Part shown: piece after piece, positions 1-64,000 of the stretch
Layout of the letters: every line of letters starts with the position of its first letter
Position numbering within the stretch: position 1 is the first letter of the stretch
Source: Candidatus Omnitrophota bacterium
GTDB taxonomy: Bacteria > Omnitrophota > Gorgyraeia > Gygaellales > Profunditerraquicolaceae
DNA length: 64,000 nt
Direction of reading: 5' to 3'
Assembly (NCBI GenBank): GCA_041661605.1
Contig: JBAZUE010000001.1
Coordinates: 159,467 to 223,466 of the forward strand
The notes under the pieces: model-generated
Told to the model about the DNA's origin: nothing
The model's input: only the letters and a program-made list of their open reading frames with translations
The model's database searches: none
Translations under genes and position numbers: made by a program

Positions 1-1
1 G

Positions 2-1144
2 CTTAAAGAAAAGTTTCCCGCTTGTTTTGTTGCTGTTTTTGGTACGCATGTTACGGTTATACACGAAAGCATTATGCAGCAATGCGCATCCATAGACTGC
101 GTAATTAGAAATGAGCCTGAATGGACTGTTTTGGATTTGGTTAAATTTCTACAGGATAAAAACACTAAGTTGCCTGTTTTGGGAGCGACGCTTAGGATTA
201 ATGGCAAAGTTATTGTATATCCTGCCAGAGAATTTAATGAAGACCTGGATTCTTTAGGATATCCTGCCTGGGACTACTTTGATTTAACCAAATATATTCA
301 TCCTGTATTTAACAAGCCGTATCTTATGGTAAATACTTCAAGAGGATGCGGCCATAGTTGCATTTTTTGTGTGGCGTCAATTTTTTATGGCAAGAAGGTG
401 CGCTATAGAACGGTGGAAAGTATTTTAGACGAGATAGAGTATTACTTGATTGGCAAGCTAGGGATCCGTCATATCTGGATGTATGCTGATGATTTTACCA
501 GGTCGCACGAATTTGTTAAAAAACTCTGCCAAGGCATAATAAATAGAAAATTAAAGATCATCTGGTGGACCAATACCCGGGTTGATAACAATGATTCGGA
601 AATGTTCCAGTTAATGAAGAAAGCCGGCTGCTACATGCTTTCCATTGGAGGGGAGAGCGCAAACTCGGAGATATTAAAAATCATCAAAAAAGGAACTAGG
701 CCGGAGCTGATTGAGAAAACGGTAAAGATCTTACGCCAAACCGGTATTAATTCTTTAGTCTATTTTTTAATTGGCCTGCCGGGGGAGACCCGAGATACTA
801 TCAGGGAAACCCTGGATTTTTGCAAGAAAATAAATCCTGATTACGTGGAATTTTATCCGGCTACTCCATATCCGGGGACTGAATTTTTCGATATTGCCAT
901 AAAGCAGAATCTGATGGTAAGCAACAATTGGGATGATTTTTTCTGCGGAGGCAGTGAGTTTGTGGTAGAAATCCCCGGAATTAAAAAAGATGAGCTGGAT
1001 AAAATTTTACGTAAAAGTTATAAAGAGTATTATTTTCGCTTTAAATATTTCATACTGTTTGTAAAGCGTATTACCCAGCCGTTAGAGTTTTTCAGATTAT
1101 TATCATTTGGTCTTGGTTATTTTAAGCGTTTTGTAACTGACTAA
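2..1144 (+). CDS. Class-B (B12-binding-domain) radical SAM protein, 5' end outside window
   Basis: The reading frame is open from nt 2 (LKEKFPACFVAVFGTHVT... precedes the track's Met at 74). CxxxCxxC cluster motif SRGCGHSCIFC. The rest looks like a radical-SAM barrel. Confidence 0.8.
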   Translation, partial: LKEKFPACFVAVFGTHVTVIHESIMQQCASIDCVIRNEPEWTVLDLVKFLQDKNTKLPVLGATLRINGKVIVYPAREFNEDLDSLGYPAWDYFDLTKYIHPVFNKPYLMVNTSRGCGHSCIFCVASIFYGKKVRYRTVESILDEIEYYLIGKLGIRHIWMYADDFTRSHEFVKKLCQGIINRKLKIIWWTNTRVDNNDSEMFQLMKKAGCYMLSIGGESANSEILKIIKKGTRPELIEKTVKILRQTGINSLVYFLIGLPGETRDTIRETLDFCKKINPDYVEFYPATPYPGTEFFDIAIKQNLMVSNNWDDFFCGGSEFVVEIPGIKKDELDKILRKSYKEYYFRFKYFILFVKRITQPLEFFRLLSFGLGYFKRFVTD

Positions 1145-1148
1145 AGAG

Positions 1149-1892
1149 GTGTTTGCTATGATATTTATTTTGTTGCCGGTCTATAACGAGGAAGACAACC
1201 TTCCGACGTTGCTTGAAAGACTGGATAAAGAAATGCGAAAAATAGGATTTTCTTATCGCGTGATTGCTTATGATGATGGAAGTAAGGACACCAGCCTTGC
1301 GATATTGAACAAATATCAAGAATCAATGCCGATTACTGTAATTGGTAAAGAAAAGAATAAGGGGCTGGGTGTTGCTTTAGATTCTTTATTAAAGAAAACA
1401 TTAGAAATGTCTCTTGGCAAAGAAGATATCGCGGTGCTGTTGGATTCCGATGATACTCATAATCCGGAGCATATTTATTCAATGGCGAACAAACTTCAAG
1501 AAGGTTTTGATGTAGTTATTGCTTCCAGGTATCTCCCAGGCAGCAGCGTTGTCGGTGTTACATGGTTTAGGCAGCTTTTTAGTATCGTCGCCTCACTATT
1601 AATGAGGGTACTTTTTCCTATTAAGGGGGTTAAAGACTACACTTGTGGTTATAGGGGGTATTCAATTAACTGCCTTGCGAAAGCTTACGCGAAATTCGGT
1701 GAATGTTTGATTGAAGAAGATAGTTTTGCCTGCATGGCTGAATTAATCATAAAATTACGGAGTATAAATTTAAGAGCGGTTGAGATACCTATTACGTTAC
1801 GTTATGACCAGAAATATGGTAAGAGCAAAATGAATGTAGTTAAAACGATTCAGAGGACTTTGCTAATCTTGTATAAACTTAGAAGAATTTAG
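1149..1892 (+). CDS. GT2 glycosyltransferase (polyprenol-phosphate sugar synthase-like)
   Basis: GTG start. N-terminal ILLPVYNEEDNL and a DDGSKD...DSDD pattern typical of GT-A/GT2. Starts 4 nt after the upstream radical SAM gene. Confidence 0.8.
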   Translation: MFAMIFILLPVYNEEDNLPTLLERLDKEMRKIGFSYRVIAYDDGSKDTSLAILNKYQESMPITVIGKEKNKGLGVALDSLLKKTLEMSLGKEDIAVLLDSDDTHNPEHIYSMANKLQEGFDVVIASRYLPGSSVVGVTWFRQLFSIVASLLMRVLFPIKGVKDYTCGYRGYSINCLAKAYAKFGECLIEEDSFACMAELIIKLRSINLRAVEIPITLRYDQKYGKSKMNVVKTIQRTLLILYKLRRI

Positions 1893-1902
1893 GAGCAATT
1901 TT

Positions 1903-2637
1903 ATGCCGGAACATCATTCTGATTGGTTTGTTTCCCATAGTAATCCTGCTGATATCGGCTCTGATTATGAAGCTAAGGCGCTTAAAAACCATAAATATTA
2001 CGTTAAGGTAAAATCGCTGCACCTATTAAAAAAGGTCGAAGAATTCTATGGGGATTTGAAAAACCTTGATTGCGTTGATCTTGGTTGCGGGACCGCTGAA
2101 ACAGATGAATACTTTCAAGATAAATTCCGCCATATTTTTTGCTGTGATTATTCAGCTGGAATGCTGGAATATGCGGCTAAGAAGAACTTACGAAACGTAA
2201 CATTTAAACTTTGTCAGTCTGAACGCCTGCCATTTGACAATGATAGTGTTGATATTGTGCTGATGTATGGGCTGATCCACCATATTGATACCGGCGAAAA
2301 GATTGTTAAGACTTTTAATGAGGCCAGTCGTATTTTAAAAAAAGGCGGCATAGTCGTGGTGTATGATTTTAATCCACTTAATCCTGTATCGCGTTATATT
2401 GTGAGAAACTGCCCGATTGATTCCGGAGTTAACCTTGATGGGTACAGAAGATCGGTGTTCCCGACAACTTTTTATCTGCCGGAGTTAGTAGAGGAATTAA
2501 AAAACGCGGGGTTTATAATAGGTAGGAAAGAGTTCCTGCTCTTTTTTCCTAAAATTCTTTCTGCCTTGCTTCCTTTGGAACCATTTCTAGCCGGGATTCC
2601 TTTTGGAGGGATGTATTCGGTAATGGGTATTAAATAG
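1903..2637 (+). CDS. Class I SAM-dependent methyltransferase
   Basis: SAM-binding motif I VDLGCGTAE, followed by the LMYGLIHH and KKGG motifs of the Methyltransf_11 type. Confidence 0.8.
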   Translation: MPEHHSDWFVSHSNPADIGSDYEAKALKNHKYYVKVKSLHLLKKVEEFYGDLKNLDCVDLGCGTAETDEYFQDKFRHIFCCDYSAGMLEYAAKKNLRNVTFKLCQSERLPFDNDSVDIVLMYGLIHHIDTGEKIVKTFNEASRILKKGGIVVVYDFNPLNPVSRYIVRNCPIDSGVNLDGYRRSVFPTTFYLPELVEELKNAGFIIGRKEFLLFFPKILSALLPLEPFLAGIPFGGMYSVMGIK

Positions 2638-2665
2638 GTCTATATTAAATAATATCGAGGGCCCA

Positions 2666-3769
2666 ATGAAAAAAATAATTTGCATTTTCGGTACGCGTCC
2701 GGAAGCCATTAAAATGGTGCCGGTGATAAGGGAATTAAGGAAATATCCCGGCCGTTGTAAGGTTACTATTTGTGTTACTGCTCAGCACAGGGAAATGCTG
2801 GATCAAGTTTTGTCTGTTTTTGACCTAAAGCCTGATATCGATTTAAATTTAATGCGGGATAATCAAAGTCTGGAGGAATTAACCGCCGGCAGTATTAAGG
2901 CATTGAGTAAGGTTATAGGAAAAACAAATCCGGATTTGGTTTTAGTGCAGGGAGATACTACCACAGCTATGGCGGCAGCCTTAGCCGCTTTTTACCAAAA
3001 AATCCCTATTGGGCATATTGAAGCGGGATTACGCACTGATAATATATATAATCCATTTCCCGAAGAGGTAAATCGTAAGATTATCAGCATCTTATCAGCT
3101 TACAATTTTGCCCCGACTAAAAAAGCGTGGGAAGCTTTATTGAAGGAAGATATCGACAGAGGAACGATTTTTTTTACCGGTAATACTATCGTGGATGCCT
3201 TAAAAGCAATAATTAGCAAAAAAAATGGCTCCGGTATAAAGGTTTTGCCTCCGTTAAGCAGGGAAAAGATAATTTTAGTCACTGCCCATCGCAGGGAGAA
3301 TTTCGGAAAACCCCTGAAAAATATCTGCCAGGCATTAAAAATAATCGCACAAAGAAATCAGGATATTGAAATTGTCTATCCGGTACATCTTAATCCTAAT
3401 GTTCGGTCAGCGGTTTATGGTATCCTGGATAATTTAAGCGGAGTGCGTCTGTCGGCGCCGCTTGCGTATCCTGAATTTATCGGATTATTGAACCGTTGTT
3501 ATTTAGTGCTTACGGATTCAGGCGGGATACAGGAAGAGGCTTCGGTATTAGGAAAACCCGTATTAGTTTTAAGGAATGAAACCGAGCGGCCTGAAGGGGT
3601 TGCGGCTAAGGTAGCAAAATTAGTTGGAACCGATCCGCAGGTTATTATTGAAAATGTAGAGAGATTGTTGAGTAAACCACGTGAGTATAAGCAAATGTCT
3701 AAAGCATCCGATCTTTACGGTGACGGCAGGGCAGCAGGAAAGATTGTCCGTATTATTTTAGGCATGTAA
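2666..3769 (+). CDS. wecB: UDP-N-acetylglucosamine 2-epimerase (non-hydrolysing)
   Basis: Hallmark N-terminus IFGTRPEAIKMVPV, plus HIEAGLRT, VTAHRREN and TDSGGIQEE motifs. 367 aa. Confidence 0.9.
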   Translation: MKKIICIFGTRPEAIKMVPVIRELRKYPGRCKVTICVTAQHREMLDQVLSVFDLKPDIDLNLMRDNQSLEELTAGSIKALSKVIGKTNPDLVLVQGDTTTAMAAALAAFYQKIPIGHIEAGLRTDNIYNPFPEEVNRKIISILSAYNFAPTKKAWEALLKEDIDRGTIFFTGNTIVDALKAIISKKNGSGIKVLPPLSREKIILVTAHRRENFGKPLKNICQALKIIAQRNQDIEIVYPVHLNPNVRSAVYGILDNLSGVRLSAPLAYPEFIGLLNRCYLVLTDSGGIQEEASVLGKPVLVLRNETERPEGVAAKVAKLVGTDPQVIIENVERLLSKPREYKQMSKASDLYGDGRAAGKIVRIILGM

Positions 3770-3785
3770 TTTTATAGGTTCCTTT

Positions 3786-5219
3786 GTGAAAAAAATAAAA
3801 ATATTATTAATTAATCCGCCTGTTTCCACGGAGGCATTATATGGCAAATTCGCCCGGGGAGGCTCTGATCTTCCGCCATTATCCTTATGTTATATTGCCG
3901 CCTACCTTTTAAAATATAACAAACAAGTCGAGATTCTGGATACGGCTAAGCTGCGATTTTCGGTCGCGGATATAAAAAACAAAATATTAGAATATGGCCC
4001 GGATATTATCGGTTTCTATACCGTTACCCCGTATATAAATACGGTTAAATTTCTGGCTGCTGAAATTAAGGCTATGTGTGCGGACACCCTGGTTATTGCC
4101 GGGGGTCCCCACTTTATAGGAGATCCTGTCAGGGATACTGAAAATTCACAATTAGATATTGTGGTGGTAGGGGAGGGAGAGCAAACTGTTTTAGAAATCA
4201 TTAAGGGGATGGAGCAAGGTAGTATAAATAATTTTCTTACCGATAGTGCTGCCCATATCCGAGGGATTGTTTACCGCAATAATAAGAACGTTTATCGTAC
4301 TTTGCCGCGCGAACCGATCGATGATATTGATACGATTCCTCTGCCTGCCCGGCATTTACTGCCGTCATTGCGTACCTACAAAGTATCCGCTGTTCAATAT
4401 AAGCATCTGCCATCGACAGGCGTTTTGACTGCTCGGGGCTGCCCGTATAAATGTATCTTTTGCGTATGTTCGAACTTAAAGCAAAAGGTGCGTTGTCACA
4501 GCGTGGGTTATGTAATGACTGAAATTGATGAATTAATTCAGCGTTATGGCATTAGGGACGTGGCTTTTTTAGATGATGTATTTACTCTGATCAGTAAAAG
4601 AACCTATGGCCTTTGTGAAGAATTGGCGAAGAGAAGGGGTAAGTTAGTTTGGTCATCTACGGTTAGAATTGGCTCAGTGGATAAAAAAATACTTAAAACG
4701 ATGAAGGATTCTGGGTGCTGGATGGTTTCAGTGGGGATAGAAAGCGGTAATCAGCAAATTCTGGATAAGATAAAGAAACAGATAAAACTTGAACAAGCCG
4801 AAGAGCTAAGTAGCTGGTGTAAAGAAACCGGTTTAATGTTTCATCCTAATTATATCATTGGCCATCCCGGTGAAACTGTCGATACGATCAATCAGACAAT
4901 CAGCTTTGCAAAAAAGCTTTATTCTCATTTTCCGATTTTTACTATCATGACGCCTTATCCGGGCACTGAGCTTTGGGATACCGCGGAACAGTATGGGACT
5001 ATAAACAGAGAAAACTTCAGTGATTTTTCTTTGGGTAGCAATAAACCTTGTTTTATTCCTGCGGGTTTAACGGAAAAATTATTGGTAGATAAAAGAGTGG
5101 AAGCTTACCGTAAGTGTTATCTTAATTTTTCTATGGCGTTACGCCACTTACGGACTATTAGATCGCTTGATGATATAAAACGCATGTTCAACGCTTTAAG
5201 TATTTTAACGGGACTTTGA
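3786..5219 (+). CDS. Class-B (B12-binding-domain) radical SAM protein
   Basis: GTG start. N-terminal Rossmann-like B12-type domain (IIGFYTVTP...VIAGGPHF). CxxxCxxC motif ARGCPYKCIFC. Confidence 0.85.
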   Translation: MKKIKILLINPPVSTEALYGKFARGGSDLPPLSLCYIAAYLLKYNKQVEILDTAKLRFSVADIKNKILEYGPDIIGFYTVTPYINTVKFLAAEIKAMCADTLVIAGGPHFIGDPVRDTENSQLDIVVVGEGEQTVLEIIKGMEQGSINNFLTDSAAHIRGIVYRNNKNVYRTLPREPIDDIDTIPLPARHLLPSLRTYKVSAVQYKHLPSTGVLTARGCPYKCIFCVCSNLKQKVRCHSVGYVMTEIDELIQRYGIRDVAFLDDVFTLISKRTYGLCEELAKRRGKLVWSSTVRIGSVDKKILKTMKDSGCWMVSVGIESGNQQILDKIKKQIKLEQAEELSSWCKETGLMFHPNYIIGHPGETVDTINQTISFAKKLYSHFPIFTIMTPYPGTELWDTAEQYGTINRENFSDFSLGSNKPCFIPAGLTEKLLVDKRVEAYRKCYLNFSMALRHLRTIRSLDDIKRMFNALSILTGL

Positions 5220-5280
5220 TATTTTGTTTTGGATCAATTAAATTTATATCGGGAAATATTAAACTGGAGCCAGTAGTAAA

Positions 5281-6876
5281 ATGGATAAGAGCTTAGTCAT
5301 TCTTTATAGCGTTGGCATAGTGATGGTGGTTGTTCTAAGCCTTGTCTTGCGCTATCTATTCCACCGGTTTAAGGCGAGAATACCGTCAATTCTATTATAC
5401 TCACTCATTGCATCTTCGGTTTATATCTTATTTGCGCAATTATTCAAGTACCTTTCCTTACATTTTTATATCGATTTTTCCTTTTGGGTAATGCTGTTGC
5501 ATAGTATAGCCCAAAGCGGGATACCGTTTAATATGTCTCAGGAATTTCTCTTCCCCGGAACTTGGAATTATTTTTCAGCGCATTTTGTACCGCTAGTCTA
5601 TGCTTTAGCCGTTCCGTTCAAGGTGTTTCCTTATAGCCAGACTATTATTCTCCTGAATTTTATACTGATGGCGTCTGCGGCGATACCTTTATATAAATTG
5701 GCATTCGCCCGGACCAAGAATGCTAAATTTTCATTATTCGCAATAAGCCTGTTGTTGTGGTATCCGACTTTCCAATATATTGTTCTTTATGAGTTTGAAA
5801 TGCTGCGTTTCAGCATCCCTGTAATTTTCTGGATGCTTTATTTTCATGAAACAAATAAAAAAACCCCGTATTTTTGTTTTGTAATTTTATCAATATTGGT
5901 AAGGGAAGAGGTGGGGCTGGCTGTTGGGTTATTTGGTGTTTATTTGGTAATTTTTGGAAAAAAGTATATTAAAGGATTGATTACTGCTTTAGCAGGGTTT
6001 GTGGGATTCCTCCTGATTACTCAAATTTTTATGCCGGGATTGAGAGTTTCGGTTAATCACACCCATGTGGCAAGTGAGTTTTATACGGGCCTGGGAAGTA
6101 ATTTCGGGGAGGTTTTTATGAATATGCTCCGGGATCCCGCCTTGTTTTTACGCAGGGCATTGGGGCCGTTTAAATTAGTGAACATGTTTATGTATTTTCT
6201 GCCGCTATTGTTTATTCCCTTGTTACGCCCTGCAGTTTTAATCAGCATTATTGCTAATTTAATTATAGTGGCCTTAAGCAGTTTTTTTAACCATTGTTCT
6301 TATATGATGTACTATTTATCCCCGGCCGTACCGTTTATTTTCTATGCTTTTATCCAAAGCTGGCCGCGGTTTATTAAATTGCTTAGCCTGGCTAAACCTA
6401 AAGGGAAATCAAGCTTAGAAGAAACCGGCATGGCTATGGTTTTAAGCGCCATGATAGTTACTAATATCTTTTTTGGCCCGTCACCGGTATCATTGCAATT
6501 TTGGTTTAAGAACATTCGGCCGGCTCCTTTTAAGACTCAGGATTTTCATTATACGGTTTATCAGATAACAGAACACAGCAAAGATGCTTTTAAGATGGCC
6601 GGGTTGATACCTGATGAGGCGTTTGTTTCAGCGCAGCACTTTTTGTTTACTTCTTTATATAAAAAGCAAGGGATAATGATATTCCCCAAGACTAAAAGCC
6701 AGGACGGAAAGATCGAGGCAGATTACGTTTTTTTCGATAAGACTAATAATGGTCTGAAAGAAGAAAGCCCCGCTTATCGGAATAAGGCCGAATTTGAAAC
6801 GATAGAATCCGATAAACAAAAATGGGAATTAATAGCTTTTCAAGATGGGTTGTCTCTTTTTAAGCGGAGAAAGTAA
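5281..6876 (+). CDS. Polytopic membrane protein, DUF2079-like (putative GT-C-type glycosyltransferase)
   Basis: At least 10 hydrophobic segments. The FSAHFVPLVYALAVPF...AAIPLYKLA region resembles DUF2079. Soluble C-terminal tail. Confidence 0.5.
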   Translation: MDKSLVILYSVGIVMVVVLSLVLRYLFHRFKARIPSILLYSLIASSVYILFAQLFKYLSLHFYIDFSFWVMLLHSIAQSGIPFNMSQEFLFPGTWNYFSAHFVPLVYALAVPFKVFPYSQTIILLNFILMASAAIPLYKLAFARTKNAKFSLFAISLLLWYPTFQYIVLYEFEMLRFSIPVIFWMLYFHETNKKTPYFCFVILSILVREEVGLAVGLFGVYLVIFGKKYIKGLITALAGFVGFLLITQIFMPGLRVSVNHTHVASEFYTGLGSNFGEVFMNMLRDPALFLRRALGPFKLVNMFMYFLPLLFIPLLRPAVLISIIANLIIVALSSFFNHCSYMMYYLSPAVPFIFYAFIQSWPRFIKLLSLAKPKGKSSLEETGMAMVLSAMIVTNIFFGPSPVSLQFWFKNIRPAPFKTQDFHYTVYQITEHSKDAFKMAGLIPDEAFVSAQHFLFTSLYKKQGIMIFPKTKSQDGKIEADYVFFDKTNNGLKEESPAYRNKAEFETIESDKQKWELIAFQDGLSLFKRRK

Positions 6877-6904
6877 AGATATGTATGATATCGCAGGATA
6901 AATA

Positions 6905-7705
6905 GTGGTATTTAAGAACGATAGGGATAGTTTAAAGAAGGCAATCAGCAGTTTCTTAGATACCGGATTAAACGTACATCTTTACGTAATTGATAATTCT
7001 CCGACTGATAGCTTAAGGAGCCTTTGCGCGGATAAAAATGTGGAGTATGTCTTTAATAATAATAATTTAGGATTTGGCGCTGGGCATAACTTCGCTATAA
7101 ATAAGATGACGGGGCAGACCAAATACTTTTTGATTTTTAACCCGGATGTTTATTTTGGCCCGGGGACACTTGAGAAATTATTCAGTTTCATGGAAAATAA
7201 CAAAGATACCGGTTTAGTAATGCCGAAAGTATTGTATCCGGATGGTTCTTTGCAGTACTTGTGCCGCCTATTGCCCGCTCCGCTTGATTCTTTACTCAGA
7301 AAGGTCGATATTAAGATTTTAAATCCTTTATTTAGAACACGAAAATACCGTTATGAACTAAGGTTTACGGATTACAATCAGTTAATGGATGTGCCATACT
7401 TATCCGGCTGCTTCATGTTTATCAGGACAGAAGTTTTCAGGAAAGCGGGAGTTTTTGATGAGAGATTTTTCCTTTATTTTGAAGATGTAGATCTGTCCAG
7501 AAGGATAAACCAGGTATCTCGCAATGTCTATTTTCCGGAAGCGATAATATACCATGGTTATGAAAGAGGCTCAAACAAGAGTATCCAGCTTTTTGGGCAG
7601 CTTATTCTTTCCGCTATCAGGTATTTTAATAAGTGGGGCTGGTTTTTTGATCGGGAACGGGCATTGGTCAATGCTAAGGCAATGAATAAGCTTGGGAAGT
7701 ATTAA
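6905..7705 (+). CDS. GT2 glycosyltransferase (rhamnosyltransferase-like)
   Basis: YVIDNSPTD, NLGFGAGHN and FFLYFEDVDL motifs. GTG start at 6905 with AGGA 7 nt upstream. An in-frame ATG at 6881 is separated from it by a TAA at 6899 (see findings). Confidence 0.75.
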   Translation: MVFKNDRDSLKKAISSFLDTGLNVHLYVIDNSPTDSLRSLCADKNVEYVFNNNNLGFGAGHNFAINKMTGQTKYFLIFNPDVYFGPGTLEKLFSFMENNKDTGLVMPKVLYPDGSLQYLCRLLPAPLDSLLRKVDIKILNPLFRTRKYRYELRFTDYNQLMDVPYLSGCFMFIRTEVFRKAGVFDERFFLYFEDVDLSRRINQVSRNVYFPEAIIYHGYERGSNKSIQLFGQLILSAIRYFNKWGWFFDRERALVNAKAMNKLGKY

Positions 7706-7863
7706 TGTCGGTAAATAGAATGCTGAAGAATTAATCAGTTTACCGGCTGGGATACTCTCAGAAATTGATAATTTTAATATTAGTACTAATACTATATGCT
7801 GAATGCTATAATACTTAAATTATCATACTGTTATCTTAACATAACCCCATATAAGGAGGGCAT

Positions 7864-9480
7864 GTGAATACCTGCACAATTTCCAGATTAAAAGGGTTGA
7901 GCTTGTGCTTATTTGCAGTTTTACTCGGTATGTTTATTTGTCAGGATATTCCGATTTCACATATCAATTTAACTACGCATACTGTAGGAATGACGACAGA
8001 CCCGATAACCGGCGGGATGACGGCGCATAATAAAACCATAAAAGAGACCTTATTAGATTGCGTGAATATCTTTAAAACTAGGATAGGGGCGTATGACCGG
8101 CCGGTGAGAGATTTAATTTGGAAGGCCAGGTATCATATTTTTGGCATGAATGCCAGCGGGTATCAGTTTATAAGTGTTTTATTTTTCGGATTATTAATCT
8201 GGATGATCTATGCTTTTTGCGAAAGATTTTTCAATTCTTCCATTTTTGGTATTTTAGCTAGCTTGTTTTATATATTTTCTCCGCCATTATGGCAGTTGAT
8301 TCCCTGCCTTGAGGAGATATCTGTTCTGCAAGAGTTGCTTGTGATCGTCCCGTTTTATTTATTCTTAGGTTATTATTTAAAAACAAATACTCAGGCCAAG
8401 GTTAACACGAAAACATTTTTGATTAATAACCTGGCAATATTATTTTTCTCTTTACTGGCGATCCAAACAAAGGGAAGCGCCAAAATAATCCTGCCGGTTT
8501 TATTTACCTTTGTCCTGATCGACGACAGGAAACGGATCAGAAGTTATGTTTGGTTATTTTTAGCTTTAGCGTTAATTTCCGCTCCGGTCTTGGGAAGTAT
8601 ATACAATCTTTTTGCCGGAATAAGCGTACCGCACGAGATACAGCTTGATGCAAGGAAAATATATAAGCTGCTTTTTACTAATCCCGATTATACGCCGATA
8701 TTCGGTTCTTCGCTTTTTTCTTCAGCTACTTTGTTCTTATTAGTGCCGGCCGGACTGGGGATGTTTTTTATGTTTTTTAAAAGGCGATTAACCAAACTTA
8801 ATATTTTTTTCATTGAAGACTTGAGTAAAAAAGTCGCGGAAAAGAGGATCTTAATCTTTGTTTCGCTTTGGTTTATATTCTCGGTGTTGTTATATATCGG
8901 CTATCCTCCCGAAAGCGAGCCAAGGTACCTTAGCAGCTGTCTAGTACCTTTTGCGATGCTTTTGGTGTTTTTTATCAGGTTCCTGTATTTTTCTTTCAAA
9001 AGAAAGTATCGGTATGTCGCCGGTTTAATTATTATTATTTTGTCGGTGATGGCTTTGGCGATGAATGCGCATAAGGTTTATCAGGTCAGGGCAGCCCACT
9101 GGTCATATTCATTCGCCCAGGAAAAGGTCAAGTATTTTATTGAAAAAGAGGAAGCTGCCAGGAACTCAATTATTTACGGCGATGTTGAATTAGTTACCGT
9201 ATCCCAGATTGACTCAACTAATACGTATGTATTAAGAATACCCGGAAATGATGAGCTTAAAGCTACAGCGGATAAAATGGGTAAAGTTTATGTAGTCAAA
9301 TGCTATACCCCGTTGGACCCGGAGAAATACGATAAGAAAATTCAGCTGCTAACAATCATAAACGGTGAAAGCGATACATATTTTGACCGCTTAAAAAACC
9401 TTATTTATAAGAAGCTGACAAGTTTAAAAAAGCCCGCGGTTTACCGGAACTATTATGTTTATAAGCTGGTTAGAGATTAG
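7864..9480 (+). CDS. Polytopic membrane protein, ArnT/PMT-like (GT-C-like) candidate
   Basis: GTG start preceded by AAGGAGGG. Many TM segments followed by a soluble domain of about 120 aa. No precise family recognised. Confidence 0.45.
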   Translation: MNTCTISRLKGLSLCLFAVLLGMFICQDIPISHINLTTHTVGMTTDPITGGMTAHNKTIKETLLDCVNIFKTRIGAYDRPVRDLIWKARYHIFGMNASGYQFISVLFFGLLIWMIYAFCERFFNSSIFGILASLFYIFSPPLWQLIPCLEEISVLQELLVIVPFYLFLGYYLKTNTQAKVNTKTFLINNLAILFFSLLAIQTKGSAKIILPVLFTFVLIDDRKRIRSYVWLFLALALISAPVLGSIYNLFAGISVPHEIQLDARKIYKLLFTNPDYTPIFGSSLFSSATLFLLVPAGLGMFFMFFKRRLTKLNIFFIEDLSKKVAEKRILIFVSLWFIFSVLLYIGYPPESEPRYLSSCLVPFAMLLVFFIRFLYFSFKRKYRYVAGLIIIILSVMALAMNAHKVYQVRAAHWSYSFAQEKVKYFIEKEEAARNSIIYGDVELVTVSQIDSTNTYVLRIPGNDELKATADKMGKVYVVKCYTPLDPEKYDKKIQLLTIINGESDTYFDRLKNLIYKKLTSLKKPAVYRNYYVYKLVRD

Positions 9481-9501
9481 CAGAAGCTAATTAGGGAAGA
9501 A

Positions 9502-10224
9502 ATGACAAAGATTGTTGTGGTAGTGCCCACATATAATGAAAGCGGAAATATCTCAAGTCTCCTGGATTCTCTTTTAGCTTTGCCGTTTGACAAAGACATA
9601 TTAATTATCGATGATAATTCACCCGACGGCACGGCTAAAATAGTAACTCATTTTATGCAGGATTTTAAGAATGTCCATTTGATAAGCAGAAGCCGAAAGC
9701 TTGGCCTTGGCAGCGCCTATATAGAGGGGTTCCGGTTTGCTATAAAGAATGGTTTTGAGCATTGCTTGACTATGGATGCGGATTTTTCGCATGACCCGAA
9801 ATTTATCCCTGACTTATTGGCAAAGAAGTATGAATTTGATATAGTTATAGGATCAAGATATGTAAAAGGCGGGGTGATAAAAAACTGGGGGTTAAGAAGA
9901 AAACTGACTAGCTTTATTGCTAATACGCTAGCCAGGTTGATTCTGGGGGTAAAATGCCAAGACTTTACCGGGGCTTTCAGGCTTTATAGCGTGCGGATCT
10001 TTATTACGCACCCCGGGATTTTAAATATAAATTCTGACGGTTATTCATCTTTGCTGGAGTTGCTTTATAAATGCTCAAAGAAAGGCTGTACTGTAGGTGA
10101 AGCCCCCATTGTTTTTAGTGATAGAAGAGCAGGAGTTTCTAAAATCTCCCGAAAGGAGATTTTAAAAGCTATCCATACGATAATGTCTATCGGCGCAGAA
10201 AGATATTTTGGAAAGAATGGCTAA
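9502..10224 (+). CDS. Polyprenol-monophosphomannose synthase-like GT2 (DPM1/Ppm1 type)
   Basis: VVVPTYNESGNI, IIDDNSPDGT, MDADFSHDP and GSRY motifs characteristic of DPM1-like enzymes. Confidence 0.85.
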   Translation: MTKIVVVVPTYNESGNISSLLDSLLALPFDKDILIIDDNSPDGTAKIVTHFMQDFKNVHLISRSRKLGLGSAYIEGFRFAIKNGFEHCLTMDADFSHDPKFIPDLLAKKYEFDIVIGSRYVKGGVIKNWGLRRKLTSFIANTLARLILGVKCQDFTGAFRLYSVRIFITHPGILNINSDGYSSLLELLYKCSKKGCTVGEAPIVFSDRRAGVSKISRKEILKAIHTIMSIGAERYFGKNG

Positions 10225-10376
10225 AACGTTATTTCCTTTGCATTATTACATAAGGCGATAATCTCATTTATATTCTTATTTTCTTCCGCTTGCCATAGTT
10301 TTCTATTTTCAGAATATTCTGATGCCATTACAAAATTATTGAGAGCGGCTTTATTCTTATCCGGTTATTTGAAAAG

Positions 10377-10404
10377 TTGACATTTTTAGTGGCTGTAGTA
10401 TTAT
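10377..10404 (+). promoter_or_regulatory. Sigma70-like promoter upstream of the WecA-like gene
   Basis: TTGACA (10377-82), 16 nt, TATTAT (10399-404), within the 237-nt intergenic gap. Confidence 0.4.
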
Positions 10405-10413
10405 AAATTTAGC

Positions 10414-10438
10414 TCTTGCAATGAGGGGAGTATTGCAA
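10414..10438 (+). repeat. Possible degenerate relative of the GCAATGA repeat (TTGCAAT/ATTGCAA hairpin)
   Basis: tcTTGCAATgaggggagtATTGCAA lies downstream of a promoter-like TTGACA-16-TATTAT and upstream of the WecA-like gene. Confidence 0.35.
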
Positions 10439-10461
10439 TTATCTATTTTTAAATAAACAAA

Positions 10462-11412
10462 ATGAATTATTTCTTTATTATTGCTATATCGTTTATTATT
10501 GTTTTTTTAATCACTCCGAATATCCGCTACTTTGCTTTGAAATTTTATGTTATCGATAAGGTGAACAAAAGAAAAATCCACAAAAAGTTAGTAACTAAAT
10601 TAGGTGGATTAGGGATTTATTTGGGGTTTTTAGGAGGATTATTCTGTATTGTTATTCTTGATCCGGGTTTTTTCAGAAGCAATTATACTTCAATGCTGGG
10701 CTTGTTAATTGGGGCATCTCTTGTATTAATCCTAGGGATTTATGATGATTTTCAGGGCAGCAGCGCTTTATTGAAATTTATCATTCAAATAATCATTTCT
10801 TCTTTAATTATCAAGTCAGGTTTTCTTCTGAATGCTATCTTTATTCCTCCTTTAATTAATATCGAGTTTGGTATATTCAGTATTCCGGTAACCCTGTTAT
10901 GGTTAGTTGGTATAATTAACGCTGTTAATCTTATTGATGGACTAGATGGATTGGCCGCCGGAGTTATTGGAATCGCATCTTTTTTTATTTTTGTCTTTGG
11001 ATTAATTTTAAGAAATAATTTTGTTATCTACGTATCTTTAGCTTTAGCTGGAGCTTGTTTTGCTTTTCTTAGATATAATTTTCATCCAGCAAAAATATTT
11101 ATGGGAGATACCGGAAGTTTGTTTTTAGGTTTAATTGTGGCGTGCTTGGGAATATACCGGCCAGTTTCTAATTTGAATAATCCTTTTTTTATCCCTGTCG
11201 TAATATTACTTTTTCTACCTATAATAGATACAACTTTTGCCGTCGCCAGAAGAATCCTGCATAAAAGAAATATTTTTTCTGGCGATGCATCCCATATTCA
11301 TCATTATTTGGTGAAGCGTGGGTTTAGCCAAGCACAAGCTGTCTTAAGACTTTATTCCATAACTTTCCTCCTTGGTGTTATATCTTTATTTGTTATATTT
11401 ATATCAAAATAA
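10462..11412 (+). CDS. WecA/MraY-family (GT4) polyprenyl-phosphate hexose/HexNAc-1-phosphate transferase
   Basis: NAVNLIDGLDGLAAG and FMGDTGSLFLG motifs. About 10 TM helices. Confidence 0.85.
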   Translation: MNYFFIIAISFIIVFLITPNIRYFALKFYVIDKVNKRKIHKKLVTKLGGLGIYLGFLGGLFCIVILDPGFFRSNYTSMLGLLIGASLVLILGIYDDFQGSSALLKFIIQIIISSLIIKSGFLLNAIFIPPLINIEFGIFSIPVTLLWLVGIINAVNLIDGLDGLAAGVIGIASFFIFVFGLILRNNFVIYVSLALAGACFAFLRYNFHPAKIFMGDTGSLFLGLIVACLGIYRPVSNLNNPFFIPVVILLFLPIIDTTFAVARRILHKRNIFSGDASHIHHYLVKRGFSQAQAVLRLYSITFLLGVISLFVIFISK

Positions 11413-11426
11413 GTAGACTGCTAAAA

Positions 11427-12733
11427 ATGTTGATTAATAGATTTGTTTTGAATAGAGAAAGATTAATTTTGTATTGTGATTGGGCAATAATAGCCTTTTT
11501 GTGTTTTTTAATTTTTTGCCTTCCGTTTTCCAAAGCAGGTATAGAGAGTTTTGTTTGGCCGGCAATATTTATTTGGATTTTAAAAAGAGTATTGGGATTT
11601 AAGTCTAGTTCCTTATGCGGGATGCTTACGCGGACTCAGTTAAACAGAGTTTTGGGCGTATTTATTGTAGCCAATGTGTTATCGGTGATATTCAGCACTA
11701 ATTTTGGACTATCCCTAAGAGCTTTTTTCGGCAAAGAACTAAAGTTTCTGGCTATATATTTTATGTTGGTTGAGGTTATTAACACTTGGGAGCGACTAAA
11801 AAGTGTTTTAATTGTGATTATCGCTTCAGCTGTATTAGTAACCGCAGATGCGTTAGTGCAATATTTCAGAGGGGTTGATTTTTTAAGAGGCTACTATTGG
11901 AATAGGCTTACTGCTTCTTTTTCAACTGGAGCCGGATTTGCCGGATGGTTAATTGTAGTTATCCCATTGATTTTGGGCATGTTATTAACAGGGAAGGTTG
12001 TAGGTAGAAGATCAAAAACACTGTTGATGATGCTTACTGTTTTGTTATTTACTTGTTTATTGGGAACCTATGCGCGTGGCGCTTGGTTGGGTTTTATAAT
12101 GTCCGTTGTTTTGACGATTGGTTATGTATTTAAGGGGCTAGATCTGAGGATTAAACTGTTATATTCATTCGTCGCTATAGGTGTATTGTCTATATTTTTA
12201 GTTTTGCCTCAATCTCTAAAAGTTAAAGCTACATCTCTTGGTAGGATTGATTTTAAGGCTGGTCAGACAATAAACGCGCGCATAAAATCAACAGCTAGGC
12301 TGGGGGAAGGCTCAATTCTGATTAGATTTAAGCTTTGGAAAGAAAATTTAAAGATAATTAGGGATCATAGTTTTATAGGCTGTGGGTTAATACTTATTCA
12401 ATCGTAGCGCGGGGTTACAAGAGTTTTGAAGGGGGTGGCGTATACTCGCATAATTCCTATCTTCAGATGGCAGCGGAAACAGGTTTATTTGGTTTGCTTA
12501 CATTTCTTTTGATCTTATTTACATTTTTCAAAATCGGGCTACGTTATTTGGGGCAAAGAAAAGATTTCTTAGTTTTGGGTCTTTTATCCGGTATTTTGGC
12601 ATATTTAGTGCATGCTTTTTTTGATACTCACTTTTATTCTTTGCAGCTTGCGGTTTTATTTTGGTATGTGCTTGGTCTGACGATTGCGATAATTAATCTT
12701 AATGCTGACCAGCATCAAAATCTAGGAGGGTAA
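11427..12733 (+). pseudogene. O-antigen ligase/polymerase (Wzy_C) family gene interrupted by a 1-nt frameshift near 12389
   Basis: ORFs 11427..12407 and 12467..12733 are two halves of one protein. The second frame is open from 12371 and reads NTYSIVARGYKSFEGGGVYSHNSYLQMAAETG, which continues ...HSFIGCGL from the first. The intact paralogue at 32053 reads HPFIGVGLNTFS...AHNIYLQTAGEVG. Confidence 0.85.
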
Positions 12734-13510
12734 ATGAAAGTAGTCATTTTAGCCGGCGGCAGGGGTACGAGAATCAGCGAGGAAACAGAGGTATTGCCGA
12801 AACCGATGGTGGAGATTGGAGGAAAGCCGGTTATTTGGCATATTATGAAACTCTATTCTCATTATGGTTTTAATGAATTCATTATTTGTTTGGGTTACAG
12901 GGGCTATATGATAAAGGAGTATTTTTCTCATTATTTTATGCATATGAGCGACGTGACCATAGATTTATCCAAGAATGAAACGAAGATCCATACTACCACT
13001 TCTGAGCCATGGAAGATCACTTTGGTGGATACCGGCTTAGGAACAATGACCGGAAGCAGGCTTAAGAGGGTAGAGAAATATGTAGGGAATCAGAGTTTCC
13101 TTTTAACTTATGGTGACGGGCTGGCTGATATTGATATGGACAAGCTGGTTCAATTCCATAGGGAGAATAAAAAGTTGGCGACACTAACCGCTATTCAGAA
13201 CGTAGGAAGGTTTGGCGTACTGGATATAGATGCCGGAAATCAAGTTTCTTCATTTTTGGAGAAGCCTAAAGGAGAAGGCGGATGGATTAACGGAGGTTTT
13301 TTTGTCCTTGAGCCGGAGGTATTCAATTTTATAGAAAACAATAATACGGTTGTCTGGGAGAAGGAACCTCTTGAGAATTTATCAAGGCAGGGAAAATTAT
13401 GCGCTTATAAGCATACAGGTTTTTGGGGTTGCATGGATACTTTAAGGGACAAGATAAGCTTTGAACAAATTTGGCAATCGGGAAGCGCTCCCTGGAAAGT
13501 ATGGGGTTAA
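12734..13510 (+). CDS. rfbF: Glucose-1-phosphate cytidylyltransferase
   Basis: MKVVILAGGRGTRISEETEVLPKPMVEIGGKPVIWHIMKLYSHYGFNEFIICLGYRGY is the canonical RfbF/DdhA N-terminus. 258 aa. Confidence 0.9.
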   Translation: MKVVILAGGRGTRISEETEVLPKPMVEIGGKPVIWHIMKLYSHYGFNEFIICLGYRGYMIKEYFSHYFMHMSDVTIDLSKNETKIHTTTSEPWKITLVDTGLGTMTGSRLKRVEKYVGNQSFLLTYGDGLADIDMDKLVQFHRENKKLATLTAIQNVGRFGVLDIDAGNQVSSFLEKPKGEGGWINGGFFVLEPEVFNFIENNNTVVWEKEPLENLSRQGKLCAYKHTGFWGCMDTLRDKISFEQIWQSGSAPWKVWG

Positions 13511-13514
13511 TGTT

Positions 13515-14495
13515 ATGAACAATAAATTTTGGAAAGATAAAAGAGTACTCATAACCGGTTTTGAGGGATTCCTGGGCTCTAACCTGACTAAAGCTATCCT
13601 TGGGATGGGGGCGAAAGTAGTCGGATTGGATATCAAAACTTTTCGTAAAGAAACTATCCTTAGCCCGCAGGATTATAAGAAAATGGTTGTTTATAAAGGG
13701 AGTGTTGCTAATTACAGCCTTATTAAAGATATCTTGCGCAAACATTCAATCAATATAATCTTCCATTTAGCCGCAGAAGCAATTGTCAGCCGCAGCCATG
13801 AGAATCCTTCAAAGACGTTTAAATCTAATATAGAAGGGACCTGGAATCTTTTGGAGGCTGCCCGGTGCTATGGCGGCGTAGAAGCTATTGTGGTTGCTTC
13901 AAGCGATAAGGCTTATGGGTCTCATAAGAAACTTCCTTACCGCGAAGAGGCTCCGCTTGTTGCAAACCATCCTTACGATGTTTCTAAAAGCTGCGCTGAT
14001 TTAATAACAAACACATATTCTCACACTTATGGCTTGCCTGCAGCGATTACGCGCTGCGGTAATATTTATGGACCGGGAGATTTTAATTTCAGCCGCCTTA
14101 TTCCTGACGCGATAAGGTGTGTTTTATCCGGGAAAACACTTAAGATACGCAGTGACGGCCAATTTGTGCGCGATTATGTTTATGTTGATGATATTGTTGC
14201 CGGATATATTAAAATAGCTGAACTTATAAAAAAGAACAGTCTTTCTGGTGAAGCCTTTAATCTAAGCGATGAAAAGCCAATAACTGTGCTTAAACTGTTA
14301 AAGGAGATTGATGGGCTTGGACTTTGCGGCAGGAAGCTAAAATATAAGATTATGAATACCGCCAAGTATGAAATTAAAAAACAATATCTTTCTTCGGCAA
14401 AGGCCAGAAGAACTTTAGGCTGGAAGCCCAAGCATAGTATTAAAGAGGGGCTTAAGCAGACGGCTGATTGGTATCGTTCCTTTCTCAGAAAATAA
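13515..14495 (+). CDS. Extended-SDR NAD-dependent sugar dehydratase, CDP-glucose 4,6-dehydratase-like
   Basis: Start moved to the ATG at 13515, just after the rfbF stop. FWKDKRVLITGFEGFLGSNL resembles the RfbG N-terminus. SSDKAYG and YDVSK (YxxxK) catalytic motifs. Sits next to rfbF. Confidence 0.65.
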   Translation: MNNKFWKDKRVLITGFEGFLGSNLTKAILGMGAKVVGLDIKTFRKETILSPQDYKKMVVYKGSVANYSLIKDILRKHSINIIFHLAAEAIVSRSHENPSKTFKSNIEGTWNLLEAARCYGGVEAIVVASSDKAYGSHKKLPYREEAPLVANHPYDVSKSCADLITNTYSHTYGLPAAITRCGNIYGPGDFNFSRLIPDAIRCVLSGKTLKIRSDGQFVRDYVYVDDIVAGYIKIAELIKKNSLSGEAFNLSDEKPITVLKLLKEIDGLGLCGRKLKYKIMNTAKYEIKKQYLSSAKARRTLGWKPKHSIKEGLKQTADWYRSFLRK

Positions 14496-14500
14496 TATTC

Positions 14501-15241
14501 ATGAAAATATATTTCTTAGGCACAAATGGCTGGTGCGATACTGATTTAGGCAATACTCTATGCGTATTGGTTGAAACAAGCCAGGCTTATATAGTTTTTG
14601 ACGCGGGCAATGGTTTATTTAAACTGGATAAATATGTTAAAGATAGACGGCCGATTTATTTATTCTTGAGTCATTTCCATCTGGACCATATTATCGGCCT
14701 GCATGGCCTGAATAAGTTTAGTTTCCCGCAAGGAATAAATATCTTTGGGCCTAAGGGTATAAAGGAGATGTTTAAACTTGTAATTAATACTCCGTATTCT
14801 AAACCAATCCATCAACTTAAAATTAAGGTGAAGGTTGGGGAGATTAATAAAGATTCAAAATTCCCGTTTGATATCAGGTTTAAAAAACTCATCCATACTA
14901 CTGAATGTTATGGTTATCGTTTGTCCGCTGATGATAAAACAATAGCGTTTTGCACAGATACCGGACCATGCAAAGAAATAGAGGTATTGGCTAATAACGC
15001 GGATCTTTTAATAGCTGAATCTTCGCTGCCTCCCGGCAAGATTGATGCCAACTGGCCGCATCTTAATCCTCAGCAAGCTGCTTTGGCAGCTAAGAACGCG
15101 GGGGCCAAGAGATTGGTTTTGGTGCATTTTGATGCCGGAGTATATTTAACAAATAAAGACCGGATCTTGGCTCAAAACGCCGCAAGAAAGATATTTAAGA
15201 ATACATTAGCAGCTGAAGATGGCTTAGTTGAAGTAGTCTAA
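14501..15241 (+). CDS. MBL-fold metallo-hydrolase (RNase Z-like fold)
   Basis: Start moved to the ATG at 14501 (MKIYFLGTNGW). HxHxDH motif LSHFHLDHIIGL. Confidence 0.75.
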   Translation: MKIYFLGTNGWCDTDLGNTLCVLVETSQAYIVFDAGNGLFKLDKYVKDRRPIYLFLSHFHLDHIIGLHGLNKFSFPQGINIFGPKGIKEMFKLVINTPYSKPIHQLKIKVKVGEINKDSKFPFDIRFKKLIHTTECYGYRLSADDKTIAFCTDTGPCKEIEVLANNADLLIAESSLPPGKIDANWPHLNPQQAALAAKNAGAKRLVLVHFDAGVYLTNKDRILAQNAARKIFKNTLAAEDGLVEVV

Positions 15242-16123
15242 ATGAAAAAAGTAAAAGTCGGCATTATCGGAACGGGAAATATTGGCACAGACTTATTGAT
15301 TAAAGTGCAGAGGTCCGATATCCTTGAATGCGGTATTTTCGCGGGGAAAAATCCGGATTCATCTGGGATTAAAAAAGCCAAGTCTATGGGGGTTAAGGTT
15401 TCTTTTGACTCAATTAAGGCTATCCAGGATGAGCCTGATTGCTGCGAGATTGTTTTTGACGCAACTTCGGCTAAGGTCCATTCATTCAATGCCCCGATTT
15501 TAAAACAGTTGGGTAAGTTTACGATTGACCTTACTCCGTCCCAAATAGGCAAAATGTGCGTTCCGGTGATCAACCTGGCGGAATGCCTGAATTGCGATAA
15601 TATCAATCTTGTTACCTGCGGTGGGCAGGCAGTTGTCCCTATAGCCTGCGCTATTATGAAAGTGCATCCTGAAACCGAATATATTGAAGTTGTCGCAAGT
15701 ATTGCTTCGAAATCCGCGGGTTCCGGCACTAGGGCGAACATTGACGAATATACCCAGGCTACTAAGGACGCCATTAGTATTTTTACCGGTGTGCCTAAAG
15801 CCAAGGCGATAATTGTCCTAAATCCGGCAGAGCCGCCCATCCTTATGCACAATACAATATACGCGAAAATTGAGAAACCTAAAATTGAAGAAATCGCAGC
15901 CCAAGTTATGTCTATGGCCAAAAAGATACAAAAATATGTTCCCGGTTATAAAGTTGTCTTGGGGCCTGTGGTTGAAAATAACCGCGTTACCACAATGGTA
16001 GAAGTGGTAGGGTTAGGAGATTTTCTTCCTAAATATTCAGGTAATTTGGATATTATAACCTGCGCAGCAGTGAATGCCGCAGAAGAGTTCGCAAAAAGGA
16101 AGATCTTAAAGTTAAGGAGCTAA
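15242..16123 (+). CDS. Acetaldehyde dehydrogenase (acetylating), DmpF/MhpF type
   Basis: KVKVGIIGTGNIGTDLL, NLVTCGGQA, and SKSAGSGTRANIDEY motifs. About 293 aa. Confidence 0.9.
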   Translation: MKKVKVGIIGTGNIGTDLLIKVQRSDILECGIFAGKNPDSSGIKKAKSMGVKVSFDSIKAIQDEPDCCEIVFDATSAKVHSFNAPILKQLGKFTIDLTPSQIGKMCVPVINLAECLNCDNINLVTCGGQAVVPIACAIMKVHPETEYIEVVASIASKSAGSGTRANIDEYTQATKDAISIFTGVPKAKAIIVLNPAEPPILMHNTIYAKIEKPKIEEIAAQVMSMAKKIQKYVPGYKVVLGPVVENNRVTTMVEVVGLGDFLPKYSGNLDIITCAAVNAAEEFAKRKILKLRS

Positions 16124-16131
16124 ATTTTATT

Positions 16132-17160
16132 ATGGAGAAGGTAGTTTTTTTTGATTCCACTTTACGCGATGGTTCGCATGCTGTCCGCCATCAATTAAGC
16201 GCTGAAAATATCCTGAATTATTGCAGGGGAATTGATGGTGCCGGGCTATATGTTGTTATCGTGGGCCATGGTAATGGTTTGGGCGCTTCTTCGCTGCAAG
16301 TTGGTTTATCCGCGATATCCGACAAGGAGATGCTTTTAACCGCCCGCAAAGGGTTAAAAAAGACAAAGCTTGGTGCATTTCTTATTCCCGGATTTGGAAC
16401 GATAAAAGATGACCTTGAACCGGCAATCGATTCAGGGGTTGAACTTGTTTGCGTGGCAAGCCATTGTACCGAGGCGGATATAACGGCGCAGCATATTGAT
16501 TATGTCAGAAAGCGGGGGAAAGAGGCTTATGGGGTATTAATGATGTATCACATGGCCTCTAAGGAAAGATTATTGGTAGAAGCAAAGAAAATGCAGAATT
16601 ATGGGGCCTTAGGTGTTATTTTAATGGATTCAGCCGGAGCTTCAGATCCAGGTATGGTAGAAGAGGCAGTAAAGTTTTTATCAAAGAACTTAAGTGTTAC
16701 GGTGGGATTTCATGGGCATAATAATTTGGGGTTAGCGGTAGCTAACTCATTAACGGCAATAGAATCCGGAGCAAAAATAATCGATGGGACAGTCCGGGGT
16801 TTTGGCGCCGGCGCAGGCAACTGCCAGCTTGAAGTTTTAGCAGGGTTATTGACCAAGCTGAAGATAGAAACAGGCGTCGACCTCTATAAAATAATGGATG
16901 TGAGTGACGGGATTGTGGCAAAGATTATGCATAAGCCGCAGGAAATAGATTCGGTTGCTTTAATCAGCGGGATTTCCGGAGTTTTTTCCGGTTTTGCGAC
17001 CCATGTCAGGAGGGCGGCAGAACGGTTTGGTGTTGACCCGCGGGATATCTTCGTTGCGTTGGGTAAGAAAAAGATGGTGGCCGGACAAGAAGATTTTATT
17101 GTTGATGTAGCTTTAGAGTTAGCTAATAAAAAAGCCAAAGACCAGGATTTGTCATTTTAG
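16132..17160 (+). CDS. 4-hydroxy-2-oxovalerate aldolase, DmpG/MhpE type
   Basis: FDSTLRDGSHAVRHQ and GFHGHNNLGLAVANS motifs. Immediately follows the DmpF-like gene, the canonical pairing. Confidence 0.9.
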   Translation: MEKVVFFDSTLRDGSHAVRHQLSAENILNYCRGIDGAGLYVVIVGHGNGLGASSLQVGLSAISDKEMLLTARKGLKKTKLGAFLIPGFGTIKDDLEPAIDSGVELVCVASHCTEADITAQHIDYVRKRGKEAYGVLMMYHMASKERLLVEAKKMQNYGALGVILMDSAGASDPGMVEEAVKFLSKNLSVTVGFHGHNNLGLAVANSLTAIESGAKIIDGTVRGFGAGAGNCQLEVLAGLLTKLKIETGVDLYKIMDVSDGIVAKIMHKPQEIDSVALISGISGVFSGFATHVRRAAERFGVDPRDIFVALGKKKMVAGQEDFIVDVALELANKKAKDQDLSF

Positions 17161-17179
17161 CCAAAGATGGAGGCGTCTG

Positions 17180-17929
17180 ATGCTTAAAAAATCATTAAAA
17201 AACGGGTCATTTGTTTTAGGGACGTGGTGTGATTTACCAAGCCCGGCAGTTGTCAATGTATTAGCTAAGGCCGGATTGGATTTTGTTATTATCGATATGG
17301 AGCATGGACCGATGGATTATAGAATTGCCCAGAATATGGTTATGGCCGCTGAATGCGAAGGAGCAGAAGCCTTGGTGCGTGTTCCATGTTTGGATGAATC
17401 AGAAATATTGCGCGCTTTAGATATAGGTTCAGCCGGGGTTATTGTTCCTCACATTGAAAGCGTAGAAGACAGAAAAAAGGCTGTTGCTTACAGCAAATTT
17501 ACTCCTGTTGGGAAGAGAGGGTTTAACCCTTATGTGCGTAGCGGTGGATATTGCAAAGCTGACCGGGAATATTTTAACAAACAAAATGAAAAAACAATCC
17601 TGGGGTTGATTTTAGAAGGCGTAGGGGCTTTAAAAAATTTAGAAGCTATCATTGATGACCCCCATATAGATCTAATCTATATTGGTACTTATGATTTATC
17701 CGCAGCTTTAGGGTTGGCCGGTGATGTTGGGCATCCTAAGGTATTAAAAGAATTGGAAAAGGCAACAACTAAAATAATAAAAGCCAAGAAAAGCGCCGGC
17801 TGCATGATCCATAGTTTCTCGGATTTGGCAAAGTTTAAGAAATTGGGCATTCAGTTTATCACTTATAAAGTAGACAGCGCGATTATCTATGAGGCGGTTG
17901 CCGGGATTAAAAGGGAGTTTACCCGATGA
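17180..17929 (+). CDS. HpcH/HpaI-family class II (pyruvate) aldolase
   Basis: GTWCDLPSPAVVNVLAKAGLDFVIIDMEHGP, VRVP and IVPHIES motifs typical of the HpcH/HpaI/citrate-lyase-beta family. Confidence 0.8.
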   Translation: MLKKSLKNGSFVLGTWCDLPSPAVVNVLAKAGLDFVIIDMEHGPMDYRIAQNMVMAAECEGAEALVRVPCLDESEILRALDIGSAGVIVPHIESVEDRKKAVAYSKFTPVGKRGFNPYVRSGGYCKADREYFNKQNEKTILGLILEGVGALKNLEAIIDDPHIDLIYIGTYDLSAALGLAGDVGHPKVLKELEKATTKIIKAKKSAGCMIHSFSDLAKFKKLGIQFITYKVDSAIIYEAVAGIKREFTR

Positions 17930-19731
17930 TGAAGCTATCCGATTATATGGTTAAGTTTTTGGAAGACAATGGTGTCAAGGATGTTTTTATGCTAACCGGC
18001 GGCGGCTGTATGCATTTAGTGGATTCATTCGGGAAATCAAAAAAAATTAAATATCTTTGCGCTCACCATGAACAAGCTTGCGCAATGGCTGCTGAGGCCT
18101 ACGCTAAATTTAAAAATGATTTAGGGGTGGTTTTGGTTACAAGTGGTCCCGGCGTGACAAATGCTTTAACCGGCCTGGTAGGGGCATTTCAGGACTCGGC
18201 TCCCTGTTTATTTATCTCGGGCCAGTCCAAAAGGCGCCAGACTGTTTTTAATGAAAAAGAGGCAAAGTTGCGTCAATTCGGCACACAAGAAGTTAATGCT
18301 ATCCCCATGGTGGAATCTGCCTGTAAATTTTCAATTATGGTTAATGAGCCGGAAAAGATCCGCTATTATCTTGAGAAGGCCCTCTATTTAGCTAAGAATG
18401 GAAGGCCCGGGCCTGTTTGGCTGGATGTCCCGCTTGATGTTCAAAGCTCTCAGGTTGACGAGGCCAATCTCCAGAGGTTTGATCCTTCAGAGTTGGAAAG
18501 CAGCTTTAAGCGTAAATTAACAGATGCGGAGCTGTTAAGTATATCCAGCTACTTTAAGAAAGCAAAACGCCCCATGATTATAGCCGGCCATGGTATAAGG
18601 CTGGCCGGCGCCTGTTCTGAATTAGTTGCATTTGCAGACAGATTTAATATTCCCGTTGTTACAACTATACTGGGTATCGATGTCATCCCTACGGGTAATA
18701 AAAACTATGCAGGCAGGATTGGGATCAAGGGAACGCGGGCAGGTAATTTTGCCATACAAAATGCGGACCTTATTTTGAGCATAGGCTCAAGGCTGGCTGT
18801 GCCTGTTGTGGGGCATGAATATAAATTATTTGCCAGGGAGGCTAAAGTTATAGTTGTGGATATTGACCCTGAAGAACACAAGAAGAAAACAATCCGTATT
18901 GATAAATTTGTCCAGGCAGACGCAGGTATTTTTATAAAAGAAATCCAGAAATATTTTAAAAAGGATGGAATAGGAATATCAAAAACCTGGCTGGCACGAT
19001 GCTTGAATTGGAAACGAAAATACCCGGTTTGCCTGCCGCAATATAAAAAAGCAAATGGCGATATTAACTTATATTATTTTGTTGAAACATTAAATAAGAA
19101 AATAAAATCCGATATGCCTGTAATTTCTGATGCCGGTTCTGTTTTTTATGCTGTTTCCCAGGGGGTTAATATCAAGAAGGGGCAGCGTTATATTACTTCC
19201 GGGGCTTTAGCAACAATGGGTTTTAGCCTGCCGGCGGCTATAGGAGTTTGTATTGCTAATAATCGGAAGAGTGTTGCCGCCATAACCGGAGATGGCTCTT
19301 TTCAGTTAAATATTCAAGAGCTGCAAACAATTATTCATTATAAACTGCCGGTTAAGATTTTCGTAATCAATAATAACGGCTATTTATCTATACGCCAGAC
19401 ACAGGCAAGATTCTTTAATTCGCATTTTGTCGGGGAGGGTGTTCGCTCCGGGGTTTCTTTCCCCGATATTAGAAAGATAGCTTTCGCGTATGGCATTAAG
19501 TATATCAAGTTAACATGCGCTAATTTATCCAAAGGCCTGGATCAAGCCTTAAAAGACAATGTTCCGGTTATCTGCGAGGTCAAATCTCCAGAGAACCAGC
19601 AAATTATCCCCACTAACACAGCAGAGATCGGACCTAACGGAGTTATGGCTTCAAAGCCATTGGAGGATATGTTTCCTTTCTTAGATAGAAAGATTTTTCT
19701 TTCAGAAATGATAGTAAAGCCGGTTGGTTAA
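17926..19731 (+). CDS. Thiamine-diphosphate-dependent enzyme, acetolactate-synthase-like (YerE-like)
   Basis: N-terminal Pyr domain (HHEQACAMAAEAYAK, VTSGPGVTNA). C-terminal ThDP/Mg motif GDGSFQLNIQELQT...NNNGY. 601 aa. Confidence 0.85.
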   Translation: MMKLSDYMVKFLEDNGVKDVFMLTGGGCMHLVDSFGKSKKIKYLCAHHEQACAMAAEAYAKFKNDLGVVLVTSGPGVTNALTGLVGAFQDSAPCLFISGQSKRRQTVFNEKEAKLRQFGTQEVNAIPMVESACKFSIMVNEPEKIRYYLEKALYLAKNGRPGPVWLDVPLDVQSSQVDEANLQRFDPSELESSFKRKLTDAELLSISSYFKKAKRPMIIAGHGIRLAGACSELVAFADRFNIPVVTTILGIDVIPTGNKNYAGRIGIKGTRAGNFAIQNADLILSIGSRLAVPVVGHEYKLFAREAKVIVVDIDPEEHKKKTIRIDKFVQADAGIFIKEIQKYFKKDGIGISKTWLARCLNWKRKYPVCLPQYKKANGDINLYYFVETLNKKIKSDMPVISDAGSVFYAVSQGVNIKKGQRYITSGALATMGFSLPAAIGVCIANNRKSVAAITGDGSFQLNIQELQTIIHYKLPVKIFVINNNGYLSIRQTQARFFNSHFVGEGVRSGVSFPDIRKIAFAYGIKYIKLTCANLSKGLDQALKDNVPVICEVKSPENQQIIPTNTAEIGPNGVMASKPLEDMFPFLDRKIFLSEMIVKPVG

Positions 19732-19736
19732 TTAAG

Positions 19737-20633
19737 ATGAAGAAAAAGATCGCTATATTGGGGGCAACAAGCCATATTGCCAAAGGGTTAATCCTGAACT
19801 TTAGGCAAAGCAAAGAAAATGAATTGTTTTTGTTTGCCCGCTCCCCTAATAAGGTGAGAGAATTCTTGAAAGATAATGGCGCGCCATTGAATCGCCATAT
19901 TTCTGAATTTAAATATTTCCAGAGGACTGAATATGATGTTGTAATCAATTGTGTAGGCCTGGGAACGCCGGTAAAAGTTAAAGAAGCAAACGCAGAGGTA
20001 TTCAGACTAACAGAAGAATTTGACAATATAGCTTTAGAATATCTACATAGACATCCTAAAACTCTTTATATAAATTTTAGCAGCGGGGCGGTTTACAGTG
20101 TATCTGTGGACGAGATAAAACCGGAACATTATTACGGGATAGCAAAATTGCATCAGGAAGCAAAGCATCGAGCTTTAGGGGAGTTTAATATTGTTGATAT
20201 AAGGCTATTTTCGTATTTTAGCCGTTTCATAGAGATGGATTCCGGGTATTTTCTAACCGAATTGATAAAGAGCTTAAAAAAGAAAAAGGCCTTTATTACT
20301 AATTCCTGCGATTTTACGCGGGATTTCATCGCGTCTTCTGATCTTTTTAACTTAATCTGTTTGATTATAAAAGCCAGGCCTTTTAATGGTGTTTTTGATG
20401 CCTATAGTTCTAAGCCGGTTAGTAAATTTAAATTGCTTGACTATTTTGTTAAGAATCATTCTTTAAAATATATTATTAACCAGAAGCTTAAGCTTGTTTG
20501 CCCAACAGGGATAAAAATCCGGTATTGCCCTGATTCGAGGAAAGCAGAGAGGTTGGGATATAAGCCGAGATTCTCTTCCATGGAAGCAGTAGCAATGGAA
20601 TCAAAGTATATACTTGGGGTAACTAATGCATAA
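19737..20633 (+). CDS. NAD(P)-dependent SDR-type sugar reductase/epimerase (YerF-like role possible)
   Basis: N-terminal Rossmann motif IAILGATSHIAKGL and YGIAK (YxxxK). Lies between the ThDP enzyme and rfbH. Confidence 0.6.
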   Translation: MKKKIAILGATSHIAKGLILNFRQSKENELFLFARSPNKVREFLKDNGAPLNRHISEFKYFQRTEYDVVINCVGLGTPVKVKEANAEVFRLTEEFDNIALEYLHRHPKTLYINFSSGAVYSVSVDEIKPEHYYGIAKLHQEAKHRALGEFNIVDIRLFSYFSRFIEMDSGYFLTELIKSLKKKKAFITNSCDFTRDFIASSDLFNLICLIIKARPFNGVFDAYSSKPVSKFKLLDYFVKNHSLKYIINQKLKLVCPTGIKIRYCPDSRKAERLGYKPRFSSMEAVAMESKYILGVTNA

Positions 20634-21939
20634 ACAGGATAGTATCAGGAAAAAGATATTAAAGCAGGTAAAGGAATATTTTGCTTGTCAGAAGAAGGAA
20701 GAGTTTGTTTGTGGGCAAACGCGTATTCCTTATGCCGGCAGAATTTATGATGAAAGGGAATTGGTTGCTTTAGTGGATGCTTCGCTTGACTTTTGGCTTA
20801 CCGCAGGCAGGTATGCGGATAAGTTTGAGAAGAGTTTTGCCGCTTTCTTAGGAGTAAAATACTGCCTTTTGACAAATTCCGGTTCTTCGGCAAATCTTTT
20901 GGCGGTTTCAGCCTTGACCTCACCCTTATTAAAGAGCAGGCAATTAAAACCGGGGGATGAAGTTATCACTATCGCCTGTGGCTTTCCTACCACATTGAAC
21001 CCGATTTTGCAGAATAAACTTGTGCCTGTGTTTGTGGATGTAGAATTGGAGACATATAATATACAAGTTGAAAAGATAGAAAAGGCCATTACTAAAAGGA
21101 CAAAAGCTATATTTATCGCGCATACATTGGGAAACCCGGCAAATTTAGAAAAAATTATGAGAGTTGTAAGGAAACACGGCCTTTGGTTGTGCGAAGATAA
21201 CTGCGATAGCTTAGGTTCAAAATATAAAGGTAAATATACCGGTTCCTTTGGAGATATTTCTACTTGTAGTTTTTTCCCTGCCCATCATATCACTATGGGG
21301 GAAGGCGGGGCAGTCTTGACCAACAACCCGCTGTTAAAAAGGATAATAACCTCTTTTCGCGACTGGGGAAGGGATTGTTACTGTGATTCCGGAAGGGAGA
21401 ATGCTTGCGGAAACCGATTCTCTCAAAAGTTCGCAGGGCTGCCATACGGGTATGATCACAAATATGTTTATTCTCATATAGGATATAACCTTAAGATTAC
21501 TGATATGCAGGCTGCCATAGGGACAGCACAGCTGGAGAAATTGCCCGGATTTATCTCGGCACGGAAGAAGAATTTCTCAATTCTGAAGGGGGCGCTAAAG
21601 AAATATACTAAATACTTAATTTTACCCGAGGCTACCAAAAAATCAGATCCCAGCTGGTTTGGTTTCCCGATTTTAGTGAGAAAAGACGCGCCTTTTACCA
21701 GAAATGATATTATTAACTGCCTTGAAAAGAATAAAATTTCCACCAGGATGCTTTTTGGCGGGAACCTGACTAAGCAGCCGGCATATAAGGATGAGAAATA
21801 CAGGATATCCGGAGATCTGAAAAACACTGATTTAGTTATGAATAATCTTTTTTGGATAGGGGTATATCCGGGTATTGATAAAAGGCGCTTAAAGTATATT
21901 TGCGCCAGTTTTGATAATTTCTTTAGGAAGAATAAATGA
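20626..21939 (+). CDS. rfbH: CDP-6-deoxy-L-threo-D-glycero-4-hexulose 3-dehydrase (E1), RfbH/DdhC
   Basis: 437 aa. LTNSGSSANLLA, ITIACGFPTT, FFPAHHITMGEGG (His in place of the aminotransferase Lys) and FRDWGRDCYC are hallmark RfbH features. Confidence 0.9.
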   Translation: MHKQDSIRKKILKQVKEYFACQKKEEFVCGQTRIPYAGRIYDERELVALVDASLDFWLTAGRYADKFEKSFAAFLGVKYCLLTNSGSSANLLAVSALTSPLLKSRQLKPGDEVITIACGFPTTLNPILQNKLVPVFVDVELETYNIQVEKIEKAITKRTKAIFIAHTLGNPANLEKIMRVVRKHGLWLCEDNCDSLGSKYKGKYTGSFGDISTCSFFPAHHITMGEGGAVLTNNPLLKRIITSFRDWGRDCYCDSGRENACGNRFSQKFAGLPYGYDHKYVYSHIGYNLKITDMQAAIGTAQLEKLPGFISARKKNFSILKGALKKYTKYLILPEATKKSDPSWFGFPILVRKDAPFTRNDIINCLEKNKISTRMLFGGNLTKQPAYKDEKYRISGDLKNTDLVMNNLFWIGVYPGIDKRRLKYICASFDNFFRKNK

Positions 21940-23474
21940 TTTTAATTAACACATCCTCTAAGGATGCTTTAAAAATCTTTCAGCCCTTTTTGCCTGTATC
22001 TGTCCCTATAGGAATAGGCTGCCTTGCTGCTTTTGCACTGCGGGAGAAAATTAATGTAAAGATTATTGATGAGCAGGTAGAAGATAATGTTTTGGAGCTT
22101 GTTTCCGAATATGTAAAAGATTTGCCTCATCCGTATATCTTTGGGTTCAGCGTGTTGACGGCAGGATATAAGAGCGCGATTTTACTTTCGGAGAAACTAA
22201 AAAGGATTTATCCGGATTCAGTAATTGTGTTTGGCGGGATTCATTCGAGCGCCTGTCCTGATGATATTTTATCGTATAGGCATATAGATGCTGTTATAAG
22301 AGGGGAAGGAGAGAAGGCACTGGTTGAATTTTATAGATGTGTTAAAGAAGGAAAAGAATTTACACATTTGGACGGTTTATCTTATAGAAAGAACGGAGTT
22401 ATAACGCATAATAAGATAGCTTTAGAAGCGGTTAGTTTAAATGAGATGCCCGCTTTTCCGTATTATCTTTTTAAATCTAAGCGTTATGATCTTAGTTTTG
22501 TGGTTGGCTCCCGCGGTTGTCCTTATAGATGCATATTTTGCAGTAATAGGGTAACTACCGGGAAGAAGTACAGGTATGCTTCAACAAAAAGCATAATCCA
22601 GGATTTAGGCTGGGTTTACAACCAGTATTTAGCCAAAAATCCGGGAAAAGGCAACGTGCAGTTTCTTGACGATAACCTATTGGTGAATAAAGAAAGAATC
22701 TATGAGCTTATAGATCAAATAAAAATACAAGGTTTTGATAAGAAAATGACTTTTAGTTTTCAGGCCAGAGGAGATAATGTAAATTATAAGTTATTGCAAG
22801 ACCTGTATGAGGCGGGATTTAAAAGTGTTTTCTTCGGTTTAGAAACTGCCTCAGAGAGGATTATGAAGATTATTAAGAAGGATGAAACAGTAGCTAAATG
22901 CGTAGAAGCTGTAAAGATGGCCAAGCAAATAGGTTTTTATGTAAGCGCTACTTTCATTTATGGGCTTCCGGGTGATTCGCATAAGGATAGAATTGATTGT
23001 TTGAGATTAAGCAAAGAATTGAAATTAGATATGGTGCGGTATAATAATGCTACCCCTTATCCTGGTACAGAATTATACGAAATAGCTAAAAGTGAAAATC
23101 GCATCAGAATAGAGGGGTTATTTGAAAACTTTATTTCAGTTTCTACTTTTATTGAGAGCCCTTTTCGCCCGATCCCTTTCTCATACGTTCCGGCCGGCAG
23201 TTCTGAAAACGAGATCAGGAATGATTTGCTCTATAGTTATTTTGTTTTTTACCTTGATTTTAATAAACTTAAGCAAATATTTACTGATCCAAATAAAGGA
23301 GCGGGCTGGTTTAATGCCGGAGAAACAACAATAAATTTAATTAAGAAGTTTCCTGCTTTGCTGCTATTAGGCGTAAATATATCCATAAAATTTTATAAAT
23401 TACTACTTAGCATGCTGATCGATAAGATTGTAATAAAATTCAGGCCAAGGGAGGGGATGATTAATGCCAGATAA
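21936..23474 (+). CDS. Class-B (B12-binding-domain) radical SAM protein
   Basis: B12-type N-domain (IFGFSVLTAGY...VFGGIHSS). CxxxCxxC motif GSRGCPYRCIFC. Overlaps rfbH by 4 nt. Confidence 0.85.
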   Translation: MILINTSSKDALKIFQPFLPVSVPIGIGCLAAFALREKINVKIIDEQVEDNVLELVSEYVKDLPHPYIFGFSVLTAGYKSAILLSEKLKRIYPDSVIVFGGIHSSACPDDILSYRHIDAVIRGEGEKALVEFYRCVKEGKEFTHLDGLSYRKNGVITHNKIALEAVSLNEMPAFPYYLFKSKRYDLSFVVGSRGCPYRCIFCSNRVTTGKKYRYASTKSIIQDLGWVYNQYLAKNPGKGNVQFLDDNLLVNKERIYELIDQIKIQGFDKKMTFSFQARGDNVNYKLLQDLYEAGFKSVFFGLETASERIMKIIKKDETVAKCVEAVKMAKQIGFYVSATFIYGLPGDSHKDRIDCLRLSKELKLDMVRYNNATPYPGTELYEIAKSENRIRIEGLFENFISVSTFIESPFRPIPFSYVPAGSSENEIRNDLLYSYFVFYLDFNKLKQIFTDPNKGAGWFNAGETTINLIKKFPALLLLGVNISIKFYKLLLSMLIDKIVIKFRPREGMINAR

Positions 23475-24405
23475 GAGCACGAAATTTTCTATAGTTACTC
23501 CTTGTTATAATGAAGAAGAAAATGTGGAGTTGCTTTATAATAAAGTAAAAGAAGTATTCAGCCAGCTGGGGGAAAACGATTACGAGCATATTTTTATAGA
23601 TAACGCGTCAACGGATAATACGGTAAAAATATTAAAATCAATAGCCCGGGAAGATAAAAACCTGAAGATTATCGTAAATTCGAGGAATTTTGGCCATATA
23701 AGATCGCCTTTTTACGGTTTACTGCAAGGAAGCGGAGATGCGGTAATTTTCTTGGCCTCTGATTTACAGGATCCTCCGGGAATGATAAAAGATTTTATAT
23801 TAAAATGGAAAGAGGGATATAAAATTGTATTGGGCGTAAAAAAAGAAAGCAAGGAGTCAAGATGGATGTTTTCCGTAAGGAAATTATTCTATAATTTGAT
23901 AGGTGCTATTTCTGAAATAGACCATATTAAAAATTTTACAGGTTTTGGATTGTATGATAAGAAAATAATCCAAATTCTCAGGAATATCGATGATCCTTAT
24001 CCATATTTCAGGGGTTTAGTTTGCGATATTGGTTTTGAAATCTTTACCATTGAGTTTGTGCAGCCAGCACGTAAAAAAGGGATAACTAAGAATAATTTCT
24101 ATTCTTTGTATGATATGGCTATGTTAGGTATAACTAATCATTCAAAAGTTCCATTGCGCCTGGCTACTATGTTAGGGTTTCTCGCTGCGCTTAGCAGCTT
24201 CTTTGTCGCCGTGGTGTATTTAATATATAAGGTTATTTTCTGGCAAAGTTTTACCGTAGGTACCGCTCCTATAGTAATAGGGCTGTTCTTTTTTTCCGCG
24301 GTTCAACTTTTCTTCATTGGTATTATTGGTGAATATATCGGTTCTATACATACGCAAGTATTAAAGCGTCCTTTAGTAATTGAAAAGGAAAGAATAAATT
24401 TCTAA
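23464..24405 (+). CDS. GT2 polyprenyl-phosphate glycosyltransferase with C-terminal TM helices (ArnC/GtrB-like)
   Basis: FSIVTPCYNEEENV, IDNASTDNT and ASDLQDPP motifs. Two C-terminal hydrophobic helices, as in ArnC/GtrB. Confidence 0.8.
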   Translation: MPDKSTKFSIVTPCYNEEENVELLYNKVKEVFSQLGENDYEHIFIDNASTDNTVKILKSIAREDKNLKIIVNSRNFGHIRSPFYGLLQGSGDAVIFLASDLQDPPGMIKDFILKWKEGYKIVLGVKKESKESRWMFSVRKLFYNLIGAISEIDHIKNFTGFGLYDKKIIQILRNIDDPYPYFRGLVCDIGFEIFTIEFVQPARKKGITKNNFYSLYDMAMLGITNHSKVPLRLATMLGFLAALSSFFVAVVYLIYKVIFWQSFTVGTAPIVIGLFFFSAVQLFFIGIIGEYIGSIHTQVLKRPLVIEKERINF

Positions 24406-26484
24406 ATGATAAATTTTATAATAGAAGCCGTAATTGTAACGGCCAGTTCCTGGTTGTTAACAAGAAAATATTTTGGCATACGTTTATTAAGCGATGCAAT
24501 TTTAGTTTCGTTTATATTATTATTTGCCCAGATTGTTTTAGTAGAACTTTTGCTGGGTGTTGCCGGACAACTTTATTTCCTAAATGTCCTTTTAGCGCAC
24601 GCAGCTATCTTGCTAATAATTTATTTAATCTATTTTCGTAAGGAAGCGCCACCGCTTGAGAAACTAAACGTTGAGCCATTTATCAATAGCAATCTTCTGC
24701 TTCTTGCCGCCTCAATTTTCTTCTCCTTTTTTTTAGTAAAATTATTTAGCAATTTGATTAATCCTCCTTTAAGCCCTGACAGCCTGCAAGTGCATCTTGC
24801 TTTTCCCGCTACCTGGATTACAAATGGAAATCTGGATAATCCGATAAATATATTTGGTTCGTTGCCTATCCTGAAACCAGGAACATTGGAGACTTGTTCG
24901 TCTTCTTATTATCCCATCAATGCTCAATTGTTTTTTACATGGCTTATGCTGCCATTAAGGAATGCTTTCTTGGCGGATGCGGGGGAGGCTCCATTTTACA
25001 TTATCGGCATAGTGGCTGTATACGCAATATTAAGGAAGTATGATGTAAATAGGGTAATGGCTTTGTTGAGCGGTTTTCTTTGGGTGCTTATTCCAAGTAT
25101 CTTTAAGCAGCTTAGGACGGGTTCCTTAATTGACGTTATTTGCGCAGTGCTGTTTCTTTTAGTATTCAATGCTCTTTTATTGCTTAAACTGGATTTTTCT
25201 CTTAAAAATGCGGCCTTGTTTGGTATTGCAACCGGGCTTTTTGTCGGAACTAAGATTATTAACCTTGCATGGTTACTTGCGCTTGTGCCATTAGCCTGCT
25301 ACATATTATATAGAAAAGTAAAAGAAAGCAAATTTGAATTGAGCAAGGTACTTAGTATCTTAGCGGTTATTGTTTCAATGATTATTTTGTTTGGATGTTT
25401 CGTATATTTAAAAAATTATTTTATCCTTGGGAATCCTTTATTTCCTGTCGAGTTGAGAATTTTTGGTAAAACTATCTTCAAGGGGTTGCTTGACAACGCT
25501 GCATATAAATCTCAAGTTGCCGGTTGGAAATTAGATTTCATGAAAATGATTTTTAAGGAGGGGTTAGGTTTACAATTTATCGCTTTAATCCTGCCTTGCA
25601 CTTTTATCCCGGTAATCTTTTATAAATATCTAAAGGCCAAGGTTTTGTCTTTGGGCGGATATTTGTTGCTTTTTGCTACGCCATTTTTTATGCTTATCTT
25701 ATACAGCTTTTTTATAAATATATACACTTCGCGATATTTTTTCCCGTATTTAAGTTTTGGGTTATTAACTGCGGTAATTTTTATTACTAAATTACCGCGG
25801 GGAGATAAATATTTAGCCGCTATTTCATTTATATCTATTCTCAGCGCAGCTTTTGAATTAGCTAACCGGTATGAGTTGGTTTCTTCAATTTTACTTTCTT
25901 TAGCAGTTTTTATTTTATTATTTCTTTATAAGAAGCAAGTATCCATTTTTTATAGAAGTAAAAATTTTAGCAGGATTATGTTGGCGGTGTTATTGGCCGG
26001 GTTTTTATTTCTTACTTATCTGAATAATAGGTATGATAAAGAAGAATTTTCCCGCTATCCCTTGAGTTTTCCTAAGAGGGAGGCCTGGCAATCTGATATA
26101 GGAAGGGGCTGGAAGGCGCTTAATGAGCTGACTAAGGGGGGCTCGCGCATTGCCTATACGGGAAGAATGGAGTTTTATCCTTTATTCGGCTCGGGTCTTA
26201 AGAATACAGTAAAGTATGTTTCTATTAATGCAAAGGAAGTAACTGCTTATAATAAGCCTGACGGTCTATTCCGGAAAACCCGGGATTTTACGGCCTGGAG
26301 AGAAAATCTGAAAAAAGGAAGAATTGAATATTTGTTTATAGCGCTGCCTTTTTTTGATAATAGAGAGTCAGAGGATCCGAAAAAGTTTCCAATTGAAGAT
26401 GAATGGGCCGGCGCTCACCCGGATGATTTTGAGTTAATATTTAGTAATTCATTATCGCGAATATATAAGGTTTTGATCAAATAA
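24406..26484 (+). CDS. Large polytopic membrane protein, GT-C-like (paralogue of 28622..30670)
   Basis: 692 aa with many TM segments. First-loop motif NPPLSPDSLQVHLAFP and a soluble C-terminal domain. Start codon directly abuts the GT2 stop. Confidence 0.5.
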   Translation: MINFIIEAVIVTASSWLLTRKYFGIRLLSDAILVSFILLFAQIVLVELLLGVAGQLYFLNVLLAHAAILLIIYLIYFRKEAPPLEKLNVEPFINSNLLLLAASIFFSFFLVKLFSNLINPPLSPDSLQVHLAFPATWITNGNLDNPINIFGSLPILKPGTLETCSSSYYPINAQLFFTWLMLPLRNAFLADAGEAPFYIIGIVAVYAILRKYDVNRVMALLSGFLWVLIPSIFKQLRTGSLIDVICAVLFLLVFNALLLLKLDFSLKNAALFGIATGLFVGTKIINLAWLLALVPLACYILYRKVKESKFELSKVLSILAVIVSMIILFGCFVYLKNYFILGNPLFPVELRIFGKTIFKGLLDNAAYKSQVAGWKLDFMKMIFKEGLGLQFIALILPCTFIPVIFYKYLKAKVLSLGGYLLLFATPFFMLILYSFFINIYTSRYFFPYLSFGLLTAVIFITKLPRGDKYLAAISFISILSAAFELANRYELVSSILLSLAVFILLFLYKKQVSIFYRSKNFSRIMLAVLLAGFLFLTYLNNRYDKEEFSRYPLSFPKREAWQSDIGRGWKALNELTKGGSRIAYTGRMEFYPLFGSGLKNTVKYVSINAKEVTAYNKPDGLFRKTRDFTAWRENLKKGRIEYLFIALPFFDNRESEDPKKFPIEDEWAGAHPDDFELIFSNSLSRIYKVLIK

Positions 26485-26485
26485 G

Positions 26486-27202
26486 ATGAAAGAGATTAAA
26501 AATACAGGCGAAAGGATACTTTTAGAAAAGGAAACGCCTTTGATGATTGCGCGGCATTTTTGTGCCTATAAGTTCGCTAAGGGTTATATAACCGCAAAAG
26601 ATGTCCTGGATATAGGATGCGGGGAAGGGTATGGTTCTGATTTTATGGCCGGTTTCGCCAAAAGCGTATTGGGGATTGATTACGATAAGGATGCTGTTGG
26701 CTATGCGAAGAATAAATACCATAAAGCGGGGCTTGAATTCCTTCTTTTGGATATAAAAAACCTTGAGAGCTTGGGTAGAAGGTTTGATGTTATCTGTTCT
26801 TTTCAGAATATAGAACATATTCAGGATACGAAAAAGCTTTTAGAAGATATTTCAGGTTTATTAAACGATGGCGGAGTATTTATCTGTTCAACATGTAACA
26901 TGAAAGATGCTTCTCCGGGCAGGACCGCGCCGTTTAATAAGTTTCATGTTAAAGAATACCTTGCGGAAGAATTTGAGTCTATGTTAAAAAAGCATTTTAG
27001 TCAGGTGGAGATGGCTGGTTTAAACAGAGGGCTGGCTTTAAGGGCTTGCCGCAGGTTAAAGAAGATAGGCTTATTTAATTTCCTGCCGGCTAAACTGGAT
27101 CCAGTGAAAAGATTTTTCGCGGAAGCTGACTGCGGGTATTTCTCCTGGGTAAAAAATAACCTGGATAGCTGTTTGGATTTTATCGCTGTTTGCAGTAAAT
27201 AA
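26486..27202 (+). CDS. Class I SAM-dependent methyltransferase
   Basis: Motif I LDIGCGEGYGS, then DVICSFQNIEH and NDGG. Confidence 0.8.
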   Translation: MKEIKNTGERILLEKETPLMIARHFCAYKFAKGYITAKDVLDIGCGEGYGSDFMAGFAKSVLGIDYDKDAVGYAKNKYHKAGLEFLLLDIKNLESLGRRFDVICSFQNIEHIQDTKKLLEDISGLLNDGGVFICSTCNMKDASPGRTAPFNKFHVKEYLAEEFESMLKKHFSQVEMAGLNRGLALRACRRLKKIGLFNFLPAKLDPVKRFFAEADCGYFSWVKNNLDSCLDFIAVCSK

Positions 27203-27219
27203 AAAAGGATGCTGATTAG

Positions 27220-28617
27220 ATGAAGGTAGCGCTTGTATATCCTGCGTCTCAAGAGTTAAACCTTAAAGGTTATCCTTTGGGCCTAGGGTATTTATCCTCT
27301 TCTTTAAAAAGAAAGCATAAAGTGGATATCTATGATTATAACGGTTGCGAATTCAGGAAAAGCTTAAGTTCATTCTTTAGCTCTATTAAGCAAACCAAGC
27401 CGGATTTGGTAGGGGTGTCATTTAATTCATTCAACCGCTGGGGGGCTTATAAGACTATTAAGGGCTTAAAAAAGATCAGCAAGGATATTAAGGTTGTCCT
27501 GGGAGGGGTGCATCCTTCGACTATGTACGGCCAGATGTTTGAATATTTCTCCGACTATTTTGATTATATTATTCAGTCGGAAGGAGAGGAGTCCTTTTAT
27601 GAATTATGCAATGCTTTGGAAGCAGGGCAAGACTATAAAAATATCAGCGGGTTAGTTTATAAAGACGGCAATAACAGCTTTAAAGCCAATCCTGTTACGG
27701 AAAAGGTAGCTAACCTTGATGATTTAGCTATGCCGGATTATTCTTACGCCTCCAGAAAGATAAAGGAAACTGAATTTGCCTATCTCATTACTTCCCGCGG
27801 GTGCCCGGTTAATTGCTCGTTTTGTTCTACTTCTTCTTTTTGGGGACAGAATGTCAGGATGAATTCTCCACAAAGGGTAGGGGAAGAGGTGGATTATGTC
27901 AAAAGCCTGGGGGCAAAGAGGTTTTTCTTTTATGATGATACTTTTAATCTGGGGATTGACAGGACTATTAAGTTAGCTGAAATTTTAAAAGAAAAGAATA
28001 TAGAGTATTCAATCTCCTGCCGCGTCAGGCCGGTGAACGAAGAGATGATCGCCAAGTTAGTTGAATCCGGATGTAAGCATATAACCTGGGGGGTAGAAAG
28101 CCTGTCGGAAAAGATGCTTAAAGCCATTGAGAAAAAGATCACCCGGGATGATGTAAAGAATGCTTTTGATATCTGCGCGAAATATTCAGACAGGATGTCA
28201 ACAGGGGCATTCTTTTGCGTTGGGGCTCCGGGTGAGACGGATGAGACGATAAGAGAGTCGGTTGATTATCTAAATAAGAATATTAAATCAACCCACGGAC
28301 CGGGAGCTTCCATGCTTTATATACTTCCAGGGACCAAGATCTACCGGGATATGATTAAAAACAATGAATTTGATGAAAAAGTATGGGTGAAAACCGATTC
28401 GGTGTATTATTATACTAAAGAACATAATATCTCAACTTTAAATAGATGGCGTAAGGAGATTAACGGCAGCGGCATAAGGCTGCAGTTTAATTATAAATAT
28501 TTCTGGGACTATGCCATGGTTGAGAAAAAAGAAGAGGCCGGCCCGGCAAGAAAAGGTTTGCGCAAAAACCTCAAGAAAATAACCAGGTTTATGAATATGC
28601 TGCGTAACAGGTATTAA
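27220..28617 (+). CDS. Class-B (B12-binding-domain) radical SAM protein
   Basis: B12-type N-domain (LVGVSFNSF...VLGGVHPS). CxxxCxxC motif TSRGCPVNCSFC. Confidence 0.85.
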   Translation: MKVALVYPASQELNLKGYPLGLGYLSSSLKRKHKVDIYDYNGCEFRKSLSSFFSSIKQTKPDLVGVSFNSFNRWGAYKTIKGLKKISKDIKVVLGGVHPSTMYGQMFEYFSDYFDYIIQSEGEESFYELCNALEAGQDYKNISGLVYKDGNNSFKANPVTEKVANLDDLAMPDYSYASRKIKETEFAYLITSRGCPVNCSFCSTSSFWGQNVRMNSPQRVGEEVDYVKSLGAKRFFFYDDTFNLGIDRTIKLAEILKEKNIEYSISCRVRPVNEEMIAKLVESGCKHITWGVESLSEKMLKAIEKKITRDDVKNAFDICAKYSDRMSTGAFFCVGAPGETDETIRESVDYLNKNIKSTHGPGASMLYILPGTKIYRDMIKNNEFDEKVWVKTDSVYYYTKEHNISTLNRWRKEINGSGIRLQFNYKYFWDYAMVEKKEEAGPARKGLRKNLKKITRFMNMLRNRY

Positions 28618-28621
28618 TCCT

Positions 28622-30670
28622 ATGCTCAATTTTTTATTATTAAATATACTTGTTTTAACCAGCGCGTTTTTTATCGTATATAAAGCCTTGAGGATTGAAA
28701 GGACTGCTGATTCTATAATAGCCTTGTTTGTGGTTTATCTTTCTCAAATTGTATTTATTGAGCTTGTCTTGGGTTTATCGGGCGCGCTGTATCTAAAAAA
28801 TGTTATTTTATTAAGCCTGGCATCTTTTCTTACAGCGTATTTGCTGACAAGGAAGAAGGAATTTTGCTTCCCGGGGTTAAATTTTAGTTTATATCTTAAG
28901 AAACTGTTAAGCAGCAGGTTCCTTAGTTTTATTTTCTCCGCAGCCTTGGCATTTGCCATAGTAAAAATATTAATTAACCTTTTAAACCCTCCTTTTGGCT
29001 GGGATTCGCTTAACTATCATTTTACTTTTCCCGTAGAATGGCTAAAGAGCGGAAACCTCAATACTCCTATTGTCATATTTGATGACCCCAGCCCGACTTA
29101 TTATCCGCTTAACGGAAGTTTGTTTTACCTTTGGTTGATTTTACCCTTTAAGTCGGTATTCTTAGCTGATTTAGGCCAGGCTCCCTTTTTTGCAATCGCC
29201 TTAATTTCTGTTTATAGCATCGCGCGCAGGTTAGGTTTAAATAAAACAAATTCATTTTATAGCGCGGTATTATTTGCGCTCATCCCGAATTTCTTTAAGC
29301 AATTGCAAATAGGTTATGTTGATGTGATGGTCGGCGCTTTGTTCCTGGTATGCGTGAACTATTTACTTGCTCTAAGGAAGGATTTTAGCCTGCAGAATGT
29401 TTTGATCTATAGTTTAAGCCTTGGTTTATTGATAGGGACCAAAACCACGGCTTTACCTTTTAGCGTTTTATTGATAATTCCCTTTTCCTTAATGTACCTT
29501 AAGAATTATAGAAAGGTCAGCCTCGGATTAGTCTTTATTTTGTGCACTTTATTTTTTGGCGGTTTTAGCTATCTTAGGAATTTCATTGAAACCGGCAACC
29601 CTTTATATCCGTTAGATTTTAGTTTATTGAATATAAACATGTTTAAGGGGGTAATGGGCAAGTCTATCTATGCCTCGCATTTTAATGCCCGGGATTACTC
29701 TTTAGGGAAAACGTTATTTCACGAAGGCCTGGGAGCGCAAGCTTTATTATTTATCCTGCCGGGGATATTTTTATCGCTGCCGGTTGCTTTAATTAGAAGA
29801 AGAAAAGAACTGAGCTTTAATTTTGCCTATTTTCTGGCATTGCCTATTTTAATTTACTTTGTTTACCGATATATTATACCGCTTGCTAATGTAAGGTATT
29901 TATACGCGATGATGGGGTTAGGGATAGTGCTGGGTTTTTATGTATTTGATGTTTTGAGAATTAAGAAGGTATTGATAAGCTTATTAGTCCTTGTGTGCAT
30001 TTTTTCTTCCATCCCATCATTGGCTAAACGGCAGGAATTGGTTGCGGCATTAATTCTGACATTGGCGTTATTTTTGTTTTTAGCTAATTTAAAAAAGATA
30101 AGAGTACTCAGCAATAAAAAATTAATTTTAAGCATAATTGCTCTATCGGTATTTTGTTTACTTTTTTTGGGAGAAAAATATTATAAAAATAACGAGTTCC
30201 CGCGTTATTATAAAATGGTAAAATATTCCGGTTTCTGGCCTGATGCAGCTAAAGCTTGGAATTGGCTGAATAGTGAAACAACCGGAAATAATATTGCCTA
30301 TACCGGCAGGGCTGTGCCATTTCCGTTGTACGGAAGCGATTTTAAAAATAATGTATATTATGTTTCGGTAAATAAAATCCAGCCGGCAAAACTGCACTAT
30401 TTTAATAATAGTAAATATGAATATGCGGCTGGGTTTGAAAGCCTGCTTAAGACTATAGAGCAGGAAAATAATTACCGGGGTAATGCCGATTATAATATTT
30501 GGCAGGATAATCTATCAAAGGCCGGGACTGATTATCTTTTTGTTTATTCACTGCAGCAGACAAAGAGTACGATATTTCCGCTTGAAGACAGCTGGGCTTT
30601 GATAAATACGGATAAATTTAAACCGGTTTTTACTAACAGTACAATACATATCTATAAAATAATTAAATGA
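28622..30670 (+). CDS. Large polytopic membrane protein, GT-C-like (paralogue of 24406..26484)
   Basis: 682 aa, colinear with the 692-aa protein. Compare NPPFGWDSLNYHFTFP with NPPLSPDSLQVHLAFP, FLADLGQAPF with FLADAGEAPF, and the C-termini IHIYKIIK with RIYKVLIK. Confidence 0.5.
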   Translation: MLNFLLLNILVLTSAFFIVYKALRIERTADSIIALFVVYLSQIVFIELVLGLSGALYLKNVILLSLASFLTAYLLTRKKEFCFPGLNFSLYLKKLLSSRFLSFIFSAALAFAIVKILINLLNPPFGWDSLNYHFTFPVEWLKSGNLNTPIVIFDDPSPTYYPLNGSLFYLWLILPFKSVFLADLGQAPFFAIALISVYSIARRLGLNKTNSFYSAVLFALIPNFFKQLQIGYVDVMVGALFLVCVNYLLALRKDFSLQNVLIYSLSLGLLIGTKTTALPFSVLLIIPFSLMYLKNYRKVSLGLVFILCTLFFGGFSYLRNFIETGNPLYPLDFSLLNINMFKGVMGKSIYASHFNARDYSLGKTLFHEGLGAQALLFILPGIFLSLPVALIRRRKELSFNFAYFLALPILIYFVYRYIIPLANVRYLYAMMGLGIVLGFYVFDVLRIKKVLISLLVLVCIFSSIPSLAKRQELVAALILTLALFLFLANLKKIRVLSNKKLILSIIALSVFCLLFLGEKYYKNNEFPRYYKMVKYSGFWPDAAKAWNWLNSETTGNNIAYTGRAVPFPLYGSDFKNNVYYVSVNKIQPAKLHYFNNSKYEYAAGFESLLKTIEQENNYRGNADYNIWQDNLSKAGTDYLFVYSLQQTKSTIFPLEDSWALINTDKFKPVFTNSTIHIYKIIK

Positions 30671-31374
30671 AACTTTCTATAGTCATCCCAGCGCACAACG
30701 AAGAAGAAAATATCGGCCAGGTTATTGAGCAGGTAGAAGAGAGGGTGAAATTACCATTTGATTTGATCGTGGTAAATGACCATTCTGCCGACAGGACTGC
30801 TGAAATTGTTTCTGGGCTGGCCAGGAAATTCAACAATATAATTTTGGTTGAGAATAAGCTTGCCGGAGGCTTTGCCAATGCAATTAAAACAGGCCTGGTG
30901 AGCGTAAAAACTGAAATAGTCGTGCCGTTAATGGGGGATTTATGCGATGACCTGGGGACAATCCCGCTTATGTTTGAAAAAATCAAGGAGGGGTTCGATG
31001 TTGTTTGCGGAGCCCGTTATATAAAAGGCGGCGGCAGGATCGGCGGCTCAAGGATAAAAGGTTTTTTCTCTTTTTTTGTGGGAAGGACAATGTCAATGTT
31101 CATTGGAATCCCCACGCGGGATATCGCCAATGCTTTTAAGATGTACCATAAGAAAGTTATTGATAGCATAAATATTGAATCAACTGGTTTCGAGGTATCT
31201 ATGGAGCTGGCGGTTAAGGCATATTTTAAGGGGTTTAGAATTACGGAAGTGCCTACGGTCTGGCGTGAGAGGGAAAAAGGCAAGTCAAATTTCAAGATGT
31301 TTAATTTGACGCCAAATTACTCTAAATGGTATTTATGGGCGATTGGAAAAAAATTGACGGATAGGAGTGGATGA
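30667..31374 (+). CDS. GT2 glycosyltransferase (DPM1-like)
   Basis: LSIVIPAHNEEENI, VNDHSADRT and GDLCDD motifs. Confidence 0.8.
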   Translation: MKLSIVIPAHNEEENIGQVIEQVEERVKLPFDLIVVNDHSADRTAEIVSGLARKFNNIILVENKLAGGFANAIKTGLVSVKTEIVVPLMGDLCDDLGTIPLMFEKIKEGFDVVCGARYIKGGGRIGGSRIKGFFSFFVGRTMSMFIGIPTRDIANAFKMYHKKVIDSINIESTGFEVSMELAVKAYFKGFRITEVPTVWREREKGKSNFKMFNLTPNYSKWYLWAIGKKLTDRSG

Positions 31375-32048
31375 TGTTACTTTCAGTGATTGTGCCGGTT
31401 TATAATGAAGCTAAGACAATAAAGCAGATAATTGAGAAAATACACTCTGTGGATATTGATAAAGAGATTATCGTGATTGATAATTGCTCGACTGACGGCA
31501 CGCAAAAAATATTAAGCGAACTGCGTTATGATAACTTGAAGGTTATTTATCATAGCAGCAACCGCGGTAAGGGAGCGTCATTTTTGACCGGGTTAAATAA
31601 CGCCTCGGGAGAATATATTGTCGTTCAAGACGCTGATTTGGAATATGACCCTAATGATTACCTGCGTTTATTTGAGGCGATAAAAGAGGGAAACTATGAT
31701 ATGGTATCCGGAGCGCGTTTTTTTAGGGGGTACCAGGGATTGATGATGCATGTTGCGGGCAATAAGTTTTTGACCTTTGTGCTTAACGCTCTTTACGGGG
31801 CAAAATTAAATGATTGCGCAACTTGTTATAAACTGGCGCGCAGGGATATATATAAATCATTCAGGCTTGAGAAGACAGGTTTTGATATTGATTTTGAGAT
31901 TATCTGCAAGGCTCTGCGGAAAAAACTTAAAATTAAAGAGTTGCAGGTTTTTTATCATCCACGTTCCTATAAAGAAGGCAAGAAGATCAGGGTAAATGAC
32001 GCCTTTTGGGCAATTTTAGCCATGTTTAAGTATAGATTCTGGAGGTGA
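31371..32048 (+). CDS. GT2 glycosyltransferase
   Basis: LSVIVPVYNEAKTI, IDNCSTDGT and QDADLEYDP motifs. Confidence 0.8.
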   Translation: MMLLSVIVPVYNEAKTIKQIIEKIHSVDIDKEIIVIDNCSTDGTQKILSELRYDNLKVIYHSSNRGKGASFLTGLNNASGEYIVVQDADLEYDPNDYLRLFEAIKEGNYDMVSGARFFRGYQGLMMHVAGNKFLTFVLNALYGAKLNDCATCYKLARRDIYKSFRLEKTGFDIDFEIICKALRKKLKIKELQVFYHPRSYKEGKKIRVNDAFWAILAMFKYRFWR

Positions 32049-32052
32049 CAAG

Positions 32053-33282
32053 ATGAAAATGCTGGGAATCCTGGATTTTATGATCTACTGGTCAATTGTA
32101 ATTATGCCGTTTTCGGTGGCTATCGCTCCCGCTCTTGCTAATAGTTTTATCGGTATTTTTAGCGTTCTGTTTATAATTAAAAAATTAATTACCCGGCAGC
32201 CGTTTTCCACTAATCGTTTAACATTGGCGTTCTTCGGTTTATTTTTCGCAGCTTCAGTTATTTCAATTATAAATTCTGTCAGCTATAGCTCAAGTTTCCA
32301 GGGGATCATAAAACTGCTTAAATATATTCTTATATTTCTGGCTTGCAGCGAAGAGATCAGAGATAAGCAGCATATAAATAAAATTATTATTTCCATCTGC
32401 TCCGGTATTTGCCTTGTAGCGATAGATGCTATATGGCAGATGGTTTTTGGCTATGATTTTATACATCATATAGCGATACAGGCTGCAATAGGCCTGCCCC
32501 GGCCAACGGCCTCGTTCCCTAATCCCAATATTCTTGGAGTCTATATGACTGCCTTGACCCCGCTCATATTCGGGCTTACATTCTTTTATTTTAAGGGCTG
32601 GCGTAAGTTACTGATGTTTTTTGTAAGCGTGCTTGGGTTGGCGGGAGTTTTCTTGACTTTATCCAGAGGGGCTGGCCTGGGAACATATCTAGCGATATTA
32701 TTCTTAAGTATTGCTAACAAGAAGAAACTGTTTACCTTTATCTTGATAGGGATCCTTATAATCTTTCCTTTTGTAATGCCTAAAGATATAAAACAATGGG
32801 CCAAAGAAATAAATTATAATCCTATAGTGTTTATGCTTAATCAAGACAGAATCAGCATTTATAATAATACTGTTAATATGATCGAACACCATCCTTTTAT
32901 AGGTGTGGGGTTAAATACATTCTCTAAGAATTATGGGAAATATAAAACTGAAGCTGCTGAAAAATACGCGCATACCCCGGATACTATATACGCGCACAAT
33001 ATCTACTTGCAGACGGCAGGTGAAGTTGGTTTATTAGGGTTGGCCATGTTCTTGCTGTTTCTATTCCAGGTGTTCAGGGTGATTTTGAAAGCTAGCCGAA
33101 AGTTAAGCGATGAGTATTTAAGAATAACCGTTTTGTCTTTGGTTGCCTGCTTGATTGCCTTTTTAGTTAACGGGTTGACTGAAACCAGCCTTTATTATCC
33201 GAGAGTGGCAATGATATTCTGGTATTTAATTGGTTTTGGGTTAGCGATAGGAAGGATCTCAGACCATAACTCTAAGAGTTGA
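32053..33282 (+). CDS. O-antigen ligase/polymerase (Wzy_C) family membrane protein
   Basis: LTLSRGAGLG and HPFIGVGLNTFS...AHNIYLQTAGEVGLLG motifs. About 10 TM segments. Confidence 0.8.
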   Translation: MKMLGILDFMIYWSIVIMPFSVAIAPALANSFIGIFSVLFIIKKLITRQPFSTNRLTLAFFGLFFAASVISIINSVSYSSSFQGIIKLLKYILIFLACSEEIRDKQHINKIIISICSGICLVAIDAIWQMVFGYDFIHHIAIQAAIGLPRPTASFPNPNILGVYMTALTPLIFGLTFFYFKGWRKLLMFFVSVLGLAGVFLTLSRGAGLGTYLAILFLSIANKKKLFTFILIGILIIFPFVMPKDIKQWAKEINYNPIVFMLNQDRISIYNNTVNMIEHHPFIGVGLNTFSKNYGKYKTEAAEKYAHTPDTIYAHNIYLQTAGEVGLLGLAMFLLFLFQVFRVILKASRKLSDEYLRITVLSLVACLIAFLVNGLTETSLYYPRVAMIFWYLIGFGLAIGRISDHNSKS

Positions 33283-33286
33283 CGGG

Positions 33287-33838
33287 GTGATTGATATGCT
33301 TTCAGTGATAATACCGGCTTATAATGAAGAAAAGGCAATTGAAGCAATTGTAAATAAAGTCAGCAGCCTGCCCATAGAAAAAGAGATTATTGTGGTTAAT
33401 GATTGTTCCAAAGACAGGACTGCTGCGATCTTAAGCTCGTTTTCCCTTAGTAACTTAAAAGTTATACATCATGCCAGTAAAAGGGGCAGGGCTGCCGCGG
33501 CGCGCACAGGCTTAGAGAATGCGATAGGGGAGTTTATTATTATCCAAGATGTAGATTTAGAATATGACCCTAATGGGCATCTTAAGCTTTTAGAGGCAAT
33601 AAAGAATTCAAACTTTGATTTGGCGCTGGGTTCGCGTTCTACCAGGATGAGCTTTAGAGATATTGCCTTAAGTATTTTATTCGGCATAAAGTTAAAAGAC
33701 TGGTCCAGCCGCTGTCAGCTTATGCGCAGGGAAAGCCTTTTGAGATTATTGCCGGAGTTAAAGGGCGTTAATATAACATTTGATATTTTAACTAAAGCGA
33801 TAAGAAAAAAGATGCGCGTAATCGAAGTGCCTGTTTAG
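33287..33838 (+). CDS. Short, possibly decayed GT2 paralogue of 31371..32048
   Basis: LSVIIPAYNEEKAI, VNDCSKDRT and QDVDLEYDP align with the 225-aa neighbour. The copy lacks about 10 aa internally and about 35 aa at the C-terminus. An alternative ATG start lies at 33296. Confidence 0.6.
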   Translation: MIDMLSVIIPAYNEEKAIEAIVNKVSSLPIEKEIIVVNDCSKDRTAAILSSFSLSNLKVIHHASKRGRAAAARTGLENAIGEFIIIQDVDLEYDPNGHLKLLEAIKNSNFDLALGSRSTRMSFRDIALSILFGIKLKDWSSRCQLMRRESLLRLLPELKGVNITFDILTKAIRKKMRVIEVPV

Positions 33839-33839
33839 C

Positions 33840-34772
33840 ATGATTAAAAATATACTTGTAATACGCAATGACCGGTTTGGGGAGTTTTTACTGAATATCC
33901 CGGCAATGCGCGCGCTGAAAGAGTTATATCCACAGGCAAGACTTACTTTGGCGGTAAGCCCGGCGGTAGTTGAATTGGCAGGCGCGGTTGAATGCGTTGA
34001 TGAGGCAGTGGCATGGGATCAGATCAAGGGGAATTTAAGTAAGCGTAAGTTTGATCTTTGCGTTGTTTTAAATCCTACAAAAGAGGCGCATTGGGCGGCG
34101 TTCTGGGCAGGCATCCCAGTACGCGTTGGGTATAACAGGAAGTGGGGAGTTTTGCTGACGCATAAATTAAAAGATACTAAATGCCTTGGTGATAGGCATG
34201 AAGTGGATTGTAATCTGGAGTTGGTTTCTTTGATTGGCGCAGGAAATAACGGGATTGCTTCGTCGCAAAAAACGCTCCTCGCAATGACGAAGATTGCCAG
34301 TGATAAATTTGATTTTTTAGCTGGAGCGGTTGCGATTCATCCGTTTACCAGCGATCCGCTAAAGCAGTGGCCTGTTGAAAGGTTTATGGAGTTGGCAGAA
34401 AGGATCACGCAGGAGTTGGGAATAAAGGTTGTAATTGTGGGATTGACGATGGGGAGGAGTAAAGAGATTATTTCGGCGCCTCGCAATGACGGGATTGTTG
34501 ATATGGTCAATAAAACTTCTCTTGTTGAGTTAGCCGCGTTATTGAAACGCTGCTCTTTGCTTGTGTCGGGAGATAGCGGGCCGGTGCATTTGGCAGCTTG
34601 CGTGGGTACGCCTGTGGTGGCTTTGTTCAGGAATGACTTGCCGGGGAAAACCAGCCGGCGTTGGGGGCCGTGGGGAGAGGGGCATGTGGTGATTGAAAAG
34701 GGAAATTTGCTTGAGATAAGCGTGGATGAAGTTGCGGGGGAGGCCAAAAGAATAGTCGGGCGTCATTGTTAA
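33840..34772 (+). CDS. GT9 glycosyltransferase (LPS heptosyltransferase family)
   Basis: ILVIRNDRFGEFLLNIPAMRALK N-terminus and SGDSGPVHLAA motif. Contains two in-frame copies of the CTCGCAATGACG repeat. Confidence 0.8.
   Translation: MIKNILVIRNDRFGEFLLNIPAMRALKELYPQARLTLAVSPAVVELAGAVECVDEAVAWDQIKGNLSKRKFDLCVVLNPTKEAHWAAFWAGIPVRVGYNRKWGVLLTHKLKDTKCLGDRHEVDCNLELVSLIGAGNNGIASSQKTLLAMTKIASDKFDFLAGAVAIHPFTSDPLKQWPVERFMELAERITQELGIKVVIVGLTMGRSKEIISAPRNDGIVDMVNKTSLVELAALLKRCSLLVSGDSGPVHLAACVGTPVVALFRNDLPGKTSRRWGPWGEGHVVIEKGNLLEISVDEVAGEAKRIVGRHC
34253..34297 (+). repeat. ATTGCTTCG-spacer-CTCGCAATGACG element, full copy, in frame inside the GT9 CDS
   Basis: gattgcttcgtcgcaaaaaacgctcCTCGCAATGACGaagattgc; core at 34278..34289. 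Encodes GIASSQKTLLAMTKIA. Confidence 0.8.
34472..34497 (+). repeat. CTCGCAATGACG element, partial copy, in frame inside the GT9 CDS
   Basis: ttcggcgcCTCGCAATGACGggattg; core at 34480..34491. Encodes ISAPRNDGI. Confidence 0.75.
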
Positions 34773-34778
34773 ATTCCC

Positions 34779-34833
34779 TTGACAAAAGATATATATAGTT
34801 TATACTCTATATAGAATATAGCTTATAAACTAT
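34779..34833 (+). promoter_or_regulatory. Sigma70-like promoter with overlapping 10-bp inverted repeat (candidate operator) for the AbiEii-like/XRE pair
   Basis: TTGACA (34779-84), 16 nt, TATACT (34801-06). Perfect inverted repeat ATAGTTTATA (34795-804) / TATAAACTAT (34824-33). Confidence 0.55.
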
Positions 34834-34842
34834 GGGGCGGGA

Positions 34843-35553
34843 ATGGATAAAACGCTTAGGAATTTTCAGTTGGAGGTCTTGAATGCTTTTAAGAGGGTAA
34901 AAGGAAGTTTTGCCCTTGCCGGAGGCACCGCGCTTGAGATTTATTACCTGCAGCACAGGTTTTCTTTAGATCTGGATTTTTTCTCTGTTGCTTTTAATAA
35001 GGATGAGATTGAAAAAATTGTTTCGACGTTCAAGAATTTGCCCGGGGTAAGCCTGAAACGGGAGAACGAAATTAAGCTAAGTGGCGCAGCCAGGGCGGTA
35101 TTCTATACTCTTTCCAGGAAAGGCTTGAAGAGGCCGCTAAAGGTTGATTTTGTCGAGAACAATTTAATCAGCCAGCCTAAAATTGTTAAGTTTAACGGGG
35201 TGCCTGTTTACAGCGCGAAGGATATATACGCTCAGAAAATATACGCTGTATCCGGAACGTCTATCCGGCAGGATGAGGCCGGCAGGTTTTTTTCTGAGGG
35301 GCGAAAAGAAGCCCGGGATGCCTTTGATATTTATATGCTTTCAAAGAAGGTAATGCCGCTGCATAAGTTTATCCGGGAAATGCCTAAGCAGGCCCAGAGG
35401 GGGCTCTTGCATTGGTATAATACATTCTCCCGGCATGATTTTAAGATAGGGCTTATTGACCTGGATATTTACGAGAAAGGCTTTAATTCCCAGGAGATGC
35501 TTATATATCTTGAAAATGAGGTTAAGGAGTTTATCAAAAAAATAGCTATATGA
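34843..35553 (+). CDS. AbiEii/AbiGii-like nucleotidyltransferase (DUF1814-type toxin family)
   Basis: FALAGGTALEIYYLQHRFSLDLDFF (NTase G[GS]...DxD region) and EARDAFDIYML motifs typical of AbiEii-family proteins. Confidence 0.65.
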   Translation: MDKTLRNFQLEVLNAFKRVKGSFALAGGTALEIYYLQHRFSLDLDFFSVAFNKDEIEKIVSTFKNLPGVSLKRENEIKLSGAARAVFYTLSRKGLKRPLKVDFVENNLISQPKIVKFNGVPVYSAKDIYAQKIYAVSGTSIRQDEAGRFFSEGRKEARDAFDIYMLSKKVMPLHKFIREMPKQAQRGLLHWYNTFSRHDFKIGLIDLDIYEKGFNSQEMLIYLENEVKEFIKKIAI

Positions 35554-36062
35554 AAAAAGACTTCGCTAAATATTTCTGGGGATTTAATGATAAGGCTTTA
35601 GCCGAGGCAGGCAAAGCGTTAAAGGATATTAACCATCCGCGTTTTGCATATTACGCGGTAATTTTATTTTCGCGCTGCGATGAGCCAAAAGAAGCCTTTC
35701 ATTTTGTCCCTAAGGATTGTTTTATTTCAGCCTGGCCTAAAATAAAATCTTATTGGCGTCGGCTTAAAGAGAATTCCGAATTCAGGGATTGGTGGCAGGC
35801 TATTTATGAAAGAATGCTTGAAGAAAGAAATGGAAGTCCCGGTCCGACTAAAGAGAGAAGTTCCTCTTATTTTCAGGCTATTGGAGCAAAAATAAGGGAG
35901 AGCCGGATTAAATTGAACATGAGCCAGAAAGAGCTGGCTGGGGCTTGCGGGGTAAGGCAGCCGGATATATCGAAGATTGAAGAAGGCAAAAAGAATATTA
36001 CGCTGGAAACATTGATTAAGATATGCAAGACAATCGGCTTAAAAGAGATCAGTACATTTTGA
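35550..36062 (+). CDS. XRE-family HTH protein with an uncharacterised ~110-aa N-terminal domain (candidate antitoxin/regulator)
   Basis: C-terminal MSQKELAGACGVRQPDISKIEEGKKNITLETLIKICKTIGL is a classic HTH_3/XRE domain. Overlaps the upstream gene by 4 nt (ATGA). Confidence 0.7.
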   Translation: MKKDFAKYFWGFNDKALAEAGKALKDINHPRFAYYAVILFSRCDEPKEAFHFVPKDCFISAWPKIKSYWRRLKENSEFRDWWQAIYERMLEERNGSPGPTKERSSSYFQAIGAKIRESRIKLNMSQKELAGACGVRQPDISKIEEGKKNITLETLIKICKTIGLKEISTF

Positions 36063-36083
36063 AAAAAGGGCAGGATAAACGAA

Positions 36084-36122
36084 ATTGCTTCGGCGCCTGC
36101 GGCGCCTCGCAATGACGAGGGG
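36084..36122 (+). repeat. ATTGCTTCG-hairpin-CTCGCAATGACG element, full copy, intergenic
   Basis: attgcttcGGCGCCtgcGGCGCCTCGCAATGACGagggg; core at 36106..36117. The internal GGCGCC/GGCGCC arms form the stem. Confidence 0.85.
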
Positions 36123-36131
36123 TTGACGAAG

Positions 36132-37514
36132 ATGATATACGCGGTTATTTTAGCCGGTGGGGTAGGAAGCAGGTTCTGGCCGTTTTCGCGCGAGCTTGAG
36201 CCTAAGCAATTCATGAAGATTATCGGAGAGACAAGCCTTTTGCAGGCGACTGTCCAGCGTTTAAAAGGGCTGGTTGAGCCGCGGCGTGTTTATATCGTTA
36301 CAAATAATATTTATTTTTATGAGGTTAAGGCGCAGGTTGCTAAATTCGGCATCCCCGATGCAAATATAATCTTGGAGCCGCAGGGTAAAAATACTGCTCC
36401 AGCAGCCGGACTTTGCGCAAAGCTAATCAGCCGTATCGATAAAGAGGCGGTACTTTTAGTTTTGCCTTCGGACCATTATATTAAGAATACGGGGAATTTT
36501 AAGAAGACGATTAAGAAAGCAATCGCTTGCGCCGGAAAAGATTTCTTAGTTACGATAGGGATTAAGCCGAACGCAGCTTCTACCGGATACGGGTATATAA
36601 AGGCTGGAGCCGGCAAGGGTGGGTATATAGAGGTTGAGAAGTTTTTGGAAAAGCCGGATTTAAATAAAGCTAAAAAATATTTTAAGGATAAGAAATTTTT
36701 CTGGAACAGCGGGATGTTTATCTGGAAGGCTTCGGTATTTCTGGAGGAGGTAGGGAAATATTTGCCCGGGCTGTATGATAGCTTAAGGTCGATCAATTCG
36801 GTAAATGATATACCTGAAATTTGGCCGGATATTGAGCCGGTTTCGGTCGATTACGGGATTATGGAGCACTCTAAGAGGATCGCGTTAATTCCGGCTAATT
36901 TTTATTGGACGGATTTGGGAAGTTGGGAGGCGCTTACGGAGATTTTCCCGAAGGATAAAAAGGGAAATATTTCTAATGGCGATGCTTTGAATGTGGACAG
37001 CCATGGGGTATGCGTGTTTGCCAGAGGCAACAGGCTGGTTTCGACAATTGGGGTTAATAATATGGTTATCGCCGATACCCCGGATGCCTTGCTGGTTTGC
37101 GACAGGAGCAGGACCCAGGATGTTAAGCATCTGGTCGGGAGGTTAAAGGCGCTTAAACGTAAAGAGCATCAGGTGCATTTGACTGAGCGCAGGCCTTGGG
37201 GATCGTTTACTGTTTTGCAGCAGGGAATAGGTTTTAAGATCAAACTTATTGAGCTTGCTTCGAAAAAACGGCTTAGTTTGCAAAGGCATAAGAGCAGGGC
37301 TGAGCATTGGGTGGTGGTAAGCGGGGTGGCAAAGATTACCAGCGACGGTAAGGTTTCATTTGTGCGCAGTAACGAGAGCGTCTATATACCTAAGGGCAGG
37401 AAACATCGCCTGGAAAACCCCCTGCGCAGCCCTTTAAAGATTGTTGAAGTGCAGACCGGGGCGTATTTGGAAGAGGATGATATAGAAAGATTCGAGGATG
37501 ATTTTAAAAGATAA
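36132..37514 (+). CDS. manC: Mannose-1-phosphate guanylyltransferase / mannose-6-phosphate isomerase (bifunctional type)
   Basis: AVILAGGVGSRFWPFSR N-terminus and C-terminal cupin (RPWGSFTVL...HRLENP). The ATG at 36132 is preferred over the track's TTG at 36123, which lies against the repeat element. Confidence 0.9.
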   Translation: MIYAVILAGGVGSRFWPFSRELEPKQFMKIIGETSLLQATVQRLKGLVEPRRVYIVTNNIYFYEVKAQVAKFGIPDANIILEPQGKNTAPAAGLCAKLISRIDKEAVLLVLPSDHYIKNTGNFKKTIKKAIACAGKDFLVTIGIKPNAASTGYGYIKAGAGKGGYIEVEKFLEKPDLNKAKKYFKDKKFFWNSGMFIWKASVFLEEVGKYLPGLYDSLRSINSVNDIPEIWPDIEPVSVDYGIMEHSKRIALIPANFYWTDLGSWEALTEIFPKDKKGNISNGDALNVDSHGVCVFARGNRLVSTIGVNNMVIADTPDALLVCDRSRTQDVKHLVGRLKALKRKEHQVHLTERRPWGSFTVLQQGIGFKIKLIELASKKRLSLQRHKSRAEHWVVVSGVAKITSDGKVSFVRSNESVYIPKGRKHRLENPLRSPLKIVEVQTGAYLEEDDIERFEDDFKR

Positions 37515-38587
37515 TGATTAAGAAATTCCTGATTGTTAATCCGTTTGGGATTGGTGATGTTTTGTTTACTACGCCGGTGATAAAGGCGATTAAGGGGCAA
37601 TATCCGGATAGTTTTATCGGTTACTGGTCGAATTTGCGGGTTAAGCCGATATTAGAAAGCAACCCTCAAATAAATAAAGTTTTCGCCCTTTCGCGCGGGG
37701 ATCTCAAGAAAATTTACCAGGAGTCGTTCTTTAGGGCTGTCTGGAGCGCAATTAAATTAACCCGGGAGATAAAAAAAGAGCGTTTTGATATTTGCCTTGA
37801 TTTTTCTCTTGATCACCGCTATAGTTTATTTGCCAAAATAATGGGGATAGGCAGGCGTATCGGATTTAATTATAAGGGCAGGGGGAGATTCCTTAGCAGC
37901 CGTTTGGACGTAGATGGTTATCATGATAAGCATGTAGTGGAGTATTATTTAGAGCTGCTTAAATTCTTAGATATTCCAGTTAGTGATAAGGGTTTGTTTT
38001 TGGCGGTTTCTCCGGGCGGTGAATTAAAAGCGAGAAATCTGCTTGCGGCATGTGGAATCGAAGAGAAAGATTTAGTAATTGGCATTGCTCCCGGAGCAGG
38101 CGGCAGTTGGGGGAAGGATGCGGTTTATAAGCATTGGCCGGCACTAAAATTCGCTCAACTGGGGGATAGGTTGGTGGATGAGTTTAAGGCTAAGGTGGTA
38201 ATCCTGGGAGATGAATCGGAGCGTGAGATCGCCGAGGTAATATTGCATGCTATGCGCAATAAGCCGGTAGATTTGGTGGGTAAGACGGGATTAGAGATTT
38301 TCCCGGGAATAATCAAAAATTGCAATTTAGTTATTACTAATGATGGCGGGCCGATGCATATGGCGGTGGCGCTGGGGGTTCGTTCAGTTTCTGTGTTTGG
38401 GCCGGTGAGTGAAGCGGTGTATGGGCCGTTTCCTCCAGGCAGCGAGCATGCAGTTTTAAAATGGGATATGGATTGCCGGCCGTGCTATAAGAATTTCAGG
38501 TTACCGGTTTGTGATAGAGATAGGGAGTGCTTGAAGCAGGTGGATGTTGATAAGGTCTTTGATGCGGTGGCGAAGTTATTAAGTTAA
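37514..38587 (+). CDS. GT9 glycosyltransferase (LPS heptosyltransferase family)
   Basis: FLIVNPFGIGDVLFTTPVIKAIK and TNDGGPMHMAVALG motifs. TAATG overlap with manC. Confidence 0.85.
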   Translation: MIKKFLIVNPFGIGDVLFTTPVIKAIKGQYPDSFIGYWSNLRVKPILESNPQINKVFALSRGDLKKIYQESFFRAVWSAIKLTREIKKERFDICLDFSLDHRYSLFAKIMGIGRRIGFNYKGRGRFLSSRLDVDGYHDKHVVEYYLELLKFLDIPVSDKGLFLAVSPGGELKARNLLAACGIEEKDLVIGIAPGAGGSWGKDAVYKHWPALKFAQLGDRLVDEFKAKVVILGDESEREIAEVILHAMRNKPVDLVGKTGLEIFPGIIKNCNLVITNDGGPMHMAVALGVRSVSVFGPVSEAVYGPFPPGSEHAVLKWDMDCRPCYKNFRLPVCDRDRECLKQVDVDKVFDAVAKLLS

Positions 38588-38642
38588 GAATTGTTTTGTA
38601 ACTTATGGAGCTTGAGACGGTTACGTAGACTGTCTACTGAAA
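38586..38642 (+). repeat. AAGAATTGTTTTGTAAC half-element ending in the palindrome GTAGACTGTCTAC, abutting the start codon at 38643
   Basis: aagaattgttttgtaacttatggagcttgagacggttacGTAGACTGTCTACtgaaa followed by ATG. Begins within the upstream gene's stop codon. Confidence 0.8.
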
Positions 38643-39764
38643 ATGAAAATACAAGCGTTGGATTTAAAAAGACAGATAGCGCCGATCCGCCAGGAGTTGG
38701 ACGCGGCGATAAAAGAGATAATTGATAACACCAGTTTTGTATTGGGACAGGGCCTGGTAAGGTTTGAAGAGAATGTTGTGAAGTACTCCGGGGCAAAATA
38801 CGCAGTTGGGGTTTCAAGCGGGACTGACGCTATAGCATTAGCTTTGCTTGCGTTGGGGATTAGGCCGGGAGACGGGGTGATTTGCCCTACGTTTACTTAT
38901 TACGCTACGGCAGGGGCAGCGGCAAGTATCGGGGCGCGCCCGGTTTTCGCGGATATTGACGCAGATACTTATAATATTTCTATCGAAAGTGTCGAGAGAA
39001 TCTTATCCAGAAAGAGTAAATTAAAAATTAAGGCGATTATCCCGGTGCATCTATATGGCCAGTGCGCGGATATGGGCGGGATATTGAAGCTGGCGGCTAA
39101 ATTTAAATTAAAGGTAATTGAAGATACGGCGCAGGCATTTGGCGCGGGATATAGAGGTAAGAAAGCCGGGACGCTGGGTGACTGCGGGACAGTGAGTTTT
39201 TATCCGGGTAAAAACCTGGGGGCTTTTGGAGATGCGGGGTTAATTTTGACGGATAGTAAAGCCATCGCCGAAAGGTTAAATATCCTGCGCAACCAGGGCA
39301 ATAGCGATAAATATTATCATCTAGTTTTGGGGCGTAATAACCGACTGGACACAATTCAGGCGGTGGTGCTGGATGTTAAACTAAAATATCTGGATGGGTG
39401 GAATAAAAAGAGGCAGGAGATAGCGCAATATTATAATGAAAACCTGTCCGGGCTGGGAATAAAGACTCCGTTTGTGCCCGATTATACAAAACATATTTAT
39501 CATCAGTATACTTTACGCGCGCCGGTTTCTAATAAGGGGTTTGTGGAGTACCTGCAGGAGAAGGGTATTGATTCGCGGGTATTCTATCCGGTACCGCTGC
39601 ATCTGCAGAAATGTTTTAAATATTTGGGGTATAAGGCTGGGGATTTTCCGGAATCGGAGTCGGCGGCGAAGCAGATTTTTACTTTACCGATATACCCGGA
39701 GATGACCCGGGAAGAAAAAGATTATATTATTGAGCAGGTCCGGAATAGGAGTGTTAATGGCTAA
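38643..39764 (+). CDS. DegT/DnrJ/EryC1/StrS-family PLP sugar aminotransferase (ArnB/WecE-like)
   Basis: GVSSGTDAIALAL, IEDTAQAFGA, and SFYPGKNLGAFGDAG (catalytic Lys present) motifs. Confidence 0.85.
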   Translation: MKIQALDLKRQIAPIRQELDAAIKEIIDNTSFVLGQGLVRFEENVVKYSGAKYAVGVSSGTDAIALALLALGIRPGDGVICPTFTYYATAGAAASIGARPVFADIDADTYNISIESVERILSRKSKLKIKAIIPVHLYGQCADMGGILKLAAKFKLKVIEDTAQAFGAGYRGKKAGTLGDCGTVSFYPGKNLGAFGDAGLILTDSKAIAERLNILRNQGNSDKYYHLVLGRNNRLDTIQAVVLDVKLKYLDGWNKKRQEIAQYYNENLSGLGIKTPFVPDYTKHIYHQYTLRAPVSNKGFVEYLQEKGIDSRVFYPVPLHLQKCFKYLGYKAGDFPESESAAKQIFTLPIYPEMTREEKDYIIEQVRNRSVNG

Positions 39765-40524
39765 ATTGTCGGTGGTGGTTTTGACGAAAAATGAGGAGTC
39801 CTGCATCGCCCAGTGCCTTGAGTCAGTGAAATGGGCTGATGAAATCATTGTTGTCGATGATGAGAGTACGGATAAGACGGTTGAGATCGTCAAGAAATAC
39901 GATTGCAAGATTTTTTTCAGGAAGATGGATATCGAGGGTAAACACAGGAATTGGGCTTATGCGCAGGCGAGGAACCAGTGGGTCTTGAGCCTGGACGCGG
40001 ATGAGACGGTTACCCCGGAGTTAAAAGTTGAAATTGAGCAGGCGATTCAATCCAGCGATTTTGCGGCTTATGATATTCCGCTGCGTAATTTTATCAGTAA
40101 TTATTGGGTAAGATACGGCGGCTGGTATCCGGCTTCGAAGGTGCGGCTTTTCCAGAAAGATAAGTTCAGGTATGAAGAAGCGGAGGTGCATCCGCGGGCA
40201 TTTGCTGACGGGGCCTGCGGGCATTTAAAAAGCGATATTATACATAGGGGATACCCTGATCTGGAGCATTTTTTAAATAGCGTCAATAGGCAATCAACTC
40301 TTGAAGCAGTGAAGTGGATTAAGACCGGGCGCAAGATGACGCTGGTGTGGGCTACCTGGAGGGCAGTGGATCGTTTCTTCAGGAGATATTTTGGTAAAAA
40401 AGGGTATAAGGATGGCATGTATGGGTTTATTATTGCTTTCTTTGATACTTTATACCAGATATTAAGTTACGCGAAGTTTCTGGAAATGAAAAAAAAGAAT
40501 AATATCAGTAAGGAGGAAAAATGA
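39757..40524 (+). CDS. GT2 glycosyltransferase, WaaE/KdtX-like LPS-core type
   Basis: Start moved to the ATG at 39757 (MAKLSVVVLTKNEE). VVDDESTDKT and LSLDADE motifs. Confidence 0.75.
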   Translation: MAKLSVVVLTKNEESCIAQCLESVKWADEIIVVDDESTDKTVEIVKKYDCKIFFRKMDIEGKHRNWAYAQARNQWVLSLDADETVTPELKVEIEQAIQSSDFAAYDIPLRNFISNYWVRYGGWYPASKVRLFQKDKFRYEEAEVHPRAFADGACGHLKSDIIHRGYPDLEHFLNSVNRQSTLEAVKWIKTGRKMTLVWATWRAVDRFFRRYFGKKGYKDGMYGFIIAFFDTLYQILSYAKFLEMKKKNNISKEEK

Positions 40525-40958
40525 GAAGAAGTTTATTAGCGTTATCTATTGTTGTGGTTTTTGTGTTGGCAGGTTGTGAGTCTGCCGGGCCAAAAACAAC
40601 CACGGGAGCTATTGCCGGCGGGTTAATCGGGGCTACTGCCGGAGGCATAATCGGTTACCAGAGCCATAATGCCCTCGCAGGCGCAGGTATCGGCGCTGTA
40701 GCCGGAGCAGTTGGCGGCGGGTTAATCGGAAACTCAATGGATAAAAAAGATAAAGAGGCAAGCGCAGTTAACCCTTATTATATACCGGTTCCCAAGATAG
40801 TTGAGATGGCTTCCCAGGGCACCCCGGATTCGATAATAATCGGCGAAATCCAGAGGACGCATTCAACCTATAATCTTGACTCAGAGACGATCACATATTT
40901 AAAAAAGAACAAAGTAAGCGACAAAGTTATTGATTATATGCTGGGGGCAAGCAATTAA
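40521..40958 (+). CDS. Lipoprotein with a glycine-zipper segment
   Basis: Signal peptide with lipobox VLAGC. Gly-zipper GAIAGGLIGATAGGIIG...GAVAGAVGGGLIG. Small C-terminal globular domain. Confidence 0.7.
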   Translation: MRRSLLALSIVVVFVLAGCESAGPKTTTGAIAGGLIGATAGGIIGYQSHNALAGAGIGAVAGAVGGGLIGNSMDKKDKEASAVNPYYIPVPKIVEMASQGTPDSIIIGEIQRTHSTYNLDSETITYLKKNKVSDKVIDYMLGASN

Positions 40959-40973
40959 ATTTTTTTAATAAAG

Positions 40974-41516
40974 ATGAAGGCAGTTTTTCTGGATAGAGAT
41001 GGCGTAATAAATAAATACCCTGGTGACAGGTTGTATGTAACTTCGCTTAAGATGTTTAAATTCCTGCCGCGGGCAAAAGAAGCGATTGTTTTGTTGAGCA
41101 GGGCGGGTTTTGAGATATTCGTGGCATCAAATCAGGCCGGTGTGGGCAAGGGGTTTTACTCTCAAAAAACACTGGATGCGATAACTGCCAAGATGCTTAA
41201 GGGTATTGAACAGGCAGGCGGGAAAGTCACCAAGGTTTATTATTGCACGCATCACAAGGAAGCCGGCTGCAGCTGCCGGAAGCCAAAGCCGGGGTTGCTT
41301 AAAAAAGCGGCCCGGGAATTTAAGGTTAATCTAAAGAAAGCGTATTTTGTGGGTGATACTATACGTGATGTGCTGACTGCCCATGCGGCGGGCGCTAAAT
41401 CCATTCTAATCTTCTCCGGTAAAGAGAAATTATCTAATCAGAAAGACTGGGAAGTAAAGCCGGATTTTGTGTTTAAGGATCTTCTGGCTGCCGCGAAATT
41501 TCTAACAAATAATTAA
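40974..41516 (+). CDS. gmhB: D-glycero-beta-D-manno-heptose-1,7-bisphosphate 7-phosphatase (HAD-IIIA)
   Basis: FLDRDGVIN, SNQAGVGKG, and Zn motif CTHHKEAGCSCRKPKPG. Confidence 0.85.
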   Translation: MKAVFLDRDGVINKYPGDRLYVTSLKMFKFLPRAKEAIVLLSRAGFEIFVASNQAGVGKGFYSQKTLDAITAKMLKGIEQAGGKVTKVYYCTHHKEAGCSCRKPKPGLLKKAAREFKVNLKKAYFVGDTIRDVLTAHAAGAKSILIFSGKEKLSNQKDWEVKPDFVFKDLLAAAKFLTNN

Positions 41517-41519
41517 TTA

Positions 41520-41575
41520 AAGAATTGTTTTGTATCTCAAGTATTTACAAATAGTTACATAGACTGTCTACTGAT
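41520..41575 (+). repeat. AAGAATTGTTTTGTA half-element ending in the palindrome TAGACTGTCTA, abutting the start codon at 41576
   Basis: aagaattgttttgtatctcaagtatttacaaatagttacaTAGACTGTCTActgat followed by ATG. Same length (56 vs 57 nt) and same ends as the copy at 38586. Confidence 0.8.
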
Positions 41576-42667
41576 ATGAGGGTGTTGATTACTTATGCTT
41601 CGGCGGGAGCGGGGCACCGCAGGGCGGCTGAGGCAATATATGGGTATTTAAAAAGCAACCGCAAGGACCTTACGCTTGAGCTGGTTGATGTATTGTCTTT
41701 TACCGGAGGATTCTTTCGTTTTTGCTATAATTCGGGTTATCCGTTTTTAGTGCATTATGCCGTATGGCTTTGGGGATTTTTCTTCTGGTTGACTGAATTC
41801 AGGCTGACCCGGTGGCTTAGCCGTAAATTATCTTTAATTGTAAATTATCTTGGCTGTCGTAGGTTCGTTAGTTATTTAATCAAAGAGGATTTTGATTTTA
41901 TTATTTCCACTCATTTTCTTAATTCAGAGCTGGCCGCAAACTTAAAACTAAGAAATAAAATTCGGGCAAAACTGGTTACGATAATTACGGATTTCGGAGT
42001 GCATCCGTTTTGGGTCTGTCGAGGCACGGATCTTTATATTGCCGCATCAGGCTCAACCAGGGATATATTATTAAAGATGGGGGTTCCGGCTGGCAGGATT
42101 CAAGCTTCCGGTATTCCTGTCAGCCTCAGTTTTACTAAAACTCAAAACAGGGCCCAGTTAGCGCAAAAATTGGGGATAAATGAAAAAAGTTTTACAGTCT
42201 TATTGATGACCGGTTCATTCGGTTCAGGGCCGCTTGAGGAGATCGCCGAGAGTTTTTGCGCTCAGGCGCAGGTGCTGGTAGTCTGCGCGAAAAATAAAAA
42301 ACTTTTTAGCCGCCTGAAAAAGCGGGAATTAAAGAATGTGAAAGTTTTCGGGTTTGTGGATAACGCCGAAGAGCTTATGGGGGTAAGTGATGTTATAATT
42401 ACCAAGCCCGGAGGTTCAAGTATCGCGGAGTTTTTGAATATGGGGTTATTCCCGATATTTATATCGGCTATACCCGGACAGGAGCAGGAGAATATCAGGG
42501 TTTTGTCCGGTTATGGAGTGGGACGTGAGCCAAATAATATCAGGCAGATTAAAGAGCTGGTTATTGAGTTAAAAAACGACCCGCAGAGGTTAGAGGGTTT
42601 AAAAAAGAATATCGCCCAAGCTGCCAAGCCGCTTGCCTGCCAGGAGATATCCAGTGTTATACGCTAA
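41576..42667 (+). CDS. GT28 / MGDG-synthase-family glycosyltransferase (UgtP/MurG-like fold)
   Basis: RVLITYASAGAGHRRAAEAI N-terminus typical of the MGDG_synth domain. C-terminal ITKPGGSSIAE motif. Confidence 0.7.
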   Translation: MRVLITYASAGAGHRRAAEAIYGYLKSNRKDLTLELVDVLSFTGGFFRFCYNSGYPFLVHYAVWLWGFFFWLTEFRLTRWLSRKLSLIVNYLGCRRFVSYLIKEDFDFIISTHFLNSELAANLKLRNKIRAKLVTIITDFGVHPFWVCRGTDLYIAASGSTRDILLKMGVPAGRIQASGIPVSLSFTKTQNRAQLAQKLGINEKSFTVLLMTGSFGSGPLEEIAESFCAQAQVLVVCAKNKKLFSRLKKRELKNVKVFGFVDNAEELMGVSDVIITKPGGSSIAEFLNMGLFPIFISAIPGQEQENIRVLSGYGVGREPNNIRQIKELVIELKNDPQRLEGLKKNIAQAAKPLACQEISSVIR

Positions 42668-44483
42668 GGTTGTATTGGGCCTGCCTATTGACGGGCCGTT
42701 TGATTATTTAGTCCCGCAGGATTTAGAAAATAAGATTTCTATCGGAATAAGAGTATGGGTAAATTTCCGCAACAAAAAAGAAGTAGCCTACGTAACCGGC
42801 TTAAGCAATAAAACCAAAATCAAAAGAATAAAAGAAATTTCAGCGCTTATCGATACAGCGGCTGTTTTGGATGAAAAGATGCTGTTGTTGACCAAGAGGC
42901 TGTCTGAATATTACTGTTGTTCCTGGGGAGAGGCGATTGAGGCGGCGCTTCCGGATGAGTTAAGGAAAGGCAAGGAGATCGGCCTCGCCCCTCTGGGCTC
43001 GGCACTCCCTCGGGCAGTTTGCCCTCGGTCGCTTCTATTTCCTGCGGCGCCTGGCAATGACGCGCTTTTTGTCCAGGGGGTTGAGCGGATGCCGGTTTAT
43101 TTAAGGGAGATCAAAGAAGTCTTAGCTCTTAAGCGTTCGGCGATAGTTTTGTTTAGCGATATCCCGGAGGCAGAAAAGGCTAAGGAGCTAATTGAGAAAG
43201 ATTCAGGCGCGGAGGTTTTCTTGGCATTTCGCAAGCAGCCGGATGAGCTTAAGAGCTGGGAAAAGATCAGGCAGGCGCAGTGTTGCGTTGTTGTCGGGAC
43301 ACGGTCAAATATTTTTTCTCCGGTAAATAACCTGGGTTTAATTATAATTGATCAGGAGCAGGCGCAGGTTTATAAACAGGAGCAGGCACCGCATTATCAT
43401 GCCAGGCAAGTCGCGTTAATGCGCGGGGAGATTTGCGCCGCAAAGGTTGTTTTGGGCAGCCGCATTCCTTCCCTTGAGAGTTTTTACCTTGCGCAAGAGG
43501 ATAAGCTTAAATTTGAAGTTATCCCGGCTAAAGCCGCTTACCCTGAGGTCAAGGTCATCGACGCCCGCCGGCTTTCATACGCGGATAGAAAAAGCAAGCT
43601 CATATTTTCAAAGTTTTTGGCGGATGCGATTTATACAACTTTGAGCGAAAAGGGGAAGGTTTTGTTGTTTATCGAACGCAAGGGTTTTGCAACCAGCGCT
43701 GCCTGCCATAATTGCGGAGCGGCTTTAAAATGCCCGCGTTGCAATATCAACCTGGTATTCCATTTTGATGAAGATAAGTTAAAATGCCATCATTGCAATT
43801 TTAAGATGGATGTGCCTAATATTTGCCCGAGCTGCAATACCGGCTACATTAAATATTCCGGGATAGGCACAGAAAAGGTGGAGAGTGAATTGGCCAAGAT
43901 CTTTCCGCAGGCGCGTATGGATGTAGATATTTTTGTTGCTACCAGTTCAGTAATTAAGCACCAGGATTTGAAGTTTGATTTGATAGGGGTAATGGCGATA
44001 GATAATTCGCTTAACCGGGTGGATTTCCGCGCAGCGGAGAAGACTTTTGGACTGCTTATGGGGCTGGCCAGCTTGACTTCCAAGAAAATGATCATTCAGA
44101 GCGTGAATGTTAACCATCATTGTTTCCAAGCCATAATTAAGAATGACCCGCAGCTTTTCTTGCAAGAAGAGCTGAAGCAGCGCAAACAGTTAAACTTGGC
44201 GCCTTATAAACATATGCTCTTAATAAAACTCAGGGGAATAAACCTGGAGAAGGTTAAGAAAAGCGCCCATGATTTATTTGAAAGGTTAAGCCTGATTAAA
44301 ACCTCCAGTATAAAGATGCTCTCGCTTAATCCCGGCCAGCCGGCTAAATTGCGCGGGAATTTCTATTATCAGATATTAATGCGCGCATCCAGCCCGGAGA
44401 AGGCGAGCCATTTCCTAAAATTACACTTAAAAGAAGGCCATTTTTCGGGTATAATAGTGACAGTTGATATTGATCCTATTTAG
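42633..44483 (+). CDS. priA: Primosomal protein N' (PriA) homologue with degenerate helicase motifs
   Basis: PriA-type N-terminus (VVLGLPIDGPFDYLVPQ). Intact Cys-rich region CHNCGAALKCPRCNINLVFH...CHHCNF...CPSCN. Walker A, Walker B and the arginine motif are not conserved (see findings). An alternative GTG start lies at 42654. Confidence 0.75.
   Translation: MPARRYPVLYAKVVLGLPIDGPFDYLVPQDLENKISIGIRVWVNFRNKKEVAYVTGLSNKTKIKRIKEISALIDTAAVLDEKMLLLTKRLSEYYCCSWGEAIEAALPDELRKGKEIGLAPLGSALPRAVCPRSLLFPAAPGNDALFVQGVERMPVYLREIKEVLALKRSAIVLFSDIPEAEKAKELIEKDSGAEVFLAFRKQPDELKSWEKIRQAQCCVVVGTRSNIFSPVNNLGLIIIDQEQAQVYKQEQAPHYHARQVALMRGEICAAKVVLGSRIPSLESFYLAQEDKLKFEVIPAKAAYPEVKVIDARRLSYADRKSKLIFSKFLADAIYTTLSEKGKVLLFIERKGFATSAACHNCGAALKCPRCNINLVFHFDEDKLKCHHCNFKMDVPNICPSCNTGYIKYSGIGTEKVESELAKIFPQARMDVDIFVATSSVIKHQDLKFDLIGVMAIDNSLNRVDFRAAEKTFGLLMGLASLTSKKMIIQSVNVNHHCFQAIIKNDPQLFLQEELKQRKQLNLAPYKHMLLIKLRGINLEKVKKSAHDLFERLSLIKTSSIKMLSLNPGQPAKLRGNFYYQILMRASSPEKASHFLKLHLKEGHFSGIIVTVDIDPI
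42981..43066 (+). repeat. GC-rich repeat-derived insertion ending in the variant core CTGGCAATGACG, in frame inside priA
   Basis: ggcctcgcccctctgggctcggcactccctcgggcagtttgccctcggtcgcttctatttcctgcggcgcCTGGCAATGACGcgc; core at 43051..43062. Encodes GLAPLGSALPRAVCPRSLLFPAAPGNDA. Confidence 0.6.
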
Positions 44484-44508
44484 CTATATTTAAGGTAAGG
44501 GTAAGAAA

Positions 44509-45443
44509 ATGAAGATTGCATTCTTTGGCAGCGCACATTTCGCGGTCCCCGCACTGAAAGCTTTGATTAAAAGCGGCCATGAGTTGGTTTGCGTGGTTAC
44601 CCAGCCGGATAAGAAGAAGGGCAGGCATTTGCATGTTGCAGGAACTGACGTAAAAAGCACGGCTGTTTCGGCAGGGCTTAAAACATTCCAGCCGGAAGAT
44701 ATTAAAGCTAAGGAAAGCGTAGATTTCCTAAAAAAACTGGAAGCCGAGCTTTTTGTCATTGTGGCTTATGGCCAGGTATTTTCACAGGAGGTCCTGGATA
44801 TCCCGAAGATCATGCCGGTTAATATCCACGCGTCGCTGTTGCCGCGGTACCGCGGGGCAGCCCCTATTAATTGGCGATAATCAACGCGGAGAAGAAGACC
44901 GGAATAAGCATTATATACGTGAGCCTGAAAGTAGACTCGGGCCCGGTTATGCTGCAGAAGGAAATAAAAATTGAAGAAAGCGATAGCGCGATAAGCCTTG
45001 AGGAAAAGCTGCGAAATCTGGGGGCGGAGTTGTTGATGGAGGCCCTTACGATGATTGACAGCAGGAGCTACCGCCTGTTAGAGCAGGATGAAGATAAGGT
45101 AATCCTCGCGCCAAAACTTAAGAAAGAAGACGGTTTAATTGATTGGAGCGCCTCCGCGGCAGATATTCATAATCAGATAAGGGGGGTCTTGCCGTGGCCG
45201 GGGGCTTTTACCTGTTACCGCGGTAAAATTCTTAAAATATTCCAGGCGGATGTCCTGCCGATATTCCCAAATCATAAGCCTGCGCCCGGAGAGGTGGTCA
45301 GGGCGGATAAGCATGAGATTATCGTAGCTTGCGGCAGGGGGTTTTTGAACCTTAAGGAACTGCAGCTGGAAGCAGGCAAGCGTATGTCCGGACAGAATTT
45401 TATCATCGGGCATAAGCTTAAGGTTGGGGATATATTAGTGTGA
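44509..45443 (+). pseudogene. fmt: Methionyl-tRNA formyltransferase interrupted by an apparent 1-nt deletion at about 44874
   Basis: ORF 44509..44880 ends ...NIHASLLPRYRGAAPINWR*. The -1 frame continues AIINAEKKTGISI..., restoring the conserved PINWAIING-type sequence if one G is added after the TGG at 44872-74. Confidence 0.85.
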
Positions 45444-45466
45444 GATTGGCCTCGCAATGACGGGGA
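45444..45466 (+). repeat. CTCGCAATGACG element, partial copy, intergenic after fmt
   Basis: gattggcCTCGCAATGACGgggat; core at 45451..45462. Confidence 0.75.
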
Positions 45467-45512
45467 TATAAACTTGTTGTAAATTAAAGAAGTTCTGTTA
45501 TAATTTATTTCT

Positions 45513-46535
45513 ATGCCAGAATTAAGAAAAGATCCGATTATAGGTAGGTGGGTTATTATCGCCACTGAACGCGCCCGCAGGCCTGACCAGTTCGAAGGCC
45601 ATAAAGAGCCGGACGACCATAGCACCTGTCCATTCTGCGAAGGCAGGGAAGCTAATACTCCTCCGGAGATTTACGCTATCCGGCCGCATAATTCTACGCG
45701 CAACGGGCCGGGCTGGGATTTACGCGTTGTCCCCAGTATCGCGCCTTTTTTAAGGGTTGAAGGGGATTTGGACCGGCGCGGTAATGGTTTATATGACGTG
45801 ATGAACGGCTTGGGAGCTCATGAAGTGGTGATTGAAACCAATCAGCATATCGCCAATATGGCGGATTTGAGCGAAGAGCAGATTACCAAGGTGCTTAATT
45901 GTTATTCCGACAGAATAATTGATTTAGAGAAGGATCACCGGCTTAAATATGTTTTGGTGTTTAAAAATTACGGCAAAGGTTCCGGAGGCGGCTCGATCAG
46001 GCATTCCCGTTCGCAGTTGATCGCGACTCCCGTTAACCCCAAGCGCGTAAAAGAAGAGTTGGCCGGTTCGCGCCAGTATTATGAGTATCATGAGCGCTGT
46101 GTGTTTTGCGATTTGATAACCCAGGAGTTGGCGCAGAAAGAACGCGTAATCGCTGAATTTGACGGTTTTGTGGCGTTAGCCCCGTTTGCGGCGCGTTTTC
46201 CTTTTGAGACCTGGATCCTGCCGAAAAAACATTGTTGTGATTATACCTGTATGGACGCAGATTCCAGAAGTCGCCTGGCCCATGTGCTTAAGACCGTACT
46301 TTCAAAATTAAAGACAGGGTTAAATGACCCGGATTATAATTATATAATTCATACGGCGCCATTCCGCAGGCAGAAGATAGGTTATTGGAAGACTATTGAC
46401 CAGGATTATCATTGGCATATTGAAATCATGCCGCGGCTGTCCAAGGTCGCCGGGTTTGAATGGGGCACGGGTTTTTATATTTGCCCGCTTCCACCTGAAG
46501 AGACAGCTAAATTTTTAAGAGAGGTAAAAGTTTAA
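45513..46535 (+). CDS. GalT-family (HIT-like) nucleotidyltransferase paralogue lacking the His-Pro-His nucleophile (H-S-R)
   Basis: ELRKDPIIGRWVIIA, the CPFCEGRE zinc motif and the YHWHIEIMPR motif are present. The active-site position reads RHSRSQ (46002..46010). Confidence 0.75.
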   Translation: MPELRKDPIIGRWVIIATERARRPDQFEGHKEPDDHSTCPFCEGREANTPPEIYAIRPHNSTRNGPGWDLRVVPSIAPFLRVEGDLDRRGNGLYDVMNGLGAHEVVIETNQHIANMADLSEEQITKVLNCYSDRIIDLEKDHRLKYVLVFKNYGKGSGGGSIRHSRSQLIATPVNPKRVKEELAGSRQYYEYHERCVFCDLITQELAQKERVIAEFDGFVALAPFAARFPFETWILPKKHCCDYTCMDADSRSRLAHVLKTVLSKLKTGLNDPDYNYIIHTAPFRRQKIGYWKTIDQDYHWHIEIMPRLSKVAGFEWGTGFYICPLPPEETAKFLREVKV

Positions 46536-46536
46536 G

Positions 46537-47538
46537 ATGGCAGAATTAAGAAGGGATCCGGTTGTAGGCCGATGGGTGATCGTGGATACGGAACATCCGA
46601 GCAAGCCGGAGGATTTTGAATATGAGCAGTATATTCCCTCGGGCGGATTATGTCCGTTTTGTTACGGCAATGAGTTTATGACTCCTCCTGAAATAAGTTG
46701 TTTTCGCGACCCCTCTACCGGAGCAAACACCCCGGGTTGGCAGGTGCGCGTGGTGGCGAATAAATTTCCCGCTTTGCAGATTGAAGGCGAGCTTGACCGC
46801 CGGGGTTTGGGCATTTACGATATGTCAAACGGCGTAGGCGCGCATGAAGTTTTAGTAGAAAGCCCATACCATAATAAAGATATTCCTGAGCTTCTGCAGG
46901 GGGAGATTGAAAGCTACCTGAAGATGTGTTGTGTCCGGGCGGCGGATTTAAAAAGAGACAGCCGTTTTAAATATATAATGGTATTCCGTAATTATGGGCC
47001 GGCCGCAGGGGCATCTTTAGAGCATCCGCATACGCAGCTGGTTGCTCTTCCCATGGTGCCGAAGAACGCTCTTGAGGAGATACACGGGGCGCGTAATTAT
47101 TATAATTACCGCGAGCGCTGCATATTTTGCGATATAATCCGCCAGGAGGTTTCCGATAAGGCCAGGGTAATTTTAGAGAATAAGTATTTTATTTCTTTCT
47201 GCCCGTTTGTTTCGCGGTTTCCTTTTGAGATCATGATTATGCCTAAACAGCATAGCGGTTATTTCTGCCATATGTCAGGGGATGAAATTTCCGCTTTAGC
47301 GCAGATCATGAAAGATACATTGGGAAAATTAAAAAAAGTATTTGAAAATTTGTCATATAATTATATAATTCATTCTGCACCTATTAATGGTGAGGCTGAC
47401 GTTGAGTATTACCATTGGCATATCGAAATTATGCCTAAGCTGACGCAAGTAGCAGGTTTTGAGTGGGGGACTGGTTTCTACCTTGATCCAACCTCGCCTG
47501 AATTAGCCGCGCAGTATTTAAAAGCCGTAAAAGACTAA
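46537..47538 (+). CDS. GalT-family hexose-1-phosphate nucleotidyltransferase (UDP/ADP-glucose type), catalytic HPH intact
   Basis: ELRRDPVVGRWVIV, CPFCYGNE, LEHPHTQ (47023..47031) and YHWHIEIMPK motifs. Confidence 0.8.
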   Translation: MAELRRDPVVGRWVIVDTEHPSKPEDFEYEQYIPSGGLCPFCYGNEFMTPPEISCFRDPSTGANTPGWQVRVVANKFPALQIEGELDRRGLGIYDMSNGVGAHEVLVESPYHNKDIPELLQGEIESYLKMCCVRAADLKRDSRFKYIMVFRNYGPAAGASLEHPHTQLVALPMVPKNALEEIHGARNYYNYRERCIFCDIIRQEVSDKARVILENKYFISFCPFVSRFPFEIMIMPKQHSGYFCHMSGDEISALAQIMKDTLGKLKKVFENLSYNYIIHSAPINGEADVEYYHWHIEIMPKLTQVAGFEWGTGFYLDPTSPELAAQYLKAVKD

Positions 47539-47551
47539 ACATAATATATAG

Positions 47552-48643
<1,092 letters not shown>

Positions 48644-48680
48644 GGAAAGGCACCCCGCGCTGATTAGCGCTGCGCGGGTG

Positions 48681-48696
48681 TCCTCCTTGTGGAGGA
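48681..48696 (+). promoter_or_regulatory. Hairpin able to sequester the pgk Shine-Dalgarno sequence
   Basis: TCCTCC-ttgt-GGAGGA is a perfect 6-bp stem whose 3' arm is the SD, 7 nt upstream of the ATG at 48704. Confidence 0.4.
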
Positions 48697-48703
48697 ATTA
48701 TTA

Positions 48704-49885
48704 ATGGCGAAGTTGACTTTAAAAGATGTTGATTTAAAGAATAAGACGGTGCTGGTGCGCGCGGATTTTAATGTGCCGCAGGATGCCAGCTTGAATATTA
48801 CTGATGACACGCGAATCCGGGCGACTATACCTACTTTAAAATATATTTTAGAGCATGGCGCAAAAAAAATGGTATTAATGAGCCATTTAGGCAGGCCGGA
48901 TGGCAAGGTGGTTGCTAAATACAGCCTTAAGCCTGTAGCTGCGCGCTTAAAAGAGTTATTAGGGCAGGAGGTATTATTTCTTAATGACTGCGTAGGCGAC
49001 TCCATTAAGCCGGATATCGATAAATCAAAAGAAAAGGTTGTCTTGCTTGAGAATTTACGATATCACGCCGAAGAAGAAGGCAATGACGCTGATTTTTCCA
49101 AGAAGCTGGCGTCTTTAGCGGATATATTTGTTAACGATGCTTTTGGCACAGCGCACCGGGCTCACGCCTCAACTGAAGGGGTAACGCATTTTTTAAAATC
49201 ATGTGCAGGGCTGCTTTTGGAAAAGGAGATTAAATATTTGGGCGAGGCGGTTAAAGATCCGCAAAAACCGTTTATGATTATCCTGGGCGGGGCAAAGGTT
49301 TCGGATAAAATCGGCCTTATTGAGAAACTCCTGCCTAAGTGCGACGCTATTATCGTAGGCGGCGGAATGGCTTATACTTTCTTGAAGGCGCAGGGAAAAC
49401 AGATTGGAAATTCAAAGTTGGAAAAAGAAAAGCTGGAGACAGCCAAGTCAATTTTAGATAAAGCCAAACAGTTAAATAAAGAAATACTGTTACCTGTTGA
49501 TAACATAATAGTTGATAATATTGACGCTAACGCTAAAACTGAAATCGCAGGCGAAAATATACCTGACGGCAAGATTGCCGTGGATATCGGTCCCAAGACA
49601 ATCAAATTATTCGAAGATAAGTTAAGATCCGCTAAAACCATTGTCTGGAACGGGCCGATGGGCATATTTGAAATGGATGCTTTCAGCAAAGGCACGCGGG
49701 AGTTAGCCGGTTTTATCGGCAGCCTGAAATGTATTTCAATTATCGGCGGCGGGGATACGGCGGCGGCTATCGCCAAATTCAAATTAGAAGATAAGATGTC
49801 GCATATTTCAACCGGAGGAGGGGCAAGCCTGGAGTTTTTAGAGGGTAAAAATTTACCGGGTATTGCCGCGCTTACTGAAAAATAA
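48704..49885 (+). CDS. pgk: Phosphoglycerate kinase
   Basis: VLVRADFNVP and SHLGRP motifs plus the GGGDT region. The ATG at 48704 with GGAGGA at 48691-96 is preferred over the track's GTG at 48689. Confidence 0.95.
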   Translation: MAKLTLKDVDLKNKTVLVRADFNVPQDASLNITDDTRIRATIPTLKYILEHGAKKMVLMSHLGRPDGKVVAKYSLKPVAARLKELLGQEVLFLNDCVGDSIKPDIDKSKEKVVLLENLRYHAEEEGNDADFSKKLASLADIFVNDAFGTAHRAHASTEGVTHFLKSCAGLLLEKEIKYLGEAVKDPQKPFMIILGGAKVSDKIGLIEKLLPKCDAIIVGGGMAYTFLKAQGKQIGNSKLEKEKLETAKSILDKAKQLNKEILLPVDNIIVDNIDANAKTEIAGENIPDGKIAVDIGPKTIKLFEDKLRSAKTIVWNGPMGIFEMDAFSKGTRELAGFIGSLKCISIIGGGDTAAAIAKFKLEDKMSHISTGGGASLEFLEGKNLPGIAALTEK

Positions 49886-49886
49886 G

Positions 49887-50660
49887 ATGAGAAAAACGAT
49901 TATTGCCGGAAACTGGAAGATGTATAAGACGATCGTAGAGGCTATTGAGCTTGCCAATGGCTTAAAACGTGAATTTTTTAAGCTGGATTTGGAGGCGGTG
50001 GATGTAGTATTGTGTCCGGCGTTTACCGCTTTAAGCGAAGTAGCTGAGGTTTTGGCTGAAACAGGCATCGGCTTAGGCGGCCAGGATCTTTATTGGCAGG
50101 AGGAAGGGGCTTTTACCGGAGAGGTTTCTCCGCTGATGTTAAAAGACGCCGGATGTCAATATGTGATTATCGGCCACTCTGAGCGCAGGCAGTTTTTTGG
50201 TGAGACTAATGAGACTGTGAATAAGAAAATCAAGGCAGCGATTAAAGCCGGGCTTACTCCTATTGTTTGTGTGGGGGAGAATTTGCAGGAAAGAGAAGCT
50301 AATAAAACATTTAAAGTTATAGAAGACCATATCAATAACGGGTTAATAGATATAAGCGGCTCGGACATATTGAAATTAGTCATTGCTTATGAGCCGGTTT
50401 GGGCAATCGGAACGGGCAAGACCGCAACTGGCGAGCAGGCGCAGGAGGTACATAAATTTATCCGTGATTTATTAAAGAAAAATTATGGACAGGAGGCATC
50501 CGACAGCATAAGGATCCAATATGGCGGAAGCGTTAAGCCTGATAATATTACGGAGTTAATGAACAAGCCGGATGTAGACGGCGCCCTGGTGGGAGGGGCA
50601 AGCCTTAAGGCGGATTCTTTTAGCGTGATTGTCACTAAAGCTAGCGAGGTTATAAAATGA
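49887..50660 (+). CDS. tpiA: Triose-phosphate isomerase
   Basis: IIAGNWKMY, IIGHSERR, AYEPVWAIGTG and YGGS motifs. ATG at 49887, 1 nt after the pgk stop. Confidence 0.95.
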   Translation: MRKTIIAGNWKMYKTIVEAIELANGLKREFFKLDLEAVDVVLCPAFTALSEVAEVLAETGIGLGGQDLYWQEEGAFTGEVSPLMLKDAGCQYVIIGHSERRQFFGETNETVNKKIKAAIKAGLTPIVCVGENLQEREANKTFKVIEDHINNGLIDISGSDILKLVIAYEPVWAIGTGKTATGEQAQEVHKFIRDLLKKNYGQEASDSIRIQYGGSVKPDNITELMNKPDVDGALVGGASLKADSFSVIVTKASEVIK

Positions 50661-51025
50661 TGACGTTCGTAATTGTAATTCATGTGATTGCCTGTATAGT
50701 TTTGATTATCCTGGTTTTAATCCAGCGTGGAAGAGGGGCCGGGTTAGTGGAGAGTTTTGCCGGTGTGGAATCGATGTTCGGGACAAAGACCAGCGCTTTT
50801 CTTACGCGCACGACTACGATCATGTCCATAGTTTTTTTTATGACCTGCTTGAGCCTGGCGGTATTATCCGTTAAACAAAGCAAGTCATTGATGCGCGATG
50901 TTAAGGCTCCCGCTCCGGTGAAGGTTGAGGCTGTGAAGACAGTAGCGGCTCCGGTTAAAGCAGAGGCTCCTAAAACAGAAGCAGTAAAAGAAAAAGTTCA
51001 GCCGGAGGCAGGAAAAGCTGAGTAA
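50657..51025 (+). CDS. secG: Preprotein translocase subunit SecG with a low-complexity C-terminal extension
   Basis: Two TM helices with LIQRGRGAGL...FG..TSAFLTR between them. Follows tpiA, the conserved order. Tail rich in AP(V)K(V/A)EA. Confidence 0.85.
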   Translation: MMTFVIVIHVIACIVLIILVLIQRGRGAGLVESFAGVESMFGTKTSAFLTRTTTIMSIVFFMTCLSLAVLSVKQSKSLMRDVKAPAPVKVEAVKTVAAPVKAEAPKTEAVKEKVQPEAGKAE

Positions 51026-51051
51026 AATATTTAATTTTTAGAGTTTTCTAA

Positions 51052-51080
51052 GGCTACCAGATTAACTGGTAGCCTTTGTT
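51052..51080 (+). terminator. Rho-independent terminator after secG
   Basis: GGCTACCAG-attaa-CTGGTAGCC followed by TTTGTT. Confidence 0.75.
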
Positions 51081-51083
51081 ATA

Positions 51084-51199
51084 AAGACGTTTTATATAAC
51101 TAATTCATTCTGTTTAACTTACAAAACAATTCTTTTGATTTAGCAAAAAGTAATTGTTTTGTAACCTCAAGGCATATAAAGAGATACATAAAGCGTCTT
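51084..51199. repeat. 116-bp nested-palindrome element (12-bp terminal inverted repeats plus an inner GTTACAAAACAATT/AATTGTTTTGTAAC inverted repeat)
   Basis: Left end aagacgttttat and right end ataaagcgtctt (1 mismatch). Inner boxes at 51119..51136 and 51145..51165. Lies between the secG terminator and the MFS gene. Confidence 0.75.
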
Positions 51200-51207
51200 G
51201 TTAATCT

Positions 51208-52353
51208 ATGAAAGATAAGAAGTTATTTTGGATATTTGCGCTGAGCAGCGCGGTTTATTTTACGCAAGGCATAGAAGGCCTGCCTGGCCAGGGGCTGTTT
51301 TATTACCTTAAAGAAACCCTGCATTTCTCGCCGGAAAAGATAATGATCCTTGGCAGCCTGACTACTTTTGCCTGGATGGTGAAGCCGTTCATCGGTTATG
51401 TCATAGACCATTCTTTCAGTAAGAAATGCTGGATATTTATTTCTCTGGGCCTGGATATAATTTTTGTTTTATTCCTGGGTTTGATGCAGATGCCGATTAT
51501 TTTCCTGGTGATTTTGCTTGCGGTTACTTCCGCCAACGCCGCTTTCCGCGATGTAGCGGTTGACGGCATAATGTGCGTGGAAGGCAAGAAATACCAGGCT
51601 ACCGGGAAAATCCAGAGCATCCAATGGGTTTCAATTTTAGTGGCAGGCCTGTTTACCGGTATAGGCGGGGCTTTTATCGCCGAGAAATGGGATTATAAGA
51701 CTGCTTTTTTATGTCTCGTTCCTATTTATTTGCTCGTAGGACTGCCGGCTTATTTTTACAGGGAGGAGCCGGGAGAGAAAAAATATGGATCTTTATTAGC
51801 TGATTTAAAAAGGCTTTTTAGCGATAAAAAGATATTGATTATCGGGTTATTTATTTTTCTGTACAAGTATTCACCTTCTTTTGGGACGCCTTTATTTTTT
51901 ATGCAGCGGGATACGTTTAAGTGGGGCAAGATGTGGATTGGTACGTTAGGGACTATCAGCACGGTCTGCGGGGTTGTCGGTTCGCTGCTCTATTATAAAT
52001 TCAGCCAGAGGATAAATATCAAGAAATGGCTTTATTTTTCTGTATTCCTGGGAGCCTTAACTACTTTAAGTTACTTGTATTATACCCCTGTAACTGCTGT
52101 TATTTATGATACAATCTATAGTTTTCTGGGAATGTTTATCTTCTTGATGGTCATGGATTTTATGGCCCGGCATTCAATTAAGGGGCTAGAGGCAACTTCA
52201 TTTGCCCTGCTGTGCAGTTTAAATAATTTGTCCGGGGTAGCCAGTAATTTGTCCGGTGCGTTCCTACTGCCGCTTGTCGGTTTAAAATGGTTGATTGTTT
52301 TATCCGCGTTGACCAGCTTCCTTTGTTTGCCGTTGATCCAAAAAATAGAGTAA
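51208..52353 (+). CDS. MFS transporter, folate-biopterin (BT1)-like
   Basis: About 12 TM segments. N-terminal YFTQGIEGLPGQGLFYYLKE...WMVKPFIGYVID resembles the BT1 family. Confidence 0.6.
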   Translation: MKDKKLFWIFALSSAVYFTQGIEGLPGQGLFYYLKETLHFSPEKIMILGSLTTFAWMVKPFIGYVIDHSFSKKCWIFISLGLDIIFVLFLGLMQMPIIFLVILLAVTSANAAFRDVAVDGIMCVEGKKYQATGKIQSIQWVSILVAGLFTGIGGAFIAEKWDYKTAFLCLVPIYLLVGLPAYFYREEPGEKKYGSLLADLKRLFSDKKILIIGLFIFLYKYSPSFGTPLFFMQRDTFKWGKMWIGTLGTISTVCGVVGSLLYYKFSQRINIKKWLYFSVFLGALTTLSYLYYTPVTAVIYDTIYSFLGMFIFLMVMDFMARHSIKGLEATSFALLCSLNNLSGVASNLSGAFLLPLVGLKWLIVLSALTSFLCLPLIQKIE

Positions 52354-52400
52354 TAATTATTTATATTGCGTTTTAGGGGGAGATTTTATATAATATAATC

Positions 52401-53000
52401 ATGATGGAAGCGCTTAGGCCATATATACTTAGCTTTATTCCGCTGTTTGTGGCGGTAGACGCCATCGGGAATATCCCGATCTTTTTTTCTCTGGTTGAGG
52501 GGTCCTCAAAAACCCAGAAGAATAAGATAATTTTTGACGCGGTTATCACCGCAATGGTTATCGCGGTTATTTTTATGTTTTTAGGCACCTGGGTTTTTTC
52601 GCTCTTAGGCATAACCATACCTGATTTTCAGATTGCCGGAGGAGCGTTATTGTTTGTTATCGCTGTTCGTCTTTTATTGCCCGGGGTGCAGAAGAGCGTA
52701 TTGACCAGTTCTCATGATAAAGATATGGGGGTATTTCCGCTGGGCACGCCATTAATAACCGGGCCGGCGGTTTTGACTACCACGCTGATGATGATGAACA
52801 GCTTTGGCGCCGCGGTCACATTAGTTTCATTAATTTTGAATATGTTTTTTGTCTGGATTACTTTGGTCAAGACTGATACAATTATGAAGGTATTCGGCCC
52901 CAGCGGCACAAGGGCTTTTTCCAAGATAATGTATATATTGCTGGCGGCTATCGCGGTGATGATGATCAGGCATGGCATAATCGGAGCGTTTTTAAAATGA
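52401..53000 (+). CDS. MarC-family (UPF0056) integral membrane protein
   Basis: 199 aa, 6 TM segments. FIPLFVAVDAIGNIPIF and FPLGTPLITGPAVLTT motifs. Confidence 0.75.
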   Translation: MMEALRPYILSFIPLFVAVDAIGNIPIFFSLVEGSSKTQKNKIIFDAVITAMVIAVIFMFLGTWVFSLLGITIPDFQIAGGALLFVIAVRLLLPGVQKSVLTSSHDKDMGVFPLGTPLITGPAVLTTTLMMMNSFGAAVTLVSLILNMFFVWITLVKTDTIMKVFGPSGTRAFSKIMYILLAAIAVMMIRHGIIGAFLK

Positions 53001-54220
53001 TGCGCAAAGTTTTAACATTTATTATGGCTGGTGGAAAAGGAGAGCGGTTGCTTCCTTTGACCAAAGACCGCACTAAACCCGCAGTGCCTTTTGGCGGGAT
53101 ATACCGGATTATCGATTTTACTTTAAGCAATTGCATTAATTCGGGGATGCGCAAGATTTATATCCTTACACAGTATAAATCCGCATCTTTGCAGAGGCAT
53201 ATCCGCCTGGGCTGGAATTTTCTGCCTTCGGAGTTGGGGCAATTTATAGAGTTGCTTCCCGCCCAGCAGCGCATAGGTGATTCCTGGTATATGGGGACGG
53301 CTGATGCGATTTATCAGAACCTTTATACGCTGGAAATGGACCGTCCGGATGAAGTTTTGATTTTGGCTGGAGACCATATCTATAAAATGGATTATTATTC
53401 CATGATTGATGTGCATCGCGAACAAGACGCTGAGCTGACAGTTGGGGTGGTGGAGATAGAAAAGAGTAAAGCCAAACATCTTGGGGTGGTTGAGGTGGAT
53501 CCGTCAGGCAAGGTCACGGGTTTTTACGAGAAACCGTCTAATCCTAAAACTATTCCCGGAAAACCGGACCAGATTTATGGCTCAATGGGTATCTATGTGT
53601 TTAAGCAATCTGTCCTGATGCAGGAGCTGCTTGAGGATGCTAAAAATAATAAATCTTCGCATGATTTTGGCAAAGATATTATCCCGCAGATGTTAAAGAG
53701 AGGGATGAAGATTGTCGCCTATAATTTCCGCGATAAAGATAAAAATGAAGGATATTGGAGAGATATAGGTACGATCGATGCTTATTATGAAGCGAATATG
53801 GAGTTGATCCAGGTTAACCCTACCTTTAATCTTTATGATCAGGAGTGGCCGATAAGGACATTCCAGGAGCAGTATCCTCCGGTCAAGACTGTGCATTCAG
53901 GAGATCGTGAAGAAGGAAGGGTCGGGCTGGTGCTTGATTCTGTGGTTTCTGAAGGCTGCGTGGTTTCCGGGGGCCGTGTGCAGCGTTCAATACTATCTCC
54001 TAATGTAAGGATAAATAGTTTTTCCGAAGTATATGATTCAATACTTATGGAAGGCGTTAATGTCGGCAGGTACGCTAAGATTAAGCGGGCGATTATCGAT
54101 AAAGATGTTAATATCCCCCAGGGGATGATTATTGGTTTTAATCTGGAAGAAGACAAAAAAAGATTTTTTGTCAGCGCATCGGGAATTGTGGTGGTAGCCA
54201 AGGGCACGGAGATTAAATAG
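52997..54220 (+). CDS. glgC: Glucose-1-phosphate adenylyltransferase
   Basis: IMAGGKGERLLPLTKDRTKPAVPFGGIYRIIDFTLSNCINSG, WYMGTADAI and the C-terminal left-handed beta-helix repeats. Confidence 0.9.
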   Translation: MMRKVLTFIMAGGKGERLLPLTKDRTKPAVPFGGIYRIIDFTLSNCINSGMRKIYILTQYKSASLQRHIRLGWNFLPSELGQFIELLPAQQRIGDSWYMGTADAIYQNLYTLEMDRPDEVLILAGDHIYKMDYYSMIDVHREQDAELTVGVVEIEKSKAKHLGVVEVDPSGKVTGFYEKPSNPKTIPGKPDQIYGSMGIYVFKQSVLMQELLEDAKNNKSSHDFGKDIIPQMLKRGMKIVAYNFRDKDKNEGYWRDIGTIDAYYEANMELIQVNPTFNLYDQEWPIRTFQEQYPPVKTVHSGDREEGRVGLVLDSVVSEGCVVSGGRVQRSILSPNVRINSFSEVYDSILMEGVNVGRYAKIKRAIIDKDVNIPQGMIIGFNLEEDKKRFFVSASGIVVVAKGTEIK

Positions 54221-54222
54221 GG

Positions 54223-54672
54223 ATGATTAGAAAGGCGAAAATAAGTGATATAAAGCAAATTCAGGAGTTGATTGCCTGTTTTGCCAAGCGGGATGAGATG
54301 CTGCCCCGTTCGCTGAATGAACTTTATGAGAATATAAGGGATTTCTGGGTATATGAAGATAAAGGCAGGGTAGCTGGATGCGCGGCGCTGCATATCTCCT
54401 GGGATGGCTTAGCGGAAATTAAATCTTTGGCAGTGGCTAAAAATAAACAGGGCAAAGGTATCGGGCAGGACCTGGTGGTAGCCTGCATGGCGGAAGCCAG
54501 GGTTATGGGGGCAAAGAAGGTTTTTGTGTTAACATATAAACCGGAATTTTTTAAAAAGTTAGGTTTTAAAAGAATCAAGCATGATGCCCTTCCGCATAAA
54601 ATCTGGGCGGAATGTATTAACTGCTGTAAATTCCCCAATTGCCAGGAAATTGCCCTGTTAAAAATCTTGTAA
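54223..54672 (+). CDS. GNAT-family N-acetyltransferase (short ArgA-like type)
   Basis: Acetyl-CoA motif LAVAKNKQGKGIGQDLV. C-terminal KIWAECINCCKFPNC tail. Confidence 0.75.
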   Translation: MIRKAKISDIKQIQELIACFAKRDEMLPRSLNELYENIRDFWVYEDKGRVAGCAALHISWDGLAEIKSLAVAKNKQGKGIGQDLVVACMAEARVMGAKKVFVLTYKPEFFKKLGFKRIKHDALPHKIWAECINCCKFPNCQEIALLKIL

Positions 54673-54694
54673 AATCTAAATAATATGGTACAAT
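54667..54694 (+). promoter_or_regulatory. Extended -10 promoter upstream of leader copy A
   Basis: TTGTAA (54667-72), 16 nt ending in TGg, TACAAT (54689-94). Confidence 0.4.
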
Positions 54695-54730
54695 CTTAAA
54701 ACTTGTTATTAATTGGTCATTGGTGGTTTG

Positions 54731-54785
54731 ACACCCGGCCCGAAAGGAAGTGGCCGGTGTGCCCTTTGCGGGCAAGGAGGAAGAG
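54731..54785 (+). promoter_or_regulatory. Structured 5' leader, copy A (two hairpins plus strong SD) upstream of the acyl-CoA dehydrogenase/etf genes
   Basis: ACACCCGGCC-cgaaaggaagt-GGCCGGTGT, then GCCC-tttgc-GGGC, then AAGGAGGAAGAG and ATG. Near-identical to 63137..63190. Confidence 0.6.
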
Positions 54786-55940
54786 ATGGATTATTTGTTG
54801 ACTGATGAACAGAAGATGATCAAGGAGTTGGCGCATAAGATTGCCGAAGATAAGATTCGTCCGGCTGCGGCTAAATATGATATCAGTGAAGAGTATCCCT
54901 GGGATGTTTTAAAGGTTATGGCTGAATCTGATATGTTTGGATTATTCATCCCTGAAGAGTACGGCGGGTTTGCCACCAGTGTTTTTAATTTATGCCTTGC
55001 TACTGAAGAGTTTTCCCGGGCCTGCGGAGGTATCGCTGTTTGCTATGCTGCCAGCGCCTTAGGGACATTTCCGATTGTTTTATTCGGTGATGATGAGCAG
55101 AAGAAGAAATACCTGCCGGATTTGGCGAAAGGCAAGAAGGTAGCGGCATTTGCGATTACTGAACCGGAGGCAGGCTCAGATGCTTCAGGGATAAAGACTA
55201 CCGCGAAAAAAGAAGGCGATTATTATATTTTAAACGGTCTGAAGCATTTTATTACCAATGGCGGTGACGCCGAGACTTATGTTGTGATTGCCATGACTAA
55301 TAAGTCAAAAGGCGCCCGTGGGGCTTCAGCTTTTATTGTAGAAAAGGGGACGCCGGGTTTTACTTTCGGTAAGAAAGAGGATAAATTCGGCATCCGTGCA
55401 TCGAGTACGCGTGAGTTAATCTTTACGGATTGCAAGATTCCCGCAAGAAACCTTCTTTCTAAAGAGGGTATGGGTTTTATCGTGACGATGAAGACTTTTG
55501 ATATGTCTCGACCGGGAGTAGCTGCGCAGGCTTTAGGTATTGCTCAGGGCGCGTTAGAGTTAGCGGTAAAATACGTGCGCGAGAGGGTACAGTTTGGAAA
55601 ACCTATTTCAAGTTTCCAGGGAATTCAGTGGATGTTAGCGGATATGGCAACGGAGGTTGAGGCAGCGCGCGGCCTGGTATATTCGACTGCCAGGATGGTT
55701 GATGCCGGAATCAAGGACGTGGCAAAAGAATCCGCGATGGCCAAGATGTATGCTTCGGATGTAGCGATGAAGGTTACGGTTGATGCTTTGCAGTTATTCG
55801 GCGGGTATGGTTATATGAAGGATTATCCAATTGAGAAATATGTGCGCGATGCCAAGATTACCCAGATTTACGAGGGGACAAATCAGGTGCAGCGTAATAT
55901 TATCGCTTTGGCATTGATCAAAGAAATGGCTAAAATTTAG
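54786..55940 (+). CDS. Acyl-CoA dehydrogenase (butyryl-CoA dehydrogenase-like)
   Basis: Start moved to the ATG at 54786 behind [23 protein letters not shown] motif, QLFGGYGY motif and catalytic YEGT near the C-terminus. Confidence 0.9.
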
Positions 55941-56011
55941 GTAATTATAGTTAATAATAAGTAAAAGTAAGTAAGTTTGAGTAAGTAAGGTAATCAGATA
56001 GGAATTAAAAT

Positions 56012-56794
56012 ATGAATATAGTAGTTTGTATAAAACAGGTCCCTGAGACAACTGAAGTAAGGATTAATCCTGAGACAAATACGCTTATGCGCGAAGGGGT
56101 AAAGTCAATTATTAACCCCTTTGATATGTACGCGATTGAAGAAGCGGTGCGGCTTAAGGAAAGATTCGGGGGTAAGGTTTCTGTGTTGACAATGGGGCCG
56201 CCGCAAGCGGATGGGGCTTTACGCGAAGCAATATCTATGGGGGCAGATGAAGGATTCTTGGTCTGCGACCGCGCTTTTGCCGGAAGCGATACCTGGGCAA
56301 CCAGCTATACTTTGGCGGGAGCAATTAAGAAATTGGGCGCGTTTGATCTGATTATTTGCGGCAAACAGGCTTCAGACGGGGATACGGCGCAGGTTGGGCC
56401 GGGCATATCCACGCATTTAAATATTCCGCAGGTAACTTATGTAAAAAAAATAGAAGAGGCAACTGATAAATTGATGAAGGTTGAGAGGATGCTGGAGGAA
56501 GGATTTGAAATCATCGAGACTCCGCTGCCGGCGCTTTTAACCGTAGTTAAAGAGATCAATGAGCCGAGGATACCTTCGTTAAGAGGATTGATGAAGGCAA
56601 AGTCGGCTAAGATTACTACTTTTACCCAGAAAGAATTACAGTTGGATCCGCAGCAGATTGGCCTGTGCGGCTCACCTACTCAGGTTGTAAAGATATTTAC
56701 TCCTACTCCCAGGGTTGGCGGACAGATGCTTACGGGCGAGATTCCCGATATAGCCAGGCAACTGGTAGATTTAGTTAAAGGCGAGGTTAATTAA
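56012..56794 (+). CDS. etfB: Electron transfer flavoprotein beta subunit
   Basis: MNIVVCIKQVPET..., LTMGPPQA and ICGKQASDGDTAQVGP motifs. Confidence 0.9.
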   Translation: MNIVVCIKQVPETTEVRINPETNTLMREGVKSIINPFDMYAIEEAVRLKERFGGKVSVLTMGPPQADGALREAISMGADEGFLVCDRAFAGSDTWATSYTLAGAIKKLGAFDLIICGKQASDGDTAQVGPGISTHLNIPQVTYVKKIEEATDKLMKVERMLEEGFEIIETPLPALLTVVKEINEPRIPSLRGLMKAKSAKITTFTQKELQLDPQQIGLCGSPTQVVKIFTPTPRVGGQMLTGEIPDIARQLVDLVKGEVN

Positions 56795-56795
56795 G

Positions 56796-58040
56796 ATGCC
56801 GATTTCGATTATTATTGAGAAATGCACGGGTTGTTCTCTTTGCGTAAAAGCCTGCCCGTTTGACGCAATCCGTATAATGGACAAGCTGGAGAGCAGTGGT
56901 TCGGCCTCCGATAGCCGAAGCCAGAAGAAAGCGGTAATCGATTTAAATAAATGCACTCTTTGCGGAGCCTGCAAGGACGCCTGTAAGTTTAAGGCAGTTT
57001 TGTTGGAGAAAACTCCGGCTAAATGTGATTTGCCGGATATAAAAGGTTATAAGGGGATATGGGTGTTTGTTGAGCAGAAGAATGGCAGGGTGCAGTCGGT
57101 TTCATATGAGTTATTAGGCAAGGCGCAGGAGTTGGCCAGGAAATTAAATTGTCAGGTGAGCGGGGTTTTGATCGGTAATAAATTAGAGGACCAATTGGAT
57201 GAGCTGATCTTTTGCGGAGCGGATAACATATACCTGGTAGAGGATCCGGCGCTAGCGAATTTTCAGGATGAGCCGTATACGAATATTTTAGTTGAGTTGG
57301 TAAGAAAATATAAACCGGAGGTCCTTTTATGCGGGGCAACAAATATAGGCAGGTCTTTAATTTCGCGCGTGGCGATAAATATTAAAGCCGGTTTGACCGC
57401 GGATTGCACCGGCCTGGATATCGATCCTGATAAAAAGATACTATTACAGACGCGACCAGCTTTTGGCGGAAATATTATGGCGACAATCATTTCCCCAAAT
57501 TACCGGCCGCAGATGGCGACAGTGCGGCATAAAGTATTTACTCCAATGCCGGCGGATAAAAAACGCAAGGGTAAAGTTATCCGGGAAAATTTTGACAGTT
57601 CTCTTTATGTCTCGCGTACGAAGCTTTTGGATATCATCGAAGAAATTGAATCTACGGTAAATTTATCCGAAGCGGATGTTATTGTCTCCGGGGGTCGAGG
57701 TATGGGGGGAGCTGAAAATTTCAAGATGCTGGAAGAATTAGCGCATGTGTTGGGCGCGGCAGTCGGCTCAAGCCGTGCGGCAGTGGACAGCGGCTGGATG
57801 CCTTATTCGCACCAGGTTGGACAGACCGGCAGGACCGTGGCGCCGAAGATTTATATTGCCTGTGGAATAAGCGGCCAGATACAGCATCTTGTGGGAATGC
57901 AATCCTCGAAGATTATTATCGCCATCAATAAAGATCCCGAAGCTCCGATTTTTAAGGTAGCTACTTACGGAATTGTCGGTGATTTATTCCAGGTTGTTCC
58001 TGCTTTAATCCAAGCTTTTAAGTCTTCTCTGCGAAAATAA
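56796..58040 (+). CDS. etfA: Electron transfer flavoprotein alpha subunit with an N-terminal 2x[4Fe-4S] ferredoxin domain
   Basis: CTGCSLCVKACP and CTLCGACKDAC cluster motifs in the first ~70 aa, then the canonical EtfA sequence (SGGRG, YIACGISGQIQHLVGM). Confidence 0.9.
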   Translation: MPISIIIEKCTGCSLCVKACPFDAIRIMDKLESSGSASDSRSQKKAVIDLNKCTLCGACKDACKFKAVLLEKTPAKCDLPDIKGYKGIWVFVEQKNGRVQSVSYELLGKAQELARKLNCQVSGVLIGNKLEDQLDELIFCGADNIYLVEDPALANFQDEPYTNILVELVRKYKPEVLLCGATNIGRSLISRVAINIKAGLTADCTGLDIDPDKKILLQTRPAFGGNIMATIISPNYRPQMATVRHKVFTPMPADKKRKGKVIRENFDSSLYVSRTKLLDIIEEIESTVNLSEADVIVSGGRGMGGAENFKMLEELAHVLGAAVGSSRAAVDSGWMPYSHQVGQTGRTVAPKIYIACGISGQIQHLVGMQSSKIIIAINKDPEAPIFKVATYGIVGDLFQVVPALIQAFKSSLRK

Positions 58041-58060
58041 GCTTACCCGCAAAAATAAAT

Positions 58061-58192
58061 AAGACGCTTTATGTATCCTCTTGGCATATCTAATGGTTAC
58101 AAAACAATTATTTTCTGCCTAATTTCAGCTATCTAAATCAAAAGAATTGTTTTGTAACTTATTGATAGGAATAGGTTTAGATAAAGCGTCTT
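58061..58192. repeat. 132-bp nested-palindrome element of the same family
   Basis: Perfect 12-bp terminal inverted repeat aagacgctttat / ataaagcgtctt. Inner boxes gttacaaaacaattatttt (58096..58114) and aaaagaattgttttgtaac (58140..58158). Confidence 0.8.
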
Positions 58193-58300
58193 ACGGAGTT
58201 ACGGAGTTTGCGTATACTGTCTACTTTGCATGAATATGCATTGTTTTGCTCTATAACAACCCTGATTTCAGCTATATGTCAAAGAATGTAAAGATTTTCC

Positions 58301-58329
58301 TTGACAAGATTGCTGAAGTTATTTATAAT
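58301..58329 (+). promoter_or_regulatory. Sigma70-like promoter for the HTH-smc genes
   Basis: TTGACA (58301-06), 17 nt, TATAAT (58324-29). Confidence 0.55.
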
Positions 58330-58337
58330 ATTTTCCA

Positions 58338-58374
58338 GATTGCTTCGCCACTTCGTGGCTCGCAATGACGAGGA
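58338..58374 (+). repeat. ATTGCTTCG-hairpin-CTCGCAATGACG element, full copy, in the 5' leader of the HTH-smc genes
   Basis: gattgcttcGCCACttcGTGGCTCGCAATGACGaggag; core at 58359..58370. The internal GCCAC/GTGGC stem differs in sequence from copy 36084 but still pairs. Confidence 0.85.
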
Positions 58375-58385
58375 GAACAGGGGTT

Positions 58386-58568
58386 ATGGTAAATACAAAT
58401 TTGATGACTATTGAAGATCTGGCGGATTATTTAAAAGTAACGCGCAGGACTATTTATGATTGGCTAAAGCATAATAAGATTCCGGCGCTAAAGCTCGTCG
58501 GGCAATGGCGCTTTAAAAAAGATAAGATTGATGACTGGCTTGAAGGCCAGCAGTCGCAACCACATTAG
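58386..58568 (+). CDS. Small excisionase/MerR-type helix-turn-helix DNA-binding protein
   Basis: LMTIEDLADYLKVTRRTIYDWLKHNKIPALKLVGQWRFKKDKIDDWL matches the HTH_17 'excisionase family' pattern. The ATG at 58386 behind AGGAG is preferred because the track's ATG at 58365 lies inside a repeat core. Confidence 0.75.
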   Translation: MVNTNLMTIEDLADYLKVTRRTIYDWLKHNKIPALKLVGQWRFKKDKIDDWLEGQQSQPH

Positions 58569-58582
58569 AAAGGGAGTTAACC

Positions 58583-61500
58583 ATGTATTTTAAAAGATTA
58601 GAACTTCTGGGTTTTAAATCATTTTGCGATAAGACCGTGCTTAACTTTGAGCCCGGGATTACGGCGGTGGTTGGCCCAAATGGCTGTGGGAAATCAAATA
58701 TTTTTGATTCAATCCGCTGGGTATTAGGAGAGCAGTCGGCAAAGTCGCTGCGCGGCTCAGAGATGCTGGATGTCATTTTTAACGGCGCGGACAATAAGGA
58801 GCCGTTGAGTATGGCCGAGGTTAGCCTGGCTTTTGATAATTCTACCCGTTTCTTTAATGTTGACCATCCGGAGGTTTTGATTACGCGCCGGCTTTTCAGG
58901 AGCGGCGAAAGCGAGTACCTGTTGAATAAGGCCGTTGTGAGGCTTAAGGATATACTGGATTTGTTATTAGGCACAGGGATAGGAGCGGAAAGTTATTCCA
59001 TTATCGCGCAGGGAAAGATAGACCTGGTTTTAAGCAGCCGTCCGGAAGACCGGCGTATGGTTTTTGATGAAGCAAGCGGCATAAGTAAATATAAAGCCCA
59101 GAAGAGGGAAACTACGCGCAAGCTGGATGAGACAGAACAAAACCTGCTGCGTGTAAATGATATTGTCGCCGAGGTCAAGCGGCAGATCAGCTCTCTGGAG
59201 CGCCAGGCCAATAAAGCGCGCAGGTACAAAGAGGTTTTTGAGGAATTAAAATTAAAAGAAACTGACCTGGCAATCATGGATAAAAAGGATTTTCTTAAAC
59301 AAAAAAATGAGATTGCCGGAAAACTGGAAGATTTAAAAAAAGAGGATTTGGTATTAGCGGATGCGGTCGCTGAACTGGAGGTTAAGATCGCTAACCGCCA
59401 GTCTGAATTAAAGGCATTAGAGGAAAGTTTGATGGAGGGGCGCAGCCAGATACTTAATCTGGAGAACAGCCTGGTGCGCAATAATGAACACATCGTTTTT
59501 AACCAGCAGCGTATCGCGGAGCTCGAGGAAAATAGCCAGGTTTTAGAATCACAGATTGAGCAGGCAAGAAGCAAGCTGCTGCAGGATGAAGAAAAGCTGG
59601 AGAAGGTTCGGGTTGAATACTCAAGCCTGAAACAGAATATAGATGAGAAGCAGTCTGTATTATGGCAGAAAGAAGAGGAGATCAATAAGCTTGGCTCTTC
59701 GATTAAGAGTTCACTGGAAGCTATTTCTGAAAGCAAAAAGCTTATCCTGGATTTGGAAACCAGGATTTCCAATACCCATAATGAAGTAGGTGAGTTTAAT
59801 TCCAAACATCAGGTATTCCTGGCGCGCAAAAAGAGGCTGGAGATCGAGAAGGCAAAGGTTTATGAAGAAAAGGTTATTTCCGAGGAGGCCTTAAATAAGG
59901 TTACGCAGGAGCTGGCAAGCACCCGGCAGCTGGTGGAAGATTTCAGGCAAAAAATCGCTAATGTAAAGACCAGCCTTGAACATGAAGGATTAAATTTAAA
60001 CGGGATTACCCAGGAGATTACCAGGCTTGAAAATGAAAAGCTTACCCTGGTTTCACATAAAGAATTCCTGGAGAAACTGAAGAATAAATATGATGATATC
60101 GGCGAGTCACTTAACGCGGTGATTTATCTGGACAACCTGCCTAAGGAAAGTACAACCGGGTTGGTGGTGAAGATCCAGAATCAATCGGCTTTAAGCGATG
60201 AGGACAAGGCGTATTTTGGCTCCGCGGCCTTCAGGATAAGCGGAGAGGCCAAACCCATTGAGTTAGACACTCAGAATATCAGCGAAAAGATCGCCAACCT
60301 TGAAGAAAATCTCGGAGAGCTAAAGAACAGGAAGCTGCTGCGCCAGACTTGTATTTCAGAATTAACTAAGATGTCGGATGAATTGGAGCAGGAGCTGCGT
60401 AACCACGAGATTTCTTTAGCCAATAAGGAATCCAGCCACGCTACTACTTTGGAGCAGTTTAATAAAATAAAAGAAGAAGAGGATGTTATTGTTATGGAAT
60501 TGGCGGATGTGGCCCGTGAAATCTTTACGATCGAGCAAAATTTAGCCGATGCCCAGGCTAAGCTTTCCAGCTTAAACAATGAAGAGAGGCTAATGCAGGA
60601 TTCAATCGTACAGGAAGAAGATAATATTTCCTTAAACAGCAAGGCGCGTGAAGAGGTGCTGGTTTTAATTACCCAGACCAAGACGGAGATTGAGGCCTTA
60701 AACAAGCGTTTTAGTTCTGACGCGGCAACCTTAAAAATCCTCGATGAAACTTACGCGCAGGATAAGGCCAGCCTTGATAATATCGAGAGGCAGATATCTG
60801 ATGCAAAAGAACGCCAGCAGGGTCTAAGGGCTGAGATCGTTGATTGCCAGAATAAAATTCATGAATCAGAGGCGCAGATCAAAGAAAAGAAAGTATCTCT
60901 ATCGGATGTCGAGTTTAAATATAACGAAGTATCCAGCGGTACGGTCGGGGTGGCCAAAAGGATCGAGACTGACCGTAAGCATCTAGAGCAGATAAAAAAT
61001 CAGCTGCATGAACTGGAGATGCAGGATAAGGATCTGGATTACCGGTATTCGGCAATAAAAGAGAGGATGGCGTCGGCATATAAGATTGATTTAGACCTTT
61101 TGGAGGAGCCGGCTAAAGAATTAGACAGGCAGGCTTTGTCCTCTGAAATCAGCGAATTAAAAAGAAAGCTGGATTCTTACGGCACGGTTAATCTGGTGGC
61201 TATTGAAGAGTATGATGAGTTAAAACAGCGCTATGATTTTCTTATCCAGCAACAGACTGATCTTTTGAATGCCAAGGAGTCGATGCATCAGGCAATCTTA
61301 AAAATCAACCGTACGACCAAGCAGATGTTTATGGAAACCTTCGAGAAGGTGAAGGTGGAGTTTAAAAATTATTTCCGCCTGCTTTTTAACGGAGGGGATG
61401 CCCAGTTGTTTTTGGTCGATGAGAATGATCCGCTTGAGTCCGGGATTGAGATTATCTGCCGGCCTCCGGGAAAGAAATTACAGAATGTGCTCCTTTTAAG

Positions 61501-61807
61501 CGGCGGGGAAAAGAGTATGTCGGCGATCGCGCTGATCTTCGCTATTTTTAAAGTCAAGCCTTCGCCGTTCTGCATACTGGATGAGATTGACGCGGCCCTT
61601 GATGAGGCTAATGTAGACAGGTTCTCCAGGGTTTTGCAGGAGTTCTCCAAGACTTCCCAGTTTATCGTGATTACGCATAATAAGAAGACGATTGTGAACG
61701 CCAGCGTTATGTATGGCATTACCATGCAGCAGTCGGGAGTCTCAAAGATAGTTTCGGTAAAATTGTCGCAGGATAAGCAAAAGCAGGAACAGCCGGTTAC
61801 GGTTTAA
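58583..61807 (+). CDS. smc: Chromosome segregation protein SMC with an atypically short hinge region
   Basis: Walker A GPNGCGKSNIFDSIRWVLGE. Signature and Walker B LSGGEKSMSAIALIFAIFKVKPSPFCILDEIDAALD. Long coiled coils. The central region (~60080..60290) lacks a recognisable canonical hinge. Confidence 0.85.
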   Translation: MYFKRLELLGFKSFCDKTVLNFEPGITAVVGPNGCGKSNIFDSIRWVLGEQSAKSLRGSEMLDVIFNGADNKEPLSMAEVSLAFDNSTRFFNVDHPEVLITRRLFRSGESEYLLNKAVVRLKDILDLLLGTGIGAESYSIIAQGKIDLVLSSRPEDRRMVFDEASGISKYKAQKRETTRKLDETEQNLLRVNDIVAEVKRQISSLERQANKARRYKEVFEELKLKETDLAIMDKKDFLKQKNEIAGKLEDLKKEDLVLADAVAELEVKIANRQSELKALEESLMEGRSQILNLENSLVRNNEHIVFNQQRIAELEENSQVLESQIEQARSKLLQDEEKLEKVRVEYSSLKQNIDEKQSVLWQKEEEINKLGSSIKSSLEAISESKKLILDLETRISNTHNEVGEFNSKHQVFLARKKRLEIEKAKVYEEKVISEEALNKVTQELASTRQLVEDFRQKIANVKTSLEHEGLNLNGITQEITRLENEKLTLVSHKEFLEKLKNKYDDIGESLNAVIYLDNLPKESTTGLVVKIQNQSALSDEDKAYFGSAAFRISGEAKPIELDTQNISEKIANLEENLGELKNRKLLRQTCISELTKMSDELEQELRNHEISLANKESSHATTLEQFNKIKEEEDVIVMELADVAREIFTIEQNLADAQAKLSSLNNEERLMQDSIVQEEDNISLNSKAREEVLVLITQTKTEIEALNKRFSSDAATLKILDETYAQDKASLDNIERQISDAKERQQGLRAEIVDCQNKIHESEAQIKEKKVSLSDVEFKYNEVSSGTVGVAKRIETDRKHLEQIKNQLHELEMQDKDLDYRYSAIKERMASAYKIDLDLLEEPAKELDRQALSSEISELKRKLDSYGTVNLVAIEEYDELKQRYDFLIQQQTDLLNAKESMHQAILKINRTTKQMFMETFEKVKVEFKNYFRLLFNGGDAQLFLVDENDPLESGIEIICRPPGKKLQNVLLLSGGEKSMSAIALIFAIFKVKPSPFCILDEIDAALDEANVDRFSRVLQEFSKTSQFIVITHNKKTIVNASVMYGITMQQSGVSKIVSVKLSQDKQKQEQPVTV

Positions 61808-61810
61808 AGC

Positions 61811-62977
61811 TTAACCGCAGCAGGTGGTATTCTTGCCATGGTTTTTGGCTTTGTAAAGGGATTTATCTGAAACGGTAATTAAATCCGCAGGACACTGACC
61901 ATTCTCGGGGAAGGTGGCAATCCCCAAACTTACTGTCAGCATTTTATTAGGAAAGATCTCTTCGTTTAAGAACGGGTATTTTTGAATATCCACTCTCAGG
62001 CGTTCAGCGATCATATAGGCTTCTTTTTGGTCGGTCTGCGGCAGGATGACGCTGAATTCTTCGCCTCCGTAACGGCAGACGTGGTCCATTTTGCGCGATT
62101 GATTGCGCAGAAGCTGCGCTAAATCTTTTAATATTTTGTCTCCCGCCTGATGCCCCAGGGTGTCGTTATAAATCTTAAAATTATCTATATCTATGGTAAC
62201 TAAGCTAAGTTTGGTTTTGGTCGCTTTGGCTTTTTCCAACTCTGTTTGCAGGAGATATTGAAAATACCCGTGATTCCAGAGGTTAGTCAGGTAATCCGAG
62301 TGCGCCCGTTCTGCGGTCAATTCAAAAAGCTGAGAGTTTTCAATCGCCAGGCCTGCCTGGTTAGCCAGCATGGTGAGCATGCGGATATCATCTTTGGTAA
62401 TCGGATCGTTTGTGATAAAATTGTCCGCCACGATTATCCCGTTTACCCGGTCTTTTGCCTTTAAAGGGATAAGCAAAAGTTCGCTGCTTTCCAGCATTTT
62501 AATTACAGGAGAGTTGCGGTATTTTTGGATAGTCTGGCCGGTCAAATGCAGGGGCATGCCTTCTAAGACCGCTAAAGAAAGAGGGTTTTCCTCTTTATCA
62601 TACATAGATACTTTTAAGTTCCTGACCTGGCGGTTAAAACCGGATTCCAATACCGAGCTGGAGTTTTTAAAAGCGTTGATTAAGTCTTCCAGGTCCATTT
62701 TTTCTTCTTCAATTTTGGTCCAGGCGGCGTTGGCTTCTTCGCCGCTTTCCGGGCCGATACCCATTTTACCCTCGATAATCTTTTCTTTTTCATTAACCAG
62801 AAAAAGCATCGCCCGGTTGAAGCCTAAACCGGTATGCGCGGTTACTCCGGTAAGAATGATGTAGAGGATCTCATCCAGTTTTAAGGTGGTGCGCATGGCA
62901 TTGGAGATCTCATAGAGTATCCCCAGTTCGATTTTGGTGCGCTCAAGTTCTATCTTTAGTCTGTTTAATTCTTCCAT
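61811..62977 (-). CDS. GAF-domain diguanylate cyclase (GGDEF) with I-site
   Basis: N-terminal coiled coil, GAF-like middle region, GGEEF active site, and RKMD (RxxD) five residues upstream, as in PleD-type I-sites. Confidence 0.85.
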   Translation of the reverse strand: MEELNRLKIELERTKIELGILYEISNAMRTTLKLDEILYIILTGVTAHTGLGFNRAMLFLVNEKEKIIEGKMGIGPESGEEANAAWTKIEEEKMDLEDLINAFKNSSSVLESGFNRQVRNLKVSMYDKEENPLSLAVLEGMPLHLTGQTIQKYRNSPVIKMLESSELLLIPLKAKDRVNGIIVADNFITNDPITKDDIRMLTMLANQAGLAIENSQLFELTAERAHSDYLTNLWNHGYFQYLLQTELEKAKATKTKLSLVTIDIDNFKIYNDTLGHQAGDKILKDLAQLLRNQSRKMDHVCRYGGEEFSVILPQTDQKEAYMIAERLRVDIQKYPFLNEEIFPNKMLTVSLGIATFPENGQCPADLITVSDKSLYKAKNHGKNTTCCG

Positions 62978-63045
62978 AATGTTTTAAGTCTAACATATTT
63001 CTTGCCGATGTCAAGTAAGCCGGTTTGATATTGGACAGGAATTAG

Positions 63046-63074
63046 TTGACATTTCCCGGGCATTCCTATATAAT
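63046..63074 (+). promoter_or_regulatory. Sigma70-like promoter for the secreted-protein gene
   Basis: TTGACA (63046-51), 17 nt, TATAAT (63069-74). Confidence 0.55.
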
Positions 63075-63136
63075 TAATCAAATATTACCATACCCCGCGC
63101 TTATAATGATTTGCGCGGGTATGCCTTTGTAGGTTA

Positions 63137-63190
63137 ACACCCGGCCTAAAAGGAAGTAGCCGGTGTACCCTTGCGGGTAAGGAGGAAGAA
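63137..63190 (+). promoter_or_regulatory. Structured 5' leader, copy B, upstream of the secreted-protein gene
   Basis: ACACCCGGCC-taaaaggaagt-AGCCGGTGT, then ACCC-ttgc-GGGT, then AAGGAGGAAGAA and ATG. The closing pair of hairpin 2 is A-T here and G-C in copy A. Confidence 0.6.
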
Positions 63191-63646
63191 ATGGCTCGAT
63201 TATTAAAAAGTGTTTTAATAATTTTTTCTTTTTTATTCCTTTGTGCGACGGTTGTTTTTGCAGAAGATATTACTATTACGACTTATTATCCTTCTCCTTA
63301 CGGAAGTTATAACGCTTTGCAGACAAACAGGCTTGGCGTGGGAGATAATAATGCCGATGGTGTTTTGAATTCTTCCGATGTGCCTGGTACTAACGGGGAT
63401 GTATGGGTTAGTGGACATATCACGATGGGGTATCAGATTGTTACGGTGGTTATCCCTAATACTTATTCTATTGGATGGTATACCTGTGATTGTCCCGCAG
63501 GCAAGAGGGTTTTGGGCGGGGCATGTTCCGGAACGGGTGTTGCTTACACGTATATTGACGGTGGCGGCGCGGGCTTCCACTGTTATAAAAATGATCAGTG
63601 GGGGGCGAACTGGCAAATCCAGGCTGTTTGCGCTAATATGCTGTAA
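63191..63646 (+). CDS. Small secreted Cys-rich protein of unknown function
   Basis: Signal peptide MARLLKSVLIIFSFLFLCATVVFA|ED. Conserved-looking ITITTYYPSPYGSYNALQ segment. Six Cys in the C-terminal half. Strong SD, promoter and terminator. Confidence 0.7.
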   Translation: MARLLKSVLIIFSFLFLCATVVFAEDITITTYYPSPYGSYNALQTNRLGVGDNNADGVLNSSDVPGTNGDVWVSGHITMGYQIVTVVIPNTYSIGWYTCDCPAGKRVLGGACSGTGVAYTYIDGGGAGFHCYKNDQWGANWQIQAVCANML

Positions 63647-63678
63647 TAGGTATAGTTTGTAAGATTCCTTGTGAGGTT

Positions 63679-63722
63679 TCCCTCCTTTCTGCGTCTATTA
63701 ATGCAGGAAGGAGGGATTTTTA
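63679..63722 (+). terminator. Rho-independent terminator after the secreted-protein gene
   Basis: tccctcctttctgc-gtctattaat-gcaggaaggaggga (14-bp stem with one G.U position) followed by TTTTT. Confidence 0.8.
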
Positions 63723-63726
63723 TTGT

Positions 63727-63755
63727 TTGACAGTAATAGGGGGGTGGGTTATAAT
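63727..63755 (+). promoter_or_regulatory. Sigma70-like promoter for recA
   Basis: TTGACA (63727-32), 17 nt, TATAAT (63750-55). GGAGG SD at 63777-81. Confidence 0.55.
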
Positions 63756-63786
63756 ATTTTTTTAAATTTAAACAGTGGAGGTTAGA

Positions 63787-64000
63787 ATGGCAGTTGAAAA
63801 AAAGAAGGAAGAAGCAAAGGAGACATCTGACCGGCAGAAAGCGTTGGAGTTAGCGCTGGCACAGATAGAAAAGCAATTCGGCAAGGGTTCAATTATGAAA
63901 CTGGGCGCTCATACCAAGGCTAATGTTGAGACTATATCAACAGGCGCGCTTACTTTGGACCTTGCTTTAGGCGTGGGCGGGCTTCCTCGCGGCAGGGTGG
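63787..64000 (+). CDS. recA: Recombinase RecA, 3' end outside window
   Basis: Not in the ORF track because it runs off the window. ATG at 63787 behind GGAGG. Translation ...[25 protein letters not shown]...[22 protein letters not shown] is the canonical RecA N-terminus. Confidence 0.9.

Follow-up and report, generated by a model that had tools for sequence, protein, structure and literature searches.

A probable operon for a CDP-activated, 4-C-branched 3,6-dideoxyhexose with two different aldolases in an Omnitrophota genome

Why do aldolase and dehydrogenase genes of catabolic appearance lie among CDP-dideoxyhexose genes in the genome of a Candidatus Omnitrophota bacterium? The window analyzed here is a 64 kb stretch of this genome. 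All nine co-directional genes that a first-pass annotation had placed at 12734-21939 were found there, tightly packed on the + strand:

12734..13510, + strand: RfbF, glucose-1-phosphate cytidylyltransferase, the CDP-glucose maker (TIGR02623 equivalog)
13515..14495, + strand: NDP-hexose 4,6-dehydratase-like SDR, presumed CDP-glucose 4,6-dehydratase (TIGR02622, PDB matches, motifs)
14501..15241, + strand: small MBL-fold hydrolase of the RNase Z/YhfI/PhnP phosphodiesterase branch, accessory gene (PF12706)
15242..16123, + strand: DmpF/BphJ/ErwJ-like acylating acetaldehyde dehydrogenase, acetyl-CoA to acetaldehyde (TIGR03215)
16132..17160, + strand: DmpG/BphI/ErwI-like class II pyruvate aldolase, pyruvate plus acetaldehyde to 4-hydroxy-2-oxopentanoate (TIGR03217)
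17180..17929, + strand: HpaI/HpcH-type class II pyruvate aldolase (PF03328)
17926..19731, + strand: YerE/JanthE/ErwE-like ThDP carboligase of 601 aa, putatively adding the donor to C4 (three TPP domains)
19737..20633, + strand: SDR at the YerF/ErwF position, presumably reducing the C1' ketone of the side chain (PF01370)
20626..21939, + strand: E1/RfbH/DdhC, PMP- and [2Fe-2S]-dependent CDP-4-keto-6-deoxyglucose 3-dehydrase (NF011936)

From 12734 to at least 30670, intergenic distances range only from -11 to +19 nt, so the genes form one operon. The ATG starts at 13515 and 14501 were preferred over longer TTG ORFs because the resulting gaps of 4-5 nt fit better. Every enzyme could be assigned to a family and retains its catalytic residues. 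Judged by these sequences, the block is likely to direct the biosynthesis of a CDP-activated 3,6-dideoxy-4-C-(polyhydroxyalkyl)hexose, belonging to the erwiniose/caryophyllose class of "acyl-branched" sugars.

Strong homology supports the acceptor arm. RfbF scored 413.7 bits against TIGR02623 (cut-off 300) and shares 51-88% identity across related cassettes. The SDR at 13515 reached 220 bits against TIGR02622, under the cut-off of 278; its top solved relatives are a dTDP-glucose dehydratase (6bi4, 162 bits) and a CDP-glucose dehydratase (1rkx, 139 bits). It carries YDVSK and SSDKAYG motifs, and in Omnitrophota-type loci a dehydratase-like SDR follows rfbF every time. E1 scored 727.7 bits against NF011936 (cut-off 423) and 562 bits against Yersinia pseudotuberculosis E1 (3bcx). 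The previously reported AHHITMGEGG, with His in place of Lys, is present, and the cluster motif C-x57-C-x-C-x7-C is intact. RfbF would thus form CDP-glucose, the SDR would convert it to CDP-4-keto-6-deoxyglucose, and E1 would take off the 3-OH to give CDP-4-keto-3,6-dideoxyglucose. Unlike Yersinia, which encodes an E3 reductase, the window holds no E3-type gene (Fer2/FAD_binding_6/NAD_binding_1) among the ORFs scanned over the whole 64 kb, all at least 100 aa long, in agreement with the first reading. The related loci with gene lists examined likewise have none; the absent E3 is a trait of these loci and no peculiarity of this window. Since no E3 is encoded, general ferredoxin or flavodoxin systems would supply the electrons for E1.

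The central enzyme of the block is the ThDP carboligase, in which all three TPP domains were found. Its top NCBIfam matches are acetolactate-synthase models, but it scores under every acetolactate-synthase cut-off (376 vs 538). Among known enzymes it is YerE/JanthE-like: 412 bits to JanthE (8rph), 270 bits to the only distantly related PpYerE (5ahk) and at most 245 bits to acetolactate synthases. In the tree it does not cluster with the latter but falls inside a clade of enzymes encoded in CDP-sugar loci. Of 64 species genomes, about half have relatives at 36-45% identity that adjoin RfbF and E1; relatives at 34% or less are acetolactate-synthase-like with no sugar genes nearby.

The cassette recurs. 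The order DmpF-DmpG-HpcH-ThDP is kept, at 46-77% identity, in L087 (Elusimicrobia; ten-gene order identical to the window), L001 (labelled Omnitrophota), L006 and L002/3 (Roseburia faecis, flagellin locus). The four genes also occur in L028, L046 and L053 and in Bacteroidota and Patescibacteria loci. Overall, synteny with CDP-sugar genes extends over more than ten loci with labels of at least five phyla. As many unrelated genomes share this synteny, the adjacency is not due to chance. In relatives, DmpFG and HpcH genes adjoin ThDP and CDP-sugar genes rather than lying in aromatic-catabolic operons. In Omnitrophota-type loci the slot 5' of the ThDP gene is empty or holds DmpFG, DmpFG plus HpcH, or a NeuB-like gene; an HMGL-like fusion plus HpcH is another arrangement directly 5' of the ThDP gene.

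The ThDP enzymes of the main triad (DmpF-DmpG-HpcH) loci form a clade with 100/100 bootstrap support, and those of DmpFG-only loci form a separate one. Triad-linked enzymes are not monophyletic overall, L028/L046 and L053 being placed elsewhere in the tree. Between the two lineages ThDP identity is 45-46%, although DmpF and DmpG are about equally similar to the window proteins in DmpFG-only (70-73%) and triad loci (59-77%), which argues for a different donor. L091, which has no HpcH, shares 70-88% identity with the window in RfbF, SDR, DmpF, DmpG and E1, yet its ThDP enzyme is just 46% identical. By these comparisons, the ThDP lineage tracks the donor-gene content of the locus.

Next, we consider the donor arm. 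DmpF scored 390.9 bits against TIGR03215 (cut-off 282), and its catalytic Cys (VTCGGQA) aligns to 1nvm_B; its counterparts are 63-75% identical in the main triad and pair cassettes, whereas those of L028 and L053 reach 48-52%. DmpG scored 390.3 bits against TIGR03217 (cut-off 286) and keeps Arg12, Asp13, His16 and the HGH motif. The pair shares fold, catalytic residues, communication domain and dehydrogenase Cys with DmpFG/BphIJ of aromatic meta-cleavage, but it presumably works in the direction of synthesis and lacks catabolic partner genes. DmpG residues Phe83, Ile85 and Phe285 occupy the positions of BphI Leu87, Leu89 and Tyr290. In contrast to the catabolic enzymes, all 11 sugar-cluster DmpG proteins examined have Phe at the stereo-determining Tyr290; at Leu87 they have an aromatic residue or His. 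BphI is switched to the 4R substrate when Y290F is combined with either L87W or L87N (PMC3962088). At these two positions the sugar-cluster DmpG resembles engineered 4R-specific BphI, and its 4-hydroxy-2-oxopentanoate is probably the 4R form.

The second aldolase, HpcH, scores under the equivalog cut-offs, while its residues H42, R67, E146 and D172 align with HpaI H45, R70, E149 and D175. The HpcH stop codon and the ThDP start share 4 nt, and the HpcH gene lies immediately 5' of the ThDP gene in L001, L002, L006 and L087-L089; in L088/L089 a similar HpcH (53-54% identity) stands beside a different ThDP lineage. HpcH probably makes the donor that the ThDP enzyme uses directly.

A donor made in this way has precedent. 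ErwE of Pectobacterium atrosepticum accepts 4-hydroxy-2-oxopentanoate, preferring the 4R form, and refuses pyruvate; its BphI/BphJ-like neighbours ErwI/ErwJ are the proposed donor source for erwiniose (Steitz et al. 2022, PMC9306805). For caryophyllose-type sugars, pairs of an HpcH-family aldolase and a ThDP enzyme have been proposed, with MMAR_2331 (aldolase/citrate-lyase family) and MMAR_2332 (ThDP) of Mycobacterium marinum in the same roles (PMC9306805). The suggestion in the first-pass annotation that the aldolases and the dehydrogenase provide a 2-oxo acid as donor, and hence a longer branch, is therefore supported; it is not novel, as it equals the "unifying scheme" published by Steitz et al. 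2022 (PMC9306805), and the general route has been known for erwiniose and caryophyllose since then.

With the erwiniose pathway, the Erw proteins being compared by published description, the window shares adjacent CDP-4-keto-3,6-dideoxyglucose genes, a DmpG/DmpF-like pair, a YerE-like ThDP enzyme and a reductase, as well as a 4-hydroxy-2-oxo acid donor from an aldolase. Additional in the window are an HpaI-type aldolase, encoded between DmpG and the ThDP enzyme, the MBL hydrolase and, downstream, the B12 radical SAM protein and the polyprenyl-phosphate-type GT2; its ThDP lineage is distinct from that of the DmpFG-only cassettes examined. The caryophyllose pathway, likewise compared by published description, shares the HpcH-family aldolase gene adjoining the ThDP gene; related clusters exist in Rhodopseudomonas palustris CGA009 and M. 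gastri (MygI/MyGE). In the proposal for these clusters, the aldolase joins pyruvate to an aldehyde, and the ThDP enzyme transfers the resulting long polyhydroxylated 2-oxo acid to C4. Unlike the window, they have only one aldolase and lack a DmpF/DmpG pair in the published description, and their aldehyde partners are hydroxylated C4-C5 compounds, whereas acetyl-CoA-derived acetaldehyde is the only source encoded here. Our literature search found no published case of two different aldolases in one such cassette, and none accounts for HpcH alongside DmpG.

In the pathway that we favour, DmpF would reduce acetyl-CoA to acetaldehyde, DmpG would join it to pyruvate, giving 4-hydroxy-2-oxopentanoate (probably 4R), and the HpaI-type aldolase would perform a second pyruvate aldol addition, yielding the 2-oxo acid used by the ThDP enzyme. 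The latter would decarboxylate this donor and join the acyl anion to C4 of the keto-sugar, and the SDR at 19737 would reduce the new side-chain ketone. Counterparts of this SDR (44-58% identity) occupy the same slot in L087, L008, L092 and L006, and a different SDR fills it in L001, L002 and L005. The specific version that we prefer is tentative: 4-hydroxy-2-oxopentanoate would be decarboxylated, a step with no dedicated gene, to 3-hydroxybutanal, which HpcH and pyruvate would extend to 4,6-dihydroxy-2-oxoheptanoate, giving a C6 1,3,5-trihydroxyhexyl branch.

Alternatively, the product could be erwiniose-like, with a C4 1,3-dihydroxybutyl branch drawn from DmpFG's 4-hydroxy-2-oxopentanoate itself; HpcH would then be auxiliary, as a stereochemically relaxed second source, an epimerising retro-aldol/aldol catalyst or a supplier of alternative donors. 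This equals the published erwiniose scheme, in which a BphI/BphJ-like pair adjoins ErwE (PMC9306805), and HpcH-free DmpFG-ThDP cassettes do exist, in L091 and L092 on the same Omnitrophota backbone and in L019 and L064. HpaI is also able to make 4-hydroxy-2-oxopentanoate, without stereocontrol (cited reviews). Nevertheless, we regard it as rather doubtful, given the strict retention of HpcH, overlap included, across phyla and the distinct triad ThDP lineage; an epimerase also seems unnecessary because DmpG carries the substitutions expected for 4R output.

It is improbable that the enzyme uses pyruvate as in yersiniose A biosynthesis (YerE/YerF, Y. pseudotuberculosis), where the RfbF/dehydratase/E1 arm, ThDP branching at C4 and ketoreduction are the same but YerE adds a C2 branch and no aldolase genes are present. 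The aldolase and dehydrogenase genes would then make a separate substituent, e.g. a hydroxy-oxo-acid ether, ketal or acyl decoration on the glycan. JanthE and MyGE accept pyruvate, and aldolase genes are missing beside the majority of ThDP homologues from CDP-sugar loci, so the family can use common 2-oxo acids. However, all architectures seen have their donor genes directly 5' of the ThDP gene, and the lineage of the ThDP enzyme varies in step with these donor genes. ErwE, the characterised enzyme that has a DmpFG-like neighbour, refuses pyruvate, and the conserved module has no transferase for such a substituent.

An accidental meeting of a branched-chain-amino-acid acetolactate synthase with an aromatic meta-cleavage fragment in a polysaccharide locus, to which the acetolactate-synthase matches and the DmpF and DmpG scores above equivalog cut-offs trained on catabolic enzymes might point, is refuted by the synteny survey and very remote in view of the low acetolactate-synthase score, the single-operon spacing, the missing catabolic Tyr290 in DmpG and the lack of ilvN, ilvC, hydratase and dioxygenase genes among the window ORFs scanned.

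The MBL protein has an intact HxHxDH motif (HFHLDH), and its AF2 model (pLDDT 87) gave 1y44, 6kns, 1zkp and 6b9v as top Foldseek matches. The gene follows the dehydratase-like SDR in L087, L008, L091 and L092; in L090 a GT2 gene intervenes, and in L004 it is placed between rfbH and the ThDP gene. It is found in loci with and without aldolase genes.

Three further genes follow the block:

21936..23474, + strand: B12-binding radical SAM enzyme (PF02310 and PF04055)
23464..24405, + strand: ArnC/PgfS/GtrB-like GT2, presumed CDP-sugar:polyprenyl-phosphate transferase (NCBIfam, TM segments)
24406..26484, + strand: 692-aa protein with about 13 TM-like segments (hydrophobic segments)

The B12 radical SAM gene overlaps the rfbH stop by 4 nt, and its product may tailor the sugar, e.g. 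by C-methylation. It is no conserved member of the related cassettes: with limits of E <= 1e-8 and 60% coverage of its length, the only match in these loci was a weak one of 27% upstream in L092. The 692-aa protein, whose gene starts without a gap after the GT2 gene, had no match in Pfam or NCBIfam and is tentatively a candidate periplasmic (GT-C-like) transferase or flippase for a lipid-linked sugar. The GT2 has two C-terminal TM-like segments and matches PgfS (188 bits) and ArnC (124 bits) best in NCBIfam, both under cut-off. This partner is conserved: many ThDP genes have a homologue of it (45-66% identity) no more than about 9 kb away, usually 1-4 kb downstream, and in L004 and L006 the homologue stands beside GtrA. 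An ArnC/PgfS-like GT2 after the cassette suggests a polyprenyl-phosphate carrier: the GT2 would transfer the sugar to polyprenyl phosphate, and the lipid-linked sugar would be attached outside the cytoplasm to LPS or another envelope glycan. The product is very probably a rare cell-surface sugar, a 3,6-dideoxyhexose with a multi-carbon hydroxyalkyl group at C4.

The first 34.7 kb of the window form a single plus-strand envelope-glycan cluster, and embedded in it are nine plus-strand genes (12734-21939) in the order RfbF, dehydratase-like SDR, MBL (a small hydrolase, 14501-15241), DmpF, DmpG, HpcH, ThDP enzyme, SDR and E1 (RfbH). The first-pass annotation had described these genes as a co-directional block, and all of the listed genes were recovered with profile scores and motifs. 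We propose that this operon makes a CDP-activated 3,6-dideoxyhexose with a hydroxyalkyl branch at C4, a sugar of the erwiniose/caryophyllose class. The cluster around the cassette contains:

1-34.7 kb, + strand: several GT2 genes and a WecA/MraY-like GT4 gene
1-34.7 kb, + strand: two Wzy_C genes, a DUF2079 gene and methyltransferase genes
1-34.7 kb, + strand: large multi-span membrane proteins without a family match
1-34.7 kb, + strand: two GT9 heptosyltransferase genes (LPS core)
74-1144, 3786-5219, 21936-23474 and 27220-28617, + strand: radical SAM genes, three B12-binding and one plain
7864-9480, 24406-26484 and 28622-30670: large membrane proteins with 9-13 TM-like segments each and no Pfam family

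From rfbF to past 30 kb, the intergenic spacing ranges between -11 and +19 nt, and the HpcH stop overlaps the ThDP start. A 326-nt "gap" 5' of rfbF was rejected as a promoter region, because it encodes the 3' end of a frameshifted Wzy_C gene. In this O-antigen ligase/polymerase-like gene (11427-12733), the frame is lost around 12380-12407; the conserved C-terminal stretch (…HNSYLQMAAETG…) resumes in another frame, with its TAA abutting the rfbF ATG. The gene is either pseudogenized or misassembled. The density of radical SAM genes is unusual for a glycan cluster and suggests radical C-methylation or other sugar tailoring; a similar gene occurs in L092, a locus elsewhere with a ThDP-enzyme homologue, and the B12-radical SAM gene overlapping rfbH is not conserved among related cassettes. 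The three large membrane proteins may serve as GT-C-type transferases or as polymerases acting on lipid-linked sugars. An AbiEii-type nucleotidyltransferase toxin and HTH gene pair (34843-36062) separates the two GT9 heptosyltransferase genes in the LPS region. Housekeeping genes (priA, fmt, gap-pgk-tpi-secG, bcd-etfBA, smc) fill the rest of the window. Here, fmt (methionyl-tRNA formyltransferase, 44509-45443) is split by a frameshift or sequencing error into two overlapping ORFs that share Formyl_trans_N between them, and two tandem GalT/HIT-like (DUF4921) genes (45513-47538) adjoin the glycolytic gap-pgk-tpi block.

Four proteins of the cassette (RfbF, DmpF, DmpG and RfbH) score above NCBIfam equivalog cut-offs. 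On the acceptor side, E1 is assigned as CDP-4-keto-6-deoxyglucose 3-dehydrase (NF011936, 728 versus a cut-off of 423), matches the Yersinia pseudotuberculosis E1 structure 3bcx with 562 bits, and shows both the AHHITMGEGG motif, in which His replaces the aminotransferase Lys, and all four [2Fe-2S] cluster cysteines (C-x57-C-x-C-x7-C). The dehydratase-like SDR reaches 220 bits with the model for CDP-glucose 4,6-dehydratase (RfbG; TIGR02622, cut-off 278) and is about equally near to solved dTDP- and CDP-glucose dehydratases. It has the YxxxK motif as YDVSK and the Asp-Lys pair in SSDKAYG, and occupies the slot of the canonical RfbG that other loci have.

As the first-pass annotation had stated, a dedicated E3 (the AscD/DdhD-type [2Fe-2S] flavoprotein partner of E1) is absent among the ORFs scanned over 64 kb, and the Pfam gene lists for the related loci L001-L006 and L087-L092 do not include one either. 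For the E1-type precedent SpnQ, general ferredoxin/flavodoxin reductase pairs serve as the electron supply (PMC8987622). The MBL is unlikely to stand in for E3, because its nearest folds are zinc phosphodiesterases (RNase Z/YhfI/PhnP branch), it lacks flavin and Fe-S domains, and it is missing from several E3-less cassettes. It is very common in Omnitrophota and accompanies CDP-sugar genes with or without aldolases.

Catalytic Glu and canonical GDG motif are both present in the ThDP enzyme, whose gene stands beside the RfbF, 4,6-dehydratase-like and E1 genes, the setting expected for an acyl-branched sugar. Its nearest solved relative is the YerE-like JanthE (412 bits); PpYerE (270 bits) and acetolactate synthases (245 bits at most) score lower. 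The first-pass annotation had weighed the alternative that this protein is itself an acetolactate synthase. It does match the respective models, but all of these matches remain below cut-off (TIGR00118, 375.6 versus 538), the scanned window ORFs include no ilv genes, and the acetolactate-synthase-like loci form a clade separate from the ThDP enzymes of sugar loci, which speaks against this alternative. In the species-genome scan, the listed relatives span 31-45% identity, and those at 34% or below are acetolactate-synthase-like, without sugar genes nearby. Among the matches listed, ThDP relatives at 36-45% identity were found in at least 64 loci; RfbF and E1 lie no more than 10 kb away in about half of these 64, and an ArnC/PgfS-like GT2 is present in many. 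The same listed matches include the triad of DmpF, DmpG and HpcH in Pedobacter, Mucilaginibacter and a Roizmanbacteria MAG, and DmpFG alone in two or three loci. One cultivable triad carrier is Pedobacter psychrophilus. In the window and most relatives, an SDR-fold gene directly follows the ThDP gene, in the position of YerF/ErwF.

On the donor side, both DmpG (TIGR03217, 390 versus 286) and DmpF (TIGR03215, 391 versus 282) belong to the DmpG/BphI and DmpF/BphJ families by score as well as by catalytic and metal residues. The communication domain PF07836 is present, and alignment to 1nvm shows that DmpF keeps its catalytic Cys and DmpG its Arg, Asp, His and two metal histidines. In BphI, Tyr290 and Leu87 impose 4S specificity, which is abolished by Y290F; combining Y290F with L87W or L87N results in a 4R-specific enzyme, and Leu89 restricts aldehyde length (PMC3962088). 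In the same 1nvm alignment, Phe83, Ile85 and Phe285 of the window DmpG take the positions of BphI Leu87, Leu89 and Tyr290, so that both 4S determinants are lacking, and catabolic meta-cleavage neighbours are likewise missing. Ten DmpG homologues from sugar loci (n = 11 with the window) share Phe at position 290, with Phe, Tyr or His at position 87; the respective residues in the four solved catabolic enzymes are Tyr and Leu. Based on these residues, we predict a 4R-selective (or at least non-4S) synthesis using a short aldehyde.

HpcH keeps the equivalents of all four HpaI residues compared (catalytic His45 and Arg70, metal ligands Glu149 and Asp175). It reaches only 101-138 bits with the HpaI, GarL and YfaU equivalogs (cut-offs 369-441) and is therefore placed in the HpaI/HpcH family without a named specificity. 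A role as CoA-ester lyase of the CitE/malyl-CoA lyase type feeding DmpF was rejected, since only the HpaI, GarL and YfaU models match and the protein retains the catalytic residues of HpaI.

The first-pass annotation had suggested that these aldolase genes build a 2-oxo-acid donor for the ThDP enzyme, and this idea is supported by adjacency, synteny and the ErwE precedent (PMC9306805). Steitz et al. 2022 (PMC9306805) had already put it forward and demonstrated part of it. The ThDP enzyme ErwE of Pectobacterium atrosepticum adjoins the BphI-like aldolase ErwI and the acetaldehyde dehydrogenase ErwJ; ErwE takes 4-hydroxy-2-oxopentanoate, preferring the 4R form, and rejects pyruvate, and ErwF was proposed to reduce its product to erwiniose (PMC9306805). 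The predicted 4R output of the window DmpG agrees with this preference. Caryophyllose in Mycobacterium marinum requires both the ThDP enzyme MMAR_2332 and a member of the aldolase/citrate-lyase family, MMAR_2331, and comparable clusters were noted in M. gastri and Rhodopseudomonas palustris (PMC9306805). Whereas the erwiniose system has a BphI/BphJ-like pair beside the ThDP gene, the window adds an HpaI-type aldolase. We found no published cluster combining DmpFG with an HpaI-type aldolase, and nothing relevant to this gene combination in the literature on O-antigen or flagellin loci. New here are the combination of two aldolases, its matching ThDP clade, the residue signature in DmpG, a modular slot and a wide taxonomic distribution.

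The recurrence of the cassette in surface-polysaccharide loci, a check proposed in the first-pass annotation, was confirmed: the same genes occur in CDP-sugar loci, including a flagellin locus. An Elusimicrobia-labelled contig (L087) matches the window in ten genes and their order, MBL and GT2 among them, at 53-77% identity. In L001 (Omnitrophota) and L006, DmpF-DmpG-HpcH-ThDP adjoins RfbF, dehydratase and E1. The triad directly 5' of the ThDP gene in the window is hence kept in relatives, and the synteny of donor, ThDP and CDP-sugar genes in homologous loci excludes that the genes are adjacent by accident. In L002/L003 (7350-16786), a DmpF-DmpG-HpcH-ThDP-SDR module with RfbF and E1 is immediately preceded by flagellin, a Maf-like (MptE-like) gene and GT2, and followed by NeuB-type genes. 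These contigs carry a protein labelled Roseburia faecis, present in 1551 blocks of the collection and very common in metagenomes, and a long-branched sugar may decorate the flagellin of this common gut commensal. On a 4.3-kb contig assigned to the MAG Candidatus Altiarchaeales archaeon A3, consecutive locus tags encode ThDP and HpcH relatives (P0024/P0305; 68% and 64% identity), reflecting either transfer to archaea or a binning error.

Omnitrophota-type loci share RfbF, SDR, MBL, the ThDP enzyme and the following SDR, and most also have E1. L088/L089 represent another locus type without MBL. The slot before the ThDP gene contains:

L008: empty
L091 and L092: DmpF-DmpG
window and L087: DmpF-DmpG-HpcH
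L090, 7765-9927: NeuB-like/cupin fusion and a 206-aa ORF
L088, 4497-7983, and L089, 4518-8001: Fer4/LdpA_C, HAD phosphatase and HMGL-like/MptE-like fusion, then HpcH

The alternative contents in L090, L088 and L089 imply further side chains. In a neighbour-joining tree, the ThDP enzymes of triad loci (window, L087, L001, L006, L002) form one clade with 100/100 bootstrap support, apart from another clade with those of DmpFG-only loci. Comparing L091 with the window, RfbF, SDR, DmpF, DmpG and E1 are 70-88% identical, whereas the ThDP enzymes share just 46%. This lineage pattern, together with the overlap of HpcH stop and ThDP start, suggests that HpcH moves together with its ThDP enzyme as one unit, and we therefore infer that the direct donor in the window cassette is the HpcH product rather than the DmpG product. 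Gene fusions were discarded as evidence of this coupling, as no homologue of about 850 aa is fused to HpcH. Seven ThDP homologues (P0128, P0138, P0158, P0242, P0152, P0200, P0250) carry N-terminal extensions of about 250 aa, which are unassigned (two with weak cupin matches), or C-terminal domains (HAD, SAM methyltransferase, radical SAM/SPASM).

In our preferred reading, chain extension would be iterative. Acetaldehyde would be converted to 4-hydroxy-2-oxopentanoate in a first aldol step and this decarboxylated to 3-hydroxybutanal, a step for which a dedicated decarboxylase gene is absent; extension with a second pyruvate would yield 4,6-dihydroxy-2-oxoheptanoate and finally 4-C-(1,3,5-trihydroxyhexyl)-3,6-dideoxyhexose. 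This second extension, and with it the C6 triol branch, is a guess that we hold only tentatively. We know of no description of such a sugar. Similarly doubtful is the combined model, in which the triad iterates aldol, decarboxylation and aldol steps, and the slot before the ThDP gene acts as a plug-in, each content with its own ThDP lineage.

Regarding export, the GT2 at 23464 combines an N-terminal GT2 domain with two C-terminal TM helices, the architecture of GtrB/ArnC/PgfS, and scores below cut-off with both PgfS (188 bits) and ArnC (124 bits). Many family members have a homologue of this GT2 nearby (45-66% identity); GtrA adjoins in L004 and L006 and was not found in the window. Architecture and association therefore point to a polyprenyl-phosphate-linked intermediate of the sugar, attached outside the cytoplasm, and the 13-TM protein encoded directly after this GT2 may perform the attachment.

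Long C-branched deoxysugars are rare and chemically hard to detect, and in the few pathogens known to have them (Yersinia, Pectobacterium, Mycobacterium marinum) they are immunologically important. Their genetic signature is widespread, reaching uncultivated phyla and the flagellin locus of an abundant human-gut commensal. The cassette is a useful extension of current understanding and overturns none of it: its modular versions should encode differing side chains and extend the 2022 scheme well past (myco)bacterial pathogens. [quoted passage not shown] If the model is true, the slot versions would diversify the surface-glycan side chains of Omnitrophota, Elusimicrobia, Patescibacteria, Bacteroidota and gut Firmicutes, including those on the flagellin of Roseburia faecis.

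Follow-up and report, generated by a model that had tools for sequence, protein, structure and literature searches.

A CGTC-tagged hairpin repeat in an Omnitrophota genome is probably part of a widespread family of short, non-autonomous REP-type elements

Palindromic repeats that lie in frame within protein-coding genes are represented by the Rickettsia palindromic elements (RPE), reportedly described by Ogata and colleagues in 2000, among which RPE-1 is ∼100-150 bp long and is restricted to one genus. In Escherichia coli, the malE-malF REP and the 5' hairpin of ompA are mRNA stabilizers. The CGTC-tagged REPs are, to our knowledge, a large REP class for which no mobilizing enzyme has been established in general.

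The CGTC-tagged superfamily consists of the families CGTC-1 to CGTC-4 and includes the Rickettsia repeats RPE-4 and RPE-6 and a dRS3-type repeat of Neisseria (Di Nocera, De Gregorio and Rocco 2013, BMC Genomics 14:522; PMC3733652). In the parts of that paper used here, these repeats are described as having an unpaired CGTC tag (with the variants TGTC and CCTC), a stem whose first and second positions are complementary A-T residues, mostly a CCA tail, continuous stems of 8-9 bp and loops of 4-5 nt; inverted dimers predominate, tandems are rare, in-frame copies occur within genes, often those for replication and repair, and no transposase is reported to be associated with the repeats (PMC3733652). 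Among the peptides that the paper gives for its four families are VIPAKAGI, VIPGLDPGI, DGRVKPGHD and VIPVLDTGI (PMC3733652). REPIN sequences are lineage-specific, vertically inherited and absent from plasmids (Nunvar 2010; Bertels and Rainey 2011, 2022), and the Neisseria REPIN ATTCCCGCGCAGGCGGGAATC has been linked to a Group 2 RAYT (bioRxiv 10.1101/2021.07.10.451892).

The window analyzed here, a 64-kb stretch of DNA from an Omnitrophota bacterium, contains the 12-nt core CTCGCAATGACG at 34278, 34480, 36106, 45451 and 58359, and the variant CTGGCAATGACG, with one mismatch, at 43051, all on the + strand. An earlier note that had reported these six positions in one orientation is confirmed, with 0.18 occurrences expected in the window and none of the 100 shuffles reaching six. 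The left arm ATTGCTTCG is found 5' of the core at 34254, 36084 and 58339, that is, in the three full-length copies already recognized; taken alone, this 9-mer is not enriched in the window (17 matches vs 20.7 expected). The copies, together with a promoter that is read from the sequence and is not part of the repeat, are as follows.

34251..34289, + strand, full copy, GT9 site 1: GGG-ATTGCTTCG-TCGCAAAAAACGCTC-CTCGCAATGACG
34464..34491, + strand, short copy, GT9 site 2: GAG-ATTATTTCG-GCGC-CTCGCAATGACG
36081..36117, + strand, full intergenic copy: GAA-ATTGCTTCG-GCGCCTGCGGCGC-CTCGCAATGACG
43017..43062, + strand, decayed copy, priA hypervariable linker: core CTGGCAATGACG, translated ...FPAAPGNDA
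45442..45462, + strand, minimal or truncated copy directly 3' of fmt: GAG-ATTG-GC-CTCGCAATGACG
58301..58329, + strand, predicted consensus sigma-70-type promoter: TTGACA, 17 nt, TATAAT
58336..58370, + strand, full copy opening the HTH_17-smc leader: CAG-ATTGCTTCG-CCACTTCGTGG-CTCGCAATGACG

The first two copies both lie inside the gene for a GT9 heptosyltransferase (33840-34772), and not in fmt. The copy at 34251..34289, with its apical hairpin partly decayed, is translated in frame as G-IASSQKTLLAMT, and the one at 34464..34491, with two mismatches in the left arm and a spacer of 4 nt, as EIISAPRNDG. The 36081..36117 copy, for which folding gives -17.7 kcal/mol, lies in the gap between manC and an HTH antitoxin gene that stops at 36062; 3' of the copy come AGGGG (SD) and the start of manC. 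In the priA copy, GGCAA finds its pairing partner in a compensating left arm, TTGCC. The GAG tail of the 45442..45462 copy shares bases with TGA, the stop codon of fmt, and the 58336..58370 copy is followed by AGGAG (SD) and an ATG at 58386; the predicted transcription start at ∼58336-58337 would put this last copy at the extreme 5' end of the mRNA. The previously noted positions of the intergenic copies, before manC, after fmt and in the HTH-smc leader, match. The outer stem, ATTGC/GCAAT, is likewise confirmed, as are the two spacer stems, which are GGCGCC/GGCGCC in the copy with its hairpin at 36093 and GCCAC/GTGGC in the one with its hairpin at 58347. The count of only three complete copies was too low: those at 34464 and 45442 are whole units too; their left arm is degenerate or shortened, and their spacers measure 4 or 2 nt.

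A covariance model was derived from 23 copies, all from other organisms and hence independent of those in the window. It recovers five window copies, at 36080-36119 (51.2 bits, E 3e-12), 58335-58372 (48.1 bits, E 2e-11), 34250-34291 (36.6 bits, E 4e-8), 34463-34493 (22.5 bits, E 4e-4) and 45441-45464 (17 bits, E 0.014). The decayed copy with the core at 43051 (43017..43062) is missed by the model. The putative weaker relative at 10414 is likewise not recovered (E > 10) and does not belong to the family, and the candidates for additional copies at 9472-9509 and 50376-50411 were rejected. Rfam 15 yields no match to the window at the gathering score and, at E up to 10, only chance-level matches around the copies.

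On the complementary strand, where all six window copies read CGTC, the unit is (C/T)GTC-ATTGC-GA-G[variable hairpin]C-GAA-GCAAT-C(C/T)(A/C). It is composed of an unpaired CGTC or TGTC tag, a 5-bp foot helix, ATTGC/GCAAT, that starts with A-T, a conserved purine-rich 2x3 internal loop (GA/GAA), an apical hairpin that is free in sequence and ranges in size from a GC-GNA-GC mini-hairpin to 7-9 bp, and a CCA-like tail. An example of the single-stranded DNA form is d(CGTCATTGCGAGCGAAGCGAAGCAATCCA). The GAC part of the tag was fixed by the search pattern and the following base was free; among 346 copies, G accounts for 44-63% of these bases and A for 32-51%, so that the tag reads CGTC or TGTC in ∼95%. 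In the flank, G occupies position -1 in 96-98% of the copies, followed outward by R (G/A) at -2 and K (T/G) at -3, so that the tail on the tagged strand is CCA, CTC or CCC, with TGG (CCA) dominant in inverted pairs; the tails in the window are CCC, CTC, TTC, CTC and CTG. Predicted stability favors the CGTC strand over its complement in 86% of the copies with DNA parameters and in 94% with RNA parameters. The internal loop does not qualify as a k-turn, since its bulged strand has 3 nt where 5 are needed.

Conservation is confined to the arms, and the center changes in sequence yet keeps its pairing. The spacer varies between 4 and 30 nt, and the 5-nt spacers are CTNCG, that is, GC-GNA-GC on the other strand. 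Among unselected spacers of 15 nt (24 distinct copies), the four inner positions pair in 79-96%, with three to four types of pairs, which exceeds all 500 column shuffles, and stems of at least 4 bp are present in 42% of the spacers compared with 5% of the shuffles. These numbers bear out the selection for spacer structure that had been proposed from two copies, and the description of the repeat as a REP- or MITE-like structured element holds.

The resemblance to the CGTC superfamily, as described in the parts of the 2013 paper used here, extends to the CGTC or TGTC tag, the A-T start of the stem, the CCA-like tail and the outermost bases (GGATT...AATGACG), which are identical in both. As in that superfamily, there are frequent inverted pairs, mostly heterodimers, a distribution over several phyla, no adjacent transposase gene, and copies within genes (GT9 loops and the PriA linker), with priA as the replication and repair gene in this case. 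In contrast to the continuous stems of 8-9 bp in the published families, the stem here is interrupted and consists of the 5-bp foot, the GA/GAA loop and the variable apical hairpin; furthermore, the arms ATTGCGAG...CGAAGCAAT match no peptide listed for the four families in the tables of the paper, and the phyletic range is wider, with phage contigs and plasmids added. Judging from these listed peptides, the element appears to be a variant that is distinct in sequence from all four published CGTC families.

Other known systems share some but not all of these features. With the GTAG REP/REPIN-RAYT systems, the element has in common a tetranucleotide tag with a hairpin, inverted doublets of ∼80-90 nt that can fold as one hairpin, and the lack of autonomy that implies a presumed action on single-stranded DNA, and the REPIN tied to Group 2 RAYT in Neisseria has a CGTC-1-type sequence; the tag, however, is CGTC instead of the GTAG of the classical REP/REPIN. 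Like RPE, the element is palindromic, occurs in frame within protein genes and is tolerated in surface loops and linkers, but, unlike RPE-1, it adds only 9-15 codons and is present in many phyla. Short conserved arms around a variable structured center and a presumed function as a folded single strand recall attC sites and the subterminal hairpins of IS200/IS605, from which the element differs in having no integrase or TnpA nearby, no cassette or IS structure and an unrelated sequence. Intercistronic or 5'-terminal hairpins within operons are also typical of the E. coli REP and 5' stem-loops; an effect on RNA would be only a prediction from sequence for the element, and the 5426 E. coli genomes searched with BLAST yielded zero matches.

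The distribution of copies among orthologous sites in related Omnitrophota, which vary in the junctions and protein loops that carry the element, reveals presence/absence polymorphism. At GT9 site 1, the orthologs in L244 (GGGC/GCCC hairpin) and L245 (GGC/GCC) have a copy at the same position and most orthologs have none; in the loop of GT9 site 2, copies are intact in L246 and L257, and L243 retains a decayed remnant. The manC junction lacks the element in L259, L282 and L311, and only the remnant GGCAATGACGG is found in L248. The PriA linker of other Omnitrophota contains EIASDASRPRNDA (P0002), ..ALLAMT.. (P0033) or a tandem pair (P0061). Intragenic copies use different reading frames, that is, the nucleotide sequence is kept and the peptide is not, and hairpin pairing is maintained even within coding sequence (GT9). 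At the level of sequence comparison, the element is inserted DNA, and the copies at 34464, 43017 and 45442 have decayed after insertion. Comparison of filled and empty junctions yielded no rule for target sites or duplications, and the divergence between the two is too high for the insertion boundaries to be fixed.

The bipartite pattern with identical arms is represented by at least 120 loci in IMG/VR viral contigs and at least 120 loci in GTDB genomes. The GTDB matches listed include Alpha- and Gammaproteobacteria, Chloroflexota, Patescibacteria, Bacteroidota, Cyanobacteria, Planctomycetota, Zixibacteria, Campylobacterota, Firmicutes and others, at least 12 phyla altogether, and copies reside on plasmids of Methylocystis, Methylosinus, Novosphingobium, Legionella, Calothrix and Halomonas. 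The repeat is therefore not characteristic of one lineage, as had been suggested. A full-text literature search for the arm sequences retrieved only unrelated primers, and the 14-mers were absent.

About one-third of the genomic copies occur in inverted pairs. Neighboring copies face each other with their tails in 48 pairs and with their tags in four, whereas the two copies share one strand in 15. In the 48 tail-to-tail pairs, the gap mostly measures 24-28 nt and has CCAG...CTGG at its borders; 39 of these pairs are heterodimers, in agreement with the published account of CGTC REP dimers (PMC3733652). In the window and its lineage, by contrast, the copies are single, without inverted dimers. 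In the Omnitrophota loci, 18 of the 19 full copies are on the gene strand, as are all six copies in the window, and these copies sit at short intercistronic junctions just 5' of ribosome-binding sites; in the phage contig L015, five consecutive intergenic gaps each contain a sense copy. In other taxa, intergenic single copies are in the same orientation as the genes in 35 cases and in the opposite one in 44, and the opposite orientation is about twice as common where the coding strand is clear, although the coding-strand calls are crude, being based on ORFs, and are mostly ambiguous in GC-rich DNA. The written orientation is on the G-rich strand in 96:42 copies in viral contigs, and genome loci show no such bias (43:53). 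Across the taxa examined, there is no universal rule of orientation relative to genes or GC skew.

The interpretation that appears best supported, with a probability of roughly 0.7, is that the window copies are members of a very widespread REP-type family, made up of short palindromic repeats that are not autonomous. The strongest competitor, which we nevertheless regard as unlikely, is a selected cis-acting RNA element, an intercistronic or 5'-terminal mRNA hairpin that serves as a stabilizer, an RNase processing site or a translation modulator and is kept by selection in Omnitrophota and some phages, with the arms as the site of an RNA-binding factor. The co-orientation in Omnitrophota just upstream of ribosome-binding sites, the five sense copies in the phage contig, the start of the 58336 copy ∼7 nt past the consensus -10 box and the hairpin pairing preserved in coding sequence are all consistent with such a role, and the gene-strand bias is not predicted for a purely neutral DNA parasite. 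However, GC skew is positive throughout the Omnitrophota data, so that co-orientation with genes is inseparable from co-orientation with replication, and the inconsistent, if anything opposite, orientation in other taxa, the paired third of the genomic copies, the unrelated neighboring genes and the antisense position, in the window, of the better-folding strand with the purine loop all count against it. For a strand-specific form of the RNA- or protein-binding site in the earlier note, in general, the frequent inverted pairs are contrary evidence, to which the lack of consistent orientation across taxa and the multiple reading frames can be added. A transcription-factor operator was rejected because the spacing of the arms varies from 12 to ∼40 nt, and CRISPR and tRNA-like readings were rejected as well, with no tRNA found in the window.

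The attC-like architecture of short conserved arms and a variable structured center in a folded single strand could also indicate an integron-like site of site-specific recombination that marks mobile cassettes, such as the AbiEii-HTH toxin-antitoxin pair, which is mobile between operon junctions and is followed by the 36081 copy in the window. We consider this very improbable: in L259, L282, L311 and L272, the cassette is present without the element at its borders, which led us to reject it as element-bounded cargo, there is no integrase or other recurrent gene nearby, the arms are unlike the R and L boxes of attC (GTTRRRY), and copies occur within genes and as inverted pairs. Recurrence of the 12-mer by chance or composition, without biological meaning, might be argued from the lack of enrichment of the left arm alone, but is already refuted by the excess of cores over expectation, the E-values of the independent model and the hundreds of copies elsewhere that share the bipartite anatomy.

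If the copies are indeed REP-type repeats, the folded single strand would be the substrate of a trans-acting enzyme of the HUH/Y1 (RAYT) type that reads the tag and the foot of the hairpin, by analogy with the GTAG REP-RAYT systems and with the CGTC-1-type REPIN that tracks Group 2 RAYT in Neisseria. Transcribed copies might incidentally serve as mRNA hairpins; in the window, one would fold into a stem-loop at the 5' end of the HTH-smc mRNA and another into a hairpin between cistrons, ahead of manC. A search of 2.5 Mb of loci with a RAYT/TIRYT HMM, built from sequences in the supplement of the 2013 CGTC-REP paper, detected a single Y1_Tnp ORF (L247, 4560-5309), which the element does not flank. 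Clustering of the ORFs beside ∼350 copies revealed no shared neighbor gene family, the neighbors being phage structural genes and assorted housekeeping genes, and therefore a link to the four-helix-bundle genes of 23S-rRNA-IVS is unsupported. Identical arms across phyla and the presence in phage contigs and plasmids fit poorly with the lineage-specific, vertically inherited REPIN-RAYT picture. A repeat with invariant arms that is shared in this manner and continues to insert, in proteins such as PriA and a heptosyltransferase as 9-15 in-frame codons, may tentatively be taken to point to an undiscovered, horizontally travelling mobilization system specific for CGTC-tagged hairpins, although we find this rather doubtful. 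In place of the REPIN-RAYT partnership, such a system would involve another enzyme or a HUH/Y1 clade that is new, perhaps carried by phages, and it would explain the ‘orphan' CGTC REPs.

The motif in the window is thus best viewed as one set of copies of a cross-phylum repeat family, not as a regulatory site of one lineage. The identical arms across phyla and the polymorphism between close relatives make the element good material for finding the enzyme by co-occurrence, and it is also suited to studying the tolerance of palindromic DNA inside genes. Recognition of the copies should improve the annotation of uncultivated lineages because, in addition to real in-frame insertions in proteins, they give rise to spurious ORFs and N-terminal extensions, such as ...DCFASLAMK in L123.

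The core CTCGCAATGACG occurs exactly at positions 34278, 34480, 36106, 45451 and 58359 of the window and with one mismatch at 43051, in all cases on the + strand. The repeat reported in the earlier note is thus borne out, with six copies against 0.18 expected from composition; none of 100 dinucleotide-preserving shuffles reached six, and chance was rejected as an explanation. The left arm ATTGCTTCG stands ahead of the core at 34254, 36084 and 58339, and this 9-mer by itself is not enriched in the window. A covariance model built from 23 copies from other organisms, with the window-identical copy left out, recovered five copies when the window was scanned with filters off, all on the + strand:

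36080, + strand, covariance match, 51 bits, E 3e-12
58335, + strand, covariance match, 48 bits, E 2e-11
34250, + strand, covariance match, 37 bits, E 4e-8
34463, + strand, covariance match, 22.5 bits, E 4e-4
45441, + strand, covariance match, 17 bits, E 0.014

The unfiltered scan missed the 43051 variant, and the weak relative suspected at 10414 was not picked up by the model either. Two further weak matches, at 9472 and 50376, looked unlike family members on inspection. The former (9472-9509) is a distinct small hairpin, GAG-ATTAGC-AGAA-GCTAAT-TAG, intergenic and located right before the ATG at 9502; it lacks the CGTC tag, scores weakly (E 0.14) and was left out of the copy count.

The anatomy of the element emerges from ∼350 copies. 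The base 5' of ATTGC is G in 96-98% of these, the two bases ahead of that G are R and K, and a purine follows GAC; on the other strand, the unit reads YGTC-ATTGC-GA-G[center]C-GAA-GCAAT-C(C/T)(A/C). The outer helix of ATTGC and GCAAT and the spacer hairpins are present as first described. The center takes three forms, namely, 5 nt CTNCG, which on the other strand is GC-GNA-GC with N free, 11 nt TCGCTNCGCTC, the same mini-hairpin with GA/GA on its flanks, and a hairpin of 4-9 base pairs whose sequence is free. GC-GNA-GC corresponds in sequence to the d(GCGNAGC) mini-hairpins, which are known for their high stability. Among unselected copies, 42% of the spacers of at least 7 nt contain stems of at least four consecutive Watson-Crick pairs, compared with 5% after shuffling. 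Among the 24 distinct spacers of 15 nt, pairing at the four inner positions is seen in 79-96% of the copies, with 3-4 pair types, more than in any of 500 column shuffles; the outcome is the same for lengths 11, 12, 13 and 17. The CGTC-tagged strand carries purine-rich mismatches and, by prediction, folds more stably than the complementary strand in 86% of the copies (DNA parameters) or 94% (RNA parameters). About one-third of the genomic copies form inverted pairs with the ATTGC ends facing, mostly 24-28 nt apart with CCAG...CTGG at the borders of the gap, and 39 of 48 such pairs have different centers. Some viral contigs carry head-to-tail arrays (L048, 2695-2817, 4 x 33 nt; L020 and L021, 2 x 43 nt and 2 x 30 nt); CGTC REPs are described as seldom lying in tandem (PMC3733652).

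Pfam assignments correct the gene labels given previously and place the copies in the following setting:

33840-34772, + strand, GT9 heptosyltransferase gene (GT9a), holding the copies at 34251 and 34464
34843-36062, + strand, AbiEii/HTH toxin-antitoxin pair
start just 3' of the 36081 copy, + strand, manC
42633-44483, + strand, priA, holding the 43051 variant
end at 45443, + strand, fmt, its stop codon overlapped by the 45442 copy
58301-58329, + strand, consensus promoter TTGACA-17-TATAAT, upstream of the 58336 copy

Long ORFs all lie on the + strand, as does every gene-like ORF of at least 100 aa, and GC skew is positive throughout (0.13-0.30 over all 64 kb), an extreme gene co-orientation. 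The same DNA is also found in an assembly of run SRR18595301. A 1-nt frameshift in ...AATTGG(G)CGATAATC... breaks the fmt gene (44509-45443) near 44872-44880 into two ORFs, the first with Formyl_trans_N positions 1-123 and the second with the remainder; fmt may be a true pseudogene, or the shift may have arisen in sequencing or assembly.

The element consists of inserted DNA whose arms are conserved and whose center covaries, and it is polymorphic between close relatives. In the orthologous operon Wzy-GT2-GT9a-(manC)-GT9b-DegT, taken from 79 related metagenome contigs, it occupies the same place (site 1) in GT9a of the window and two relatives, with different, compensated centers; at that place, the sequence is ordinary in most orthologues, among them L243, the closest at 78% identity. 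The variants at the two GT9a sites are as follows:

Site 1, window, TCGC..CG..CTC, partly decayed
Site 1, L244, TC-GGGC-AGA-GCCC-TC
Site 1, L245, GGC-TTAT-GCC
Site 2, window, short copy
Site 2, L246 and L257, intact, GCTG/CAGC and CCCCGCC/GGCGGGG
Site 2, L243, decayed remnant

The element is tolerated in frame within protein loops and decays after insertion. The nucleotide arms are constant while the reading frame varies (..IASS..LLAMT.. vs ..PRND..), so it is the DNA, not the peptide, that is conserved. Intercistronic copies are found, depending on the relative, at manC→GT9b, GT9b→DegT, Wzy→GT2 and GT9a→manC, and in L253, the element provides the TGA stop of GT9a. The junction that holds the 36081 copy in the window is empty in L259, L282 and L311, and only a remnant, GGCAATGACGG, is left in L248. 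The same two GT9a loops accommodate a second palindrome, GGGGACAGTCCCC-N3-GGGGACAGTCCCC (translated ..RGQSPxGTVP..), in other relatives (L253, L257, L261, L265, L270, L271 and L311); its half-sites have 27 matches in 504 kb of related loci, and the window has only single degenerate ones, at 16786 and 30955. The AbiEii-HTH pair, with its own promoter (TTGACA/TATACT at 34779; insert region 34779-36062), is a mobile insert in this LPS operon, located at GT9a/manC or manC/GT9b depending on the relative and missing from most (comparison loci L248, L259, L261, L282, L311, L249 and L272).

The exact pattern ATTGCTTCG-N(4-30)-CTCGCAATGAC was found at at least 120 loci in IMG/VR viral contigs and at least 120 in GTDB contigs (one genome per species). 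The GTDB matches listed include Alphaproteobacteria, among them many Bradyrhizobium, Sphingomonas, Rhodospirillales and Rickettsiales, as well as Gammaproteobacteria, Chloroflexota, Desulfobacterota, Patescibacteria, Bacteroidota, Cyanobacteria, Melainabacteria, Zixibacteria, Planctomycetota, Ignavibacteria, Latescibacterota, Helicobacter, Sporomusa and others. BLAST adds intergenic copies on plasmids of Methylocystis, Methylosinus, Novosphingobium, Legionella, Calothrix and Halomonas and a few deposited phage genomes. The distribution, though wide, is patchy, as 5,426 complete E. coli genomes contained no match. The earlier reading of a REP-like element stands, but not its restriction to this lineage, given the occurrence of the same arms across many phyla. 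The ORFs adjoining the copies share no common family and encode phage structural or assorted housekeeping proteins. No matching family is present in Rfam 15, and a full-text literature search for the arm sequences returned nothing relevant.

The element is a REP-type repeat, an ordinary kind of object. As defined by Di Nocera, De Gregorio and Rocco in 2013 (PMC3733652), CGTC-tagged REPs combine a CGTC tag (or TGTC/CCTC) that stays unpaired, a stem that opens with A-T pairs and a CCA-like tail. They form mostly inverted dimers, often heterodimers, occur in several phyla, also lie within genes, especially those for replication and repair, and have no associated transposase. The element shares all these features, and the outermost bases GGATT...AATGACG are common to both, but its stem is not the unbroken 8-9 bp closed by a 4-5-nt loop, and its sequence differs. 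The four families in that paper encode VIPAKAGI/DSRLRGND, RHSELVSGS, VIPGLDPGI/DGRVKPGHD and VIPVLDTGI, corresponding to ATTCCCGC-type stems. None of the twelve peptide words predicted from ATTGCGAG...CGAAGCAAT appears as a REP-encoded peptide in its supplements, where the lone CFAS match lies inside a transposase alignment. Because the CGTC features are shared, yet stem architecture and sequence differ, we treat the element, as compared with the text and supplements of that paper, as a putative further, structurally variant family of the CGTC superfamily, outside the four. What sets this family apart is an unusual architecture, an exceptionally wide distribution with invariant arms and the clear in-frame insertions in Omnitrophota proteins.

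By analogy with GTAG REPs, the folded single strand, with its tag and hairpin foot, would be recognized by a trans-acting HUH/Y1 enzyme. According to Bertels and Rainey (bioRxiv 10.1101/2021.07.10.451892), the Neisseria REPIN ATTCCCGCGCAGGCGGGAATC decays where its Group 2 RAYT carries a frameshift. By its sequence, this REPIN is of CGTC-1 type, which sets a precedent for a CGTC-type repeat that depends on a RAYT. An HMM made from the RAYT/TIRYT sequences of the 2013 supplement, run over 2.5 Mb of fetched DNA, where a single-copy gene is rarely expected, found one Y1_Tnp ORF (L247, 4560-5309, Pfam E 8e-15). This ORF, an IS200-like Y1 transposase gene with a 15-bp-stem hairpin ahead of it, follows directly on GT9a in a relative of the window, at the junction that holds the toxin-antitoxin cassette in other relatives and in the window itself; no copies of the element flank it.

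Transcribed copies would act as mRNA hairpins. The 58336 copy has the promoter on one side and, on the other, the Shine-Dalgarno sequence of an HTH_17 gene with smc after it; this copy would form a stem-loop at the very 5' end of the HTH-smc mRNA. The 36081 copy would form a hairpin between cistrons, 5 nt ahead of the manC ribosome-binding site. The main rival is a selected RNA function. The pattern in phage contig L015 points in this direction, and so does the strong sense-strand bias in Omnitrophota, which covers all 6 copies of the window and, among full copies in relatives, 18 of 19. This bias is inseparable from replication direction in these data and is not seen in other taxa, where copies face the other way just as often or more often. 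An attC-like explanation was rejected.

Insertion of a REP-type repeat is also apparent in PriA, where 120 homologues show a hypervariable linker from ELRKGK to the conserved (F/L)xQGxxRMPVYLREIK block. NCBI names PriA homologues Candidatus Omnitrophota/Omnitrophica, which places the window in that phylum, and in some of them, the linker contains recognizable translations of the element:

P0002, EIASDASRPRNDA
P0033 and P0036, ..LLAMT/..ARNDG
P0061, tandem, two copies

FPAAPGNDA in the window PriA is a decayed copy shared with the 94%-identical relative P0001. Other repeat-like peptides in this linker include GLAPLGSALPRA.CPRS (window, 42981-43016; P0001, P0044, P0045, P0049 and P0063), tandem KIDPTPI(N/S)(V/G) units and translated GTVSIFP...KIETVP palindromes; short repeats in general seem to accumulate in this linker. 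The PriA of this lineage is ∼600 aa long, compared with ∼730 aa in E. coli, and Pfam finds no helicase ATP-binding domain in it. In the homologues inspected, the conserved (F/L)xQGxxRMPVYLREIK block takes the place of the Walker A motif (GxGKT) at aa ∼150-160, which suggests that the PriA of this lineage may be ATPase-dead or otherwise unusual.

Follow-up and report, generated by a model that had tools for sequence, protein, structure and literature searches.

In the 64-kb window (the whole 64,000-nucleotide stretch of DNA analysed here), the priA gene is likely to encode the organism's ordinary, single-copy orthologous replication-restart protein PriA in the form of a natural pseudohelicase, which, judging by sequence and by analogy with known PriA proteins, would recognise forks and recruit the replicative helicase without ATP. 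The original prediction of an ATPase-dead PriA kept as a scaffold or loader is supported by purifying selection, clade-wide conservation, positional orthology, the predicted fold and the DNA-binding residues, the loss of ATPase being read from the motifs.

The priA-like ORF (42633–44483, + strand) is uninterrupted, as first described, and begins mechanically at TTG 42633. The length of 616 aa given at first is less probable: homologues begin at residue 8 of this ORF, equivalent to GTG 42654, and an AGGAG precedes this GTG; therefore, the protein is probably 609 aa long.

42642..42646, + strand: Shine–Dalgarno-like AGGAG, 7 nt upstream of GTG 42654, read from the sequence
42654..44483, + strand: putative priA pseudohelicase coding sequence, 609 aa from GTG 42654, based on the TIGR00595 match, the starts of the homologues and dN/dS

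The protein scored 351.4 bits with the NCBIfam model TIGR00595 (priA), for which the curated equivalog cutoff is 230.35, and a phmmer search against PriA structures gave E = 3e-62. Every PRK05580 sub-model scored under its own cutoff. Pfam detected the 3′ DNA-binding domain (3′BD), the Cys-rich region (CRR) and the C-terminal domain (CTD), and no Pfam DEAD or Helicase_C domain was found in the window PriA. In current annotations, such proteins appear as 'replication restart helicase PriA' or 'primosomal protein N''.

The PriA architecture is kept and includes the 3′-end-binding domain, two RecA-like lobes, the two-zinc Cys-rich region and the C-terminal domain. The following domains and DNA-contacting elements are present.

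42666..42953, + strand: 3′ DNA-binding domain (Pfam PF17764, E = 2.9e-26)
43296..43316, + strand: motif Ib, GTRSNIF, conserved and nearly invariant in alignment A2
43368..43406, + strand: aromatic-rich loop (motif IIa), VYKQEQAPHYHAR, conserved; YKQQEGWRYHAR in E. coli
43704..43835, + strand: Cys-rich region with four CxxC pairs forming two zinc sites (Pfam PF18319)
44202..44477, + strand: PriA C-terminal domain (Pfam PF18074, E = 5.9e-11; pLDDT >90)

The N-terminal DNA-binding-like region and the four CxxC pairs are thus both kept, as the original prediction stated. The pocket residues D24, Y25 and K67, which correspond to the 3′BD pocket residues D17, Y18 and K61 described for E. coli PriA (PMC5778457), are invariant in alignment A1, and the eight Cys of the CRR are invariant in all 112 of the 112 homologues. 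The aromatic-rich loop, which contacts fork DNA (PMC5175346), keeps the YKQ..YHAR pattern, and motif IV (RKGFA) is conserved in the window PriA. Based on these alignments, the predicted contacts with fork DNA, namely those of the D/Y/K pocket, of motif Ib and of the aromatic-rich loop, are retained.

The AF2 model obtained from a 112-sequence alignment (pLDDT 92.1, pTM 0.90) confidently predicts a bilobed RecA-like SF2 core fold; it superseded an earlier AlphaFold run with 20 close homologues (pLDDT 58, lobe 2 unresolved). Foldseek matched the model to fork-bound E. coli PriA 8FAK (chain H; TM 0.87, E = 1e-52) and to the E. coli winged-helix-deletion PriA 6DCR (TM 0.72).

It is unlikely that the protein has been repurposed from restart, for example, to serve repair or regulation as a structure-specific DNA-binding factor, or to take a part in the host-dependent lifestyle reported for Omnitrophota. 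There is room for such a change, since the winged helix and, apparently, the enzymatic activity have been lost and the sequence has diverged by ~60–70% from canonical PriA, but the modules for fork recognition and primosome function (the 3′BD pocket, the aromatic-rich loop, the CRR and the CTD) are the best-conserved parts of the protein. Moreover, the ancestral priA–fmt linkage is kept, and no other priA is evident in the 64-kb window.

The genes on either side of priA belong to a conserved neighbourhood.

41576..42667, + strand: MGDG-synthase-like glycosyltransferase gene, upstream, in conserved synteny, overlapping the start of priA by 14 nt
44509..45443, + strand: fmt (methionyl-tRNA formyltransferase), downstream, a conserved neighbour of priA, apparently split by a 1-nt deletion near 44872

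The MGDG-synthase-like gene and priA are probably co-transcribed; a scan for promoters and terminators around priA gave signals no better than shuffles. The order HAD / MGDG-synthase / priA / fmt was found at the loci of canonical Omnitrophota PriAs (L058, L071 and L072), and the slot is identical at the loci of degenerate PriAs (the window, L001, L002, L073 and L074). Since canonical and degenerate PriAs occupy the same slot, the comparison indicates the degeneration of an orthologue in situ and not a duplication. A diverged extra paralogue that has acquired a new function alongside a canonical priA elsewhere in the genome is, consequently, quite improbable. In MAGs labelled as Omnitrophota, PriAs do fall into a canonical class (~665 aa) and a degenerate one (~610 aa), which would suit such a paralogue, but the shared MGDG-synthase / fmt slot argues for orthologous replacement; in addition, no second PriA was found in the 64-kb window, and no MAG with both types was found among the 67 loci L003–L069.

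The ATP-site motifs are preserved only as remnants.

43074..43100, + strand: motif I (Walker A) remnant QGVERMPVY, aligned to E. coli 226-TGSGKTEVY-234
43350..43361, + strand: motif II (Walker B) remnant DQEQ, aligned to E. coli DEEH 320–323
43455..43472, + strand: motif III remnant GSRIPS, in place of GSATPS (GSATPA/S)
43935..43961, + strand: motif V remnant VATSSVIKH, in place of IGTQMLAKG
44055..44084, + strand: motif VI remnant LMGLASLTSK, in place of TQVAGRAGRAGK, with 5 residues deleted and two arginines lost

The changes first reported for Walker A, Walker B, GSATPS and the late arginine motif (LMGLASL) were all located at these positions. The wider claim that every ATPase/helicase motif is degenerate holds for the ATP site but not for the DNA-contacting motif Ib, aromatic-rich loop and motif IV, which are conserved. 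In the alignment to E. coli PriA, K230 is replaced by R152 and T231 by M153, the motif II remnant keeps D240 and E242 and has lost the catalytic E321 (E. coli numbering), and QVAGRAGR of motif VI reads GLASLTSK; motifs Ia and V are partly lost. Compared with the E. coli protein, the winged-helix domain and residues about 181–222 are deleted, and a further deletion removes about 24 residues of lobe 2 after 'FPQAR'. Of motifs I, II, III and VI, the residues for adenine and phosphate binding and for catalysis are gone, and so is the segment before Walker A. The sequences GxGKT (motif I), DEEH (motif II) and QxxGRxGR (motif VI) that characterise PriA-family SF2 ATPases are lacking in the protein, and a displaced intact Walker A or B, or any P-loop, DExH or GRxGR pattern, was found neither elsewhere in the ORF nor in the other five frames. 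The residues that have replaced those of the motifs are themselves conserved in the homologues. For instance, the Arg at the K230 position is invariant in alignment A1 and occurs in 48 of the 97 degenerate representatives, and the residue following this conserved Arg in degenerate PriAs is usually Trp.

With these motifs, the window PriA would be unable to bind or hydrolyse ATP, and unwinding and translocation would therefore be lost as well. PriAs of the degenerate type that are annotated as helicases are almost certainly not helicases. That the protein still acts as an NTPase or helicase, using non-canonical residues or the weak second nucleotide site proposed for E. coli PriA (PMC5778457), is very improbable: the conserved Arg at the K230 position and the remaining D240 and E242 of motif II speak for it, but the P-loop, T231, E321, motif III, the motif VI arginines and the pre-Walker A segment are gone, and K230R by itself abolishes the ATPase of E. 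coli PriA (PMC5778457).

As far as the compared sequences indicate, the loss of the ATPase motifs is conserved across a large Omnitrophota clade. More than 120 homologue clusters were found at 67–94% identity and hundreds of clusters with the same motif loss, and in both sets every named cluster belongs to Omnitrophota, the taxonomy being taken from genome-collection titles and source names. A set of 67 species-level genome loci (L003–L069) extends the identity range down to 30%. The gene is degenerate in all but one of the 60 full-length genes tabulated from genome loci, and so are 97 of 164 diverse PriA representatives. A second subfamily is likewise from Omnitrophota wherever the source is named. 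The neighbour-joining tree suggests a single origin of degenerate PriA with moderate support (80/100), although fast-evolving sequences may attract each other. In the limited collection of literature that was searched, no paper on Omnitrophota PriA was found.

The dN/dS values of the whole gene against close relatives were 0.10, 0.09 and 0.12 at dS of 0.26, 0.38 and 0.86, respectively, at which dS is unsaturated. The check for purifying selection proposed with the original prediction thus gave a positive answer. The values for the separate folded domains were 0.0–0.18 (0.0–0.10 for the CRR), against 0.6–1.6 for the linker; strong purifying selection acts on all folded domains, and neutral evolution is confined to the linker. 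The reading frame is intact in the window, and only a few of the 60-odd related genes do not form a single intact ORF, so that neither a broken frame nor a dN/dS near 1, the marks of a pseudogene, was observed. The divergence of degenerate PriA is ~1.26 times that of Fmt, a ratio whose canonical comparison consists of three loci, one of them misclassified. A recently inactivated priA, i.e., a neutrally evolving gene on its way to becoming a pseudogene, as the loss of all ATPase motifs and the frameshift in the neighbouring fmt could hint, is virtually excluded, since the motif loss is common to relatives down to 30% identity, dN/dS is ~0.1, the frame and the substituted motif residues are conserved, and fmt is intact in relatives and is restored in the window by one added G.

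The linker between the 3′BD and lobe 1 is unconstrained; copies of a small GC-rich repeat have entered it repeatedly and in frame.

42969..43067, + strand: hypervariable linker, which, in the alignment to E. coli PriA, substitutes for the winged-helix domain and the segment before Walker A
42975..43064, + strand: GC-rich repeat copy, long form, 90 nt (30 codons in frame, 65% GC), encoding EIGLAPLGSALPRAVCPRSLLFPAAPGNDA

This linker of ~33 residues is indel-rich in alignment A1 and has a pLDDT of <50. The winged helix, located between the 3′BD and lobe 1 in other PriAs, is absent from the window PriA. Canonical Omnitrophota PriAs of about 665 aa, in which every motif is present, lack it too, and therefore the winged helix is not universal in the PriA family. 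Intermediate sequences suggest that its loss came before those of motif VI and the P-loop. The GC-rich insertion originally noticed upstream of Walker A is indeed repeat-derived, but it is 90 nt long instead of ~85 nt; it represents one copy, in frame, of a small GC-rich repeat dispersed in the genome. The window contains 6 occurrences of its 13-nt 3′ core, CCTSGCAATGACG, compared with 0.09 expected. BLAST and a repeat search revealed no second long copy within the window, where only the 3′ core recurs. The insert is 95% identical at the nucleotide level to the priA linker of L012, though the whole genes are only 73% identical. Other species carry long copies in their priA linkers, and an intergenic copy is located at L014 6943–7022. 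Rickettsia palindromic elements are inserted in frame within protein-coding genes. Like them, the Omnitrophota repeat is small, dispersed and found both between genes and in frame at a tolerant site, here the priA linker; it differs from them in sequence family and host.

For the pseudohelicase reading, we propose the following course of restart. Abandoned forks and D-loops would be recognised by their structure, and the bound PriA would serve as a platform recruiting the replicative helicase with its loader onto lagging-strand template DNA. A precedent for this recruitment is E. coli PriA K230R in the PriA–PriB pathway, as the priA300 (K230R) product has no ATPase and still supports restart in vivo and in vitro (PMC5778457). 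Another precedent is D. radiodurans PriA, which is without ATPase and helicase activity, binds fork DNA and DnaB (PMC4504706) and apparently recruits by direct contact with DnaB. The two dead lobes may have been kept because they form a DNA-binding surface or pore and position the CRR and the CTD. A DnaB or a loader (DciA, DnaC) was not identified in the 64-kb window, and we know of no PriB-like partner in Omnitrophota.

More speculatively, the only PriA of a major radiation within Omnitrophota may have become, independently of Deinococcus-Thermus, a fork sensor and helicase-loading scaffold that obligately works without ATP and re-uses its former nucleotide pocket, a scenario that we consider possible but doubtful. 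In such a pocket, the acidic residue still present in motif II could fix the lobes in a fork-bound 'open pore' conformation or, alternatively, could form a new partner-binding site.

If this scenario is true, restart in these bacteria would proceed without a PriA motor and possibly without a PriB-like accessory protein. On the pseudohelicase reading, nature would offer in the degenerate PriAs a second group of motor-less PriAs, which far exceeds that of Deinococcus-Thermus in size, departs more radically from the canonical form and has canonical orthologues in the same phylum. Whether PriA alone can restart replication without its motor and without partners of the PriB/DnaT/DnaD type is an open question (PMC5778457), to which this set would provide a comparative handle. 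It may also point to the parts that selection keeps once ATP hydrolysis is dispensable, namely the 3′BD pocket, motif Ib, the aromatic-rich loop, the CRR, the CTD and the lobe scaffolds. In addition, the degenerate PriAs are compact proteins for structural and biochemical work.

With canonical PriA (4NL4, 6DGD, 8FAK and the E. coli winged-helix deletion 6DCR), the window PriA shares the domain order, the predicted fold and the linkage to fmt, as well as the 3′BD pocket, motif Ib, the aromatic-rich loop, motif IV, the eight-Cys CRR and the CTD. It differs from E. coli PriA in lacking the ATPase motifs and the winged helix and is about 120 residues shorter. The E. coli variants K230R (priA300) and K230A/D resemble the state proposed here in that an inactive ATP site coexists with fork recognition and primosome assembly, and K230R has Arg at the same position. 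However, they are laboratory point mutants, need PriB, DnaT and DnaC and derive from a canonical 732-aa protein that has a winged helix, whereas the Omnitrophota state is natural and ancient and involves deletions.

Reviews of replication restart describe the PriA helicase motifs as conserved across bacteria with Deinococcus-Thermus as the sole exception (PMC5778457), an exception also described for the Deinococcus-Thermus protein itself (PMC4504706). The activities of the latter are known from biochemistry, and its Omnitrophota counterpart is known from sequence and a model. In both, the Walker A lysine is replaced by arginine (R152 in the window PriA), Walker B is degenerate (DQEQ here) and the changes are conserved across a large lineage, which in Deinococcus-Thermus is a group at the phylum level, the combination by which a pseudohelicase is recognised. 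The origin of the Omnitrophota type appears to be independent of Deinococcus-Thermus, because, among the sequences compared, which included none from Deinococcus or Thermus, its nearest canonical, synteny-sharing relatives are Omnitrophota PriAs. The Omnitrophota proteins go beyond those of Deinococcus-Thermus in that the whole glycine-rich P-loop, motif III and both arginines of motif VI are gone, and the deletions comprise the pre-Walker A segment, the winged-helix domain and ~24 residues of lobe 2.

The priA reading frame (42633..44483, + strand) is uninterrupted, as stated in the original prediction, while its length of 616 aa probably needs revision. The N-termini of all homologues match the residue encoded by GTG 42654 (VLYAKV here, MLYAKV in relatives), and AGGAG lies 7 nt upstream of this codon. 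Based on these two features, the true PriA product is probably 609 aa long, so that 14 nt would be shared with the upstream glycosyltransferase gene. Pfam matches were found for the PriA 3′ DNA-binding domain (3′BD; residues 12–107, E = 2.9e-26), the PriA Cys-rich zinc ribbon and the PriA C-terminal domain, and none in this protein for DEAD, ResIII or Helicase_C. The NCBIfam priA equivalog TIGR00595 scored 351 bits (cutoff 230), and the closest solved structures were those of K. pneumoniae and E. coli PriA (E = 3e-62).

The motif states were read by alignment to E. coli PriA:

43074–43100, +: Walker A, 226-TGSGKTEVY in E. coli, QGVERMPVY here (K230 to R152, T231 to M153)
Motif Ia: VPEIGLT in E. 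coli, FSDIPEA here
43350–43361, +: Walker B, DEEH (320–323) in E. coli, DQEQ here
43455–43472, +: motif III, GSATP in E. coli, GSRIP here
43935–43961, +: motif V, GTQM in E. coli, ATSS here
44055–44084, +: motif VI, QVAGRAGR in E. coli, GLASLTSK here; five residues deleted, both arginines gone

The earlier readings of Walker A, Walker B, GSRIPS and the late arginine motif, as well as of the kept Cys-rich pairs, were thus confirmed by the alignment. Intact Walker motifs do not lie elsewhere, since no P-loop, DExH or GRxGR pattern was found in any part of the ORF or of the five alternative frames. The protein also lacks the winged-helix domain (E. coli about 110–180) and the pre-Walker A stretch (about 181–222, including the LNTEQ segment), for which a linker of ~33 residues (42969..43067, between 3′BD and lobe 1) stands in, and about 24 residues of lobe 2 after FPQAR. 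The claim that every helicase motif is degenerate holds for the ATP-site motifs and not for motifs Ib (GTRSNIF) and IV (RKGFA), both of which are kept. Also retained are the 3′-end pocket (E. coli D17, Y18 and K61, here D24, Y25 and K67; invariant in relatives), all eight cysteines of the Cys-rich region, and the aromatic-rich loop beside motif II (YKQ..YHAR), which in E. coli PriA crosslinks to the fork junction (PMC5175346).

Omnitrophota also possess a large class of canonical PriA proteins (660–690 aa) with every motif and with DEAD and Helicase_C Pfam matches, which likewise lack the winged helix. Both classes share the neighbourhood GT9 / DegT / GT2 / HAD phosphatase / MGDG-synthase / priA / (def) / fmt / GalT-like x2 / GAPDH / PGK, found with canonical priA in the relatives' loci L058, L071 and L072, and with degenerate priA in the window and in L001, L002, L073 and L074. 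The shared position speaks for the degenerate gene being the native priA of its lineage, changed in situ, and against a duplicate kept beside a canonical copy. An extra paralogue coexisting with a canonical priA elsewhere in the genome is improbable, given that both classes occupy the same conserved place and that no second PriA is present within the 64-kb window.

In a neighbour-joining tree, the smallest clade with all 81 core degenerate sequences was free of canonical ones in 80/100 bootstraps, and partly degenerate sequences of 650–670 aa nest inside it. The partly degenerate homologue P0168 has AKTEVY, DEEH, GSQTPS and GTQM and has lost motif VI. These results are consistent with one loss that proceeded in steps, from the winged helix to the ATP site; the method is crude, and long-branch attraction is possible.

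Some further features of the locus should be mentioned. A uracil-DNA glycosylase gene lies between MGDG-synthase and priA in two of the three canonical loci (L071, 4297–5004; L072, 4306–4983) and is absent from that spot in L058, the third one examined; in degenerate lineages these two genes overlap directly (window 42667/42654), with no such gene between. The gene directly 3′ of priA, fmt (44509–45443), is broken into two ORFs where one nucleotide is missing from a G run near 44872–44874 (AATTGGGCG in L001 versus AATTGGCG in the window). One added G restores a 311-aa Fmt, and fmt is intact in relatives; either an error in sequencing or assembly or a true frameshift, in a gene that is usually important, would account for the split. 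The tandem GalT-like paralogues 3′ of fmt (DUF4921/DUF4931, HIT-type; 45513–46535 and 46537–47538) are syntenic across the phylum, and the two copies share a 77-nt stretch at 70% identity. An intergenic motif occurs seven times in the window versus 1.0 expected, with two divergent pairs and one copy 53 nt upstream of the first gene of the priA operon; it includes a −35-like TTGTAA and so probably serves as a common promoter or regulatory element:

38589, 41523, 51118(−), 51152, 58096(−), 58145 and 1124: intergenic motif AATTGTTTTGTAAC

Selection was assessed by NG86 on codon alignments with the closest species:

L004: dN 0.027, dS 0.26, dN/dS 0.10
L003: dN 0.035, dS 0.38, dN/dS 0.09
L005: dN 0.10, dS 0.86, dN/dS 0.12

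By domain, dN/dS was 0.0–0.18 in 3′BD, both former RecA lobes, the Cys-rich region and the C-terminal domain; the linker alone was neutral (0.6–1.6). The substituted motif residues are themselves conserved in relatives (QG.eRMPVYL, IIDQEqdQVYKQEQ.PHYHAR, LLmGL.SLTSKkmIIQS). Given this purifying selection and conservation, priA here is not a decaying gene, and a recent inactivation, one branch of the original prediction, is rejected. The other branch, an ATPase-dead PriA retained as a scaffold or loader, is supported.

Most of the linker is encoded by an insert of 30 codons (42975–43064) with 65% GC, the 2-kb averages of the window being 33 to 47%. The L012 linker contains the same sequence (60 nt at 95% nucleotide identity), although the two priA genes as a whole are only 73% identical in nucleotide sequence and saturated at synonymous sites. 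Other copies lie in the priA linkers of L004, L005, L015 and L055, and an intergenic copy was found in L014 (6943–7022). The general shape of the repeat is AGATTGCTTCG-N-CCTCGCAATGACGrGG, and its 13-nt 3′ core occurs six times in the window versus 0.09 expected:

34277, 34479, 36105, 43050, 45450 and 58358, all +: core CCTSGCAATGACG

These copies and this recurring core bear out the proposed repeat origin of the insertion. In the window, copies are intergenic and in frame within genes (two in ORF 33840–34772, one in priA); a short form of 23 nt (45442–45464) corresponds to the ~85-nt long form in L014. In the priA linker of L045 (3370–3470), the core is repeated four times in tandem, and in L003, the nearest species (91% nucleotide identity), the linker differs. 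The linker is a neutrally evolving site at which a small dispersed repeat can land, reminiscent of the in-frame Rickettsia palindromic elements. As for base composition, G+C of the window changes from about 0.38 to about 0.44–0.47 near 34 kb (about 34000) and is higher thereafter to the end, and GC skew is positive throughout.

A word-indexed search returned >120 clusters (67–94% identity, about 600–635 aa) with the same three Pfam domains; where a source was named, all were Candidatus Omnitrophota/Omnitrophica MAGs. Scanning one genome per GTDB species gave 67 loci (L003–L069) with 94% down to 30% identity, their records being Omnitrophota MAGs save some titled "uncultured Planctomycetales" and one "bacterium". 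The motifs were absent in all but one (L058) of the 60 full-length genes tabulated from these loci. Among the best 150 matches listed from an exhaustive HMMER search over 50%-identity representatives, ~90 were about 600–650 aa long and lacked GxGKT and motif VI. A set of 164 diverse sequences comprised 97 degenerate, 63 canonical and 4 intermediate ones. In the degenerate class, the K230 position is Arg in 48/97 and the next residue Trp in 50/97; R584 is replaced by Leu, Met or Ile, and R587 is deleted in 89/97. A second subfamily (represented by P0154), 36% identical to the query protein, was all Omnitrophota where the source was named. Two different degenerate priA genes from separate contigs (L026 and L055; 69% and 61% identical to the query) belong to the one MAG JAZDEW01; a mixed bin, rather than a true duplication, is the simplest explanation.

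The AlphaFold2 model (112-sequence alignment) had a mean pLDDT of 92.1 and pTM of 0.90, the linker being its sole disordered part. In Foldseek, PriA structures ranked far above any other helicase: E. coli PriA in the PriA/PriB/fork cryo-EM complex (8FAK chain H; TM 0.87, E = 1e-52), ADP-bound K. pneumoniae PriA (4NL4; TM 0.73) and E. coli winged-helix-deletion PriA (6DCR; TM 0.72). From this confident model and these matches, we predict that the scaffold is intact in both RecA-like lobes, in the zinc region and in the C-terminal domain. That the fork-bound state gives the better fit is suggestive, and we draw no conclusion from it.

E. coli PriA K230R (priA300) is devoid of ATPase, helicase and translocase activity, yet restart in vivo and assembly of the primosome in vitro still proceed with it via the PriA–PriB route (PMC5778457). 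On the fork, E. coli PriA is reshaped into a pore around lagging-strand ssDNA, and its Cys-rich region is exposed for partner docking (PMC10175261). From its conserved residues, we suggest that the present protein would recognize abandoned forks and D-loops via the 3′BD pocket, motif Ib and the aromatic-rich loop on dead lobes. The replicative helicase, its loader and SSB may then dock on the Cys-rich region and C-terminal domain as a platform, both steps being predicted to proceed without ATP hydrolysis.

PriA pseudohelicases have been described before, to date in Deinococcus-Thermus alone: D. radiodurans PriA, with degenerate Walker A (K to R) and Walker B, has no ATPase or helicase activity and binds fork DNA and its DnaB (PMC4504706). 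Among the full texts searched, we found no report on Omnitrophota PriA or primosome or on further pseudohelicase PriAs. A specialist would regard the present case as notable rather than startling; it offers a useful natural experiment on whether replication can restart without a motor and possibly without accessory proteins. Among pseudohelicase PriAs, those of Omnitrophota form a new, more extreme variant. Unlike the Deinococcus-Thermus protein, they have lost the whole P-loop and not the lysine alone, together with motifs III and VI and the pre-Walker A segment; they also carry two deletions, lack the winged helix and have canonical orthologues within the same phylum. Judging by synteny and nearest relatives, we infer that they arose independently of the Deinococcus case.
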